From contig NW_026782721.1 of assembly GCF_031769215.1 (NCBI RefSeq), positions 434,001 through 498,000 on the forward strand: DNA of 64,000 nt, read 5' to 3'. The notes under the pieces were generated by a model, which saw only the letters and a program-made list of their open reading frames with translations, searched no databases and was not told the origin of the DNA. Positions within the stretch are counted from its first letter, which is position 1. Every line of letters starts with the position of its first letter. Source of the stretch: Ylistrum balloti (lineage: Eukaryota). Below, piece after piece: positions 1 through 64,000 of the stretch. The position numbers and the translations under genes were made by a program.

Positions 1-47
1 AACCAACTCAGGGCGTACCTGAAACAATGAAAGCAAAACAGGGGAGA
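1..47 (-). other. Possible 3' splice acceptor and start of an exon running off the left edge of the window
   Basis: Minus strand reads tctcccctgttttgctttcattgtttcag|GTACGCCCTGAGTTGGTT, a long pyrimidine tract plus CAG; the exon would start at 18. Only 18 nt are visible, so the gene cannot be identified. Confidence 0.3.
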
Positions 48-164
48 CAATTAGTAACGTCTAATGATCAATTTTTCGCTAATTATGTTTTGTTTTTCTA
101 GATAGTGTTTGAGTCAGTTGTTTATAATTATTTCTAACGTTTTGCTTAAAGCTATTGGTCTCTA

Positions 165-480
165 GGAGGCTGGGGATTCTTTATCCTGACCAATTTTGTA
201 TATGGGAATAACGATATCATTATTCCAGGACTCTGGATAGGAACCTAATTTCTGAATTGCGTTGAAAAGTAACAGAATGATATTCTTGATTTTGTCCTGA
301 CAATTTTTCAGAATTGTATAAGATCAATAATCTATGCCCGAGGATGTACTTTCTTTGGATTTCAGTGAATGGAAGCGGGCAATTTTTGTCTTCTTTCCCA
401 GGATGCTTTAGCGCCTCTCTGATATTATCTATGTTTTGGTTTTATTGTCAATAAATTCCTGAGTATAATTATTAAAGCTC
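165..480 (-). mobile_element. Degenerate LINE reverse-transcriptase fragment (N-terminal RT region)
   Basis: Minus-strand translation gives TSSGID..ILKNCQDKIKNIILLLFNAIQKLGSYPESWNNDIVIPIYKIGQDKNP, matching the non-LTR RT motif G.D.I..E.LK...LFN.I...G.YP..W....I.PI.K.G. It is interrupted by stops. Confidence 0.55.
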
Positions 481-849
481 CTTAATATTCAAACTGGTTT
501 TGCCCTCGGCATTTCTTCCTAATATGGGCATTTCTCTAAGGTCTCAGAGAGAGGGCCCAAAAGGTGAAATAGAGCAGATTCTTTAAAATCCCTCTTCTCC
601 TGTAGGAGTCATTGAATGTTGCTTAAAGTTGGTCTGAAGCATTGTTGGGTGAAATGACACCAAGGGAAATACAAAAAAAATTTAGATGGGATTTAACCAT
701 GAATGTGACACTAGATGATATCACATAATGCATCCTACAATTTGATAACATACTTTTAAGAAATTGTAGGAATTGTTTAGGTGGACAATGGAAGAATCAC
801 GGACATGGTACTTCACATTAAATTACCTAGTCAGAATATATATCATTGG

Positions 850-1190
850 TATGTAATAGTGTAATAATATCCTATTATCCCGTCCATTAGAAAATACCAT
901 TAATATGTAGTAGTGTTATAATATCTCATTATCCAGTCTCGTAGAAAATATTTCATTAAAATGTAATAGTATAATAATATTCTGTTATCCCGTCTCATAG
1001 AAAATTTATTATTACTGTGTAATAGTATCCTATTATAGAGTCTCCTAGAAAATGTTTTATTACTTTGTAATAGTGTAATAAGATCCTATTATAGAGTCTC
1101 CTAAAACCATCTTATTACTTTGTAATAGTGTAATAATATTCTGTTATCCCGAAACATAGAAAATATATCATTATTCTATGACAATAAAGT
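850..1190. repeat. Degenerate ~55-bp AT-rich tandem repeat, about 6 units, just upstream of TRIM copy 1
   Basis: A gtaatagt(g/a)taataa-type motif recurs near 853, 907, 963, 1019, 1066 and 1122. Confidence 0.7.
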
Positions 1191-1246
1191 TATATCAGCT
1201 TCTAGCATGTCATGGTTTATACTTTTTACAGGCGGTGTTCGACCTG

Positions 1247-2890
1247 ATGGATACCGGGAACCTCCGAACAAGAAAACGGTGTACAGAACCAGGACATACA
1301 GAATTAGTGAGTGCCTGGTGTCAAACTTGTCAGATGTTTGTCTGTATCCAGGATATAGTATCCCCAAAACATGCTAGACATGTCTTTGTATCACTGGAGA
1401 AGATTGCTGAAGAACACAGATCTAGCACACACCAGAAGAAAAAAGAATTGAGTAAAATCAAAGAAAATCTTGAAAAGGTTTTATTACAACAGTCGGAAAT
1501 TGAAACCCAGTTTGACGAGAAAGTCCAGGACATTGATGCTACAATAGAGAGGAGAGCTGAGGCTTTACAATCTGACATTGAGTCATGGAAGACAAAGGTC
1601 AAATCAGCTCTTCAGAAGAAGGTTGTGGAAAACAAGGAGTTAATGAAGGCACGCCAGGAAAAAATTAGAGAGGATCAAAATAAACTACAAGAAGCTCTGG
1701 ATCAATGTAATGTTGATCATTTTGAGATGGTGGACAATGTTATTCAGGCTAAACACCAGACATCTGTCTACAACCCTGCATCTCTCATCTTTCGAGAAGG
1801 CAACTTAGCAACGCTTGACTTGGACGGCTTACTCGGACATATCTCTGATGAAGACTTCTATGGATCAGACAGCATGTCTACTCTAAACCCAGATTCCTTT
1901 ACTAGTACAAATGATATCAGACATAGACGACCACCAGAATCTGAAGACAGCAGATCACTCACAGAGGATTGGACCTCTAAAGTAACCGAACGCCCTGAGA
2001 GAATATATGACTTCTTGGAATTCGAAGATGTTGAGATTTTAGAGCATGGCGTGTTTCACAACCCTGACCAAAAAGTTGACAACACCACACAAGGAGCTGC
2101 GATCAAGCTAGCTGCTAGCACAGAGGAAGGTGTGTGGGTGACATGTACAGGGAAGAGATGCATCAAACATTTTAATGACAAAGGTGATTCTACAAAACAA
2201 ATTATCTCAGACTTTGATATAGCAGACTTCGGCTTCAATAGTAAAAACGAACTTTTCGCAACTGTACACAACGGTTTTAAGATAAAGAAAAAAGGGTTTT
2301 TCAAATGGAAAAGTCTTGTAAGGACTGCACCCTATTTGACCTTCGGAATTAACCTCACTCCTGAGGATGATATATTGGTTTTCCTCCAAGGAATCGGTTG
2401 TAGAGCAGAGATACACAGGTATTCTCCTGCTGGAGACAATAAACAGAGAATCTATTTCGATCAGGATGTCCAGGATGGCAAAGAAATTTTCCTCAGACCA
2501 AGACAAGTACTTGAGGTCGGCCCTACAAGAGATGTGCTAGTGATAGATAGCAAGAGACTGATAACTCTGGACAAGGATGGGAAAGTGACGAAAACCTGGA
2601 GAGGTGAGCTGGACATGGAAACTGGTAGCGAAGCTGCAATGAATTTGTTCCATCCTGTCAGTATTGCTGTCGCTTCACATGGGAATTCAATTGTCTTGGA
2701 TACAGGAAACAAGCGAATCGTTGTGTTTGATAAACATGGACAGATACTCTGGAGTTTCAACGATACGGTCATGTTGGAGGACATGAACTGCGTAGTATTC
2801 GATAATGAGGATAAACTTTGGGTTGCCTGCACAAATGGCGCTCTTCACCATGCAAAGCTACACTTTAACTGTAATGGAAAAACAGACTGA
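1247..2890 (+). CDS. TRIM-like B-box2/coiled-coil/NHL-repeat protein, copy 1 (547 aa from ATG 1247)
   Basis: B-box-like CTEPGH..WCQTC..VCIQD....HARH, a heptad-rich helical region, then NHL-type blades (HPVSIAVASHGNSIVLDTGNKRIVVFDKHG; DMNCVVFDNEDKLWVA). Acceptor ttttacag|GCG lies 15 nt before the ATG. No RING in this exon. Confidence 0.88.
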   Translation: MDTGNLRTRKRCTEPGHTELVSAWCQTCQMFVCIQDIVSPKHARHVFVSLEKIAEEHRSSTHQKKKELSKIKENLEKVLLQQSEIETQFDEKVQDIDATIERRAEALQSDIESWKTKVKSALQKKVVENKELMKARQEKIREDQNKLQEALDQCNVDHFEMVDNVIQAKHQTSVYNPASLIFREGNLATLDLDGLLGHISDEDFYGSDSMSTLNPDSFTSTNDIRHRRPPESEDSRSLTEDWTSKVTERPERIYDFLEFEDVEILEHGVFHNPDQKVDNTTQGAAIKLAASTEEGVWVTCTGKRCIKHFNDKGDSTKQIISDFDIADFGFNSKNELFATVHNGFKIKKKGFFKWKSLVRTAPYLTFGINLTPEDDILVFLQGIGCRAEIHRYSPAGDNKQRIYFDQDVQDGKEIFLRPRQVLEVGPTRDVLVIDSKRLITLDKDGKVTKTWRGELDMETGSEAAMNLFHPVSIAVASHGNSIVLDTGNKRIVVFDKHGQILWSFNDTVMLEDMNCVVFDNEDKLWVACTNGALHHAKLHFNCNGKTD

Positions 2891-3222
2891 GATATTTCTT
2901 TATTAAAAATCAAACCATTTTGCCAAATCTGACAGCATTGTAGTGTCTGGTTTTGAGTTTTATCCATCTATTTATTTTTGTTTACTTTGTTTATATTCCT
3001 ATTTTCTCTACTTTTTCTCAAAGCTTTTCACTTTTAAATTCACACCTACCTTTAATGTGACCTGTATACCATAACACATACCTGTATTTAATTGGATCCC
3101 GAAGTAGAACAATTTGACTTCATTTAATCTCAGTATATTGAGGCCAATTTTCATTGCTCCCTTGAGTGGCCTTTGGAGACAGGTTTGACTTTATTCTGTT
3201 TTTGTGGTTCATAACTTTCATG

Positions 3223-3267
3223 AATAAAACAGAACACTAAGCAGCATTTTTCATCGTTATCAATAAA
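3223..3267 (+). terminator. Two AATAAA polyadenylation signals of TRIM copy 1 (equivalents follow copies 2-4; absent after copy 5)
   Basis: AATAAA at 3223-3228 and 3262-3267, about 335-375 nt after the stop and just before the minisatellite. Confidence 0.5.
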
Positions 3268-3285
3268 AAAAACTTTTCAGGCGAG

Positions 3286-4610
3286 GAATCACCATTACAG
3301 ATATCTTCTTTCCAGGTTCAATCAACATACCAGTCAATCACCCCTACAGACATGTCTTACTCAGGTTCTGTCTACCTATCAGTCAATCACCCTCACAGAC
3401 ATGTCATACACATATTATATAACCTATCAGTCAATCACCGTCACAGACATGTCCTACTCAGGTTTTATCTACCTATCAGGCATTCACCCTCACATATATG
3501 TCCTACTCAGGTTCTATCTACATATCAGTCAATCACCCTCACAGACATGTCCTACTCAGATTCTATCTACCTATCAGTCAATCACCCTCATAGACATGTC
3601 CTACTCAGATTCTATCTACATATCAGTCAATCACCCTCACAGACATGTCCTACTCAGTTTTTTATCTACATATCAGTCAATCACCCTCACAGAAATGTCC
3701 TACTCAGATTCTATCTACATACAAGACAATCACCCTCACAGACCACAGACATGTCCTACTCAGGTTCTATCTACCTATCCGTCAATCACCCTCACAGACA
3801 TGTCCTACTCAGGTTCTGTCTAACTATCAGTCAATCATCCTCAAAGACATGTCCTACTCAGATTCTATCTACATACAAGTCAATCACCCTCACAGACATG
3901 TCCTACTCAGGTTCTATCTACATACCAGTCAATCACCCTCACAGACATGTCCTACTCAGATTCTGTCTAACTATCAGTCAATCACCCTCACAGACATGTC
4001 CTACTCAGTTTTTTATCTACATATCAGTCAATCACCCTCACAGAAATGTCCTACTCAGATTCTATCTACATACAAGACAATCACCCTCACAGACCACAGA
4101 CATGTCCTACTCAGGTTCTATCTACCTATCCGTCAATCACCCTCACAGACATCTCCTACACAGTTTCTATCTAACTATCAGTCAATCACCCTCACAGAAA
4201 TGTCCTACTCAGATTCTATCTACATACAAGTCAATCACCCTCACAGACCACAGACATGTCCTACTCAGGTTCTATCTACCTATCAGTCAATCATCCTCAA
4301 AGACATGTCCTACTCAGATTCTATCTACATACAAGTCAATCACCCTCACAGACCACAGACATGTCCTACTCAGGTTCTATCTACCTATCAGTCAATCATC
4401 CTCAAAGACATGTCCTACTCAGATTCTATCTACATACAAGTCAATCACCCTCACAGACATGTCCTACTCAGGTTCTATCTACATACCAGTCAATCACCCT
4501 CACAGACATGTCCTACTCAGATTCTGTCTAACTATCAGTCAATCACCCTCACAGACATGTCCTACTCAAGTTCTATCTACCTATCAGTCAATTATTCTCA
4601 TGGATATGTA
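3286..4610. repeat. 49-bp minisatellite, array 1 (about 27 units)
   Basis: Unit cagacatgtcctactcaggttctatctacctatcagtcaatcaccctca, with variant units. Confidence 0.95.
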
Positions 4611-5400
4611 CCGTCTACCACTTTCTAAAATTATCGTCTGTATCCAACTATAATTTGTTCATAACTACCTTCTGTCTATAATTATCTCCTATTTATTAAT
4701 ACCACCTATTTATAACTACCTTGTGTTTATAAATATCACCTGTCTATAAGTATCACCCTTTTTATAACTATGACCTCTGTATAACTACCTTCCACATATA
4801 ACTACGACATGCTTATAATTTCTACCTGTCTATAACTATCACGTCTGTAACTACCATCTGTCTGTAACTACCATCTGTCTATTACTATATCACCTTTCTA
4901 TAAATATAACCTATGTAACTAATCCCAACATATAACTACAACATGTGTATAAACTCCTAGCTATAACTGCCACCTGTCTATATCGACCTCCTGTCTCTGA
5001 TGATTATCTGTCTATAACTACCTTCTGTCTATAACTATCACTTGTCTATAACTACCACCTGTCTATATCGACCTCCTGTCTCTGACTATTATTTGTTTAT
5101 ATCTACCACCTGTTTATAACTACTACCTGTCTATCACTACTACCTGTCTATTACTGCCTTCTGTCTATAACTATCCCCTGTCTATAATTACCACCTGTCT
5201 GTCTATAACTACCACCTGTCTATAACTACCTTCTGTCTCTAACTATCACCTGTCTATAATTACCACCTGTCTATCACTTCCACCTCTCTATATCGACTTC
5301 CTGTCTCTGACTATTATCTGTATATATCTATCACCTGTTTATAACTACTACCTATCACTACCACCTGTCTATAACTACCTCCTGTTTCTAACTACCACCA
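4611..5400. repeat. Degenerate ~17-bp satellite (ctataactaccacctgt), spacer 1
   Basis: The short motif recurs throughout and the block is G-poor; the same block is repeated in spacers 2-4. Confidence 0.85.
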
Positions 5401-6142
5401 ATTTTATGACTAATTAACTTTTAAACTGTGTGACTTGTTTCCATTTGTGTGTTAAACAAAGATCCTCAAAAGGCTTTATTTAAAACTGCGAAAGAGGAAA
5501 TAAAATTGTGCAGATTAATCGGCAGCAAGATAAACAGATCTACTGCACAATGGCAAAATGGTTTGTGTGGAACAGATATAACTCAATAATACTGGTGTGC
5601 TATTCAATGTTCTACAGCTATCTATTGTACTGTTGAGATACACATAAAGTACACATGGTCACACTATTGTTCTTACCAGGAATTCTGTTGCCAATTTTCA
5701 ATACAGTATTTCAAGTAAGAAGAAATAAATGGTTAATCTGACCAGGACTTAAACGTACGATATTTTCAAGGAGAGAAAACACTTACAGGTAAATTGGATA
5801 TTACATAGGTTCTACACAATGAAGTTTTTGCTTTACGATAAACAAAACATGCAGACATTTATCTTAGAACATTTCAAAGAAGCTTACATGTATAGTGGGG
5901 ACTATACATAAGTTTTACACAATTAAGTTTTTTTTTTATCTTATTTAAAAATTGTAGAAACTGCTCAGTTTAGTTTTATTTTGCATTTAAATGTTTCCAT
6001 CATTATATCTTATAGTAGTGGTAGCCTCAATTCATATTACCCAGTCTCCTAGACATAGACTTAATTATGTAATAGTGTCCTGATATCAGCTTCTTTCTTC
6101 TCATGTAATGATATCTACTCATTATAGGCAGAGTTCGACCTG

Positions 6143-7786
6143 ATGGATACTGGGGACCTCCAAACAAGAAAACAGTGTACAGAACCAGGACATACAGAAT
6201 TAGTGAGTGCCTGGTGTCAAACTTGTCAGACGTTTGTCTGTATCCAGGGAATAGTATCCCCAAAACATGCTGGACATGTGTTTGTATCACTGGAGAAGAT
6301 TGCTGAAGAACACAGAGCAAGCACACACCAGAAGAAAAAAGAATTGAGTAAAATCAAAGAAAATCTTGAAAAGGTTTTATTACAACAGTCGGAAATTGAA
6401 ACCCAGTTTGACGAGAAAGTCCAGGACATTGATGCTACAATAGAGAGGAGAGCTGAGGCTTTACAATCTGACATTGAGTCATGGAAGACAAAGGTCAAAT
6501 CAGCTCTTCAGAAGAAGGTTGTAGAAAACAAGGAGTTAATGAAGGCACGCCAGGAAAAAATTAAAGAGGATCAAAATAAACTACAAGAAACTCTGGATCA
6601 ATGTAATGTTGATCATTTTGAGATGGTGGACAATGTTATTCAGGCTAAACACCAGACATCTGTCTACAACCCTGCATCTCTCGTCTTTAGAGAAGGCAAC
6701 TTAGCAACGCTTGACTTGGACGGCTTACTCGGACATATCTCTGATGAAGACTTCTATGGATCAGACAGCATGTCTACTCTAAACCCAGATTCCTTTACTA
6801 GTACAAATGATATCAGACATAGACGACCACCAGAATCTGAAGACAGCAGATCACTTACAGAGGATTGGACCTCTAAGGTAACCAAACCCACTGAGAGATT
6901 GTATGACTACTTGGAACTTGAAGATGTTGAGATTTTAGAGCATGGCGTGTTTCACGACCCTGACCAAAAAGTTGACAACACCACACAAGGAGCTGCGATC
7001 AAGCTAGCTGCTAGCACAGAGGAAGGTGTGTGGGTGACATGTACAGGGAAGAGATGCATCAAACATTTTAATGACAAAGGTGATTCTACAAAACAAATTA
7101 TCTCAGACTTTGATATAGCAGACTTCGGCTTCAATAGTAAAAACGAACTTTTCGCAACTGTACACAACGGTTTTAAGATAAAGAAAAAAGGGTTTTTCAA
7201 ATGGAAAAGTCTTGTAAGGACTGAACCCTATTTGACCTTCGGAATTAACCTCACTCCTGAGGATGATATATTGGTTTGCCTCCAAGGAATCGATTGTAGA
7301 GCAGAGATACACAGGTATTCCCCTGCTGGAGACAATAAACAGAGAATCTATTTCGATCAGGATGTCCAGGATGGCAAAGAAATTTTCCTCAGACCAAGAC
7401 AAGTACTTGAGGTCGGCCCTACAAGAGATGTGCTAGTGATAGATAGCAAGAGACTGATAACTCTGGACAAGGATGGGAAAGTGACGAAAACCTGGAGAGG
7501 TGAGCTGGACATGGAAACTGGTAGCGAAGCTGCAATGAATTTGTTCCATCCTGTCAGTATTGCTGTCGCTTCACATGGGAATTCAATTGTCTTGGATACA
7601 GGAAACAAGCGAATCGTTGTGTTTGATAAACATGGACAGATACTCTGGAGTTTCAACGATACGGTCATGTTGGAGGACATGAACTGCGTAGTATTCGATA
7701 ATGAGGATAAACTTTGGGTTGCCTGCACAAATGGCGCTCTTCACCATGCAAAGCTACACTTTAACTGTAATGGAAAAACAGACTGA
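6143..7786 (+). CDS. TRIM-like B-box2/coiled-coil/NHL protein, copy 2 (547 aa)
   Basis: Intact ORF, near-identical to copy 1; acceptor ttatag|GCA at 6127/6128. Confidence 0.88.
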   Translation: MDTGDLQTRKQCTEPGHTELVSAWCQTCQTFVCIQGIVSPKHAGHVFVSLEKIAEEHRASTHQKKKELSKIKENLEKVLLQQSEIETQFDEKVQDIDATIERRAEALQSDIESWKTKVKSALQKKVVENKELMKARQEKIKEDQNKLQETLDQCNVDHFEMVDNVIQAKHQTSVYNPASLVFREGNLATLDLDGLLGHISDEDFYGSDSMSTLNPDSFTSTNDIRHRRPPESEDSRSLTEDWTSKVTKPTERLYDYLELEDVEILEHGVFHDPDQKVDNTTQGAAIKLAASTEEGVWVTCTGKRCIKHFNDKGDSTKQIISDFDIADFGFNSKNELFATVHNGFKIKKKGFFKWKSLVRTEPYLTFGINLTPEDDILVCLQGIDCRAEIHRYSPAGDNKQRIYFDQDVQDGKEIFLRPRQVLEVGPTRDVLVIDSKRLITLDKDGKVTKTWRGELDMETGSEAAMNLFHPVSIAVASHGNSIVLDTGNKRIVVFDKHGQILWSFNDTVMLEDMNCVVFDNEDKLWVACTNGALHHAKLHFNCNGKTD

Positions 7787-8180
7787 GATATTTCTTTATT
7801 AAGAATCAAACCATTTTGCCAAATCTGACAGCATTGTAGTGTCTGGTTTTGAGTTTTATCCATTTATTTATTTTTGTTTACTTTGTTTATATTGCTATTT
7901 TCTCTACTTTTTATCTAAGCTTTTCACCTTTAAATTCACACCTACCTTTAATGTGACCTGTATACCATAACACATACCTGTCTTTAATTGGATCCCAAAG
8001 TAGAACAATTTGACTTCATTTAATCTCAGTATATTGAGGCCAATTTTCATTGCTCCCTTGAATGGCCTTTGGAGACAGGTTTGACTTTATTCTGTTTTTG
8101 TGGTTCATAACTTTCATGAATAAAACAGAACACTAAGCAGCATTTTTCATCGTTATCAATAAAAAAACTTTTCAGGCGAG

Positions 8181-9832
8181 GAATCACCATTACAGATATC
8201 TTCTTTCCAGGTTCTATCAACATACCAGTCAATCACCCCTACAGACATGTCTTATTCAGGTTCTGTCTACCTATCAGTCAATCACCCTCACAGACATGTC
8301 ATACACATATTATATAACCTATCAGTCAATCACCGTCACAGACATGTCCTACTCAGGTTTTATCTACCTATCAGGCATTCACCCTCACATATATGTCCTA
8401 CTCAGGTTCTATCTACATATCAGTCAATCACCCTCACAGACATGTCCTACTCAGGTTCTATCTACATATCAGTCAATCACCCTCACAGACATGTCCTACT
8501 CAGATTCTATCTACATATCAGTCAGTCACCATCACAGACATATCCTACTCAGTTTCTATCTACCTATCAGTCAATCACCCTCACAGATATGTCTTACTCA
8601 GATTCTATCTACCTATCAGTCAATCACCCTCACAGACATGTCCTACTCAGTTTCTATCTACATAACAGTCAATCACCCTCACAGACATGTCCTACTCAGA
8701 TTATATCTACATACAAGTCAATCACCCTCACAGACCACAGACATGTCCTACTCAGGTTCTATCTACATACCAGTCAATCACCCTCACAGACATGTCCTAC
8801 TCAGATTCTATCTACCTATCAGTCAATCACCCTCACAGACATGTCCTACTCAGGTTCTATATACATAACAATCAATCACCCTCACAGACATGTCATACTC
8901 AGGTTCTATCTACATATCAGTCAATCACCCTCACAGACATGTCCTACTCAGATTCTATCTACATACAAGTCAATCGCCCTCACAGACCACAGACATGTCC
9001 CCAATCACCCTCACAGACATGTCCTACTCAGGTTCTGTCTAGCTATCAGTCAATCACCCTCATAGACATGTCATACTCAGATTCTATCTACATATCAGTC
9101 AGTCACCCTCACAGACATGTCATACTCAGTTTCTATCTACCTATCAGTCAATCACCCTCACAGACATGTCCTACTCAAGTTCTATCTACCTATCAGTCAG
9201 TCACCCTCACAGATATGTCTTACTCCGATTCTATTACTATCAGTCAATCACCCTCACAGACATGTCCTACTCAGATTCTATCTACCTATCAGTCAATCAC
9301 CCTCACAGACATGTCCTACTCAGGTTCTATATACATAACAATCAATCACCCTCACAGACATGTCATACTCAGGTTCTATCTACCTATCAGTCAATCACCC
9401 TCACAGACATCTCCTGCTCAGTTTTTATCTACCTATCAGTCAATCACCCTCACAGACATGTCCTACTCAGATTCTATCTACATACAAGTCAATCGCCCTC
9501 ACAGACCACAGACATGTCCTACTATCAGTCAATCACCCTCACAGACATGTCCTCTACCTATCAGTCAATCACCCTCACAGACATGTCCTACTCAGGTTCT
9601 ATCTACATAACAGTCAATCATCCTCAAAGACATGTCCTACTCAGATTATATCTACATACAAGTCAATCACCCTCACAGACATGTCCTACTCAGGTTCTAT
9701 CTACATACCAGTCAATCACCCTCACAGACATGTCCTACTCAGATTCTGTCTAACTATCAGTCAATCACCTTCACAGACATGTCCTACTCAAGTTCTATCT
9801 ACCTATCAGTCAATTATTCTCATGGATATGTA
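8181..9832. repeat. 49-bp minisatellite, array 2 (about 34 units)
   Basis: Same unit as array 1, with a different variant order. Confidence 0.95.
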
Positions 9833-10640
9833 CCGTCTACCACTTTCTAAAATTATCGTCTGTATCCAACTATAATTTGTTCATAACTACCGTCTGTCTA
9901 TAATTATCTCCTATTTATTAATACCACCTATTTATAACTACCATGTGTTTATAAATATCACCTGTCTATAAGTATCACCCTTTTTATAACTATGACCTCT
10001 GTATAACTACCTTCCACATATAACTACGACATGCTTATAATTTCTACCTGTCTATAACTACCACCTGTCTATAACTATCACGTCTGTAACTACCATCTGT
10101 CTGTAACTACCATCTGTCTATTACTATATCACCTTTCTATAACTATAACCTATGTAACTAATCCCAACATATAACTACAACATGTGTATAAACTCCTAGC
10201 TATAACTACCACCTGTCTATATCGACCTCCTGTCTCTGATGATTATCTGTCTATAACTACCTTCTGTCTATAACTATCACTTGTCTATAACTACCACCTG
10301 TCTATATCGACCTCCTGTCTCTGACTATTATTTGTTTATATCTACCACCTGTTTATAACTACTACCTGTCTATCACTACTACCTGTCTATTACTGCCTTC
10401 TGTCTATAACTATCACCTGTCTATAATTACCACCTGTCTGTCTATAACTACCACCTGTCTATAACTACCTTCTGTCTCTAACTATCACCTGTCTATAATT
10501 ACCACCTGTCTATCACTTCCACCTCTCTATATCGACTTCCTGTCTCTGACTATTATCTGTATATATCTATCACCTGTTTATAACTACTACCTATCACTAC
10601 CACCTGTCTATAACTACCTCCTGTTTCTAACTACCACCAA
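9833..10640. repeat. Degenerate ~17-bp satellite, spacer 2
   Basis: Copy of 4611-5400. Confidence 0.85.
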
Positions 10641-11373
10641 TTTTATGACTAATTAACTTTTAAACTGTGTGACTTGTTTCCATTTGTGTGTTAAACAAAG
10701 ATCCTCAAAAGGCTTTATTTAAAACTGCGAAAGAGGAAATAAAATTGTGCAGATTAATCGGCAGCAAGATAAACAGATCTACTGCACAATGGCAAAATGG
10801 TTTGTGTGGAACAGATATAACTCAATAATACTGGTGTGCTATTCAATGTTCTACAGCTATCTATTGTACTGTTGAGATACACATAAAGTACACATGGTCA
10901 CACTATTGTTCTTACCAGGAATTCTGTTGCCAATTTTCAATACAGTATTTCAAGTAAGAAGAAATAAATAGTTAATCTGACCAGGACTTAAACGTAGGAT
11001 ATTTCCAAGGAGAGAAAACACTTACAGGTAAATTGGATATTACATAGGTTCTACACAATGAAGTTTTTGCTTTACGATAAACAAAACATGCAGGCATTTA
11101 TCTTAGAACATTTCAAAGAAGCTTACATGTATAGTGGGGACTATGTTTTACACAATTAAGTTTTTTTTATCTTATTTAAAAATTGTAGAAACTGCTCAGT
11201 TTAGTTTTATTTTGCATTTAAATGTTTCCATCATTATATCTTATAGTAGTGGTAGCCTCAATTCATATTACCCAGTCTCCTAGACATAGACTTAATTATG
11301 TAATAGTGTCCTGATATCAGCTTCTTTCTTCTCATGTAATGATATCTACTCTTTATAGGCAGAGTTCGACCTG

Positions 11374-13017
11374 ATGGATACTGGGGACCTCCAAACAAGA
11401 AAACAGTGTACAGAACCAGGACATACAGAATTAGTGAGTGCCTGGTGTCAAACTTGTCAGACGTTTGTCTGTATCCAGGGAATAGTATCCCCAAAACATG
11501 CTGGACATGTGTTTGTATCACTGGAGAAGATTGCTGAAGAACACAGAGCAAACACACACCAGAAGAAAAAAGAATTGAGTAAAATCAAAGAAAATCTTGA
11601 AAAGGTTTTATTACAACAGTCGGAAATTGAAACCCAGTTTGACGAGAAAGTCCAGGACATTGATGCTACAATAGAGAGGAGAGCTGAGGCTTTACAATCT
11701 GACATTGAGTCATGGAAGACAAAGGTCAAATCAGCTCTTCAGAAGAAGGTTGTAGAAAACAAGGAGTTAATGAAGGCACGCCAGGAAAAAATTAAAGAGG
11801 ATCAAAATAAACTACAAGAAACTCTGGATCAATGTAATGTTGATCATTTTGAGATGGTGGACAATGTTATTCAGGCTAAACACCAGACATCTGTCTACAA
11901 CCCTGCATCTCTCGTCTTTAGAGAAGGCAACTTAGCAACGCTTGACTTGGACGGCTTACTCGGACATATCTCTGATGAAGACTTCTATGGATCAGACAGC
12001 ATGTCTACTCTAAACCCAGATTCCTTTACTAGTACAAATGATATCAGACATAGACGACCACCAGAATCTGAAGACAGCAGATCACTTACAGAGGATTGGA
12101 CCTCTAAGGTAACCGAACCCACTGAGAGAATATATGACTTCTTGGAATTCGAAGATGTTGAGATTTTAGAGCATGGCGTGTTTCACAACCCTGACCAAAA
12201 AGTTGACAACACCACACAAGGAGCTGCGATCAAGCTAGCTGCTAGCACAGAGGAAGGTGTGTGGGTGACATGTACAGGGAAGAGATGCATCAAACATTTT
12301 AATGACAAAGGTGATTCTACAAAACAAATTATCTCAGACTTTGATATAGCAGACTTCGGCTTCAATAGTAAAAACGAACTTTTCGCAACTGTACACAACG
12401 GTTTTAAGATAAAGAAAAAAGGGTTTTTCAAATGGAAAAGTCTTGTAAGGACTGAACCCTATTTGACCTTCGGAATTAACCTCACTCCTGAGGATGATAT
12501 ATTGGTTTTCCTCCAAGGAATCGATTGTAGAGCAGAGATACACAGGTATTCCCCTGCTGGAGACAATAAACAGAGAATCTATTTTGATCAGGATGTCCAG
12601 GATGGCAAAGAAATTTTCCTCAGACCAAGACAAGTACTTGAGGTCGGCCCTACAAGAGATGTGCTAGTGATAGATAGCAAGAGACTGATAACTCTGGACA
12701 AGGATGGGAAAGTGACGAAAACCTGGAGAGGTGAGCTGGACATGGAAACTGGTAGCGAAGCTGCAATGAATTTGTTCCATCCTGTCAGTATTGCTGTCGC
12801 TTCACATGGGAATTCAATTGTTTTGGATACAGGAAACAAGCGAATCGTTGTGTTTGATAAACATGGACAGATACTCTGGAGTTTCAACGATACGGTCATG
12901 TTGGAGGACATGAACTGCGTAGTATTCGATAATAAGGATAAACTTTGGGTTGCCTGCACAAATGGCGCTCTTCACCATGCAAAGCTACACTTTAACTGTA
13001 ATGGAAAAACAGACTGA
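11374..13017 (+). CDS. TRIM-like B-box2/coiled-coil/NHL protein, copy 3 (547 aa)
   Basis: Intact ORF; differs from copy 4 by one residue (DNKDKL vs DNEDKL). Confidence 0.88.
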   Translation: MDTGDLQTRKQCTEPGHTELVSAWCQTCQTFVCIQGIVSPKHAGHVFVSLEKIAEEHRANTHQKKKELSKIKENLEKVLLQQSEIETQFDEKVQDIDATIERRAEALQSDIESWKTKVKSALQKKVVENKELMKARQEKIKEDQNKLQETLDQCNVDHFEMVDNVIQAKHQTSVYNPASLVFREGNLATLDLDGLLGHISDEDFYGSDSMSTLNPDSFTSTNDIRHRRPPESEDSRSLTEDWTSKVTEPTERIYDFLEFEDVEILEHGVFHNPDQKVDNTTQGAAIKLAASTEEGVWVTCTGKRCIKHFNDKGDSTKQIISDFDIADFGFNSKNELFATVHNGFKIKKKGFFKWKSLVRTEPYLTFGINLTPEDDILVFLQGIDCRAEIHRYSPAGDNKQRIYFDQDVQDGKEIFLRPRQVLEVGPTRDVLVIDSKRLITLDKDGKVTKTWRGELDMETGSEAAMNLFHPVSIAVASHGNSIVLDTGNKRIVVFDKHGQILWSFNDTVMLEDMNCVVFDNKDKLWVACTNGALHHAKLHFNCNGKTD

Positions 13018-13411
13018 GATATTTCTTTATTAAGAATCAAACCATTTTGCCAAATCTGACAGCATTGTAGTGTCTGGTTTTGAGTTTCATCCATTTATTT
13101 ATTTTTGTTTACTTTGTTTAAATTGCTATTTTCTCTACTTTTTATCTAAGTTTTTCACCTTTAAATTAACACCTACCTTTAATGTGACCTGTATACCATA
13201 ACATATACCTGTCTTTAATTGGATCCCAAAGTAGAACAATTTGACTTCATTTAATCTCAGTATATTGAGGCCAATTTTCATTGCTCCCTTGAATGGCCTT
13301 TGGAGACAGGTTTGACTTTATTCTGTTTTTGTGGTTCATAACTTTCATGAATAAAACAGAACACTAAGCAGCATTTTTCATCGTTATCAATAAAAAAACT
13401 TTTCAGGCGAG

Positions 13412-14917
13412 GAATCACCATTACAGATATCTTCTTTCCAGGTTCTATCAACATACCAGTCAGTCACCCCTACAGACATGTCTTACTCAGGTTCTGTCTA
13501 CCTATCAGTCAATCACCCTCACAGACATGTCATACACATATCATATAACCTATCAGTCAATCACCGTCACAGACATGTCCTACTCAGGTTTTATCTACCT
13601 ATCAGGCATTCACCCTCACATATATGTCCTACTCAGGTTCTATCTACATATCAGTCAATCACCCTCACAGACATGTCCTACTCAGGTTCTATCTACATAT
13701 CAGTCAATCACCCTCACAGACATGTCCTACTCAGATTCTATCTACCTATCAGTCAATCACCCTCATAGACATGTCCTACTCAGATTCTATCTACATATCA
13801 GTCAATCACCCTCACAGACATGTCCTACTCAGTTTTTTTATCTACATATCAGTCAATCACCCTCACAGAAATGTCCTACTCAGATTCTATCTACATACAA
13901 GACAATCACCCTCACAGACCACAGACATGTCCTACTCAGGTTCTATCTACCTATCCGTCAATCACCCTCACAGACATGTCCTACTCAGGTTCTGTCCAAC
14001 TATCAGTCAATCATCCTCAAAGACATGTCCTACTCAGATTCTATCTACATACAAGTCAATCACCCTCACAGACATGTCCTACTCAGGTTCTATCTACATA
14101 CCAGTCAATCACCCTCACAGACATGTCCTACTCAGATTCTGTCTAACTATCAGTCAATCACCCTCAAAGACATGTCCTACTCAGATTCTATCTACGTACA
14201 AGTCAATCACCCTCACAGACATGTCCTACTCAGGTTCTATCTACATACCAGTCAATTACCCTCACAGACATGTCATACTCAGATTCTGTCTAACTATCAG
14301 TCAATCACCCTCACAGACATGTCCTACTCAAGTTCTATCTACCTATCAGTCAGTCACCCTCACAGATATGTCTTACTCCGATTCTATCTACATATCAGTC
14401 AATTACCCTCACAGTCATGTCCTACTCAGGTTCTATCTACATACCAATCAATCACCCTCACAGACATGTCCTACTCAGGTTCTATCTACATACCAGTCAA
14501 TCACCCTAACAGACATGTCATACTCAGATTCTATCTACCTATCAGTCAATCACCCTCACAGACATCTCCTACTCAGGTTCTATCTACCTATCAGTCATTC
14601 ACCCTCATAGACATGTCCTACTCAGATTCTATCTACATACAAGTCAATCACCCTCACAGACCACAGACATGTCCTACTCAGGTTCTATCTACCTATCAGT
14701 CAATCACCCTCATAGACATGTCCTACTCAGGTTCTGTCTAACTATCAGTCAATCATCCTCAAAGACATGTCCTACTCAGATTCTATCTACATACAAGTCA
14801 ATCACCCTCACAGACATGTCCTACTCAGGTTCTATCTACATACCAGTCAATCACCCTCACAGACATGTCCTACTCAAGTTCTATCTACCTATCAGTCAAT
14901 TCTCTCATGGATATGTA
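13412..14917. repeat. 49-bp minisatellite, array 3 (about 31 units)
   Basis: Same unit; shares rare variants with array 1. Confidence 0.95.
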
Positions 14918-15724
14918 CCGTCTACCACTTTCTAAAATTATTTTCTGTATCCAACTATAATTTGTTCATAACTACCGTCTGTCTATAATTATCTCCTATT
15001 TATTAATACCACCTATTTATAACTACCATGTGTTTATAAATATCACCTGTCTATAAGTGTCACCCTTTTTATAACTATGACCTCTGTATAACTACCTTCC
15101 ACATATAACTACGACATGCTTATAATTTCTACCTGTCTATAACTACCACCTGTCTATAACTATCACGTCTGTAACTACCATCTGTCTGTAACTACCATCT
15201 GTCTATTACTATATCACCTTTCTATAACTATAACCTATGTAACTAATCCCAACATATAACTACAACATGTGTATAAACTCCTAGCTATAACTACCACCTG
15301 TCTATATCGACCTCCTGTCTCTGATGATTATCTGTCTATAACTACCTTCTGTCTATAACTATCACTTGTCTATAACTACCACCTGTCTATATCGACCTCC
15401 TGTCTCTGACTATTATTTGTTTATATCTACCACCTGTTTATAACTACTACCTGTCTATCACTACTACCTGTCTATTACTGCCTTCTGTCTATAACTATCA
15501 CCTGTCTATAATTACCACCTGTCTGTCTATAACTACCACCTGTCTATAACTACCTTCTGTCTCTAACTATCACCTGTCTATAATTACCACCTGTCTATCA
15601 CTTCCACCTCTCTATATCGACTTCCTGTCTCTGACTATTATCTGTATATATCTATCACCTGTTTATAACTACTACCTATCACTACCACCTGTCTATAACT
15701 ACCTCCTGTTTCTAACTACCACCA
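14918..15724. repeat. Degenerate ~17-bp satellite, spacer 3
   Basis: Copy of 4611-5400. Confidence 0.85.
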
Positions 15725-16465
15725 ATTTTATGACTAATTAACTTTTAAACTGTGTGACTTGTTTCCATTTGTGTGTTAAACAAAGATCCTCAAAAGGCTT
15801 TATTTAAAACTGCGAAAGAGGAAATAAAATTGTGCAGATTAATCGGCAGCAAGATAAACAGATCTACTGCACAATGGCAAAATGGTTTGTGTGGAACAGA
15901 TATAACTCAATAATACTGGTGTGCTATTCAATGTTCTACAGCTATCTATTGTACTGTTGAGATACACATAAAGTACACATGGTCACACTATTGTTCTTAC
16001 CAGGAATTATGTTGCCAATTTTCAATACAGTATTTCAAGTAAGAAGAAATAAATAGTTAATCTGACCAGGACTTAAACGTAGGATATTTCCAAGGAGAGA
16101 AAACACTTACAGGTAAATTGGATATTACATAGGTTCTACACAATGAAGTTTTTGCTTTACGATAAACAAAACATGCAGACATTTATCTTAGAACATTTCA
16201 AAGAAGCTTACATGTATAGTGGGGACTATACATAAGTTTTACACAATTAAGGTTTTTTTTATCTTATTTAAAAATTGTAGAAACTGCTCAGTTTAGTTTT
16301 ATTTTGCATTTAAATGTTTCCATCATTATATCTTATAGTAGTGGTAGCCTCAATTCATATTACCCAGTCTCCTAGACATAGACTTAATTATGTAATAGTG
16401 TCCTGATATCAGCTTCTTTCTTCTCATGTAATGATATCTACTCTTTATAGGCAGAGTTCGACCTG

Positions 16466-18109
16466 ATGGATACTGGGGACCTCCAAACAAGAAAACAGTG
16501 TACAGAACCAGGACATACAGAATTAGTGAGTGCCTGGTGTCAAACTTGTCAGACGTTTGTCTGTATCCAGGGAATAGTATCCCCAAAACATGCTGGACAT
16601 GTGTTTGTATCACTGGAGAAGATTGCTGAAGAACACAGAGCAAACACACACCAGAAGAAAAAAGAATTGAGTAAAATCAAAGAAAATCTTGAAAAGGTTT
16701 TATTACAACAGTCGGAAATTGAAACCCAGTTTGACGAGAAAGTCCAGGACATTGATGCTACAATAGAGAGGAGAGCTGAGGCTTTACAATCTGACATTGA
16801 GTCATGGAAGACAAAGGTCAAATCAGCTCTTCAGAAGAAGGTTGTAGAAAACAAGGAGTTAATGAAGGCACGCCAGGAAAAAATTAAAGAGGATCAAAAT
16901 AAACTACAAGAAACTCTGGATCAATGTAATGTTGATCATTTTGAGATGGTGGACAATGTTATTCAGGCTAAACACCAGACATCTGTCTACAACCCTGCAT
17001 CTCTCGTCTTTAGAGAAGGCAACTTAGCAACGCTTGACTTGGACGGCTTACTCGGACATATCTCTGATGAAGACTTCTATGGATCAGACAGCATGTCTAC
17101 TCTAAACCCAGATTCCTTTACTAGTACAAATGATATCAGACATAGACGACCACCAGAATCTGAAGACAGCAGATCACTTACAGAGGATTGGACCTCTAAG
17201 GTAACCGAACCCACTGAGAGAATATATGACTTCTTGGAATTCGAAGATGTTGAGATTTTAGAGCATGGCGTGTTTCACAACCCTGACCAAAAAGTTGACA
17301 ACACCACACAAGGAGCTGCGATCAAGCTAGCTGCTAGCACAGAGGAAGGTGTGTGGGTGACATGTACAGGGAAGAGATGCATCAAACATTTTAATGACAA
17401 AGGTGATTCTACAAAACAAATTATCTCAGACTTTGATATAGCAGACTTCGGCTTCAATAGTAAAAACGAACTTTTCGCAACTGTACACAACGGTTTTAAG
17501 ATAAAGAAAAAAGGGTTTTTCAAATGGAAAAGTCTTGTAAGGACTGAACCCTATTTGACCTTCGGAATTAACCTCACTCCTGAGGATGATATATTGGTTT
17601 TCCTCCAAGGAATCGATTGTAGAGCAGAGATACACAGGTATTCCCCTGCTGGAGACAATAAACAGAGAATCTATTTTGATCAGGATGTCCAGGATGGCAA
17701 AGAAATTTTCCTCAGACCAAGACAAGTACTTGAGGTCGGCCCTACAAGAGATGTGCTAGTGATAGATAGCAAGAGACTGATAACTCTGGACAAGGATGGG
17801 AAAGTGACGAAAACCTGGAGAGGTGAGCTGGACATGGAAACTGGTAGCGAAGCTGCAATGAATTTGTTCCATCCTGTCAGTATTGCTGTCGCTTCTCATG
17901 GGAATTCAATTGTTTTGGATACAGGAAACAAGCGAATCGTTGTGTTTGATAAACATGGACAGATACTCTGGAGTTTCAACGATACGGTCATGTTGGAGGA
18001 CATGAACTGCGTAGTATTCGATAATGAGGATAAACTTTGGGTTGCCTGCACAAATGGCGCTCTTCACCATGCAAAGCTACACTTTAACTGTAATGGAAAA
18101 ACAGACTGA
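16466..18109 (+). CDS. TRIM-like B-box2/coiled-coil/NHL protein, copy 4 (547 aa)
   Basis: Intact ORF with the same acceptor 15 nt upstream of the ATG. Confidence 0.88.
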   Translation: MDTGDLQTRKQCTEPGHTELVSAWCQTCQTFVCIQGIVSPKHAGHVFVSLEKIAEEHRANTHQKKKELSKIKENLEKVLLQQSEIETQFDEKVQDIDATIERRAEALQSDIESWKTKVKSALQKKVVENKELMKARQEKIKEDQNKLQETLDQCNVDHFEMVDNVIQAKHQTSVYNPASLVFREGNLATLDLDGLLGHISDEDFYGSDSMSTLNPDSFTSTNDIRHRRPPESEDSRSLTEDWTSKVTEPTERIYDFLEFEDVEILEHGVFHNPDQKVDNTTQGAAIKLAASTEEGVWVTCTGKRCIKHFNDKGDSTKQIISDFDIADFGFNSKNELFATVHNGFKIKKKGFFKWKSLVRTEPYLTFGINLTPEDDILVFLQGIDCRAEIHRYSPAGDNKQRIYFDQDVQDGKEIFLRPRQVLEVGPTRDVLVIDSKRLITLDKDGKVTKTWRGELDMETGSEAAMNLFHPVSIAVASHGNSIVLDTGNKRIVVFDKHGQILWSFNDTVMLEDMNCVVFDNEDKLWVACTNGALHHAKLHFNCNGKTD

Positions 18110-18503
18110 GATATTTCTTTATTAAGAATCAAACCATTCTGCCAAATCTGACAGCATTGTAGTGTCTGGTTTTGAGTTTTATCCATCTATTTATTTTTGT
18201 TTACTTTGTTTATATTGCTATTTTCTCTACTTTTTCTCTAAGCTTTTCACCTTTAAATTCACACCTACCTTTAATGTGACCTGTATACCATAACACATAC
18301 CTGTCTTTAATTGGATCCCGAAGTAGAACAATTTGACTTCATTTAATCTCAGTATATTGAGGCCAATTTTCATTGCTCCCTTGAGTGGCCTTTGGAGACA
18401 GGTTTGACTTTATTCTGTTTTTGTGGTTCATAACTTTCATTAATAAAACAGAACACTAAGCAGCATTTTTCATCGTTATCAATAAAAAAACTTTTCAGGC
18501 GAG

Positions 18504-20213
18504 GAATCACCATTACAGATATCTTCTTTCCAGGTTCTATCAACATACCAGTCAATCACCCCTACAGACATGTCTTACTCAGGTTCTGTCTACCTATCAG
18601 TCAATCACCCTCACAGACATGTCATACACATATATAACCTATCAGTCAATCACCGTCACAGACATGTCCTACTCAGGTTTTATCTACCTATCAGGCATTC
18701 ACCCAAACATATATGTCCTACTCAGGTTTTATCTACCTATCAGTCATCCACCCTCACAGACATGTCCTACTCAGATTCTATCTACATATCAGTCAATCAC
18801 CATCACAGACATATCCTACTCATGCTCTATCTACCTATCAGTCAATCACCCTCACAGATATGTCTTACTCCGATTCTATTAACTATCAGTCAATCACCCT
18901 CACAGACATGTCCTACTCAGTTTCTATCTACCTATCAGTCAATCACCCTCATAGACATGTCCTACTCAGATTCTATCTACATATCAGTCAGTCACCCTCA
19001 CAGACATGTCATACTCAGTTTCTATCTACCTATCAGTCAATCACCCTCACAGACATATCCTACTCAGTTTCTATCTACCTATCAGTCAATCACCCTCACA
19101 GATATGTCTTACTCCGATTCTATTTACCTATCAGTCAATCACCCTCACAGACATCTCCTGCTCAGTTTCTATCTACCTATCAGTCATTCACCCTCACAGA
19201 CATGTCCTACTCAGATTCATCTACCTATCAGTCAATCACCCTCACAGACATCTCCTGCTCAGTTTCTATCTACCTATCAGTCATTCACCCTCACAGACAT
19301 GTCCTACTCAGATTCTATCTACATACAAGTCAATCACCCTCACAGACCACAGACATGTCCTACTCAGGTTCTATATACATAACAATCAATCACCCTCACA
19401 GACATGTCATACTCAGGTTCTATCTACCTATCAGTCAGTCACCCTCACAGACATGTCCTACTCAGATTCTATCTACCTATCAGTCAATCACCCTCACAGA
19501 CATCTCCTGCTCAGTTTCTATCTACCTAGCAGTCATTCACCCTCACAGACATGTCCTACCCATATTCTATCTACATACAAGTCAATCACCCTCACAGACC
19601 ACAGACATGTCCTACTCAGGTTCTATCTACATACCAGTCAATCACCCTCACAGACATGTCCTACTCAGATTCTATCTACCTATCAGTCAATCACCCTCAC
19701 AGACATGTCCTGCTCAGTTTCTATCTACCTATCAGTCATTCACCCTCACAGACATGTCCTACTCAGATTCTATCTACATACAAGTCAATCACCCTCACAG
19801 ACCACAGACATGTCCTACTCAGGTTCTATCTACATACCAGTCAATCACCCTCACAGACATGTCCTACTCAGATTCTATCTACATACCAGTCAATCACCCT
19901 CACAGACATGTCCTACTCAGATTCTATCTACCTATCAGTCAATCACCCTCACAGACATGTCCTGCTCAGTTTCTATCTACCTATCAGTCATTCACCCTCA
20001 CAGACATGTCCTACTCAGATTCTATCTACATACAAGTCAATCACCCTCACAGACCACAGACATGTCCTACTCAGGTTCTATCTACATACCAGTCAATCAC
20101 CCTCACAGACATGTCCTACTCAGATTCTATCTACCTATCAGTCAATCACCCTCACAGACATGTCCTACTCAAGTTCTATCTACCTATCAGTCAATTACTC
20201 TCATGGATATGTA
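18504..20213. repeat. 49-bp minisatellite, array 4 (about 35 units)
   Basis: Same unit; shares rare variants with array 2. Confidence 0.95.
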
Positions 20214-21025
20214 CCGTCTACCACTTTCTAAAATTATCGTCTGTATCCAACTATAATTTGTTCATAACTACCGTCTGTCTATAATTATCTCCTATTTATT
20301 AATACCACCTATTTATAACTACCATGTGTTTATAAATATCACCTGTCTATAAGTATCACCCTTTTTATAACTATGACCTTCCACATATAACTACGACATG
20401 CTTATAATTTCTACCTGTCTATAACTACCACCTGTCTATAACTATCACATGTCTGTAACTACCATCTGTCTGTAACTACCATCTGTCTATTACTATATCA
20501 CCTTTCTATAACTATTACCTATGTAACTAATCCCAACATATAACTACAACATGTGTATAAACTCCTAGCTATAACTGCCACCTGTCTATATCGACCTCCT
20601 GTCTCTGATGATTATCTGTCTATAACTACCTTCTGTCTATAACTATCACTTGTCTATAACTACCACCTGTCTATAACTATCACCTGTCTATATCGACCTC
20701 CTGTCTCTGACTATTATTTGTCTATATCTACCACCTGTTTATAACTACTGCCTGTCTATCACTACCACCTGTCTATTACTACCTTCTGTCTATAACTATC
20801 ACCTGTCTATAATTACCACCTGTCTGTCTATAACTACCACCTGTCTATAACCACCTTCTGTCTCTAACTATCACCTGTCTATAATTACCACCTGTCTATC
20901 ACTTCCACCTCTCTATATCGACTTCCTGTCTCTGACTATTATCTGTATATATCTATCACCTGTTTATAACTACTACCTATCACTACCACCTGTCTATAAC
21001 TACCTCCTGTTTCTAACTACCACCA
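20214..21025. repeat. Degenerate ~17-bp satellite, spacer 4
   Basis: Copy of 4611-5400 with small indels. Confidence 0.85.
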
Positions 21026-21759
21026 ATTTTATGACTAATTAACTTTTAAACTGTGTGACTTGTTTCCATTTGTGTGTTAAACAAAGATCCTCAAAAGGCT
21101 TTATTTAAAACTGCGAAAGAGGAAATAAAATTGTGCAGATTAATCGGCAGCAAGATAAACAGATCTACTGCACAATGGCAAAATGGTTTGTGTGGAACAG
21201 ATATAACTCAATAATACTGGTGTGCTATTCAATGTTCTACAGCTATCTATTGTACTGTTGAGATACACATAAAGTACACATGGTCACACTATTGTTCTTA
21301 CCAGGAATTCTGTTGCCAATTTTCAATACAGTATTTCAAGTAAGAAGAAATAAATAGTTAATCTGACCAGGACTTAAACGTAGGATATTTCCAAGGAGAG
21401 AAAACACTTACAGGTAAATTGGATATTACATAGGTTCTACACAATGAAGTTTTTGCTTTACGATAAACAAAACATGCAGGCATTTATCTTAGAACATTTC
21501 AAAGAAGCTTACATGTATAGTGGGGACTATGTTTTACACAATTAAGTTTTTTTTATCTTATTTAAAAATTGTAGAAACTGCTCAGTTTAGTTTTATTTTG
21601 CATTTAAATGTTTCCATCATTATATCTTATAGTAGTGGTAGCCTCAATTCATATTACCCAGTCTCCTAGACATAGACTTAATTATGTAATAGTGTCCTGA
21701 TATCAGCTTCTTTCTTCTCATGTAATGATATCTACTCTTTATAGGCAGAGTTCGACCTG

Positions 21760-23380
21760 ATGGATACTGGGGACCTCCAAACAAGAAAACAGTGTACAGA
21801 ACCAGGACATACAGAATTAGTGAGTGCCTGGTGTCAAACTTGTCAGACGTTTGTCTGTATCCAGGGAATAGTATCCCCAAAACATGCTGGACATGTGTTT
21901 GTATCACTGGAGAAGATTGCTGAAGAACACAGAGCAAACACACACCAGAAGAAAAAAGAATTGAGTAAAATCAAAGAAAATCTTGAAAAGGTTTTATTAC
22001 AACAGTCGGAAATTGAAACCCAGTTTGACGAGAAAGTCCAGGACATTGATGCTACAATAGAGAGGAGAGCTGAGGCTTTACAATCTGATATTGAGTCATG
22101 GAAGACAAAGGTCAAATCAGCTCTTCAGAAGAAGGTTGTAGAAAACAAGGAGTTAATGAAGGCACGCCAAGAAAAAATTAAAGAAGATCAAAATAAACTA
22201 CAAGAAACTCTGGATCAATGTAATGTTGATCATTTTGAGATGGTGGACAATGTTATTCAGGCTAAACACCAGACATCTGTCTACAACCCTGCATCTCTCG
22301 TCTTTAGAGAAGGCAACTTAGCAACGCTTGACTTGGACGGCTTACTCGGACATATCTCTGATGAAGACTTCTATGGATCAGACAGCATGTCTACTCTAAA
22401 CCCAGATTCCTTTACTAGTACAAATGATATCAGCCGTAGACGACCACCAGAATCTGAAGACAGCAGATCACTTACAGAGGATTGGACCTCTAAGGTAACC
22501 AAACCCACTGAGAGATTGTATGACTACTTGAAACTTGAAGATGTTGAGATTTTAGAGCATGGCGTGTTTCACAACCCTGACCAAAAAGTTGACAACACCA
22601 CACAAGGAGCTGCGATCAAGCTAGCTGCTAGCACAGAGGAAGGTGTGTGGGTGACATGTACAGGGAAGAGATGCATCAAACATTTTAATGACAAAGGTGA
22701 TTCTACAAAACAAATTATCTCAGACTTTGATATAGCAGACTTCGGCTTCAATAGTAAAAACGAACTTTTCGCAACTGTACACAACGGTTTTAAGATAAAG
22801 AAAAAAGGGTTTTTCAAATGGAAAAGTCTTGTAAGGACTGCACCCTATTTGACCTTCGGAATTAACCTCACTCCTGAGGATGATATATTGGTTTTCCTCC
22901 AAGGAATCGATTGTAGAGCAGAGATACACAGGTATTCCCCTGCTGGAGACAATAAACAGAGAATCTACTTCGATCAGGATGTCCAGGATGGCAAAGAAAT
23001 TTTCCTCAGACCAAGACAAGTACTTGAGGTCGGCCCTACAAGAGATGTGCTAGTGATAGATAGCAAGAGACTGATAACTCTGGACAAGGATGGGAAAGTG
23101 ACGAAAACCTGGAGAGGTGAGCTGGACATGGAAACTGGTAGCGAAGCTGCAATGAATTTGTTCCATCCTGTCAGTATTGCTGTCGCTTCACATGGGAAAC
23201 AAGCGAATCGTTGTGTTTGATAAACATGGACAGATACTCTGGAGTTTCAACGATACGGTCATGTTGGAGGACATGAACTGCGTAGTATTCGATAATGAGG
23301 ATAAACTTTGGGTTGCCTGCACAAATGGCGCTCTTCACCATGCAAAGCTACACTTTAACTGTAATGGAAAAACAGACTGA
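21760..23380 (+). pseudogene. TRIM-like copy 5, frameshifted by a 23-bp deletion (truncated at 486 aa)
   Basis: Intact gggaa[ttcaattgtcttggatacaggaa]acaagc reads gggaaacaagc at about 23198; the remaining C-terminus continues in another frame to 23380 (1621 = 1644 - 23). Confidence 0.85.
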
Positions 23381-23624
23381 GATATTTCTTTATTAAGAAT
23401 CAAACCATTCTGCCAAATCTGACAGCATTGTAGTGTCTGGTTTTGAGTTTTATCCATTTATTTATTTTTGTTTACTTTGTTTATATTGCTATTTTCTCTA
23501 CTTTTTATCTAAGCTTTTCACCTTTAAATTCACACCTACCTTTAATGTGACCTGTATAACATAACACATACCTGTCTTTAATTGGATCCCAAAGTAGAAC
23601 AATTTGACTTCATTTAATCTCAGT

Positions 23625-24984
23625 ATCACCCTCACAGACATGTCATACTCAGATTCTATCTACCTATCAGTCAATCACACTCACAGACATCCCCTACTCA
23701 GGTTCTATCTACCTATCAGTCAATCACCCTCACAGACATGTTCTACTCAGGTTCTATCTACCTATCAGTCAATTACCCTCACAGACATGTCCTACTCATA
23801 TTCTATCTACCTATCATTCAAAAACCCTCACAGACATGTCCTACTCAGATTCTATCTACATACCAGTCAATCACCCTCACAGACATGTCCTACTCAGGTT
23901 CTATCTACATACCAGTCAATCACCCTCACAGACATGTCATACTCAGGTTCTATCTACCTATCAGTCAATCACCCTCACAGACATGTCCTACTCAGGTTCT
24001 ATCTACATATCAGTCAATCACCCTCACAGACATGTCCTACACATGTTATATCGCCTATCAGTCAATCGCTCTCACAGACATGTCCTACTCAGGTTCTGTC
24101 TATCTTTCAGTCAATCACCCTCACAGACATGTCCTACTCAGATTCTTCTGTCTACCTATCAGTCATTCACCCTCATGGACATGTCCTACTCAGATTCTGT
24201 CTACCCATCAGTTAATCACCTTCACAGACATGTCCTACTCAGGTTCTGTCTACCTATCAGTCAATCACCCTCACATACATGTCCTACTCAGGTTCTGTCT
24301 ACCTATCAGTCATTCACCCTCATAGACATGTCCTACTCAGATTCTGTCTACCTATCAGTCAATCATCCTTACAGACATGTCCTATTCAGATCCTATCTAC
24401 CTATCAGTCAATTACCCTCACAGACATGTCCTACTCAGATTCTGTCTACCTATCAGTCAGTCATCCTTACAGACATGTCCTATTCAGATTCTATCTACCT
24501 ATCAGTCAATCACCCTCACAGACATGTCATACTAAGATTCTATCTACCCATCAGTCAATCACCCTCACAGACATGTCCTACTGAGGTTCTATCTACCAAT
24601 CAGTCAGTCATCCTTACAGACATGTCCTACTGAGGTTCTATCCACCTATTCAGTCAGTCATCCTTACAGATATGTCCTACTCAGATCCTATCTACCTATC
24701 AGTCATTCACCATCACAGACATGTCCTACTCAGATTCTGTCTACTTATCAGTCAGTCATCCTTACAGACATGTCCTATTCAGATCCTATCTACCTATCGG
24801 TCAATAGTCAATCACCCTCACTGACATGTCCTACTCAGGTTCTATCTACCTATCAGTCAATCACCCTCACAGACATGTCATACTAAGATTCTATCTACCT
24901 ATCAGTCAATCACCCTCACAGACATGTCCTACTCAGGTTCTATCTACCTATCAGTCAATCACCCTCACATAGATGTCTTATATC
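23625..24984. repeat. 49-bp minisatellite, array 5 (about 28 units, with private variants)
   Basis: Same unit, fused directly to the truncated 3' UTR at cagtat|caccctcacag; not followed by the 17-bp satellite. Confidence 0.93.
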
Positions 24985-24999
24985 ATCTATTTTAAAAAC

Positions 25000-25320
25000 T
25001 TTCACAGGGGAAAATATGAGAGCCTTGAGTAATAAAAATTACAATTTTGGTCAAACATCTTTAAGCCTTTTCATCCATGAAGCATTTGAATCTAACTTAC
25101 TTGGTTTTTTAAAGTTTCAATCCATTTGACCCCTTTTGGTCATGGCTTATAGGCATCTTGTGGATGGGAACCATATAATTTATCATTTTGGTACAACTCT
25201 GGCCATCACAGGTTTCTGCAAAATTTCATTAAAATCGGTTCTAAGGTTTTCCAGAATTCAAAAATGTTGAAAGTTTACAACACATGACACCAGACAAAAG
25301 ATAATCGCAAGGGGTCTCCA
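25000..25320. mobile_element. Fragment resembling a bivalve interspersed non-autonomous repeat (HINE/Helentron-like)
   Basis: The aaatttcattaaaatcgg...aaaatgttgaaagtttacaa...gacaaaag run resembles, from memory, the common bivalve repeat body; not verified by a search. Confidence 0.35.
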
Positions 25321-25924
25321 TGGGATTTTGTCTGACAATGATCACAGGAAAACCAGGATGTGACAGACACCTCCATTGTTCCTACTACATAGGTATCATC
25401 ATACCATTGACATCATTCATTCAAGCATGAAAAGATAAATAAATGGCCGAAGCAGCTGCTCTATACCAAGCTTTAAAATCACCAGGAAAACCAGGTGCAT
25501 CCCTACTGAGGGACTCGTCAGGGATTGAACCCAGATCGCAGCACAATAATCCAAGGACCAACAAAAGCACAGAAGCACCCTGCTTCAGTGACAAAGACCT
25601 TATTTAACATTTAACTGAGTTTACATCACTATTGCCATATGTATATTGACATGAAAAAAATCACAACTGAAAAAAAAATCAAAACAGGTGAAAATTAAGC
25701 ATTTTATTAAAAATCATAAAAAAAATATCAATGATTTGTTTGATCTGAGTACATTACATACATTATACTTCAATAACAAACTTAATCTACTTTGACAAAC
25801 AAACAAGGAATTTCAACAAGGTGTCTCTCAATAAATATTATATTTATCTCCCAACAGTCATATTATCTAAACCTCAATATGATCAGACCTCTCAGTAACT
25901 ATAAATGTTATCCTCTTACCGTGA

Positions 25925-26760
25925 TCAATACTTTATCTCTCTGTGATCATAGACACATCATCTCTCTGTGATCATAGACACATCATTTCTCTGTGATCAT
26001 AGACACATCATCTCTCTGTGATCATAGACACATCATCTCTCTGTGATCATAGACACATCATCTCTTTGTGATCATAGACTCATCATCTCTCTGTGATCAT
26101 AGACACATTATCTCTCTGTGATCAAATCTCTATCTCTCTGTGATCATAGACATTATCTCTCTACGCTCAACACACTATCTATTTGTGATCATAGACACAT
26201 CATCTCTCTGTGATCATAGACACATTATCTCTCTGTATCATAGACACATTATCTCTCTGTGATCATAGACACATTATCTCTCTGTGATCATAGACACATA
26301 ATCTCTCCACAATCCACACATTATCTATTTGTGATCATAGACACATTATCTCTCTGTGATCATAGACACATAATCTCTCCACAATCCACACATTATCTCT
26401 CTGTGATCAAATCTCTATCTCGCTTTGATCATAAACACATTATCTCTCTGTGATCATAGACACATTATCTCTCTGTATCATAGACACATTATCTCTCTGT
26501 GATCATAGACACATTATCTCTCTGTGATCATAGACACATAATCTCTCCACAATCCACACATTATCTATTTGTGATCATAGACACATTATCTCTCTGTGAT
26601 CATAGACACATAATCTCTCCACAATCCACACATTATCTCTCTGTGATCAAATCTCTATCTCGCTTTGATCATAGACACATTATCTCTCTGTGATCATAGA
26701 CACATTATCTCTATGTGATCAAATCTCTATCTCGCTTTGATCATAGACATACTATCTCTT
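25925..26760. repeat. 25-bp minisatellite (tctctctgtgatcatagacacatca) with a 240-bp higher-order duplication
   Basis: Direct tandem units; identical blocks at 26259 and 26499. It lies about 190 nt past the PTGR3 stop. Confidence 0.93.
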
Positions 26761-26948
26761 GATGACCACAAATGAAATCACACAATGTTACCAGTATCTA
26801 TCAATAGTTGTTATTATTGAAATATCTTGAAGTATCTGTGGCTATATGAGAATCACAATACCATCAATGAATTTGTAATGAATTCTGGTTTCTGATTGGT
26901 TGTAATTATCCTTAAAATCACTTGTTAGTTTCCTGCTTAAACAACTGC

Positions 26949-29900
26949 TCAGAGCTTGCTGTTGGTTCCTGGTTTGTTCAATTCCACCACAATCTTCCCC
27001 AAATTTTTCTTTGTGTACATATACTGAAAAACAATAAATGTAAACTTGATTAAAACAAGAGTATCAGTGAAACTGATGAATGCTCCACAAAAACAACTTT
27101 GTTTGACACAGAATTTTAACAAAGGGCAATAATTAAGTACTTAATGGCTTTCAGGCTCTGAATTTGGAACACTCATTGTATTCACCAAATTTCATTATGC
27201 TAGTTTGAATAAAAACATATGCTCTGATGTGAAATTTTATCAAAGGGCAATAATTCTGTAATTAAGTGATTGTTGGCCCTGAATTTTATACACTGCACAT
27301 AGTCTTAGTGTGACAAATCATACATGATCACGAGATTTAGGATCCTTACTTAACTATGAGCAAAGTTATGCGCCAGACATGAAATGATCGATGAAAAGAC
27401 GGATGGACGGACAAAGCAGCAACTGTGTATGCTCCCCAGAAAATTTTCGGAGTTCACGGGAGTTTAAAAATTTTTGTCACACATGATGGACAATATTTAA
27501 GACAAATCAGGGCCAAACACACCACATTTAATTTCATTATTTGTTTTGATAGGAATATTAGTATATGACTTCGATGAATGCATGTACACACATACAATAG
27601 TATTGTTACTAGTATTGCATATCACAATAAACAACAACTAAATGTTTTCATTGTAAGAGACGAGGAAAGTCCAGCTGAATATTTCTTTCTTTTAAATCGT
27701 GTACATTTTGTGAGTTAATCTTTGAAAAGCTGCAAATTATAGGGCTAGTCGTAAACTGATCTCCTTTCAAATATATATCAGAACTGAAATAAGAAATTCT
27801 AAAATAAGTTAAAAGTAACAATTGTTTAGACACATATACGCAAACAACTATGTTAATTTTATCTTTTTAATTATATATATATGTATATATATAAACTAGC
27901 GGGAAAAAAAAGCAAGTTTGGTTTTCTTAATGCAATTTTTAGACATGTGCATAAGATTTAGTAAAATTTGACACTGAGCTACCTCTGTGCACTATGAAAA
28001 TGTTCTTCAGTTAGAATTCAGCCGACGCTACATGCTTTTACCTGATTTTTTTTTTAAAAGGTGTATCTAGGGTACTCCTGCACTATATGTGCTGGTAAAA
28101 TTACAAATCAAACATTAGAACAGTACCGATCAGCAACACAACATTTCTTTTTGAAGTGATTATAGAGCGAAATGCCGAAATTGAGTGAAGTTGAGAGGGG
28201 TAGTTGCTGTAATAATGCAGGGGCATTCGCAGCGTCATGTAGCCCAGCAATATAGCATACACGAGACAACATTATCCCATTTAGTTTGTTGTCTCAAAGC
28301 CACAGTGAGATTGGGTGAACGTCCCAGGAGTGGATGCTCACACGTTACATGGTGACATCAAGATAGAGGCATCTCTCACCTCCACAACCAGACGACCACA
28401 GAGATGGCACACCAAGTTGTCGGCACTCATGGTCAGCCTGTGTGTCTAAGAATGGTTAGGATTCTGTTATGGGAGTTTTATTTAAGGCCACAATGACCCT
28501 ATGTTGGTCCGTCACTTATGCAGAGACAATGCCAACCTCAAATGCAGTGGCTGCTTGCACAAGCATCTAATCAATTTTGTTTGGCTCATTGGAGACACGT
28601 GTTGTTCACTGACAAATCTCACTTTACACTTTAAAGATCAGATAGCTGACGTGTCTATTGGCAACCTGATAAACGGTATTCTGATGATTGCGTATCTGAA
28701 AGCCACAGAGTAAATAAATCACACAGGCCCTTAGGAATAATATCACCAAAGGACAATAAACACCTTGATGGGGTCAATGTTAAGGAAAGTAAGAGCAGCG
28801 ATTGAAGCCAAGAAATGGTACACATGCTACTCATTTAGATCAGAAAACGGCGTAGGGTACGCTAATCACACAAATGCCGTCTGTGATTGGACAACAAAAA
28901 TCATCAAAATGTATTCAGTAATAAAGAAAAATAATCGAGAAACCCAAACAATGAACTAATCATCAACGACTCATGTATGATAATAATTATCGAAAATAAA
29001 CTTTCAATTTTTTCTCTGTAATGTATACATATATATGAAACGCGGGTAAAATTACGACAAGTAATTCAAATGTTGCTGATCCAACATTGAATCTACAATT
29101 TGTATCCATGTATGTATTTCCATTGCGATCCAGGTGTTTATATCATGTAATTAGACAATTTGCTACTGTGATCATATTGAGAAATATCTTGGTGTATATT
29201 GATACAGTTTCCAAACATTTTTTGGGGATGTCATGGTTGTGTGATGGTTAGGCAATTTGGAATTTTCTCCAGATCAATGAATCGTAAAAACACTAAACAG
29301 ATTATATTTAATTACCTCTACAGCATCTGCAATTTTCTCCAGACCAATAAAAGGACCAGAGACAGTGGAGTCACCTTTGTCTATAAAACTTTTCAAGGCT
29401 CCCTCGCTGTACATGCTCGACAGTTTGGAGGCAGATTTCATCCAATCTTGTTCAAAATGTGGTATAAAGAATCCTTGAACACATGCCGATTTCTGTAATA
29501 ACTAAAAATAAATAAGATTTTTATATTATATTTTACTGTTGAGTACATAGTAGGGTTTGAAAGCATGATCACTGTAGCATTATACATAGTAACTGTGTAT
29601 CTGTAATTATACAGGACCAGTAACACAGTAAAAGACATTATCATCATTCAAACATCGAATTTATTACAGAAGTTCAATAATGTTACAAATCTTTATGAGA
29701 TCAGATTCTACTGATAACCTGTCAGACCATATGGGATTTCCCGATGTACTCTGCCCTCCTTCCACAGTAAGACCCCATGAGCACTTCCATCCAGGCCAAG
29801 AAAAGTAATTAATAGAAAATGTTATATCCTGTTTTGCAATTTTGTAAAATAAATAAAGTTTATATATACTGGTATGCTTACTAAAACTTCTGAAGTGTAA

Positions 29901-32900
29901 AATACTGAAAAAATCAAAGTTTGGAAAAACAGAGAAATCAAATTAATGACATCAGTGCATTCTATAAATATCATATATGAACTCTGGATGAAAAAATGTT
30001 TATTGCAGACACCATTCAATTTTCTTTTGATGTAACCTAAAATGTTTCTCATTCATCCTCAAAATTTTCAGTAAATGAACAACATAATGTGTTGAAAGTA
30101 AAACAATACAGAAGGGTCATGACATTTGACCTTGAACTTTGACCCAGCCAAGGATCTGGAAATACAATCTTATGTTAGCAGAAAGCTGTGAATGCACAGA
30201 TGTTGATTTCTCCTCAGCATGACTTACCCTGACAGGAAGAGATGCCATAGTCCTGGAGGGAGTGAAGCCCAAGTCAGACTCATATCCAGATATAAACCCA
30301 ATAACGATGAGGCGGCCTCCAGTGGTCAGACTGTCCAAACAAAATCAAACACAATCAGAGGCATGACCCTTACTGGTCAGATTGTCAAAACAAAATCAAA
30401 CACAATCAATGACATGGCCTTCAGTGGTCTGACTGTCCTAGCAACATTAAACACAATCAAAGACATGGTCTTCAGTGGTCAGACTGTCCAAACAACATTA
30501 AACACAATCAATGACATGGCCTTCAGTGGTCAGACTGTCCAAACAACATTAAACACAATCAAAGACATGGCCTTCAGTGGTCAGACTGTCCAAACAAAAT
30601 CAAACACAATCAAAGACATCGCAGTCAATGGTCAGACTGTCCAAACAACATTAAACACAATCAAAGACATGGCCTTCAGTGGTCAGACTGTCCAAACAAC
30701 ATTAAACACGATCAAAGACATGGCCTTCAGTGGTCAGACTGTCAAAACAAAATCGAACACGATCAAAGACATTGCAGTCAATGGTCAGACTGTCCAAACA
30801 ACATTAACCACAATCAAAAACTTGGCCTTCAGTGGTCAGACTGTCCAAACAACATTAAACACAATCAAAGACATGGCCTGCAGTGGTCAGACTGTCTAAA
30901 CACAATCAAACACAATCAATGACATGGCCTTCAGTGGTTGGACTGTCCAAACAACGTTAAACATAATCAAAGACATGGCCTTCAGTGGTCTGACTGTCCA
31001 AACAATGTTAAACACAATCAAAGACAGGGCCTTCAGTAGTCGGACTATTCAAACAACATTAAACACAATCAAAGACTTGGCCTTCAGTGGTCGGACTGTC
31101 TAAACAAAATCAAACACTATCAATGACATGTGTCCAAGATAGTAATGTTAAGACACCAGAAATAAATTCTAAAAATGTTACCTCAGAAGACTTAAGGATG
31201 TTGTACTTACCTGTTCAAACAAGTGTCGAATGTTTCTCCTCCGACTGACTCGTAAACAACATCAACACCTTTCTGTGGATTAACCCAAAGGATTCTTACT
31301 CAAATGTAATGTAAATCTAATGTAAATCAAATAACAAATTTTTCCTCACATTATATCAATCTGATTTAAATAATTGTGATTTTAAATAAAATTCAAAAGA
31401 CTTAGAAGAACTTTTAATGTTCAAATCCTGTCCATCCTTTCTCATACTGAACATAACATTGGTGATTTTTTTTTCTCAGAAACAACATTTTATTATCAAG
31501 GATGAAAGGAAGATAAACAGTTGAAGGTCAAATAATTGACCCTGGGTCAAAGTTATTTCGATGGAAACTATGACTCACCATCATGCATTGTGTTTATTTG
31601 TTTTTGTTTGTTAATAGATTCTTTTGAGATTTTTATTTTAACACATTTGACTGCAGTAAATGTTTGGTCAAGGTCACTTCAGGTATCATAACCTTATGGG
31701 TCTCATTTAGAATCAATTTTTCAAAGACTTTAACACCTTTGATGTCTGTTACTTTGAAAGCTGGTCAAAATATCCGTCTGGCCATAAGTTAAGGACCATC
31801 AATTGCACTATGAAAATTTTAATCAAACTGATTTTTCCTTTGTTATACTCCTTTTGTGTTTGAAGCTGTATGCAGCCAAGCCATGGATCAAACTTAACAA
31901 TAACATGGATTAAACAAGGGTACCCAATACTGTAGCAAAACACAAGATTGCTTTGGCACCTAAAACAGCATTTACATGTGTATTACTGGTAAATCATACA
32001 CATGTTCATACTGCATGTTGAAGTTGACAAACGCTGAAAGATGACTAATCAAAACTGGGTATGTTGACAAGCAACCCAGGTCTAGCAGACCTTGGAAGAC
32101 ACAGATAGAGAAGTTAGACAGGCAAGGTAAGCTCCATTCACCACGGCCAATAGGCACAGAGGCTAAAGGAAGGTTCACATCAGCCAACGTACCATCAACT
32201 GATGTTTGAACAATTGGCGACCGCCCTCTTGACGACCAGCAAAACATGTTCTGTTGACTGGAAGGCATAAACATGCAAGACTGCAATGGGCACAGGACCA
32301 TCAGGCATGGAATATCAGGCCTTGGCGAAGAGTTCACTAGTCTGATGCTGCTTAAGTCTGACAGACAGCAGGGCATGTTTGTAGACCAAGAAACACAGAA
32401 CACCATCAGAATCACATTCAGAGCACAACAGCATTTGGTGTAAGCGGTGTTACTGTATAGTGATATTTTTCTCTAAACTTCAGGTTTGCTTGCATGTTCT
32501 TAATTGAATTTTAAATAGGCAGAAGTACCATGATCAGATCCATCCCTTAAGCCTATCTTAATGGATAACAATGCTAAACCACACAGAGCTAGTTGAGTAC
32601 ATGACTAACAGGAAGTGACAGAGACACTCCCACTGCCTGCAATACTATGAGATATGAACCCAACTGAGAATGTCTATCTAGGACAAAAAGTCAAAGCACC
32701 GGATCCCAAATGCCAAACAATTAGAGAATTTCTGGTTGCGTTGATTCAGGAATGGCAGAGGTTTACTCAGAACAAGCTTCAGCATCTGGTCAATGGTATG
32801 AGAAGATAGGCACAAGAATCCCTGAATGTATGGTACCTATACCCAATATTGACATTTTCATACCCAATAGAACTTGTTGATAAGTTCATTTTCTTGATCA

Positions 32901-35900
32901 AGAAAAATGTTCCTTTTAAATGATACAGCACCTCTGGTTCTGTATATTTCCCTTTCCAGTTGCCAGTGAATGTTTAAATACAGAGAACATAATTAAGCCC
33001 AATGTAAGATGTCGGTGGTGCTTTACTTACGGGCAAGTGTACATTTCTAACGAACAAATTTTTGACAGCCCTATCAGCAGGTGAGCTAAAAATGAAATAC
33101 CTAGTCCAGGGATTCAAACATGTAGAAAAAGAATTGTTTGATATGAGAAAATATTACCTTATATTCTGTTTTCAAAACAGTTCGTAAATCTTCCTTTTTG
33201 TAATTTATGGGTCGGTCACATCCTAATTTCTAGAAAAAAAAATCATCAGGAATCAAATAATTTCAATAAGAATTATAATAAGAAACGCACAATAACAATA
33301 TATCAGAAAATGAACTGATTTATCAAGCATATCAAATACGCACTGTTAACAGGAGAAATTATACTTTCCCCTTTAAAAAGTTCACAATGGTTATCTTTAC
33401 TTTTACATATTTATCTAGCAGAGATTCCAACTTGCTCTCTATAGTGTTCAACTTTACTCGTATATTTACGTATATATAGGAGAGACTCCACCTTCCCCTC
33501 TTTAGTGTTCAACTTTACTCGTATATTTATGTATATATAGGAGAGACTCTAACTTCCCCCCTAAAATGTACATCTCTAGCCCTATATCTATTTTGCAAGT
33601 GTATTGTTACCTTGAGAAATTCCACCTTTTCCTCTGTAGAACATGTTCCAATAACATGACAGCCAGCTTTCTTTGCCCACTGTACCTATAAATCCAAATA
33701 CGTTGTTTTATTAGAATTGAGAGCGTTGAATTCTATGGAGGGCAGATAGGTCCTTATTTGATAAAACATTGTGACCTTTAGTATCTTTTCCACTGTACTT
33801 TACTGATGTGATAGAACAGAATTGACTTATATAAACCTGAGGAAAATAACATTAAAGCTAAACAAGACGATTATCCAGAGACCAACATAACATGGATACA
33901 GACATACTTTTGAAGTAGTTTTCCTGGTAACTTTTTTGACAGACAAACATGGTATTTAACAAGATTGTGCACAAGATACTTACAGCAAACTGTCCTGTTC
34001 CACCTGCAGCAGCTTCAAACAAGAGAAAAAGCTACAATAAATCTTTCTATAACCTAGGACTGATAATAAACCTTCCCATACCTATAACAATAAACATCAT
34101 CACCTACTCTATCATGTACATCATATATTGGCAGAATTAATATTTCAACACATGAATTTTTTAAACAGTAACTTCTTCAAATAATAAATACATTATTTAA
34201 ACAGTATCTCTACATATTACAGTATTTAAATCTATAAGCATGAATATAATGCTGATCTAAATGTAATAATTACCAGTGACCAAGACAGTCTCTCCTTTCT
34301 TCAAATTTCCAAACTGAAAACAGCAGAGTGAAAATGTTTTATTGGATAAGACATCTATTGATATACCTTACATATTCATAATTTGTGGAAATGGACAGAA
34401 CAAGAAAAACATCTTGCTGTTAATGTTCTTGACTGAAAGAACGCCTCTGTTCTCTTGTTATGGAACCATTCTCTTTCAAGAAAGGTGAACAGCCATACAC
34501 TTACATGTAGCATATTTTATGAAAAATGTGTCAAAATCAAAGAAGAAATATATGGAGGAAGAAATGATAAAAGCAATTTTATTTGTTGTTATTGTCTCAC
34601 CTTTTCTAAGGCAACAGTTGCTGTGGGTCCACTTAATTGGAATGGCAAGAACTCTGGGGAGGCCGTCGGAATCTTGGTCAGGAGTCTGGCTGGTACTTTC
34701 TGTAATTATGTAGTAGACCTTATTTACACAACAGTATTTCCAAGATCTGGCCTTAATCTCTGCCACATATTTTTCAAGGGATACTGCAAAACACCCTTTA
34801 TTCATTCTGCTCATAAACATCCCTTTAGACTCTGCTTTCCCTGGGAGACTACAGTTTGGCAATCTACACTGAGAAAGGGTTATCCTCTAAGGCCCATCGC
34901 TTCTTAAAGATGTTGTTCCGTAAAGTCCAACTGTCATACATTTGCACCTGGCTGTTCTAGAGCAGTCATACTATTTAGTCATCGTCCCCAGCTAGGAAAT
35001 TTAATTAGGTCTTACTTTCCCAAGATAGATCATACTCTTGAGTAACAGTTTCCTTGAAGAATCCAGCCCTTAAAATGTTTACAAGCCACCAGTATTGCCA
35101 ATTCACATGATTTTGTCAGGTCGGTCTGATACTGGACTTGTTCAAATCGTGGAAAATTTAAGAATCACTCGATATTTCTTTGTTTTTGACCAGTTTTGAA
35201 AAATTTCAAAATCTATTTCTGAATCTAATATTAGTCAAAATAGTATTCAAACATGAAACATCATCTCATACACATATACTATTATACAATAGAGTTAACT
35301 ATATTTTCCTTTACAGTTGCAAGGAGACACTGAACCCTGAACTATCAAAAGTTAATATATGAGTGAAGTAAATTATTCAAGATTGTATTCACTTAGACAT
35401 ATGTCAGATTTTTTAGTCTTAATTAATTTTTAATTTAAATGCCAGAATGAGACTAGCTAAATTTGTAACTGACATCTATCGACCAGTGGGAAAACTATGT
35501 ATTGACCAGTGGCCAGAGGCATACTGTTGTTACTTAATATATACATGGTCAATGTTATAAATGTATTTCCTGATTACATAAGTTATTACCTAAGCTCATG
35601 TATTAATCTTTGTTAGTCTGTTTATCTATTGTGTAAAGTTACTTTACCAACAATTTTTTAACTTTTTGGTATAAATAGACTTCTCTTGGCTTACTAGAAG
35701 AGAAGAGCAAAGGCCAGACAGGAGAGAGGCTAGTTTCCACTGTCAGGACAGCTGTTCGCTCAGGCTTCTGCCTGAACAGTTTGGATGTAATTTGTAAATA
35801 TATACACTTATATATATAGGATATATATAGGACAATCTACAATTAACATGAAGACCAGAAGTTTGACTTAATTGTCATCACTACACTATAAGTCAACAAC

Positions 35901-38008
35901 ATCAAAGCACATAATAGGAAAACATATATTTCATCATAACCCCTTAAATCAATCTAAATACATGTGTATTTCTATCCCATGTAATTTCATTACATAGCAT
36001 ATTTGAAATTCCATTAACCATATAGTTTTCAAGCAAACCTTGCATTTCTCTAGTATTAATTATCAGGTTCAACGTTCAAGAAGTGATTATAAAATGTACC
36101 ACATAGTCTGCAAAACTGCCATTTCTACAGTACATGACAGCTTGACCTGGAGATATGTTGACCCCTGAGCCCACGCTGACAACCTCACCAAGGCCCTGTG
36201 TTAATGAAAAGCAGAAACTAATCATGGATATGAAACAGATTGAATTACTACTGTAGAAAATTGACGTATCAGTGGAACAGTTTCAAATACATCCGTTTCT
36301 TTCCTAAATCTCTGAATTTTATTTCAAATGTTTACAAACTGTTTTTAATTTGGAGGACAAGTTTAAGTATTTTCACAATCCAAATGCAACCTTTACATGA
36401 AACTTGAATTGTCAATGGTATGATGTTGAGGAAGCTTGAGCAATTGAAGTTCTCACCTCCATTCCACAGACAAACGGTGGTTTGATAGACGGATCATATC
36501 TCCCTGCTGTGTAATTTATATCAGAAGCATTGATACCAACATATCTGCAATAAAAGATGCCATATTTGTCACATGTTTAAACTTATAATTTAGCAACACC
36601 ATTTCTCTTATACATACAAAGTGTCAAAGTATTCATTTTGGTTTGTTTAGGTTTTTTGTTTATGTATGTGGTAAATATTCTGTCTATCTGAATGTCTTAC
36701 GCTGGTAAAACCACAGGGGCCTGTAACAATGTTTTTTTGGAAACATTAAATAAAGCTTTTAGACTCTCGACTGGAATGAGAGTTTGTGTGGAATAATATA
36801 CCTCGTACTGTGTGTACCCTGGATGTTTAAACCCATACTACAATGCGGACTGATTAACGAACAGTACTCATATATGTAAAAGAGATCTAGCCCGCCTTGA
36901 TGCATTAGCAGATATCACGACAAAAGTTTCTAACCATGTAAAAAAAATGTAAATACATGCATGTTGGTAAGCCTAATCTGAGTGAAACCATATATACATT
37001 GAACAATACTGTGCTGGAGAATTCTGAATGTGAAAAAGACATTGGTATCAAAGTAGACTCAAACCTATCGTTTGAAGATCATATAAGTGAGAAAGTCAAT
37101 AAAGCCAATTCCATGTTTGCCATGCTTCGGAGAACTTTTAACTTTATGGACAAAAAATCATTCCTACCACTTTATAAAACCCTAGTGAGAACGCATCTAG
37201 ACTTCGCTAGCTCAGTATGGTTACCTTATAAAATAAAAGATATTGAGAGAATTGAAGGAGTGCAGAGAAGGGCAACAAAACAACTTCCAGGCCTTAAAAA
37301 CTTATCTTACGAGGACAGACTAAAAGAATTAGGATTACCAACCCTCGCTTACCGCAGGACAAGAGGAGACATGATCGAGACATACAAGCTAATGAGTGGA
37401 ATATATGATAAAAATACAAACAACATACTTATAAGCTGGAGCAGCGCTGCAAGCAGGAGTAGCAACAGGACAAACTCAAACAAGATCTACCCCCAGAGAG
37501 CTAGAACAAAACTTAGGCAACATTACTTCTCTCACAGAGTATGGAAAGTATGGAACAACCTACCAGAATATGTAGTCAACGCACCCAACACTAACACATT
37601 CAAAAATCGCCTGGATAAACAATGGAAACACCAGGAGCTGTATTACAGCTACAGAGCAGATATAAAAAAGAATGGAAGTGACAGAACTACATTGATTAAC
37701 AACAACGAGTCCGGTGAAGAGGAATTTTAATTCCTGTACTGGAAATCAACTATAAGTAACTATAAGTATGACAAAATCTTAACCTTGTTGAGTAAATGAA
37801 TAGATAAGACTGCACACGTGACATTGAATGCTAAACTTTTCGCATTTCCCTCAATGTCAGTTATTTGTTCTAACCTGTTCTTCACTAAAACCTCCCCTGG
37901 TTGCAATTCCTTCAGGGGAGCTTCAACGATTTTAGTTATATCTCTGAACTTTGGACTAATTTGTGTAGCTATTAGTCTTCTGACAGTTCTTGGGACGTGC
38001 CCGGCCAT
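26949..38008 (-). CDS. PTGR3: Prostaglandin reductase 3 / ZADH2-like medium-chain dehydrogenase (352 aa, 12 coding exons, C-terminal SKL)
   Basis: Exons 38008-37875, 36544-36457, 36195-36100, 34699-34601, 34313-34274, 34012-33984, 33685-33611, 33229-33158, 31272-31211, 30330-30228, 29501-29316 and 27023-26949; all GT-AG and in phase (1059 nt). Motifs [57 protein letters not shown] and [11 protein letters not shown] match ZADH2. Confidence 0.93.
27080..27460. mobile_element. Bivalve HINE-like repeat fragment in the last PTGR3 intron
   Basis: Repeated aaagggcaataa subunits and a gacggatggacggacaaagcagcaact..tatgctcccc end, typical from memory of mollusc non-autonomous elements. Confidence 0.4.
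28172..28710 (+). mobile_element. Degenerate Tc1-family transposase, N-terminal half
   Basis: [40 protein letters not shown].., [32 protein letters not shown]; it carries frameshifts and stops. Confidence 0.75.
30305..31130. repeat. 51-bp minisatellite (about 16 units) built from the PTGR3 exon-10 splice acceptor
   Basis: Minus-strand unit ...gttgtttggacag|TCTGACCACTGAAGGCC vs the true junction ttttgtttggacag|TCTGACCACTGGAGGCC at 30331/30330. Confidence 0.92.
31771..33041 (+). mobile_element. Near full-length degenerate Tc1 element (about 1.27 kb) in PTGR3 intron 8
   Basis: Remnants [48 protein letters not shown] and [16 protein letters not shown]; decayed TIRs tatccgtctggccataagttaaggacca (31771) and ggtgctttacttacgggcaagtgta (to 33041). 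Confidence 0.72.
33400..33640. repeat. Decayed ~61-bp repeat (3 units) resembling the 3' end of PTGR3 exon 7
   Basis: gagactccaccttcccctctttag (33482) vs exonic gaaattccaccttttcctctgtag (about 33616); similar units at about 33420 and 33542. Confidence 0.55.
36945..37770 (+). mobile_element. 5'-truncated CR1-clade LINE (ORF2 C-terminus) in PTGR3 intron 1, antisense to the host
   Basis: Open frame of 257 codons: [84 protein letters not shown]; the 3' end has a short tandem (aactataagt)x2 tail. Confidence 0.9.
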
Positions 38009-38652
38009 TTTCACTTCCACGGTTATCTGCCCTTATTTCCGGTATATCGCTTAAAACTAAATAAAGATATCAATTTATGTAAAAAGATAACATGACACAT
38101 TATTCTCAAAAACATGGTTTATTACCGTCATACAATCGTTGATTGCAAAACACAGCGACTATATTTGAATCTATAGCAAAATTACCTAAAATGTAAGATA
38201 TATTTTAGCGTTGTAAGCGGCAACTATTCGGCTGATCAGCCAGTTAGCAGACGATTGTTTTTAAAGTGACGAGATCAGAGCAAATTCATGATGTTAAAAG
38301 CGCTGTTTTCGTTACCTCTAAGCATAGTAGCATGCTATGCGATATTTGTACTTTCCTATAAAGCTGTGGTGTTCTTTTCAGTCCAGAAGACACAAGCGTT
38401 TAACGTTATACAAGGTGATATTTGCATGTCGACAACGGTATTAATGTTACCTGGTTACATACACGTAGTGATCATGCATGTAGATTTTCAGGATTTGATT
38501 TCTGTTGATAGCAAATCTTTCAGGAGTAACAACAGTGTTATTCCAAATGTACATGTGCTGCAAATTCATGAAACTTGTACAACGGAGTGATCAGCTGTCA
38601 AAGTGCCGAGCACGCTCGACGTTGCTAGTTAAGTTATGATCACCATTCACAA
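38009..38652. promoter_or_regulatory. Probable bidirectional promoter between PTGR3 and NRM
   Basis: Divergent start codons about 645 bp apart; locally CpG-richer; ETS-like ttccgg at about 38037 and palindrome ggctgatcagcc at 38230-38241. Confidence 0.55.
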
Positions 38653-40270
38653 ATGAGCTACATCACAAAGCTCTTGTGGGTTTTACCTGGCATCTCTGTG
38701 CTCTTCTTTTCTGTTGGTCTGTCCAAGACTTACAAAATTTTGGGAGAGTGGTTGAACCTGAACACAGTGGCTAACATAACATGGATACGTGTATCTAAAT
38801 GCTAAGTAGAGATAATGTGACAAATTAATTAGTTTCCGATGCCTTCACTGGCACTTGAGATTAGCGGTCGATAGGGGCTTATTTTGAACTTTTCAGCAGA
38901 TTTCTGAATAATAAATACAGAGGAGGATAAAAAAAACTGCTGGTAATTTTATTAATTTGCTTCGTAAAATGAATTTAGTTAGATTTACAATTAATACAAA
39001 TTTTGAAATCTGCAATATTTTTTTCATTCAATTAATTTAAAGAAATTTTGTTTTGTTTTTTTAGATTCAAAAGAAGTCTTCAAGATTTTGCTGTTTGATC
39101 TGCTTTTAGTTGGAGTGTTTGTATTACAACACAGCTTGATGGCAAGTCGTTTGTACAAAGAAATGATTGGGAGTAGGTTAGGATTCCTGCAGAGATCAGT
39201 ATACACAATACTTACCTGCATTATTCTTCAGGTAACATTGAAATTTTCACACATATGGTAACCGTGTATAACTATCAATTTTAGAATATGAACAAATTTA
39301 AATACAAATCTTTATCACTTGAGACAGACTTTTCATTCTGTAGAGCATCCTCAGAAATAACGAAGCATTGTTCCTTCAGATTGTGTGCAGGCATGGTGCT
39401 AATATGTCTTTGTTTTTAATCTCACTTGCAGTTTTTGTTTGAAAATTGGAAGACAGTCAGTGGATGGGACATATGGTTTTGGGACCTTCATGATTCTCCT
39501 GTTACTTCCCTTTTCTTTTCTTTGGTTCATACTGTTGCTTGGTGTTTCCTTGCCCTAGAACATGCACTGATAGACCCCTTCTACCTCATAGGGGTGAAGC
39601 AGGTCAGTAGAATTTCAGAAAGTTTTGTTACAATCACTAATTAGGGTGAGGACAATAGTTTTTTGTGTTGTCAATTATATATAATTATCAAATTTCATTA
39701 TAACCAGCTAACCAAGAAAGTAAGGTCACGACAATAACATTGACCTCAATGTGATGTTACCTTTTATCTTTACTGAAATTATAGTTGACACAAGCATCTT
39801 ATACTGAAATCTGGATGGAGAGAGCTGCATGACTAAATGCTCCATCAATTTTTTGTAAAATTGAAGTTGAGGTATACCCAGAACAGATTTGTTAATAAAC
39901 ATAGTTTGTTGATATAATATTTATATTTTAATACCGGTATGCCTAAAATACACAATCAATATTTTTGCTTTGCATTATACAATTACTGTTACAGGTATAC
40001 TATCGACTGTGGGGTGACATGTCACCCTGGCAGTACATGTCTCGGAGATTACAGAGTTTCATCACTCACATGCCACACCCTGGTGTTCTGTGCTTTCTCA
40101 TCCTTTTGTGGGTGTATCCACACATGTCCCTGGACCGCTGGCTAGTGTCTACTCTCCTTACCTGGTACACCTGTCTAGGACTTGGACAGGTCACAAACAA
40201 GGACTTTGTCTACATAGAGGAACAGACCAAAGTCAGAATGACCACTACTGCAAGACATATGGCTGCTTGA
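38653..40270 (+). CDS. NRM: Nurim (inner nuclear membrane protein), 249 aa, 4 exons
   Basis: Exons 38653-38788, 39065-39231, 39432-39602 and 39995-40270, in phase. Motifs FDLLLVGVFVLQHSLMA, LGFLQRSVYTILTCIILQ, LIGVKQVYY, HMPHPGVLCFLILLW..PHMSLDR match nurim. The exon-1 donor (C|GTGTAT) is weak and is the least certain junction. Confidence 0.88.
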
Positions 40271-40760
40271 AGGCTGTGTAATGATGTGATGTAAACTGCC
40301 TATAGGAGACTGAAGCTGCTATCACTGCTTGAAGGCTGTGTAATGATGTGCTGTAACCTGCCTTAAGGAGACTGAAGCTGCTATGACTGCTTGAAGGCTG
40401 TGAAATAATGTGCTGTAACCCGCCTAAAGGAGACTGAAGCTGCTATGACTGCTGGAAGGCTGTGTAATAATGTGCTGTAACCTGCCTAAAGGAGACTGAA
40501 GCTGCTATGTCTGCTTGAAGGCTGTGTAATAATGTGCTGTAACCTGCCTAAAGGAGACTGAAGCTATGACTGCTTGAAGACTGTGTAATAATGTGCTGTA
40601 ACCTGCCTAAAGGAGACTGAAGCTGCTATGGCTGCTGGAAGGCTGTGTAATAATGTGCTGTAACCTGCCTAAAGGAGACTGAAGCTGCTATGACTGCTGG
40701 AAGGCTGTGTAATCATGTTCTGTAACCTGCCTAAAGGATACTGACGCTGCTTCTGCATAG
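40263..40760. repeat. 62-bp minisatellite (about 8 units) starting across the NRM stop codon
   Basis: Unit ctgcttgaaggctgtgtaataatgtgctgtaacctgcctaaaggagactgaagctgctatga; the first unit contains the TGA at 40268-40270. Confidence 0.92.
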
Positions 40761-43700
40761 CCTGAACCATTTGAACCTTTCAGAATATGACACACACACA
40801 GATTAGAAATGAAATTATCCCATGAAATACTGGTCTAGCTGTAGGATTACTAGTTTTGAAAATATCTACAAAACATTGTTGCACATATTTCTATATTTCA
40901 TGTAATGTTAAAGTCAGTAAAGCAAACAATGGAATGCATTGTGTAATTGAATGTTTTTAATATTTTGTTTTACACTGATAGAAAACTGTTCATTCTGACA
41001 TTTTAATAGTGTAACTCCCCCACCTCCATGGCCAGTAGATTCTAACAAACATTTTGTGGAATAGTCTCTGTCATCTTTTACCTTTTTACCCAGGTTACAA
41101 AGAGGAAGCTACATGTACAGTTAGACACTTGAATAATTATAAAGTTTTTCTCATATGGTAACCAGCATATTTGATTGTTCTGCCTTAGGCATAGTGCAAT
41201 TCTTATCTCATATAGACAAAACATTAGAGGTTTTGGCTATGTCTCAACCTCATTTTACAGTTCTACTCTAATAGTCACTTATGTTGGCAGGAGACATCAT
41301 AGTAAAAGTTAGTTAAATAGCTCATTTTTTAATGATTGTGCATATTTTGACTTTCAGAGGGTTGAGGCGATACATTACAAATAGTTGTTTATCAATTTAA
41401 TATCATTTTCTATAGCACGATATAGTCTTGTCATAAAAGTGTCTTATCAATATACATATATAATGTACATATATTTTTAATATATTAAAGTATTTTCATT
41501 ACTTTTTTTGAACGGACACATTTAAATATGTGCATCAGTATTATGTATCAAAGTGTTATCTTGCTGAATACACTTACTTGTTGCTGGCCCTAATGACCTT
41601 TTGTGTTGACGGCCATTAAGAATGTCATAATTGTTGATAACAAAAGAAAGTCTTCATACTTAGTAAGTGTTGATTGTTGAATAAAAAGTTTTCTTATTAA
41701 ATGTTAGATACTCTACAATGGAAATGATATATGTATTGTATTTTCTACATTAATGTAATATATGCCAAGACGCAATAAAAATACTATATTCTACTAAGTA
41801 TACTACTACACACGTTTTTTCCTTTCCAGTAAATGCTTTATTCCATAAGAAATGGCCCCGATACTCTCCCTTGGGGTACCAAAATACCTGCTTCTCACTT
41901 CTTTACAAATTGTTAATAAACCATGGGCTGTATCTGTAAACAAAGCCAAGAGTGATTATGATGTCAGTATATCATGACTTTACAATGTAGATGGAGATGG
42001 TGGGGAAGGAGGATTTTTTTTTTATTTTTTCGGTTAGATAGAATCAGTAGAAGATTAGAATGTGACAGACTCTTCCACATTTATTAAAAGCTTAGCCAAA
42101 TTGACTTCAGTACTTTGTTACCATCATGTAATTTTTGGTCTATAATCTGTTAACCATCTTGTCAAACTATTTTTTATCTTGTTGTACACAAGATTATAGT
42201 ACAGCCAAAAAATGTTGTTAGATTCCCTACCATCTTGTACATTGCGTCAGTACTAGTGCGCTCCACACTAATCATTTGTCTGATAAAGGTGACCATGTAG
42301 TCATGGAAATGTCACTCTTCTACTGGTTATGTCATAAAAACTTCTATCCTGTTGATACTACCGACCCAAAGAAAATGTTCCGAAATGGTTTTAAGAAAAA
42401 ATTAGGTATAGTAGTAAAAGGGGGTCATTTTTGGGTAATACATATGGGCAGTTTGATTTCTTAAGAAATCAGGTGTCAACGATGAAGCAGAACACACTTA
42501 CTCTTCCGGAACACTTGGTCTATTTCTTTGTATGATCAATTTTGAATGACTGCCAAAGGGGAATACCTAGGATGAAGGAGTCTAAGGTCTTAAAAATAAT
42601 GTTAATAAATACCTTACTGGGTGTTAGGGCAAGAGGCACTGCAAGGGAAACATGTCGGGGTTGTGTTGGCCTCAATGATACATTTGAAGAGGAGTTGGTG
42701 TGAAGATTTCATGTTTAGTGTTTGAGTTGTATTTTATGTTTAATTGGTTCAATGATTAATTGTTCTTAAACCCAGCTCTCCACACAATCAGTACTTACAG
42801 TGCTTTGATTTGTAAAGCAGTCTTGTGTCGAAGTCTTTCAGTACTTTGTTATCATCAGTTGTTGTGTATCAATGAGTGCTTCAGAGTAAAAATACCACTT
42901 AACACAAATGTATACAAAATATTGAAAATTTATTCACCATACAAAATGTCTCATATTTTCATAAATTACCATTTTCATTTTAATCTCTCCCTCATCTTAA
43001 AATAGTCTCCATGTATCTTTTCTTCCTCACTTATTTAATCTCAGACATTACACCAACTGTTCCTGAACATACAAGGACAGTAGCAGTGAAACTGGTCAGG
43101 AATTAATTATTTAAACATGTAGCAATAATTTGTCTTTAAATCTTCAAAACTTTAAAAAAGAAATTTATCAATTTGTGTCATATTATATATTTATTGAAAC
43201 CCCAACTTTTATACTGACAATGACTTTGGACCCCTTAACAGTATTATTTTAGGAAAACGTATCTTATATAATGATGCAAAATATTAATCTGCTGCAACCC
43301 TTCATCATTAAAATACTTACACACTGTTATCAAACATAGTCAACAAATTACATACAAGTATATTCTTATGAAATAGAGATCAAATTCTCACAAAATAACC
43401 ATTCAAAATGTCTTCATTCCTTCCACACATCACATACATTCTAATTCACCCTCAAGTTCCCTCTCTATCTAGTTTCATTTTCTCTTTTCCAAACACCAAT
43501 CTTTCTCATTTCCTTCTGTCACTCCTTTAAATTTCAGTCATTCAAAAATAATTAAACATGTAATCTCTCTTCCCTCTGGTAACAGATATTGACACATAAA
43601 CCCCATGTAATCTGTATCAATTAAAATCACGATATCTGGTCCGTAGAATAAGACAGTACCAGATCAAAGTAAATAAGACCATTTTGGCTCTTGCATATCT

Positions 43701-43989
43701 AAAAAGAGCAGACATGTCCCTGATTTTCAGGCAGTGTTGATATATAATACTGAGAGCTGCAGTGTCGCCAAACTCATACCAGGTCAATGTCCTTCAAAAT
43801 CAAAGATGACTGAGGTGCAGTAAAGGAAAAAGACCCTATAATCTATTGTATAGTAAATTATCACATTTTGATGATATTTTGTTATATTTTAACATTATCA
43901 AAATGTCAAAATTCATTTTGAAAATTTCAAGTATTGACAAACTCAAATATTGGGTGATTGAAACAAAGGTTATTATTTATTTCAATGAT

Positions 43990-44312
43990 CCGCTGAGATT
44001 CAAACCCAGGATCCTGGCTTATTAGTCTGATCGAACTAAAGAGAAGCTCTCTTTAGCAGAGCGGTATATTGCAGCTAATATTCTCCAGGGTGACATACTC
44101 TCCTACCAGGAAACAACTTGTCCAGCAATACTTGTGAAAGTAACGCCAAGTACTATTCCCGAGTCCCTACATGGGCACCAATGTAACAGAGGTCCTTACT
44201 TATTTCACTGCCTCCGCTAGGATTTGAACCTAGGACCACTGGCTTTCTAGTATGACACTCAACCCATCGAGCTAAAGAGAAGTTCTTTCTAGCCAAGTGG
44301 TATATTGCAGCT
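43990..44312 (-). mobile_element. Two tandem tRNA-derived SINE head fragments
   Basis: B-box-like gggtttgaatctcagcgg and ggttcaaatcctagcgg, each preceded by a shared tagctgcaatatacc...ctctttag block, about 225 bp apart. Confidence 0.5.
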
Positions 44313-45492
44313 ACAGGGTTACAATAGTAACATTTGTCATGATTTAAAATGTAAGGAAATATCAGGTGGTACTAACAATTTTTCAAAGTTTAAGCTAGTC
44401 ATGATACAGCCAACATCAGGTTGACCTGACAGAGCTGGTGAATTAGGGACACTGAAGCTGGTGTTTTATAATCATCAGAAATAAGGACACAATATTAACA
44501 CACAGCTTACTATAAACAGTGAAACACTGAACAAGACTAGTGTGAATATTACCAGAATAGAGTGAATATTTACTAGGTGATGGTTGACAAAAAAATGTGA
44601 AAAAATCCTAGAAATGGTGAAACAAAATGTTGAAATTGCATGTTTGATAACAAAAAAAGGTCTATTTTATATCTACAATATTTGCAAAAGTATGTTAATT
44701 AACTGAACTTATTACTCAAAATTTGTTTATTCAATAGAAAAAAAACTGTTGTACAGATAAACAATATGTTGTGTATATGGAATTTTTGAGTCTGTATTGA
44801 AGAACTTTAGATATACTGTACTAATATAAAATATTCAGACTAAATGCACAAAATTTGGCTGTTAGTAGATTTGAAAACAACCAGGCAGTATTATCATCTT
44901 CATCATCATAAATCCAAGTACACAAATGCATTAATGCCCTGAGGATGGATTATAATGCTCTTTGGCATTGTTATTCATAACTAGGTATCATAGAGGGCAA
45001 TAATTGGGAAAGATCTCAACAATGACATTTTTATAGAAGTACAAGCATGCATATCAGGTACATGTCTCACTAAAATAAACTTCTTTATGTTCTTGGTAAA
45101 CAGATACCATGTTAACAATACATTAGAAAACAAATTATGGACTATCCTAGATTAGGTAGAATGTAATTTCTTTAATTTACTGAAATGTGCTTTTAGGGAA
45201 TTTCTGTCATATCAACATCTCCATCTCAAGTCTCAAACATTTTTACTACTTGTCTATTGTTATGAACTTGTATAATTACCATTAGGTATACTGCATGTAA
45301 TTGATAGCTCAAAGAAAATCAGTACATTTTTAACATTAAGTGACATTTTGATAGATGGGGTAAATTACCCCAAAATTATAGAGATGTAGACTTTAATGGT
45401 CCTTGAATGGAACCTTAATGACATCGCCAAAATACACACACAAGGTTATCAGCAAAAGCAGTGAATAATTATACTACAGAACACAAGTCCTT

Positions 45493-45496
<4 letters not shown>

Positions 45497-45525
<29 letters not shown>
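45497..45525. repeat. Poly(A) tract, 29 nt
   Basis: Direct reading of the sequence. Confidence 0.9.
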
Positions 45526-46736
45526 CACTACCATAAAATATTCAACATGACACATGAAAGCATTATTTGCAACAGTGACAAAAATTAAAACAATTGCTAC
45601 ACCGGTAACAATATAATATTATCAATATGGAAAAATCATTAATTTTCGTGTGGAATTTATTTTCACTATACCCTTAGTTCATGAAATCATATTAGCAATA
45701 TTTTAAAAAAGCAGGAAAATTAAGCCCCACCAAAATATATAGATTTCTCAAGCTCTAACTCAATCTAATTTTCCTTTCAAGGAAAACTCTTCACCTAAAT
45801 TGAACTTTTCAGGAGCATAATTATTTCATACTATATGTATGTCATCTTTATTGTAAGATAGATGTTTTTAAAAGCCATATTTAGTGGTTTTCCATGATTG
45901 TCAATCAATAGTTGAAAACTGGATGTGGAAGTTGTCAAGGTGGACATCAAACAACCTACTGACTATTGTCTTGTCTCATATGATTAATAATCTCAGATAT
46001 AACATGGCTATAGATGCTTCTGCTCTCATAGATACAAGTATTGACATTAAGACTTTTATAAATAGTAAGAACAACCCTGATTTTTGAACTCTGGAAACAA
46101 ACCCATTTCAGGAATTTCCAGATAAGCAAAAAGTTTGCTGGAAATCCCTTGAGAAATGAAGAATACTGACATGATTCCCATAATTAATGGGTAAATTTAA
46201 TGACATAAATGGTGGGGGCCTCAATAAACAACGATGTATATAATTGTCTTATTCATTTGGTGTAGCAACACCTAAGTTAAATACATAGCTATTTCTTCAG
46301 GCAACGTCTTGGAGTAGATGGATTTAGGTGCCCTGAATTACATTTATTTATGTTGGCAGACATTTGATGTCTTTAACTGAATTCTCTGTATAGAAAGTAT
46401 AGTATAGAAACTGATCTCTTTCACTGTACATTTTTTCTGATTGCCAAAACATTTTAAAATCAAACTTTTTTGAAGAAAAAGAAAAATGAGAAGAAATTGT
46501 TTTAAATATCAAAAATTTCCATTGTACTTTAATTTTAAAGCATCAATTTCAGTTTTGCTGAAGATAGTTTCCTCCTTCATTTGTCGGTTTATTATTACAG
46601 TGATGGACTAACTTACACACACATAAAGTGACAGTACATATGTAAAGAACATAAACCAGGTAAGATATTGGGTTAAGATTCCAGTTGGAATGTCGTACAT
46701 AGATCAATGAGAAAAAAACATGGCTCCTGATCATAG

Positions 46737-49700
46737 TCAAGGTGTCTGTGTGCGTTGGTAAGGTGACCTGCGTTGTCGGGGAGTAGTGCCATCAACAGGA
46801 CTGTATCCAGGTGACCAGAGGTATGGAGTTTTGGGTGTGGTTCCATATGGATTGTACTGAGGAGACATCACAGCTGGAATATAGTAATGACAGTGATATA
46901 AAACAGGCTGATATACTCAGGTATATACCATCAAAAAATCTGGAATGCATTAAATGAAAGAAGACCTGACATAAGTACTTCTACATGCAGATGTTAATGT
47001 TCCAAATCAAATAACGCTGACAATGCTGTATGATTTATTACATATTTTACCTTGAGGTGAGTAGCTGATGGGCGTGGCAGCTCCTCCTGGTCCCATGAAT
47101 ACACCTGCATTGGCAGCTCTGTACTTCGGTCCAAACACAGCATGGTAACCTGTTAAACACAGAACATTATATGTAGAAGAGCGGTAATGTAAAAAATTAT
47201 TATTTTTTGTTATTTATAAGCATACTGAAAGATAAAGCACACATCAGCAGTGCTAACATTTGAAGATGAATAATAAATTATAATTGTTTGTGTGTTTGTC
47301 CCAATGTATTTATGGATATACGTAGGATATTGCTACAGTGTATCCTTTCCCGAGTCAATTGTACATTACCAGTTCATAAACTGACAATTAAAAACAAATA
47401 AAACATGAGCTTCATTGAATATCTCATTCACCTGTCACTCATATACCCATGAATGCCAACTAAAAGCTATGCAAAACTTGAACAGCACTGTTAATAATAA
47501 TAGATACAAGCATGATGATGACTACCACAGTCATCAGGAGATCAATTATATTTGACGTTCCAATTTAATTTTCTAAAGATCTCATACAAATCATGCACCA
47601 GTGGTGCTGTCCTGCTAGACATATTTACTGATAAATCTGCTGTAGTACAATAATGAAGGAGTGAAATTTACCAATGATGACTGCTAGAGCTGTGAGGATG
47701 ATGACCAGGATGATGAAGAGCCAGGACTGATAATTGTAGAAGATGTTACGAACCAAGGACTGCCAGCCACTCCCTCTGTATGTACCTGCAAAAGAACAAT
47801 AGAAATATCACGAACAGTTCCGATTTCTGATCTGAATCGGGATCAATGATATGGAGTTTAACCATATCTTTCTCAAGAAACAATAGAATATCTCTATCCT
47901 TATCTTAAACTTTTACCTGAATCTTATAGTCAATGGTAACACAAACAAAATCAGGTTTCAAGAAATAAACCCTACATGTAATTAAACCTCTGTCCAGTTA
48001 ACTGGAGTTAATTGACAATCCCTTTTACAGATTTATAAGAAGAACAAACACTGATCTGATTTTTCAAATATAATTTATACTTGCAACTTAATCTTAAAGC
48101 AATTGTATTAAATACTTATGGACTGAGTTTTTAAAGACTGAGTTAGGTCCACTGTGACTTGTTCTTGTGCACTTAAACTGCCTGTGAATACCTAGCTTGA
48201 ACAACTTACTGATGTAATCCGGCTTCTGACCAATAAGACTGACAAATACAGGTAGTTTGACCCTTTGACCTGTCTTTTGGCATATCATCTCAATGTGTAC
48301 ATCAATCTGGTCTTTTTCCCACAGAGCTGCTGACTCAATCAATCTGATTGGATACAGAAGCACAGCTCCAGACTGTGTATCCTTCTCTGGGGACAAACTC
48401 TCTAGGATGGATGGGTCACTCACATAGACCTACAGAAAAGAGGACAGAATGGTAAGGACATCACACACTCAGACAAACTCATATAGACAGATCACTCACA
48501 TAGACATACAAAAAAGAGAACAGAATGGTAAGGACATCACACACTTAGACAAACTCATATAGACAGATCACTCACATAGACATACAAAAGTGAGGACAGA
48601 ATGGTAAGGACATCACACACTTAGACAAACTCATATAGACAGGTCACTCACATAGACATACAAAAAAGAGAACAGAATGGTAAGGACATCACACACTTAG
48701 ACAAACTCATATAGACAGATCACTCACACAGACATACAAAAGTGAGGACAGAATGGTAAGGAAATCACACACTTAGACAAACTCATATAGACAGATCACT
48801 CACATAGACATACAAAAGTGAGGACAGAATGGTAAGGACATCACACACTCAAACTCATATAGACAGATCACTCACATAGACATACAAAAGTGAGGACAGA
48901 ATGGTAAGGACATCACACACTTAGACAAACTCATATAGACAGATCACTCACATAGACATACAAAAGTGAGGACAGAATGGTAAGGACATCACACACTTAG
49001 ACAAACTCATATAGACAGATCACTCACATAGACATACAAAAGTTAGGACAGAATGGTAAGGACATCACACACTCAAACTCATATAGACAGATCACTCACA
49101 TAGACATACAAAAGTGAGGACAGAATGGTAAGGATATCACACACTTAGACAAACTCATATAGACAGATCACTCACATAGACATACAAAAAAGAGAACAGA
49201 ATGGTAAGGATATCATAAGGTTCTTCAAGAATTTACACTTAATATTCTTACACCAAAAGTTGCAATCTCCCTTCCACCTCAATAAGTGGGTCAATGATTA
49301 TTTTTACCTGCTAGTTTTCTTCTACAGGTGTTTTTTTTTTATTCCAAAGCTTTGCATTGTTGATACAAAATCATAGACATACCTCTATACAGTCCATGAG
49401 ACGAGATGTCGTGGAGACACGGACAGATGAGAGTTGGTTAATCGTTGATAGATGAACCTCACTTTGGTGGATAAAAAATGAAGGTAGGAAGCTGAATATG
49501 AGCTGTTGCGGCATGACCTGCCTTTGACCTTCACGGGATGCGACTCCTACTGACAAGGTCAAGTCTACATTTAATGTACTAATCTGCTGTTGTATCATTG
49601 GTCTTGACACTTGGTTTATCTGACATCCAAACTTCCCTGAAATTTTGAAAAATGAAATATAAATTCTGTGAATCTTAATCTACTATAATGTCAGCATCTA

Positions 49701-52700
49701 GTGGTTTCCAATTGATTCACATACTGATGGTGGTACTGTATTTTTGATATTAAAAAGATATGCATTCTTAAAAAATAAAAATTCAAAATTGATGAAATGA
49801 GATCAATAACAGTTCATAATCATTTTATTTTTTAAGTATAACTGACCATGATGTTAATAATAAATACAACTGAATGGGATATAACATTTCAAAGACAATA
49901 ATGAAGAAACTAGGTCAGCGTACAACATTTGTCAATGGTCATGACAAAGTGTGTTAAAACTTTTTATATGTTAACCAGACCCGAAAGAAGAATTCTCGTA
50001 TTTCCTTTCTTATTTACCCAACATTTCCTGATATCATAACACCAAATTTTTACCAGTCATGTCAGAGAGTCAGACACATTTTGATACATACTGTCATAAA
50101 TGTCATTCCATTAACCCTCTTGTATATCATTTCCTTTATAAACACACGAATGTCACAACATTACAAACCTGTCTTCAAATCAAAGTCGGGGTGTGTGGTG
50201 AAAAGATCCTCTACACCGATATCAGGCGTCTTGCCGGCGAGTTCCAATTCACACCAGAAAGGAATATGTTTAGGATGGAAATGGTATTCCTGGATTCTAG
50301 CTGTGCAGTTTTCTCCTGTAATGTACGATCCAACTTCCTTTTTAACCTCACATGTCAAAAGTTTATTTCATTTCATATTTCATTAACTTAACCTAGAAAG
50401 CATGCAGACTAGTCAAGATGACTTTTGTGACACAACTGGCAGTGTGTTTGACCAGTTATCAACATTTTAAACATTTTAACACTCCTTTAAATAAGAAGTA
50501 AATTTATTATCTAGATTTGCAAACAAGATAATTTCTTTACAATATTCCAATTTAGCAGGACTTACATTTTATGTTCATTTCAGTCAGAACAAGTGTACAT
50601 GGATTACTATTTGGAGAACACTAGCTTTTCAAAATTTTGACAAAGGTAAAAAAGATAGAAGAAAAACTGCCTCTTTGTTTGTATATACAAGTACATATCT
50701 CTTGTGTGAGATATTCACTGATATTTTCACTGATTACTTTCCTATTTCGTCAAGATCTAGTTTTAAATAAATATGAAGACGATGGTCAAGATCTGGTTCT
50801 AATCTAATATGAAGACGAACCTGTGATTCCTGTTGTTAATGTTAGTTATAAAATACCTACCCAAAACTTCATTTTCATCATCCAGGACGACAGTAATGAA
50901 GGGAGCTTTCCCTCTAGACTGGACATTGGTCAAGTGGTCCACACTGTTGTCCAGTGTCAACTTACTGATTGGCGAAACTGTCACCTGTAAAGTAACAATG
51001 AAAAATCAGGATTAGGGGACATTTTTCAGGAATATTATCTCGAACACTTATTTTCAAACTTACCTTTGTTCTAGCAACTGAAAATGTTATTATTACTATC
51101 TGATAATAAGTGAAACTGCAGTGGTCAAGTGGTTAAGGAGTCTAAATATCTCCATCACAGCTAGCCCTCCACTTCTAGGTAAAGGGTTCAAGGCCTACAT
51201 GGGCCCACACCAGGTAATGGCTACAGGTCGGTATTTTTTCTCTGTGAACCCTAACTTCCCTCCACAAACCAAACCTGGCACATCCTTAAATGATCCTGGC
51301 TGAGGTAAGGAAACCTAACCTAACCTAACCTTGATAAGAAGTCATGTGGAGCCAAAAACCAACACAAAGAAAACTTTAAATTGTGTGTTTGTATTTAACA
51401 TAATAGAATTGCCTTACACCTTGAAAAGAAGATTGTACAAAAGACAGGTAAAGTGAATAGCACCATTCAGTACAATTCAGGAATGAGATTTACAGCCAAA
51501 CAAAGAACAAAACTGAATACAGCTGTTTCATCCTTCATGCACTCATCAGTGATGCTGAGGGGCTAACTTTTAAAACCTAGAAAGTGGCTGAGATATATAA
51601 CAAATGATCCAATAAAATGTCAGAATCTAGAATGGGAGATACTCTTGCCCAATTATTAAGCAAATTTAATTTTTTTTTTCATGTCAGATAGTTCGAGAAC
51701 ATCAAGTACATAAGTATGTTATTGAATGTTCTGTACCATGCCAATCAATCAATACTAACCTCCATGTATGTAGACACTGTGCTGGAAATGTTATAGTCTA
51801 CAAAAGATTGTCCAACTCCTGTAGCAATAGCGATACCCGAGTCCTTGTCAACGTGGATATTGCCATTGCTGGAAAACCAAGCCCCTCTGTGTCCTGTTTA
51901 ATAAAGATTCTAACATGAATGGGCTGTGTGTGATCAGTGAAGGGTCCTTTAATCACACTACTGCATAGTCTCTATCTCATGTGTTTTACACACTACTGTA
52001 TAGTCTCTGTCCCATGTGTTTTACACACTACTGCATAGTCTCTGTCATATGTGTTTTACACACTACTGCAACGTCTCTATCTCATGTGTTTTAAACACTA
52101 CTGCAACGTCTCTGTCTCATGTGTTTTACACACTACTGCAGAGTCTCTGTCTCATGTGTTTTACACACTACTGCATAGTCTCTGTCTCATGTGTTTACAC
52201 ACTACTGCATAGTCTCTGTCCCATGTGTTTACACACTACTGCATAGTCTCTGTCCTATGTGTTTTACATATAGAATTCAATATATAAGTATGCTGGTGTG
52301 ATGACGATTAGCCTGACTGACCAGATAGAACATAAAATCACACTACCTGGGTATGACTATGATAATAACCTTCCCTAAATGATATGGATCTTTAAGTACA
52401 ACAGTAATAACCATTTACAAATGACAATGTAAAATTCAAAATTCTGTATTCTACTGGATCTTTTCACCAGGAGATCTAAAAATAAAGCTCAACACCAAGC
52501 TGAACATAAAACTTTAACTTTGTTTTGAGAAAATTTGTCTTCTAAACACAAACAGCATTCTGTTTTATGATTAACAAGCACACTTAACCTTAAAAATTAG
52601 GCTAAATTGAGAAATGAAACCAAGTCCTGAGATACTCTTGGTTATATGACTAAAGAACAGGTTTAGTGATAATAGCACTCGTAATGATTGAACAACTTTT

Positions 52701-55700
52701 AGTTTAGCACAAAAGTTGACACCATCACTGATGTTGCTGAAAAATTAACAACTATGCCTGCCTCTGTCGCAAGATTTTTTCAGTGTTTTATATAGCTAGT
52801 GCATTTAAAATTTTTTGCTTGTTATCTGTTGTTGATATCAAGGTCAATAAAATGATACCAGAATCTATAAAATCTCTTGTTGTAAATGCACAGTATCCTG
52901 TCAAAAAAGGAAATATTGGTGAATCACTTACCTTTCTCCGATACCAGTGATGACTGGAAACAAACAATTTCTCCTAAGGACATGACAACCTTAACAGGCA
53001 TGATGGCGTAGTCTCCATGTATATTGATATAATCTGCTAACCAGGGATTCTGTTTGTCCCAAACCTGTAGAGAAATTCATTGGACATTGGTTAATGAAAC
53101 AGGAAATCATGCGATACCACAAATTGAAGAGTTTCCCAAATAGTGAAAACAAGATCAAAATATTTCTTTAACCAATGGAATCTACTGACATGTGCCTAAG
53201 TATTATCCCAGAAATGGCTTTTTATCATGGAGCAACAAACAGAGAGGTTTGTAATTATCCAGATATTTGTGGTAGGTCTCACTTGAAAAACACATCCTCT
53301 GGCAAATACTATTCATAAAATTCTGCGAGGCTAAAGAAAAATCTTTTCAGCTTGATAGGTTGAGTGCGATACTGGACAAGATAGACTTTACAACCCTAAG
53401 GAATCACTTACCTTGAGTATAGTTTGGCCAACATCTGAGACCTTGACAACAAGGGTATTATTTTCTACGCCATAACCAGCTTGTACCAGATCATACCTAG
53501 TAAATGTACAAATCACTACTATACAAGAATTTGATGGAATTCCACTTTGCTTTCAGCACTTTGGCTAAACAAAACACTGAAATAATCAAAATCTTTTCAC
53601 ATTTAAATGTACATTTTTTATCAAACATTTGTGCAAAATAAGTCAATTTAAAAATATTTAAAGGAGATCCAGCAGTATTCTAAAAACAAGTTTGGACAAA
53701 AGAAAAAAAAATTGTTTCATAAATTTCATAATGCCGTAAAAACCCACGTAATGTCCGCATCTGTGTAATGTCCGCACCCCTTTTTTGACACAAAAATCTG
53801 GGGAAAAAATCCACCTTCCATGTAATGTCCGCGGGTAAAAAATGCAAATTGAAGCTGCCGATTTCATTTCACGTACGCTAATGTCGTAATGGCCGAGAGC
53901 ATGTCGCATTGTGTATAACTTACAGGTACCATTCAAGAATTCACTTAATTGTTTATAACAACAGTTATTCTCCATAATGATACAGTAAGCTTACCAGTAT
54001 GACAAGTCCTCATTTCGATAATTGGTGTTTTGATAAGGGTTAGCCCAGCAGTGTTATAAACAGCTTGGGTCGTCTCCTCACCTCGAGTGTGAGTGAGTGA
54101 CAGCGTGTGATTAGCCAATTCACGATAACTATACAGTAACATGACCCGCCCATGACCCACGGCGCCACTGACCCTACTGACACACCATCAGACGACGAGA
54201 ACGCCATTTATTACAACGACCAGACAGAGGAAGACAACTTCAACGCCAAGGAGTTCTTCCACAGTGACGACGACGACTTCTGGGGTTTTTCGAGAAACGC
54301 TATTAAACCGGCCTGCTATGTATTAAGACTTTCTGATAAACGATCCATAATCAATAAAACGTCTGATTATTTATTTTATGTAATATTCTTGTACATGTTA
54401 TTTATTGTTATTTTGTAAATAAAATGTAGAATGAAAATGTTGTGTTATTTTGTATATGCTCATGGGTATGCTTTTTCAATGGGGAAAGGGGAATAACTCT
54501 AACTTTATTCATGTGACAAAGTCAAACAAAATGGCTTCCTATTACGAAGGACGACACAATACGAACTTGTAACGAGAAATTGGAAGGAATTAGCCATGGA
54601 AACTATAATAAATAATCATAAATAATCATGTTTGGTTGAGGAAACATCATAGGAAAAACCATAGAACGATAATATCAGGTATGCTTGGCTTTTAAGAACA
54701 CAATTCAAGGAGATATGATATGAATTGTCGGAAGGAAAAAAGTGTCATTTCCTCTATATCTCTGTAATGTCCGCACCCCCTTTTTTGGATTGATTTTCGG
54801 TGAAAAAAAGTGTGGACATTACATGGGTTTTTACGGTAAATAAAACTTATGCCACCTCCTCCTATACACATATAAATAAATTAACCAAAGTAACAAATTT
54901 TACCTGCTAAATCTGTAACGCATTTTCACATTTGTTGCATAAAACTTTTCTCCAATGTTGTCATGGTAACTGATAGATAAATGAAGAGTACTTCCAACTG
55001 GAATCTTTTTCAGCAACCCTCCAGAAGTCCTCAGTTTAGTGTCAGAATTGATCATCATGTAGGAAACAGGTTTTACCTAAAGGACAAACAGATATATAGG
55101 TTTTACCAAAAAGGTCACTGAAAATATACAGGATTTACCTAGAGGTCACAGAAATATACAGGATTTACCTACAGGTCACAGAAATATACAGGATTTACCT
55201 AGAGGTCACAGAAATATACAGGATTTACCTACAGGTCACAGAAATACACAGGATTTACCTAGAGGTCACAGAACTATAAAATAATTAACTAGAGGTCACA
55301 GAAATATACAGGATTTACCTAGAGGTCACAGAAATATACAGGATTTACCTAGAGGTCACAGAAATACACAGGATTTACCTAGAGGTCACAGAAATATACA
55401 GGATTTACCTACAGGTCACAGAAATACACAGGATTTACCTAGAGGTCACAGAACTATAAAGAATTAACTAGAGGTCACAGAAATATACAGGATTTACCTA
55501 GAGGTCACAGAAATATACAGGATTTACCTAGAGGTCACAGAAATATACAGGATTTACCTAGAGGTCACAGAAATATACAGGATTTACCTAGAGGTTACAG
55601 AAATATACAGGATTTACCTAGAGTTCACAGAAATATACAGGATTTACCTAGAGTTCACAGAAATATACAGAATTTACCTAGAGGTCACAGAAATATACAG

Positions 55701-58700
55701 GATTTACCTAGAGTTCACAGAAATATACAGGATTTACCTAGAGGTCACAGAAATATACAGGATTTACCTAGAGGTCACAGAAATATACAGGAATTACATT
55801 GAAGTCACAGAATTATACAGGTTTACCTAGAGGTCACAGAAATATACAGGATTTACCTAGAGGTCACAGAAATATACAGGAATTACATTGAAGTCACAGA
55901 ATTATACAGGTTTACCTAGAGGTCACAGAAATATACAGGATTTACCTAGAGGTCACAGAGATGACCTTGATGAGAAGGATGAATGTATGAGACAATAACC
56001 TTGATGAGAAGGATGAGGGTAAGAGACAATAACCTTGATCAGAAGGATGAGTGAGAGAGATAATGACCTTTATTAGAAGTACTAATGTCTGGTTAGTACC
56101 AAACTCCTCCTGAGATGTGATGTGGAGGGCAGCCTCTCCAGCCTTTGGTCCAGAAATCAATAAGCCTCCATCTCCCACGGCAACGACCCTCTGGTCACCA
56201 CTAGATGGCAGTACTGTGTAGCTCACTTTGGCTGCCCCATCTCTATTGAATTATAGAAGATTTCTGAGTGTTAGTACTGTGTTAACATCGACCTGTACAA
56301 GTCTTGTAGTACATTGGTGACTTATTGCCACCACAGTTTACTGTCTTCATTTACACCCAAAAAACAAATCAATAAATATCTGTTGATATTGCAATCAAGA
56401 ACTTCATATAACTTTAATATAAAAAGCGAACAATTTATGATTGCTTGAAGTGTTTGAATGTGGAGATTTGTAATACCTGTTTGTTTTGATGACTGCCTCG
56501 GTGTTAGGAGTCATCAGAAGTTTGCCATCACACACAGACGGACTGATCACAGCAAGCTTCTGGAACACCTGAAAATCAACACCAATAATCACAATGAAAT
56601 GTAACATGACTAAATATCATTTCATTACGAGACTATGACAGAAATAATAAACGTAAGTTATAGTACTGTGACAGTGTTAGTGTCTGTTTGCTGCTCCTCC
56701 AATTGATTACTGTTGTACTAATTTGTACTCTTTGCAGCAAAATAAGAGATCATGTGATAAAATTTCATTGCACTAAATCAAGGATGTTAACAGTATTTTT
56801 TAGATTCATGTATCATGATCTCACAAATTTTTTTTTTAAAAAGTTACCAAGTCAAAACTGTAGGTCACTATTTCTCCCTTCACTTAACAGACCCTTCCTC
56901 AATCTGTAGCTCACCACTACTTCATTCTCTTTACTGACCCCACTTTTATCTGTAACACATCAGTCCTGTGTACCCCTAACTAACCCTACCTCAATCTGTA
57001 ACACATCAGTCTCTGTACCCCTAACTGACCCTACCTCAATCTGTAACACATCAGTCCTCTGTACCCCTAACTGACCCTCCCTCAATCTGTAACACATCAG
57101 TCTCTGTACCCCTAACTGACCCTCCCTCAATCTGTAACACATCAGTCCTGTGTACCCCTAACTGACCCTACCTCAATCTCTAACACAATAGTCCTGTGTA
57201 CCCCTAACTGACCCTACCTCAATCTGTAACACATCAGTCCTCTGTACCCCAAACTGACCCTACGTCAATCTGTAACACATCAGTCTCTGTACCCCTAACT
57301 GACCCTACCTCAATCTGTAACACAATAGTCCTCTGTACCCCTAACTGACCCTACCTCAATCTGTAACACATCAGTCCTGTGTACCCCTAACTGACCCTAC
57401 CTCAATCTGTAACGCATCAGTCCTGTGTACCCCTAACTGACCCTACCTCAATCTGTAACACATCAGTCCTCTGTACCCCTAACTGACCCTACCTCAATCT
57501 GTAACACATCAGTCCTGTGTACCCCTAACTGACCCTACCTCAATCTGTAACACATCAGTCCTGTGTACCCCTAACTGACCCTACCTCAATCTGTAACGCA
57601 TCAGTCCTCTGTACCCCTAACTGACCCTACCTCAATCTGTAACACATCAGTCCTCTGTACCCCTAACTAACCCTACCTCAATATGTAACACATCAGTCCT
57701 GTGTACCCCTAACTGACCCTACCTCAATCTGTAACACAATAGTCCTCTGTACCCCTAACTGACCCTACCTCAATCTGTAACACATCAGTCCTCTGTACCC
57801 CTAACTGACCCTACCTCAATCTGTAACACATCAGTCCTCTGTACCCCTAACTGACCCTACCTCAATCTGTAACTCATCAGTCCTCTGTACCCCTAACTGA
57901 CCCTACCTCAATCTGTAACACATCAGTCCTCTGTACCCCTAACTGACCCTACCTCAATCTGTAACACATCAGTCCTGTACCCCTAACTGACCCTACCTCA
58001 ATCTGTAACACATCAGTCCTGTGTACCCCTAACTGACCCTACCTCAATCTGTAACACATCAGTCCTCTGTACCCCTAACTGACCCTACCTCAATCTGTAA
58101 CACATCAGTCCTCTGTACCCCTAACTGACCCTACCTCAATCTGTAACACATCAGTCCTCTGTACCCCTAACTGACCCTACCTCAATCTGTAACACATCAG
58201 TCCTCTGTACCCCTAACTGACCCTACCTCAATCTGTAACACATCAGTCCTCTGTACCCCTAACTGACCCTACCTCAATCTGTAACACATCAGTCCTCTGT
58301 ACCCCTAACTGACCCTACCTCAATCTGTAACACATCAGTCAATATGTAACACTCTGTGTACCCCTAACTGACCCTACCTCAATCTGTAACACATCAGTCC
58401 TCTGTACCCCTAACTGACCCTACCTCAATCTGTAACACATCAGTCCTCTGTACCCCTAACTGACCCTACCTCAATCTGTAACACATCAGTCCTCTGTACC
58501 CCTAACTGACCCTACCTCAATCTGTAACACATCAGTCCTCTGTACCCCTAACTGACCCTACCTCAATCTGTAACACATCAGTCCTCTGTACCCCTAACTG
58601 ACCCTACCTCAATCTGTAACACATCAGTCCTCTGTACCCCTAACTGACCCTACCTCAATCTGTAACACATCAGTCCTCTGTACCCCTAACTGACCCTACC

Positions 58701-61700
58701 TCAATCTGTAACACATCAGTCCTGTGTACCCCTAACTGACCCTACCTCAATCTGTAACACATCAGTCCTCTGTACCCCTAACTGACCCTACCTCAATCTG
58801 TAACACATCAGTCCTGTGTACCCCTAACTGACCCTACCTCAATCTGTAACACATCAGTCCTCTGTACCCCTAACTGACCCTACCTCAATCTGTAACACAT
58901 CAGTCCTCTGTACCCCTAACTGACCCTACCTCAATCTGTAACACATCAGTCCTCTGTACCCCTAACTGACCCTACCTCAATCTGTAACACATCAGTCCTG
59001 TGTACCCCTAACTGACCCTACCTCAATCTGTAACACATCAGTCCTCTGTACCCCTAACTGACCCTACCTCAATATGTAACACATCAGTCCTGTGTACCCC
59101 TAACTGACCCTACCTCAATCTGTAACACATCAGTCCTCTGTACCCCTAACTGACCCTACCTCAATCTGTAACACATCAGTCCTGTGTACCCCTAACTGAC
59201 CCTACCTCAATCTGTAACACATCAGTCCTGTGTACCCCTAACTGACCCTACCTCAATCTGTAACACATCAGTCCTGTGTACCCCTAACTGACCCTACCTC
59301 AATCTGTAACACATCAGTCCTCTGTACCCCTAACTGACCCTACCTCAATCTGTAACACATCAGTCCTCTGTACCCCTAACTGACCCTACCTCAATCTGTA
59401 ACACATCAGTCCTCTGTACCCCTAACTGACCCTACCTCAATCTGTAACACATCAGTCCTCTGTACCCCTAACTGACCCTACCTCAATCTGTAACACATCA
59501 GTCCTGTGTACCCCTAACTGTAACACACCCTGTGTACCTCAATCTGTAACACAATCTGTAACACATCACTCTGTAACACATCAGTCCTCTGTACCCCTAA
59601 CTGACCCTACCTCAATCTGTAACACATCAGTCCTGTGTACCCCTAACTGACCCTACCTCAATCTGTAACACATCAGTCCTCTGTACCCCTAACTGACCCT
59701 ACCTCAATCTGTAACACATCAGTCCTCTGTACCCCTAACTGACCCTACCTCAATCTGTAACACATCAGTCCTCTGTACCCCTAACTGACCCTACCTCAAT
59801 CTGTAACACATCAGTCCCCTGTACCCCTAACTGACCCTACCTCTGTAACACAACACACACATCAGTCCTCTGTACCCCTAACTGACCCTACCTCAATCTG
59901 TAACACATCAGTCCTCTGTACCCCTAACTGACCCTACCTCAATCTGTAACACATCAGTCCTCTGTACCCCTAACTGACCCTACCTCAATCTGTAACACAT
60001 CAGTCCTCTGTACCCCTAACTGACCCTACCTCAATCTGTAACACATCAGTCCTCTGTACCCCTAACTGACCCTACCTCAATCTGTAACACATCAGTCCTC
60101 TGTACCCCTAACTGACCCTACCTCAATCTGTAACACAATAGTCCTCTGTACCCCTAACTGACCCTACCTCAATCTGTAACACATCAGTCCTGTGTACCCC
60201 TAACTGACCCTACCTCAATCTGTAACACATCAGTCCTCTGTACCCCTAACTGACCCTACCTCAATCTGTAACACATAAGTCCTCTGTACCCCGAACTGAC
60301 CCTACCTCAATCTGTAACACATCAGTCCCTGTACCCCTAACTGACCCTACCTCAATCTGTAACACATCAGTCCTCTGTACCCCTAACTGACCCTACCTCA
60401 ATCTGTAACACATCAGTCCTAACTGTACCCCTAACTGACCTAACTGACCCTACCTCAATCTGTAACACATCAGTCCTGTGTAGCCCTAACTGACCCTACC
60501 TCAATCTGTAACACATCAGTCCTCTGTACCCCAAACTGACCCTACGTCAATCTGTAACACATCAGTCCTCTGTACCCCTAACTGACCCTACCTCAATCTG
60601 TAACACATCAGTCCTGTGTACCCCTAACTGACCCTACCTCAATCTGTAACACATCAGTCCTCTGTACCCCTAACTGACCCTACCTCAATCTGTAACACAA
60701 TAGTCCTCTGTACCCCTAACTGACCCTACCTCAATCTGTAACACATCAGTCCTGTGTACCCCTAACTGACCCTACCTCAATCTGTAACACATCAGTCCTG
60801 TGTACCCCTACCTCAATATGTAACACATCAGTCCTGTGTACCCCTAACTAACCCTTCCTCAATATGTAACACATCAGTCTCTGTACCCCTAACTAACCCT
60901 TCCTCAATATGTAACACATCAGTCCTCTGTGCCCCTAACTGACCCTACCTCAATCTGTAACACAATAGTCCTCTGTACCCCTAACTGACCCTACCTCAAT
61001 CTGTAACACATAAGTCCTCTGTACCCCTAACTAACCCTACCTCAATCTGTAACACATCAGTCCTGTGTACCCCTAACTGACCCTACCTCAATATGTAACA
61101 CATCAGTCCTCTGTACCCCTAACTGACCCTACCTCAATATGTAACACATCAGTCCTCTGTACCCCTAACTGACCCTACCTCCATCTGTAACACATCAGTC
61201 CTCTGAAACCCTAAGTAACCCTAAACCCTACCTCAATCTGTAGTTCATCAGTTAGCTGCATATGACCGCTAACTTGGATTTTCTGGAATCTTGCTGGGCT
61301 GACCTCCAGCTTGACTGTCACCCTTCCAGGTTCCCTAGCAACCAGCTGGTTGGCAAAGTCACTCTGTTCTGGAGGAAAGACACCACTCTGCAGAGTAAAA
61401 ATCAAATCAAAGATTCATAACAAGCATTTCAGGTTGACATTAGCGGCTGAGAACAGTTAATGGAATAATAGAAAATTCTCTCACAAGAGTGAGAGCTGTT
61501 TACTACAACACTGATCTGGACTATAATAGCACACACAATCCTGCAGTTTCATCCAATAATATACCAATAACTCACCGAATGGAAGACGTTCTCGAGAAAG
61601 ACAACATCTTTGTTGGAGACGGACCATGAGAATGTGAGTGGTGGGATGGCACTACCAAATGTAAACGGAGTCTCATGTTCTGTTGTTCCGACAGCATACA

Positions 61701-63939
61701 TGGGCATCTGGATTACACAGGGGAAGGAAACTGTTAGCAATTATACAGGTGGTATTTTGTTTTTGCTTTCATTTATGACAAAATGGCTATTTTACCCAAA
61801 TTAAAACAGGTTTTTACATATTTTAGAAAATGACTATGTTAGACAAATGAGAACTAAAAGAACACCATCCTCTAAATAATCAAAATATCATATTCCTGGA
61901 GGACATGTAATAAACCTGAACAGTAATGTCATTTCCTTACCATTAATGAAAAGATTGAGAAATGCCAAAACGTTGATAATAATACCTCCACTTACCCGTG
62001 TGCCAGTTTGTAGACGTGTCAGTGGGGCGTGGATTCTGATGTCAGTCAGAGGCACAACATGTACCTGTGCTTCATCCTGGGGGCAAAAAACAAAGTATTA
62101 TCTCTTAGAACACAACTATCACTCCTTGCAAGTCCAACCCAATCAAAAGACTTGGCATCAGTCTCTTGATATTTAAATAGCTTTTTGTACAGAAGATAAA
62201 AATCTTTATTTATTATTTATGTTATTGAGCAAAAAGTCTATAATGAATAAATTTTCACCTGTGAATATATGATTGTCTCTCCCGTTTCTGGGTCTTGACC
62301 TACAGCTTGACCTATGACCCTTGTTGAACCCAGTTCTTGAGCATCAAGTAGTCCACTGCTTGAAACTAAAGCGATGTCATCATTGGCGATTGAGAAGAGC
62401 ACTGTACACTGAGGAGTGGGGCCACCTTTACTGAGCACCTGAAACAGAAATCACAAACCTATCAATTTGATACACTGAGGGGTGGGGCCACCTTTACTGA
62501 GCACCTGAAACAGAAATCACAAACCTATCAATTTGACACACTGAGGGGTGGGGCCACCTTTACTGAGCACCTGAAACAGAAATCACAAACCTATCAATTC
62601 GATACATTGAGGTGTGAGGCCTCATATGTTTGCTTACCTGGAAGAGTGCTCCAATAATCAGTGTAATATTCTGAGGTATTAGCTGGAGTGGGGGAAACAC
62701 CTGCAATATAACATTCATTTGTTACACTTATTCAAATTGAGAGTGAAATATAATACATATGATTATCTAATTATGTCAGAAATTCAAAATGATAAACATT
62801 CAGTCCACTGTGAAAGACATTATATTATAGCATAAATATGTAGGTAATTTCTGTTATTTTTATCTTTTTGTTTATGGCTTACAAACCTTATTCTACGATC
62901 ATCACTTTGATGTCTAGAGGTCTCACAGCCATTCATTTTTATTATCTACAAGTTTCTTGTTAATTATTTTACATATAAATATTCATAATGAATAATTACT
63001 TTCCTGGATACCTACCTCAACAGCTTTGGCAACACTGGTCACTGCAACATCAGGTCTGGGCGTCGCCCGAGCCTCTAGGGAGGTGTGGCCCACTATTGCT
63101 CCATGTACAGTGTAGAATGCAGTGAATCTGTCTTCTGCTGCCTCAAGATCAGGCCTGACAGATGAAACACAAGTTCTGAATGTCTATGTAATGTAATGAG
63201 ACAGAATCACAATGGAGAAGAAACTCAGACATTTTAAAAAATCCCTTCATCGCGCCCCTCAACGAGATGATGGTAAATGCAGGCATCAGTCAGAGTTGGG
63301 GAAAGAAACTTGCCTGTAGTAGTAGTTAACTATTACATAAAACCAGAACATGGCCCCATCCTTATTCACAGGTACTTGTCTGAGGCCCATTGGGGCGAAA
63401 ATTGCCTGCATTGGTTAATTCTTTTATTATTCTCATACAAGTCCCCATTCCTACTTACTTAACTGTGATGATGGTGGATGCAGGCACTAGCCGGAGGCCA
63501 ATCAAGGGGAAGAAGCTAGGCTTTAGTGAGTAATTATTGTATAAAACCCCTACAGAGACCCATCCTAACTCATACTTACTTAACTGTGATGATGGTGGAT
63601 GCGGGCACTAGCCGGAGGCCCATCAAGGGGAGGGGCTCGCCTGTAGTGAGTAATTATTGTATAAAACCCCTACAGATACCCATCCTAACTCATACTTACT
63701 TGACCGTGATGGTGGATGCGGGCACCAGCCCCATCAAAGGGAAGAAGCTCGCCTGTAGTGAGTAATTATTGTATAAAACCCCTACAGAGACCCATCCTTC
63801 CTTACACTTACTTGACTGTGATGATGGTAGATGCAGGCACCAGCCGGAGGCCCATTAAGGGGAAGAAGCTTGCCTGTAGTGGTTTACCATGCATATCCAA
63901 CACCTTCACCTTGGCCTGAAAGTCCTTGCCAACTTCCAC
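46737..63939 (-). CDS. NUP210: Nuclear pore membrane glycoprotein 210, last 20 exons (5' part lies beyond the window)
   Basis: Exons 63939-63812, 63154-63016, 62700-62638, 62438-62259, 62076-61996, 61707-61576, 61387-61232, 56568-56477, 56242-56068, 55076-54904, 53496-53412, 53064-52932, 51893-51760, 50984-50861, 50315-50169, 49636-49383, 48429-48210, 47785-47672, 47149-47051 and 46873-46737; all GT-AG and in phase. Motifs VFPPLQLIPQNITLIIG, GGPTPQCTVLFSI, TPFTFGSAIPPLTFSWSV, a single TM helix (WLFIILVIILTALAVIIG) and a short tail with LWSP match gp210. Confidence 0.93.
48415..49210. repeat. 76-bp minisatellite (about 11 units) built from a NUP210 splice acceptor
   Basis: True junction ttctgtag|GTCTATGTGAGTGA at 48430/48429; the repeat units read tttgtatGTCTATGTGAGTGA. 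Confidence 0.92.
51115..51332 (+). mobile_element. tRNA-derived SINE with a (cctaa)n tail
   Basis: A-box-like gtggtcaagtggttaagg, B-box-like gggttcaaggcc, body ggtcggt..ttttctct..aacctggcacatccttaaatgatcctggctg, tail aacctaacctaacctaacc. Confidence 0.6.
51955..52270. repeat. 35-bp minisatellite (about 9 units) in a NUP210 intron
   Basis: Unit cacactactgcatagtctctgtctcatgtgtttta; it ends about 60 nt from the acceptor at 51894 but does not include it. Confidence 0.9.
53732..54838 (+). mobile_element. Non-autonomous pogo/Tc2-type DNA transposon (about 1.1 kb) with 28-bp TIRs
   Basis: Left t(g)ccgtaaaaacccacgtaatgtccgca; the right end, reverse-complemented, is taccgtaaaaacccatgtaatgtccaca. Internal tgtaatgtccgc sub-repeats and a transposase-type acidic tail remnant EFFHSDDDDFWGF. 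Confidence 0.8.
55065..55960. repeat. 30-bp minisatellite (about 29 units) built from a NUP210 splice acceptor
   Basis: Sense unit tatatttctgtgacctctag|GTAAATCCTG vs true tatctgtttgtcctttag|GTAAAACCTG at 55077/55076. Confidence 0.92.
55958..56085. repeat. ~35-bp repeat (3 intronic units plus the exonic one) built from a NUP210 splice donor
   Basis: True CTTCTAATAAAG|gtcatt; copies CTTCTGATCAAG|gttatt, CTTCTCATCAAG|gttatt and CTTCTCATCAAG|gtcatc. Confidence 0.8.
56945..61255. repeat. 46-bp minisatellite (about 93 units, 4.3 kb) built from a NUP210 splice donor
   Basis: Sense unit ACTGATGTGTTACAGATTGAG|gtagggtcagttaggggtacagagg vs true ACTGATGAACTACAGATTGAG|gtaggg at 61232/61231. Confidence 0.95.
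62405..62610. repeat. 66-bp triplication of a NUP210 acceptor plus exon start
   Basis: tttctgtttcag|GTGCTCAGTAAAGGTGGCCCCAC with exon starts at 62438 (true), 62504 and 62570. Confidence 0.92.
63455..63880. repeat. ~120-bp repeat (4 units) containing the last ~70 nt of a NUP210 exon plus its donor
   Basis: ..CCATCATCACAGT(C/T)AA|gtaagt with the donor at 63811 (true) and copies near 63699, 63579 and 63458. Confidence 0.9.
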
Positions 63940-64000
63940 CTAAAAATTCAATTTAATGTCATAAAGTTTCTTTTCAGTTCTTAAAACAATAAATATGGAC

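Follow-up and report, generated by a model that had tools for sequence, protein, structure and literature searches.

Tandem copies of exon-intron junctions in NUP210 and PTGR3 of the scallop Ylistrum balloti: mirage-type minisatellites that are probably tolerated

Why should introns of two scallop genes be filled with tandem copies of their own splice junctions, and does splicing itself create these copies? The question arises in a 64,000-nucleotide stretch of DNA from the scallop Ylistrum balloti (the window), which carries NUP210 (residues 988–1908), a gene of 246 amino acids and PTGR3. An initial annotation had described arrays seeded on real exon-intron boundaries together with one seeded on a stop codon, and had proposed a systematic amplification coupled to splicing. 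We detected arrays with TRF, and every array named in that annotation was recovered. Exon borders in NUP210 were set by exact match to an annotated Y. balloti protein, whereas those in PTGR3 were set by open reading frames, matches to PDB and Pfam entries and reading-frame logic; the PTGR3 exon that starts at the 51-bp array encodes LTTGG, which aligns with human LATKG.

The arrays are head-to-tail tandem repeats of 3.3 to 93 copies with 82–95% matches (Table 1). In eight of them the unit combines an exon edge with the splice signal next to it, and the authentic junction forms the terminal unit; the 112-, 46- and 34-bp arrays and the decayed 61-bp array derive from donors, and the 66-, 30-, 76- and 51-bp arrays from acceptors. 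The observation made in the initial annotation is therefore real and partly confirmed: junction straddling holds for its 51-, 76-, 30-, 46-, 66- and ~120-bp (here 112-bp) arrays and for the decayed 61-bp array, but not for its 35-bp array, which ends 60 nt from an acceptor, shows homology to neither spacer nor exon (P ~0.6) and was rejected as a junction array. The stop-codon array was likewise borne out. It begins 10 nt upstream of a TGA whose position is conserved in three other scallops and which is kept in 5 of the 8 units, and the array is not present at the corresponding place in Pecten, Mizuhopecten or Argopecten.

Table 1. Genes and tandem arrays in the window, with the make-up of the repeat unit and the authentic site on which it lies.
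Feature	Positions	Strand	Unit	Authentic site	Basis
NUP210, residues 988–1908, 20 exons/19 introns	46737..63939	-			exact match to P0001 (XP_060082895.1, Ylistrum balloti)
112-bp donor-derived array, NUP210	63452..63881	-	70 nt exon end, donor, ~42 nt intron	donor 63811 (first intron base)	TRF, sequence, exon map
66-bp acceptor-derived array, NUP210	62405..62621	-	33 nt intron end, 33–34 nt exon start	acceptor 62439	TRF, exon map
46-bp donor-derived array, NUP210, ~93 copies	56933..61255	-	~24 nt exon end, donor, ~22 nt intron	donor 61231	TRF; exon homology
34-bp donor-derived array, NUP210, 3.5 copies	55961..56079	-	12 nt exon	donor 56067	TRF
30-bp acceptor-derived array, NUP210, ~30 copies	55066..55959	-	11 nt exon	acceptor 55077 (last intron base)	TRF
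35-bp array, 9 copies, ordinary intronic minisatellite	51954..52268	-			no junction homology
76-bp acceptor-derived array, NUP210, 10.6 copies	48416..49215	-	at least 14 nt exon	acceptor 48430	TRF
62-bp stop-codon array, 8 copies	40258..40751	+		TGA 40268–40270	TRF; 246-aa membrane-protein gene
PTGR3 (ZADH2-like), ~12 exons	26960..38008	-			Pfam ADH_N + ADH_zinc_N fragments; PDB 2C0C, 2WEK matches
61-bp decayed donor-derived array, PTGR3	33344..33630	-	~21–26 nt exon end	donor 33610	TRF, alignment scores
51-bp acceptor-derived array, PTGR3, 16 copies	30314..31130	-	34 nt intron end, 17 nt exon	acceptor 30331	TRF, ORFs, PDB/Pfam

The 66-bp array fills a 199-nt NUP210 intron (62637..62439) to within 16 nt, the 34- and 30-bp arrays jointly make up 990 of the 991 nt of theirs, and the 46-bp array, whose homology to the exon is a gapped alignment (z = 5.7), accounts for 4.3 kb of an intron of 4663 nt. 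The intron contains three to four copies of the exon end at the 61-bp array, among them those at 33505, 33444 and 33378, which gave alignment scores of 21–27 against shuffle means of 13–16. Both the 76-bp and the 62-bp arrays score equally well as three-unit higher-order periods (224 and 183 bp, respectively), which is typical of unequal exchange. An origin as a transposon-borne satellite was rejected on the alignment of the units to the adjoining conserved exon edge, a test local to these loci. We also rejected a reading of the 66-bp unit as LFQV-LSKGG across the spliced junction, as the V is encoded by the downstream exon and LFQ is an in-frame translation of the polypyrimidine tract and CAG, and a six-residue match (KVKPVS) within a 5-kb macro-repeat was at no more than chance level.

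Decoy splice sites are intact and of real-site strength in most arrays (88/94, 3/3, 2/2, 25/28 and 14/15). The 46-bp array keeps GT in 88 of its 94 decoys; the three decoy donors of the 112-bp array (63699, 63579 and 63458, with weaker, decayed copies downstream of them) all keep GT and have PWM scores of 10.1–10.7, compared with 10.7 at the real donor; the two decoy acceptors of the 66-bp array are identical to the real one from positions -20 to +3; and the 15 decoys of the 51-bp array, spaced at exactly 51 nt, keep AG in 14 cases. No splice dinucleotide survives in the decoys of the 76-bp and 61-bp arrays, with AG gone from 10 of 10 in the former and GT missing from every copy in the latter. 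Nearly every decoy would, if used, lead to a stop codon or a frameshift, and the outermost splice sites are the ones chosen in the RefSeq model (P0001) and in the orthologous proteins. The locus is a natural experiment in splice-site choice, with 88 intact copies downstream of one authentic donor and as many as 25 upstream of authentic acceptors. The arrays are also an annotation trap because gene predictors may choose a decoy site. Decoys that were truly used would give rise to NMD-coupled regulation and to length-polymorphic variation in splicing.

The introns themselves are older than the arrays, because their positions in NUP210 are common to oyster, mussel and amphioxus: scallops keep all 19, oyster and mussel have 18 and amphioxus has 14. 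With all 19 introns ancient, the arrays represent secondary growth inside old introns. Comparison with related species, which the initial annotation had proposed, further revealed that five of the six NUP210 junction arrays are lineage-specific and that the 30-bp array alone is common to several genera: Mizuhopecten and Pecten have homologous arrays at the corresponding acceptor, with copy numbers of 30, 8.8 and 29.6 across the species that share it. The 76-, 66- and 112-bp arrays are not homologous to those that other scallops have in the same introns, and array copy number and unit length vary freely among species. The suggestion that such arrays offer a route to intron expansion fared well: they make up 49% of NUP210 intron nucleotides in the window, and the intron of 4663 nt that holds the 46-bp array measures 320–438 nt in other scallops. 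Across species, 28–49% of NUP210 intron nucleotides lie in arrays in scallops, compared with 5–25% elsewhere. Scallop junction arrays are thus common enough to influence intron size, and in two introns nearly all the sequence derives from the intron's own borders. No evidence for new exons born from arrays was found in the window, and a 17-residue cassette exon of Mizuhopecten (isoform X1 versus X2) was rejected as a candidate, having no similarity to neighbouring exon edges.

The arrays are commoner at junctions than a null of uniform duplication predicts, as the initial annotation had supposed. Within the window, which was chosen for its density and for which the PTGR3 term is a rough hand estimate, 8 of 10 arrays lie at junctions against 1.8 expected (4.5-fold, P ~1.5e-5). 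For NUP210 of 11 species the same null gives 20.6 junction arrays and we observed 33 (1.6-fold, P = 0.0025). The excess in these species depends on copy number. Two-copy duplications cross a junction in 5 of 74 cases against 6.4 expected (ratio 0.8–1.1), whereas arrays of at least three copies do so in 26 of 83 against 12.5 and arrays of at least five copies in 18 of 51 against 6.9 (2.6-fold), and this dependence was unchanged with a 10-nt threshold. Given an excess that is absent from two-copy duplications and high in large arrays, arrays at junctions seem to have an advantage in expansion or persistence rather than to arise more often; a higher birth rate is not indicated. Exon sequence makes up between 0.13 and 0.90 of the unit, a spread compatible with a uniform distribution (KS P = 0.12), and breakpoints therefore do not lie at a set distance from the splice site. 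Donors outnumber acceptors by 22 to 10.

Part of this pattern has a passive source. The non-array length of array-bearing introns is 42–760 nt compared with units of 30–112 bp, and much of the apparent junction density arises because the ancestral introns were short. Base composition contributes as well: all kinds of array are ~5–6 GC points above non-array intron, and a fit to interior arrays only gave a 1.9-fold rise in amplification propensity for every additional 10 GC points. GC as the sole cause was nevertheless rejected, since 20 junction arrays were observed and weighting the uniform-seed null in this way raises the number expected from 8.6 to no more than 10.9 (P = 0.0016). A residual excess of about 2-fold remains, in expanded arrays only, and because the GC-weighted null still under-predicts junction arrays, something beyond passive tolerance is acting. 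The dependence of the excess on copy number offers a testable lead on what controls the expansion and loss of minisatellites.

We consider it probable that the arrays are minisatellites of the "mirage" type, tolerated, with only the outermost copy read and with splicing not their creator. Their formation began with the tandem duplication, visible in the units themselves, of 30–112 bp segments that happened to hold an exon edge and its splice site; in a single array a stop codon takes their place. Copies on the non-coding side would then be amplified by replication slippage or unequal exchange, as is usual for minisatellites. Judging from the gene model and the conservation of the protein, the outermost, exon-proximal copy would stay in use and the remainder would be intronic or 3'UTR passengers. 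Any boundary at which just the first or the last copy is read would tolerate duplications, and purely exonic ones would be purged. The concentration at junctions in the window is probably due mostly to a very fast turnover of minisatellites in scallop introns, together with ancestral introns that were short relative to the unit and an amplification that favours less AT-rich sequence, such as exon edges supply. The net outcome would be intron growth, with old intron sequence replaced by copies of its own borders, and the arrays are most likely a tolerated by-product. Besides the excess left over under the GC-weighted null, two considerations run counter to the by-product view. Homologous arrays persist at one junction across scallop genera, which could reflect selection, and decoys that were pure junk might be expected to decay, although concerted evolution can explain their survival.

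A less likely reading is that exon borders are preferred sites of nucleation and retention, so that births would be uniform and arrays straddling a border would be two to three times likelier to become or stay large. If so, copies of an intron's own splice sites would be a main driver of size change and sequence replacement in scallop introns, and the study of spliceosome choice would gain natural arrays in which up to 93 live splice sites are identical.

We regard as unlikely a mutational process specific to junctions, by which co-transcriptional R-loops, paused spliceosomes or the chromatin borders of exon edges would break the DNA or stall forks and the junction DNA would preferentially be duplicated and amplified. 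Such a process would accord with the 1.6- to 2.6-fold excess over the null (4.5-fold in the window), with the preponderance of donors over acceptors and with the 46-bp array, which is strongly G-rich on the sense strand (plus-strand GC skew of -0.4 to -0.6). It is at odds, however, with the lack of excess among nascent two-copy duplications, with duplication ends that have no fixed relation to the splice site, with an array of the same style on a stop codon remote from junctions, and with a GC shift that is equal in interior arrays. With two-copy excess absent, breakpoints uniform and both stop-codon and interior arrays in existence, a splicing-coupled amplifier that creates duplications at junctions is not supported, and the interpretation offered in the initial annotation is, as a whole, partly supported.

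Slightly less credible again is a functional decoy layer, in which the arrays would be selected as landing pads for U1 or U2AF, as poison sites whose effect, by way of NMD, is to tune mRNA output, or as spacers giving extra length to introns that are too short. The pseudo-sites of F7 and of amphioxus Adh3 and globin are silent (PMC1557585, PMC3087553). Most of the scallop decoys are intact and match the real site in strength, almost all would give a stop codon or frameshift if used, and homologous arrays occupy one junction in three genera, all of which such selection might produce; yet five of the six NUP210 junction arrays are missing from other scallops, the decoys of the 76- and 61-bp arrays lack any splice dinucleotide, and copy number and unit length are free to differ among species.

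Introns are reportedly gained by tandem duplication of an AGGT-containing exon segment (the Rogers model), and the array-filled introns might on this model be new. The scallop arrays resemble it in that splice signals are doubled by tandem duplication and repeated local sequence makes up the intron. The 199-nt and 991-nt introns are almost all array (remainders of 16 nt and ~1 nt), and the intron ends before the 66- and 51-bp acceptors match the upstream exon ends at 7 of 9 and 8 of 11 nt, but this resemblance is short and overlaps the splice consensus. Moreover, both intron positions occur in the same phase in all scallops, oyster and mussel, and position 1369.0 also in amphioxus; these conserved positions refute intron birth of this type for the window, leaving it extremely improbable. 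The scallop introns are ancient, and the duplications enlarge or replace intron content and create no intron. Equally improbable is an assembly artefact of mis-assembled or over-extended arrays: assembling long, near-identical arrays is difficult and the assembly is the one source for how many copies the 46-bp array has, but contigs of a separate, independent DNA run span the borders between array and unique sequence with SNP-level differences, contig depth is 232–369 in the 46-bp array against ~8 in its flanks (~30–45 times single-copy), and the same kind of array is present in NUP210 of ten other species and their assemblies, so that the arrays are taken as genuine. The contigs of the one run showed SNPs and no copy-number joint, and contigs cannot size arrays.

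Junction-spanning minisatellites are an already known class, which is unusually dense in this scallop window. The initial annotation had spoken of single cases such as human CBS; CBS is indeed on record, but the literature is broader and includes the mirages of amphioxus and human F7, IFI6, LMNB2 and PDGF (PMC3087553, PMC1557585). Among identical donors in F7 the most upstream alone is used, and the amphioxus mirages leave splicing undisturbed (PMC1557585, PMC3087553, PMC3902484). As in the scallop donor arrays, the first unit of the 37-bp VNTR in F7 intron 7 spans the exon-donor boundary. The later, identical pseudo-donors of F7 are functional in principle and silent, from which a model of 5'-to-3' first-donor choice was drawn (PMC1557585). 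The F7 VNTR has 5–9 repeats with 4 nt of exon, whereas the scallop arrays have up to 93 repeats with 12–70 nt of exon, and its site choice was proven by experiment, whereas the scallop arrays are known here from sequence alone. The donor junction is likewise repeated within the intron in IFI6 (6-16), CBS intron 13, LMNB2 and PDGF intron 4, where it is reiterated 10–25 times (reviewed in PMC1557585). The first two pseudo-sites of IFI6 and CBS are used and give in-frame isoforms (PMC1557585), in contrast to the scallop decoys, nearly all of which would lead to a stop codon or frameshift. With the amphioxus mirages the scallop arrays share units of tens to ~150 bp that span the exon-intron boundary at both 5' and 3' boundaries, many of them with AG/GT, an authentic site at the edge of the array and concerted evolution within arrays. 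They differ in their molluscan host, in their far larger size, up to 93 copies and 4.3 kb, in their greater density, with eight in two genes and 49% of intron nucleotides, and in the one array that lies on a stop codon.

The NUP210 gene in the window could be placed exactly: a 58-aa exon translation matches XP_060082895.1 (1908 aa, nuclear pore membrane glycoprotein 210-like, Ylistrum balloti) at 100% identity, and all of residues 988-1908 were found by exact match. After GT-AG refinement of the blocks, 19 introns are unambiguous. For PTGR3, the exon borders are partly hand-derived. The plus strand between the two genes holds the final exon of a 246-aa gene, whose C-terminus and stop position are kept in three other scallops. 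By eye, the open frame in the first PTGR3 intron resembles the C-terminal portion of ORF2 from a non-LTR retrotransposon; the 25-bp array downstream of PTGR3 probably sits in or just past its 3'UTR. The large tandem repeat at the start of the window has the look of a TRIM-NHL-like gene cluster that was amplified recently; besides its ORF, each unit contains a 49-bp array with 15-34 copies and a 17-bp array with ~45.

Coordinates and content of features in the window
Feature	Position	Strand	Content
NUP210 (residues 988-1908)	63939 to 46740	minus	20 exact-match blocks
112-bp array	63452-63881	minus	unit holds 70 nt of exon end and the donor
66-bp array	62405-62621	minus	unit of 33 nt intron end and 33 nt exon start
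46-bp array	56933-61223 (TRF)	minus	unit with ~24 nt of exon end and the donor
PTGR3/ZADH2	~38008 to 26960	minus	Pfam ADH_N and ADH_zinc_N fragments; PDB match to human prostaglandin reductase 3
262-aa open frame	36942-37727	plus	in first PTGR3 intron; no Pfam match
25-bp array	25921-26759		34 copies, 240-bp higher-order period; ~200 nt downstream of PTGR3 stop codon
4.9-5.3-kb tandem repeat	1-26000		5 copies, 93-100% identity
547-aa ORF, one in each 4.9-5.3-kb unit	e.g. 6143-7786	plus	intronless; weak B-box and NHL/beta-propeller matches

Every array named in the initial annotation was recovered by TRF, and the claim that their units copy an exon edge with its splice site is largely correct. 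It fails for the 35-bp array: a 60-nt spacer separates this array from the acceptor, and its unit is unlike both the spacer and the exon. In NUP210, the 112-bp array holds three intact decoy donors with the same PWM scores as the real donor, and the 66-bp array, which occupies a 199-nt intron up to 16 nt from its donor, contains two decoy acceptors, both identical to the real one. The 46-bp unit is related to the exon by gapped homology (z=5.7), and 88 of its 94 decoys have GT. A 34-bp donor array (GT in 3/3 decoys) and a 30-bp acceptor array (AG in 25/28) between them account for 990 nt of a 991-nt intron. The 76-bp unit repeats the acceptor together with at least 14 nt of exon, with TAG replaced by TAT in all 10 decoys. 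The PTGR3 51-bp array has 16 copies spaced exactly 51 nt apart, each composed of 34 nt of intron end and 17 nt of exon, with AG in 14 of 15 decoys; three features identify the real acceptor: an in-frame stop upstream, the lack of any other AG, and the conserved length relative to the human protein. The PTGR3 61-bp array is a decayed donor array, in which the last 21-26 nt of the exon are seen again 3-4 times in the intron with GT absent. A further array, of 62 bp, begins 10 nt upstream of the TGA of the 246-aa gene.

As an independent check that the arrays are real DNA, we compared one DNA run, read as contigs, with window positions 61150-64000. The contigs cross the borders between array and unique sequence and carry SNPs relative to the window, and contig depth on the 46-bp unit is 232-369 versus ~8 in flanking sequence. 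Junction arrays were also found in ten other assemblies.

To date the introns, NUP210 exons were mapped by exact match in ten species (Pecten maximus, Mizuhopecten yessoensis, Argopecten irradians, Crassostrea angulata, Mytilus trossulus, Mya arenaria, Mercenaria mercenaria, Pinctada imbricata, Lottia gigantea and Branchiostoma). The other scallops have every one of the window's 19 intron positions with identical phase; 18 are common to oyster and mussel, and 14 to amphioxus. The arrays are thus secondary growth within old introns, and these conserved positions rule out an origin of the 66-bp intron by exon duplication. Homologues of the 30-bp acceptor array occupy this acceptor in Mizuhopecten, with 8.8 copies of 30 bp, and in Pecten, with 29.6 copies of 28 bp, and arrays at two donors outside the window are common to these two genera; for the five remaining junction arrays in the window's part of NUP210 no homologue was found in other scallops. 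Arrays make up 49% of NUP210 intron nucleotides here, 28-46% in other scallops and 5-25% in other species. The intron with the 46-bp array measures 4663 nt; its counterparts are 320-438 nt long in other scallops and 119 nt long in oyster. Two ancient introns (62439-62637 and 55077-56067) consist almost entirely of border copies, with 16 nt and ~1 nt of non-array sequence, respectively; since their orthologues in other scallops measure 340-518 and 672-932 nt, their old interior has been replaced.

Other repeats were seen at these loci. At the Argopecten locus (L003), a 36-bp unit is repeated 125 times at 42746-47214, with its end 3 nt away from a NUP210 acceptor, and a 32-bp unit 139 times at 70687-75603, downstream of the gene; these arrays show that minisatellites of kilobase size are a frequent feature of scallop gene regions. 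In Pinctada imbricata NUP210 (L009), a 131-bp, 2.3-copy repeat covers a whole exon and both its junctions (aa 530-571), and is either an ongoing duplication of the exon or a fault in the annotation. At the Mizuhopecten NUP210 locus (L002), isoforms X1 and X2 differ by a 51-nt cassette exon (17 aa, 19871-19921) that other scallop models lack; a 22-bp repeat begins 11 nt past its donor, and no similarity was found between the exon and neighbouring exon edges.

We compared the junction association with a null in which each array was collapsed to one unit and a seed of that length was placed uniformly over the gene, scoring a hit when at least 4 nt lay on each side of a junction and leaving out wholly exonic seeds. 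In the NUP210 part of the window 6 of 8 arrays span junctions versus 1.57 expected (P ~8e-4), and with a rough term for PTGR3 the count is 8 of 10 versus 1.8 (P ~1.5e-5). Because the window was selected for array density, the family-wide figure is fairer: among 173 NUP210 arrays from 11 species, one gene family in which arrays common to several scallops are not fully independent, 33 span junctions versus 20.6 expected (1.6-fold, P=0.0025), or 28 versus 19.0 with the window removed. The excess changes with copy number, with an observed-to-expected ratio of 0.8 (5/74) below three copies, 2.1 (26/83, P=5e-5) at three or more and 2.6 (18/51) at five or more; with a 10-nt threshold these ratios are 1.1, 2.3 and 3.1. 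The exon share of the unit is spread uniformly (KS P=0.12), and donor arrays outnumber acceptor arrays by 22 to 10 (P=0.05). The non-array remainders of array-bearing introns (42, 48, 229, 339 and 418 nt) are similar in scale to the 30-112-bp units, and much of the visual impression of junction density comes from short ancestral introns.

In the majority of decoys the splice dinucleotide is retained and the score is close to that of the real site. Use of nearly any of them is predicted to add a stop or frameshift, an in-frame insertion being predicted only for the weak third decoy of the 34-bp array. A decoy layer of the kind proposed earlier would be a hypothetical role for these sites. Passive tolerance is the best reading of the arrays: tandem duplication and amplification would be local and frequent, and would be tolerated at sites where none but the outermost copy is read, namely donors, acceptors and stop codons. 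The donor bias fits 5'-to-3' scanning, by which the first of several identical donors is picked (PMC1557585), and upstream decoy acceptors would be riskier than decoy donors. Arrays anchored on exon edges have a further, unexplained, approximately two-fold advantage in expansion or persistence. One candidate cause is the GC-richer exon part of the unit, arrays of all kinds being 5-6 points higher in GC than non-array intron; this accounts for only part of the excess: weighting the null by GC, with a fit restricted to interior arrays (7 species, at least three copies), brings the expected number up from 8.6 to 10.9 against 20 observed (P=0.0016). The exon-side flank may also be shielded from erosion and deletion, transcription-linked instability may act on expansion, or weak selection may contribute. 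The evidence speaks against a process that generates duplications at junctions, and the splicing-coupled amplifier proposed earlier is not supported: two-copy duplications show no excess, break points are placed uniformly, and one array lies on a stop codon.

The arrays can be set beside known cases. Minisatellites at donor junctions are described in human F7, IFI6, CBS, LMNB2 and PDGF (PMC1557585). The 'mirages' of amphioxus are tandem repeats across exon-intron boundaries in Adh3, globins, troponin C and PGBD5; they lie at 5' as well as 3' boundaries, many with AG/GT, and leave splicing undisturbed (PMC3087553, PMC3902484). In the literature searched we found no report of junction-spanning minisatellites in scallops or other bivalves. 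The class is already known, and what is new here is its mollusc members and their unusual density.
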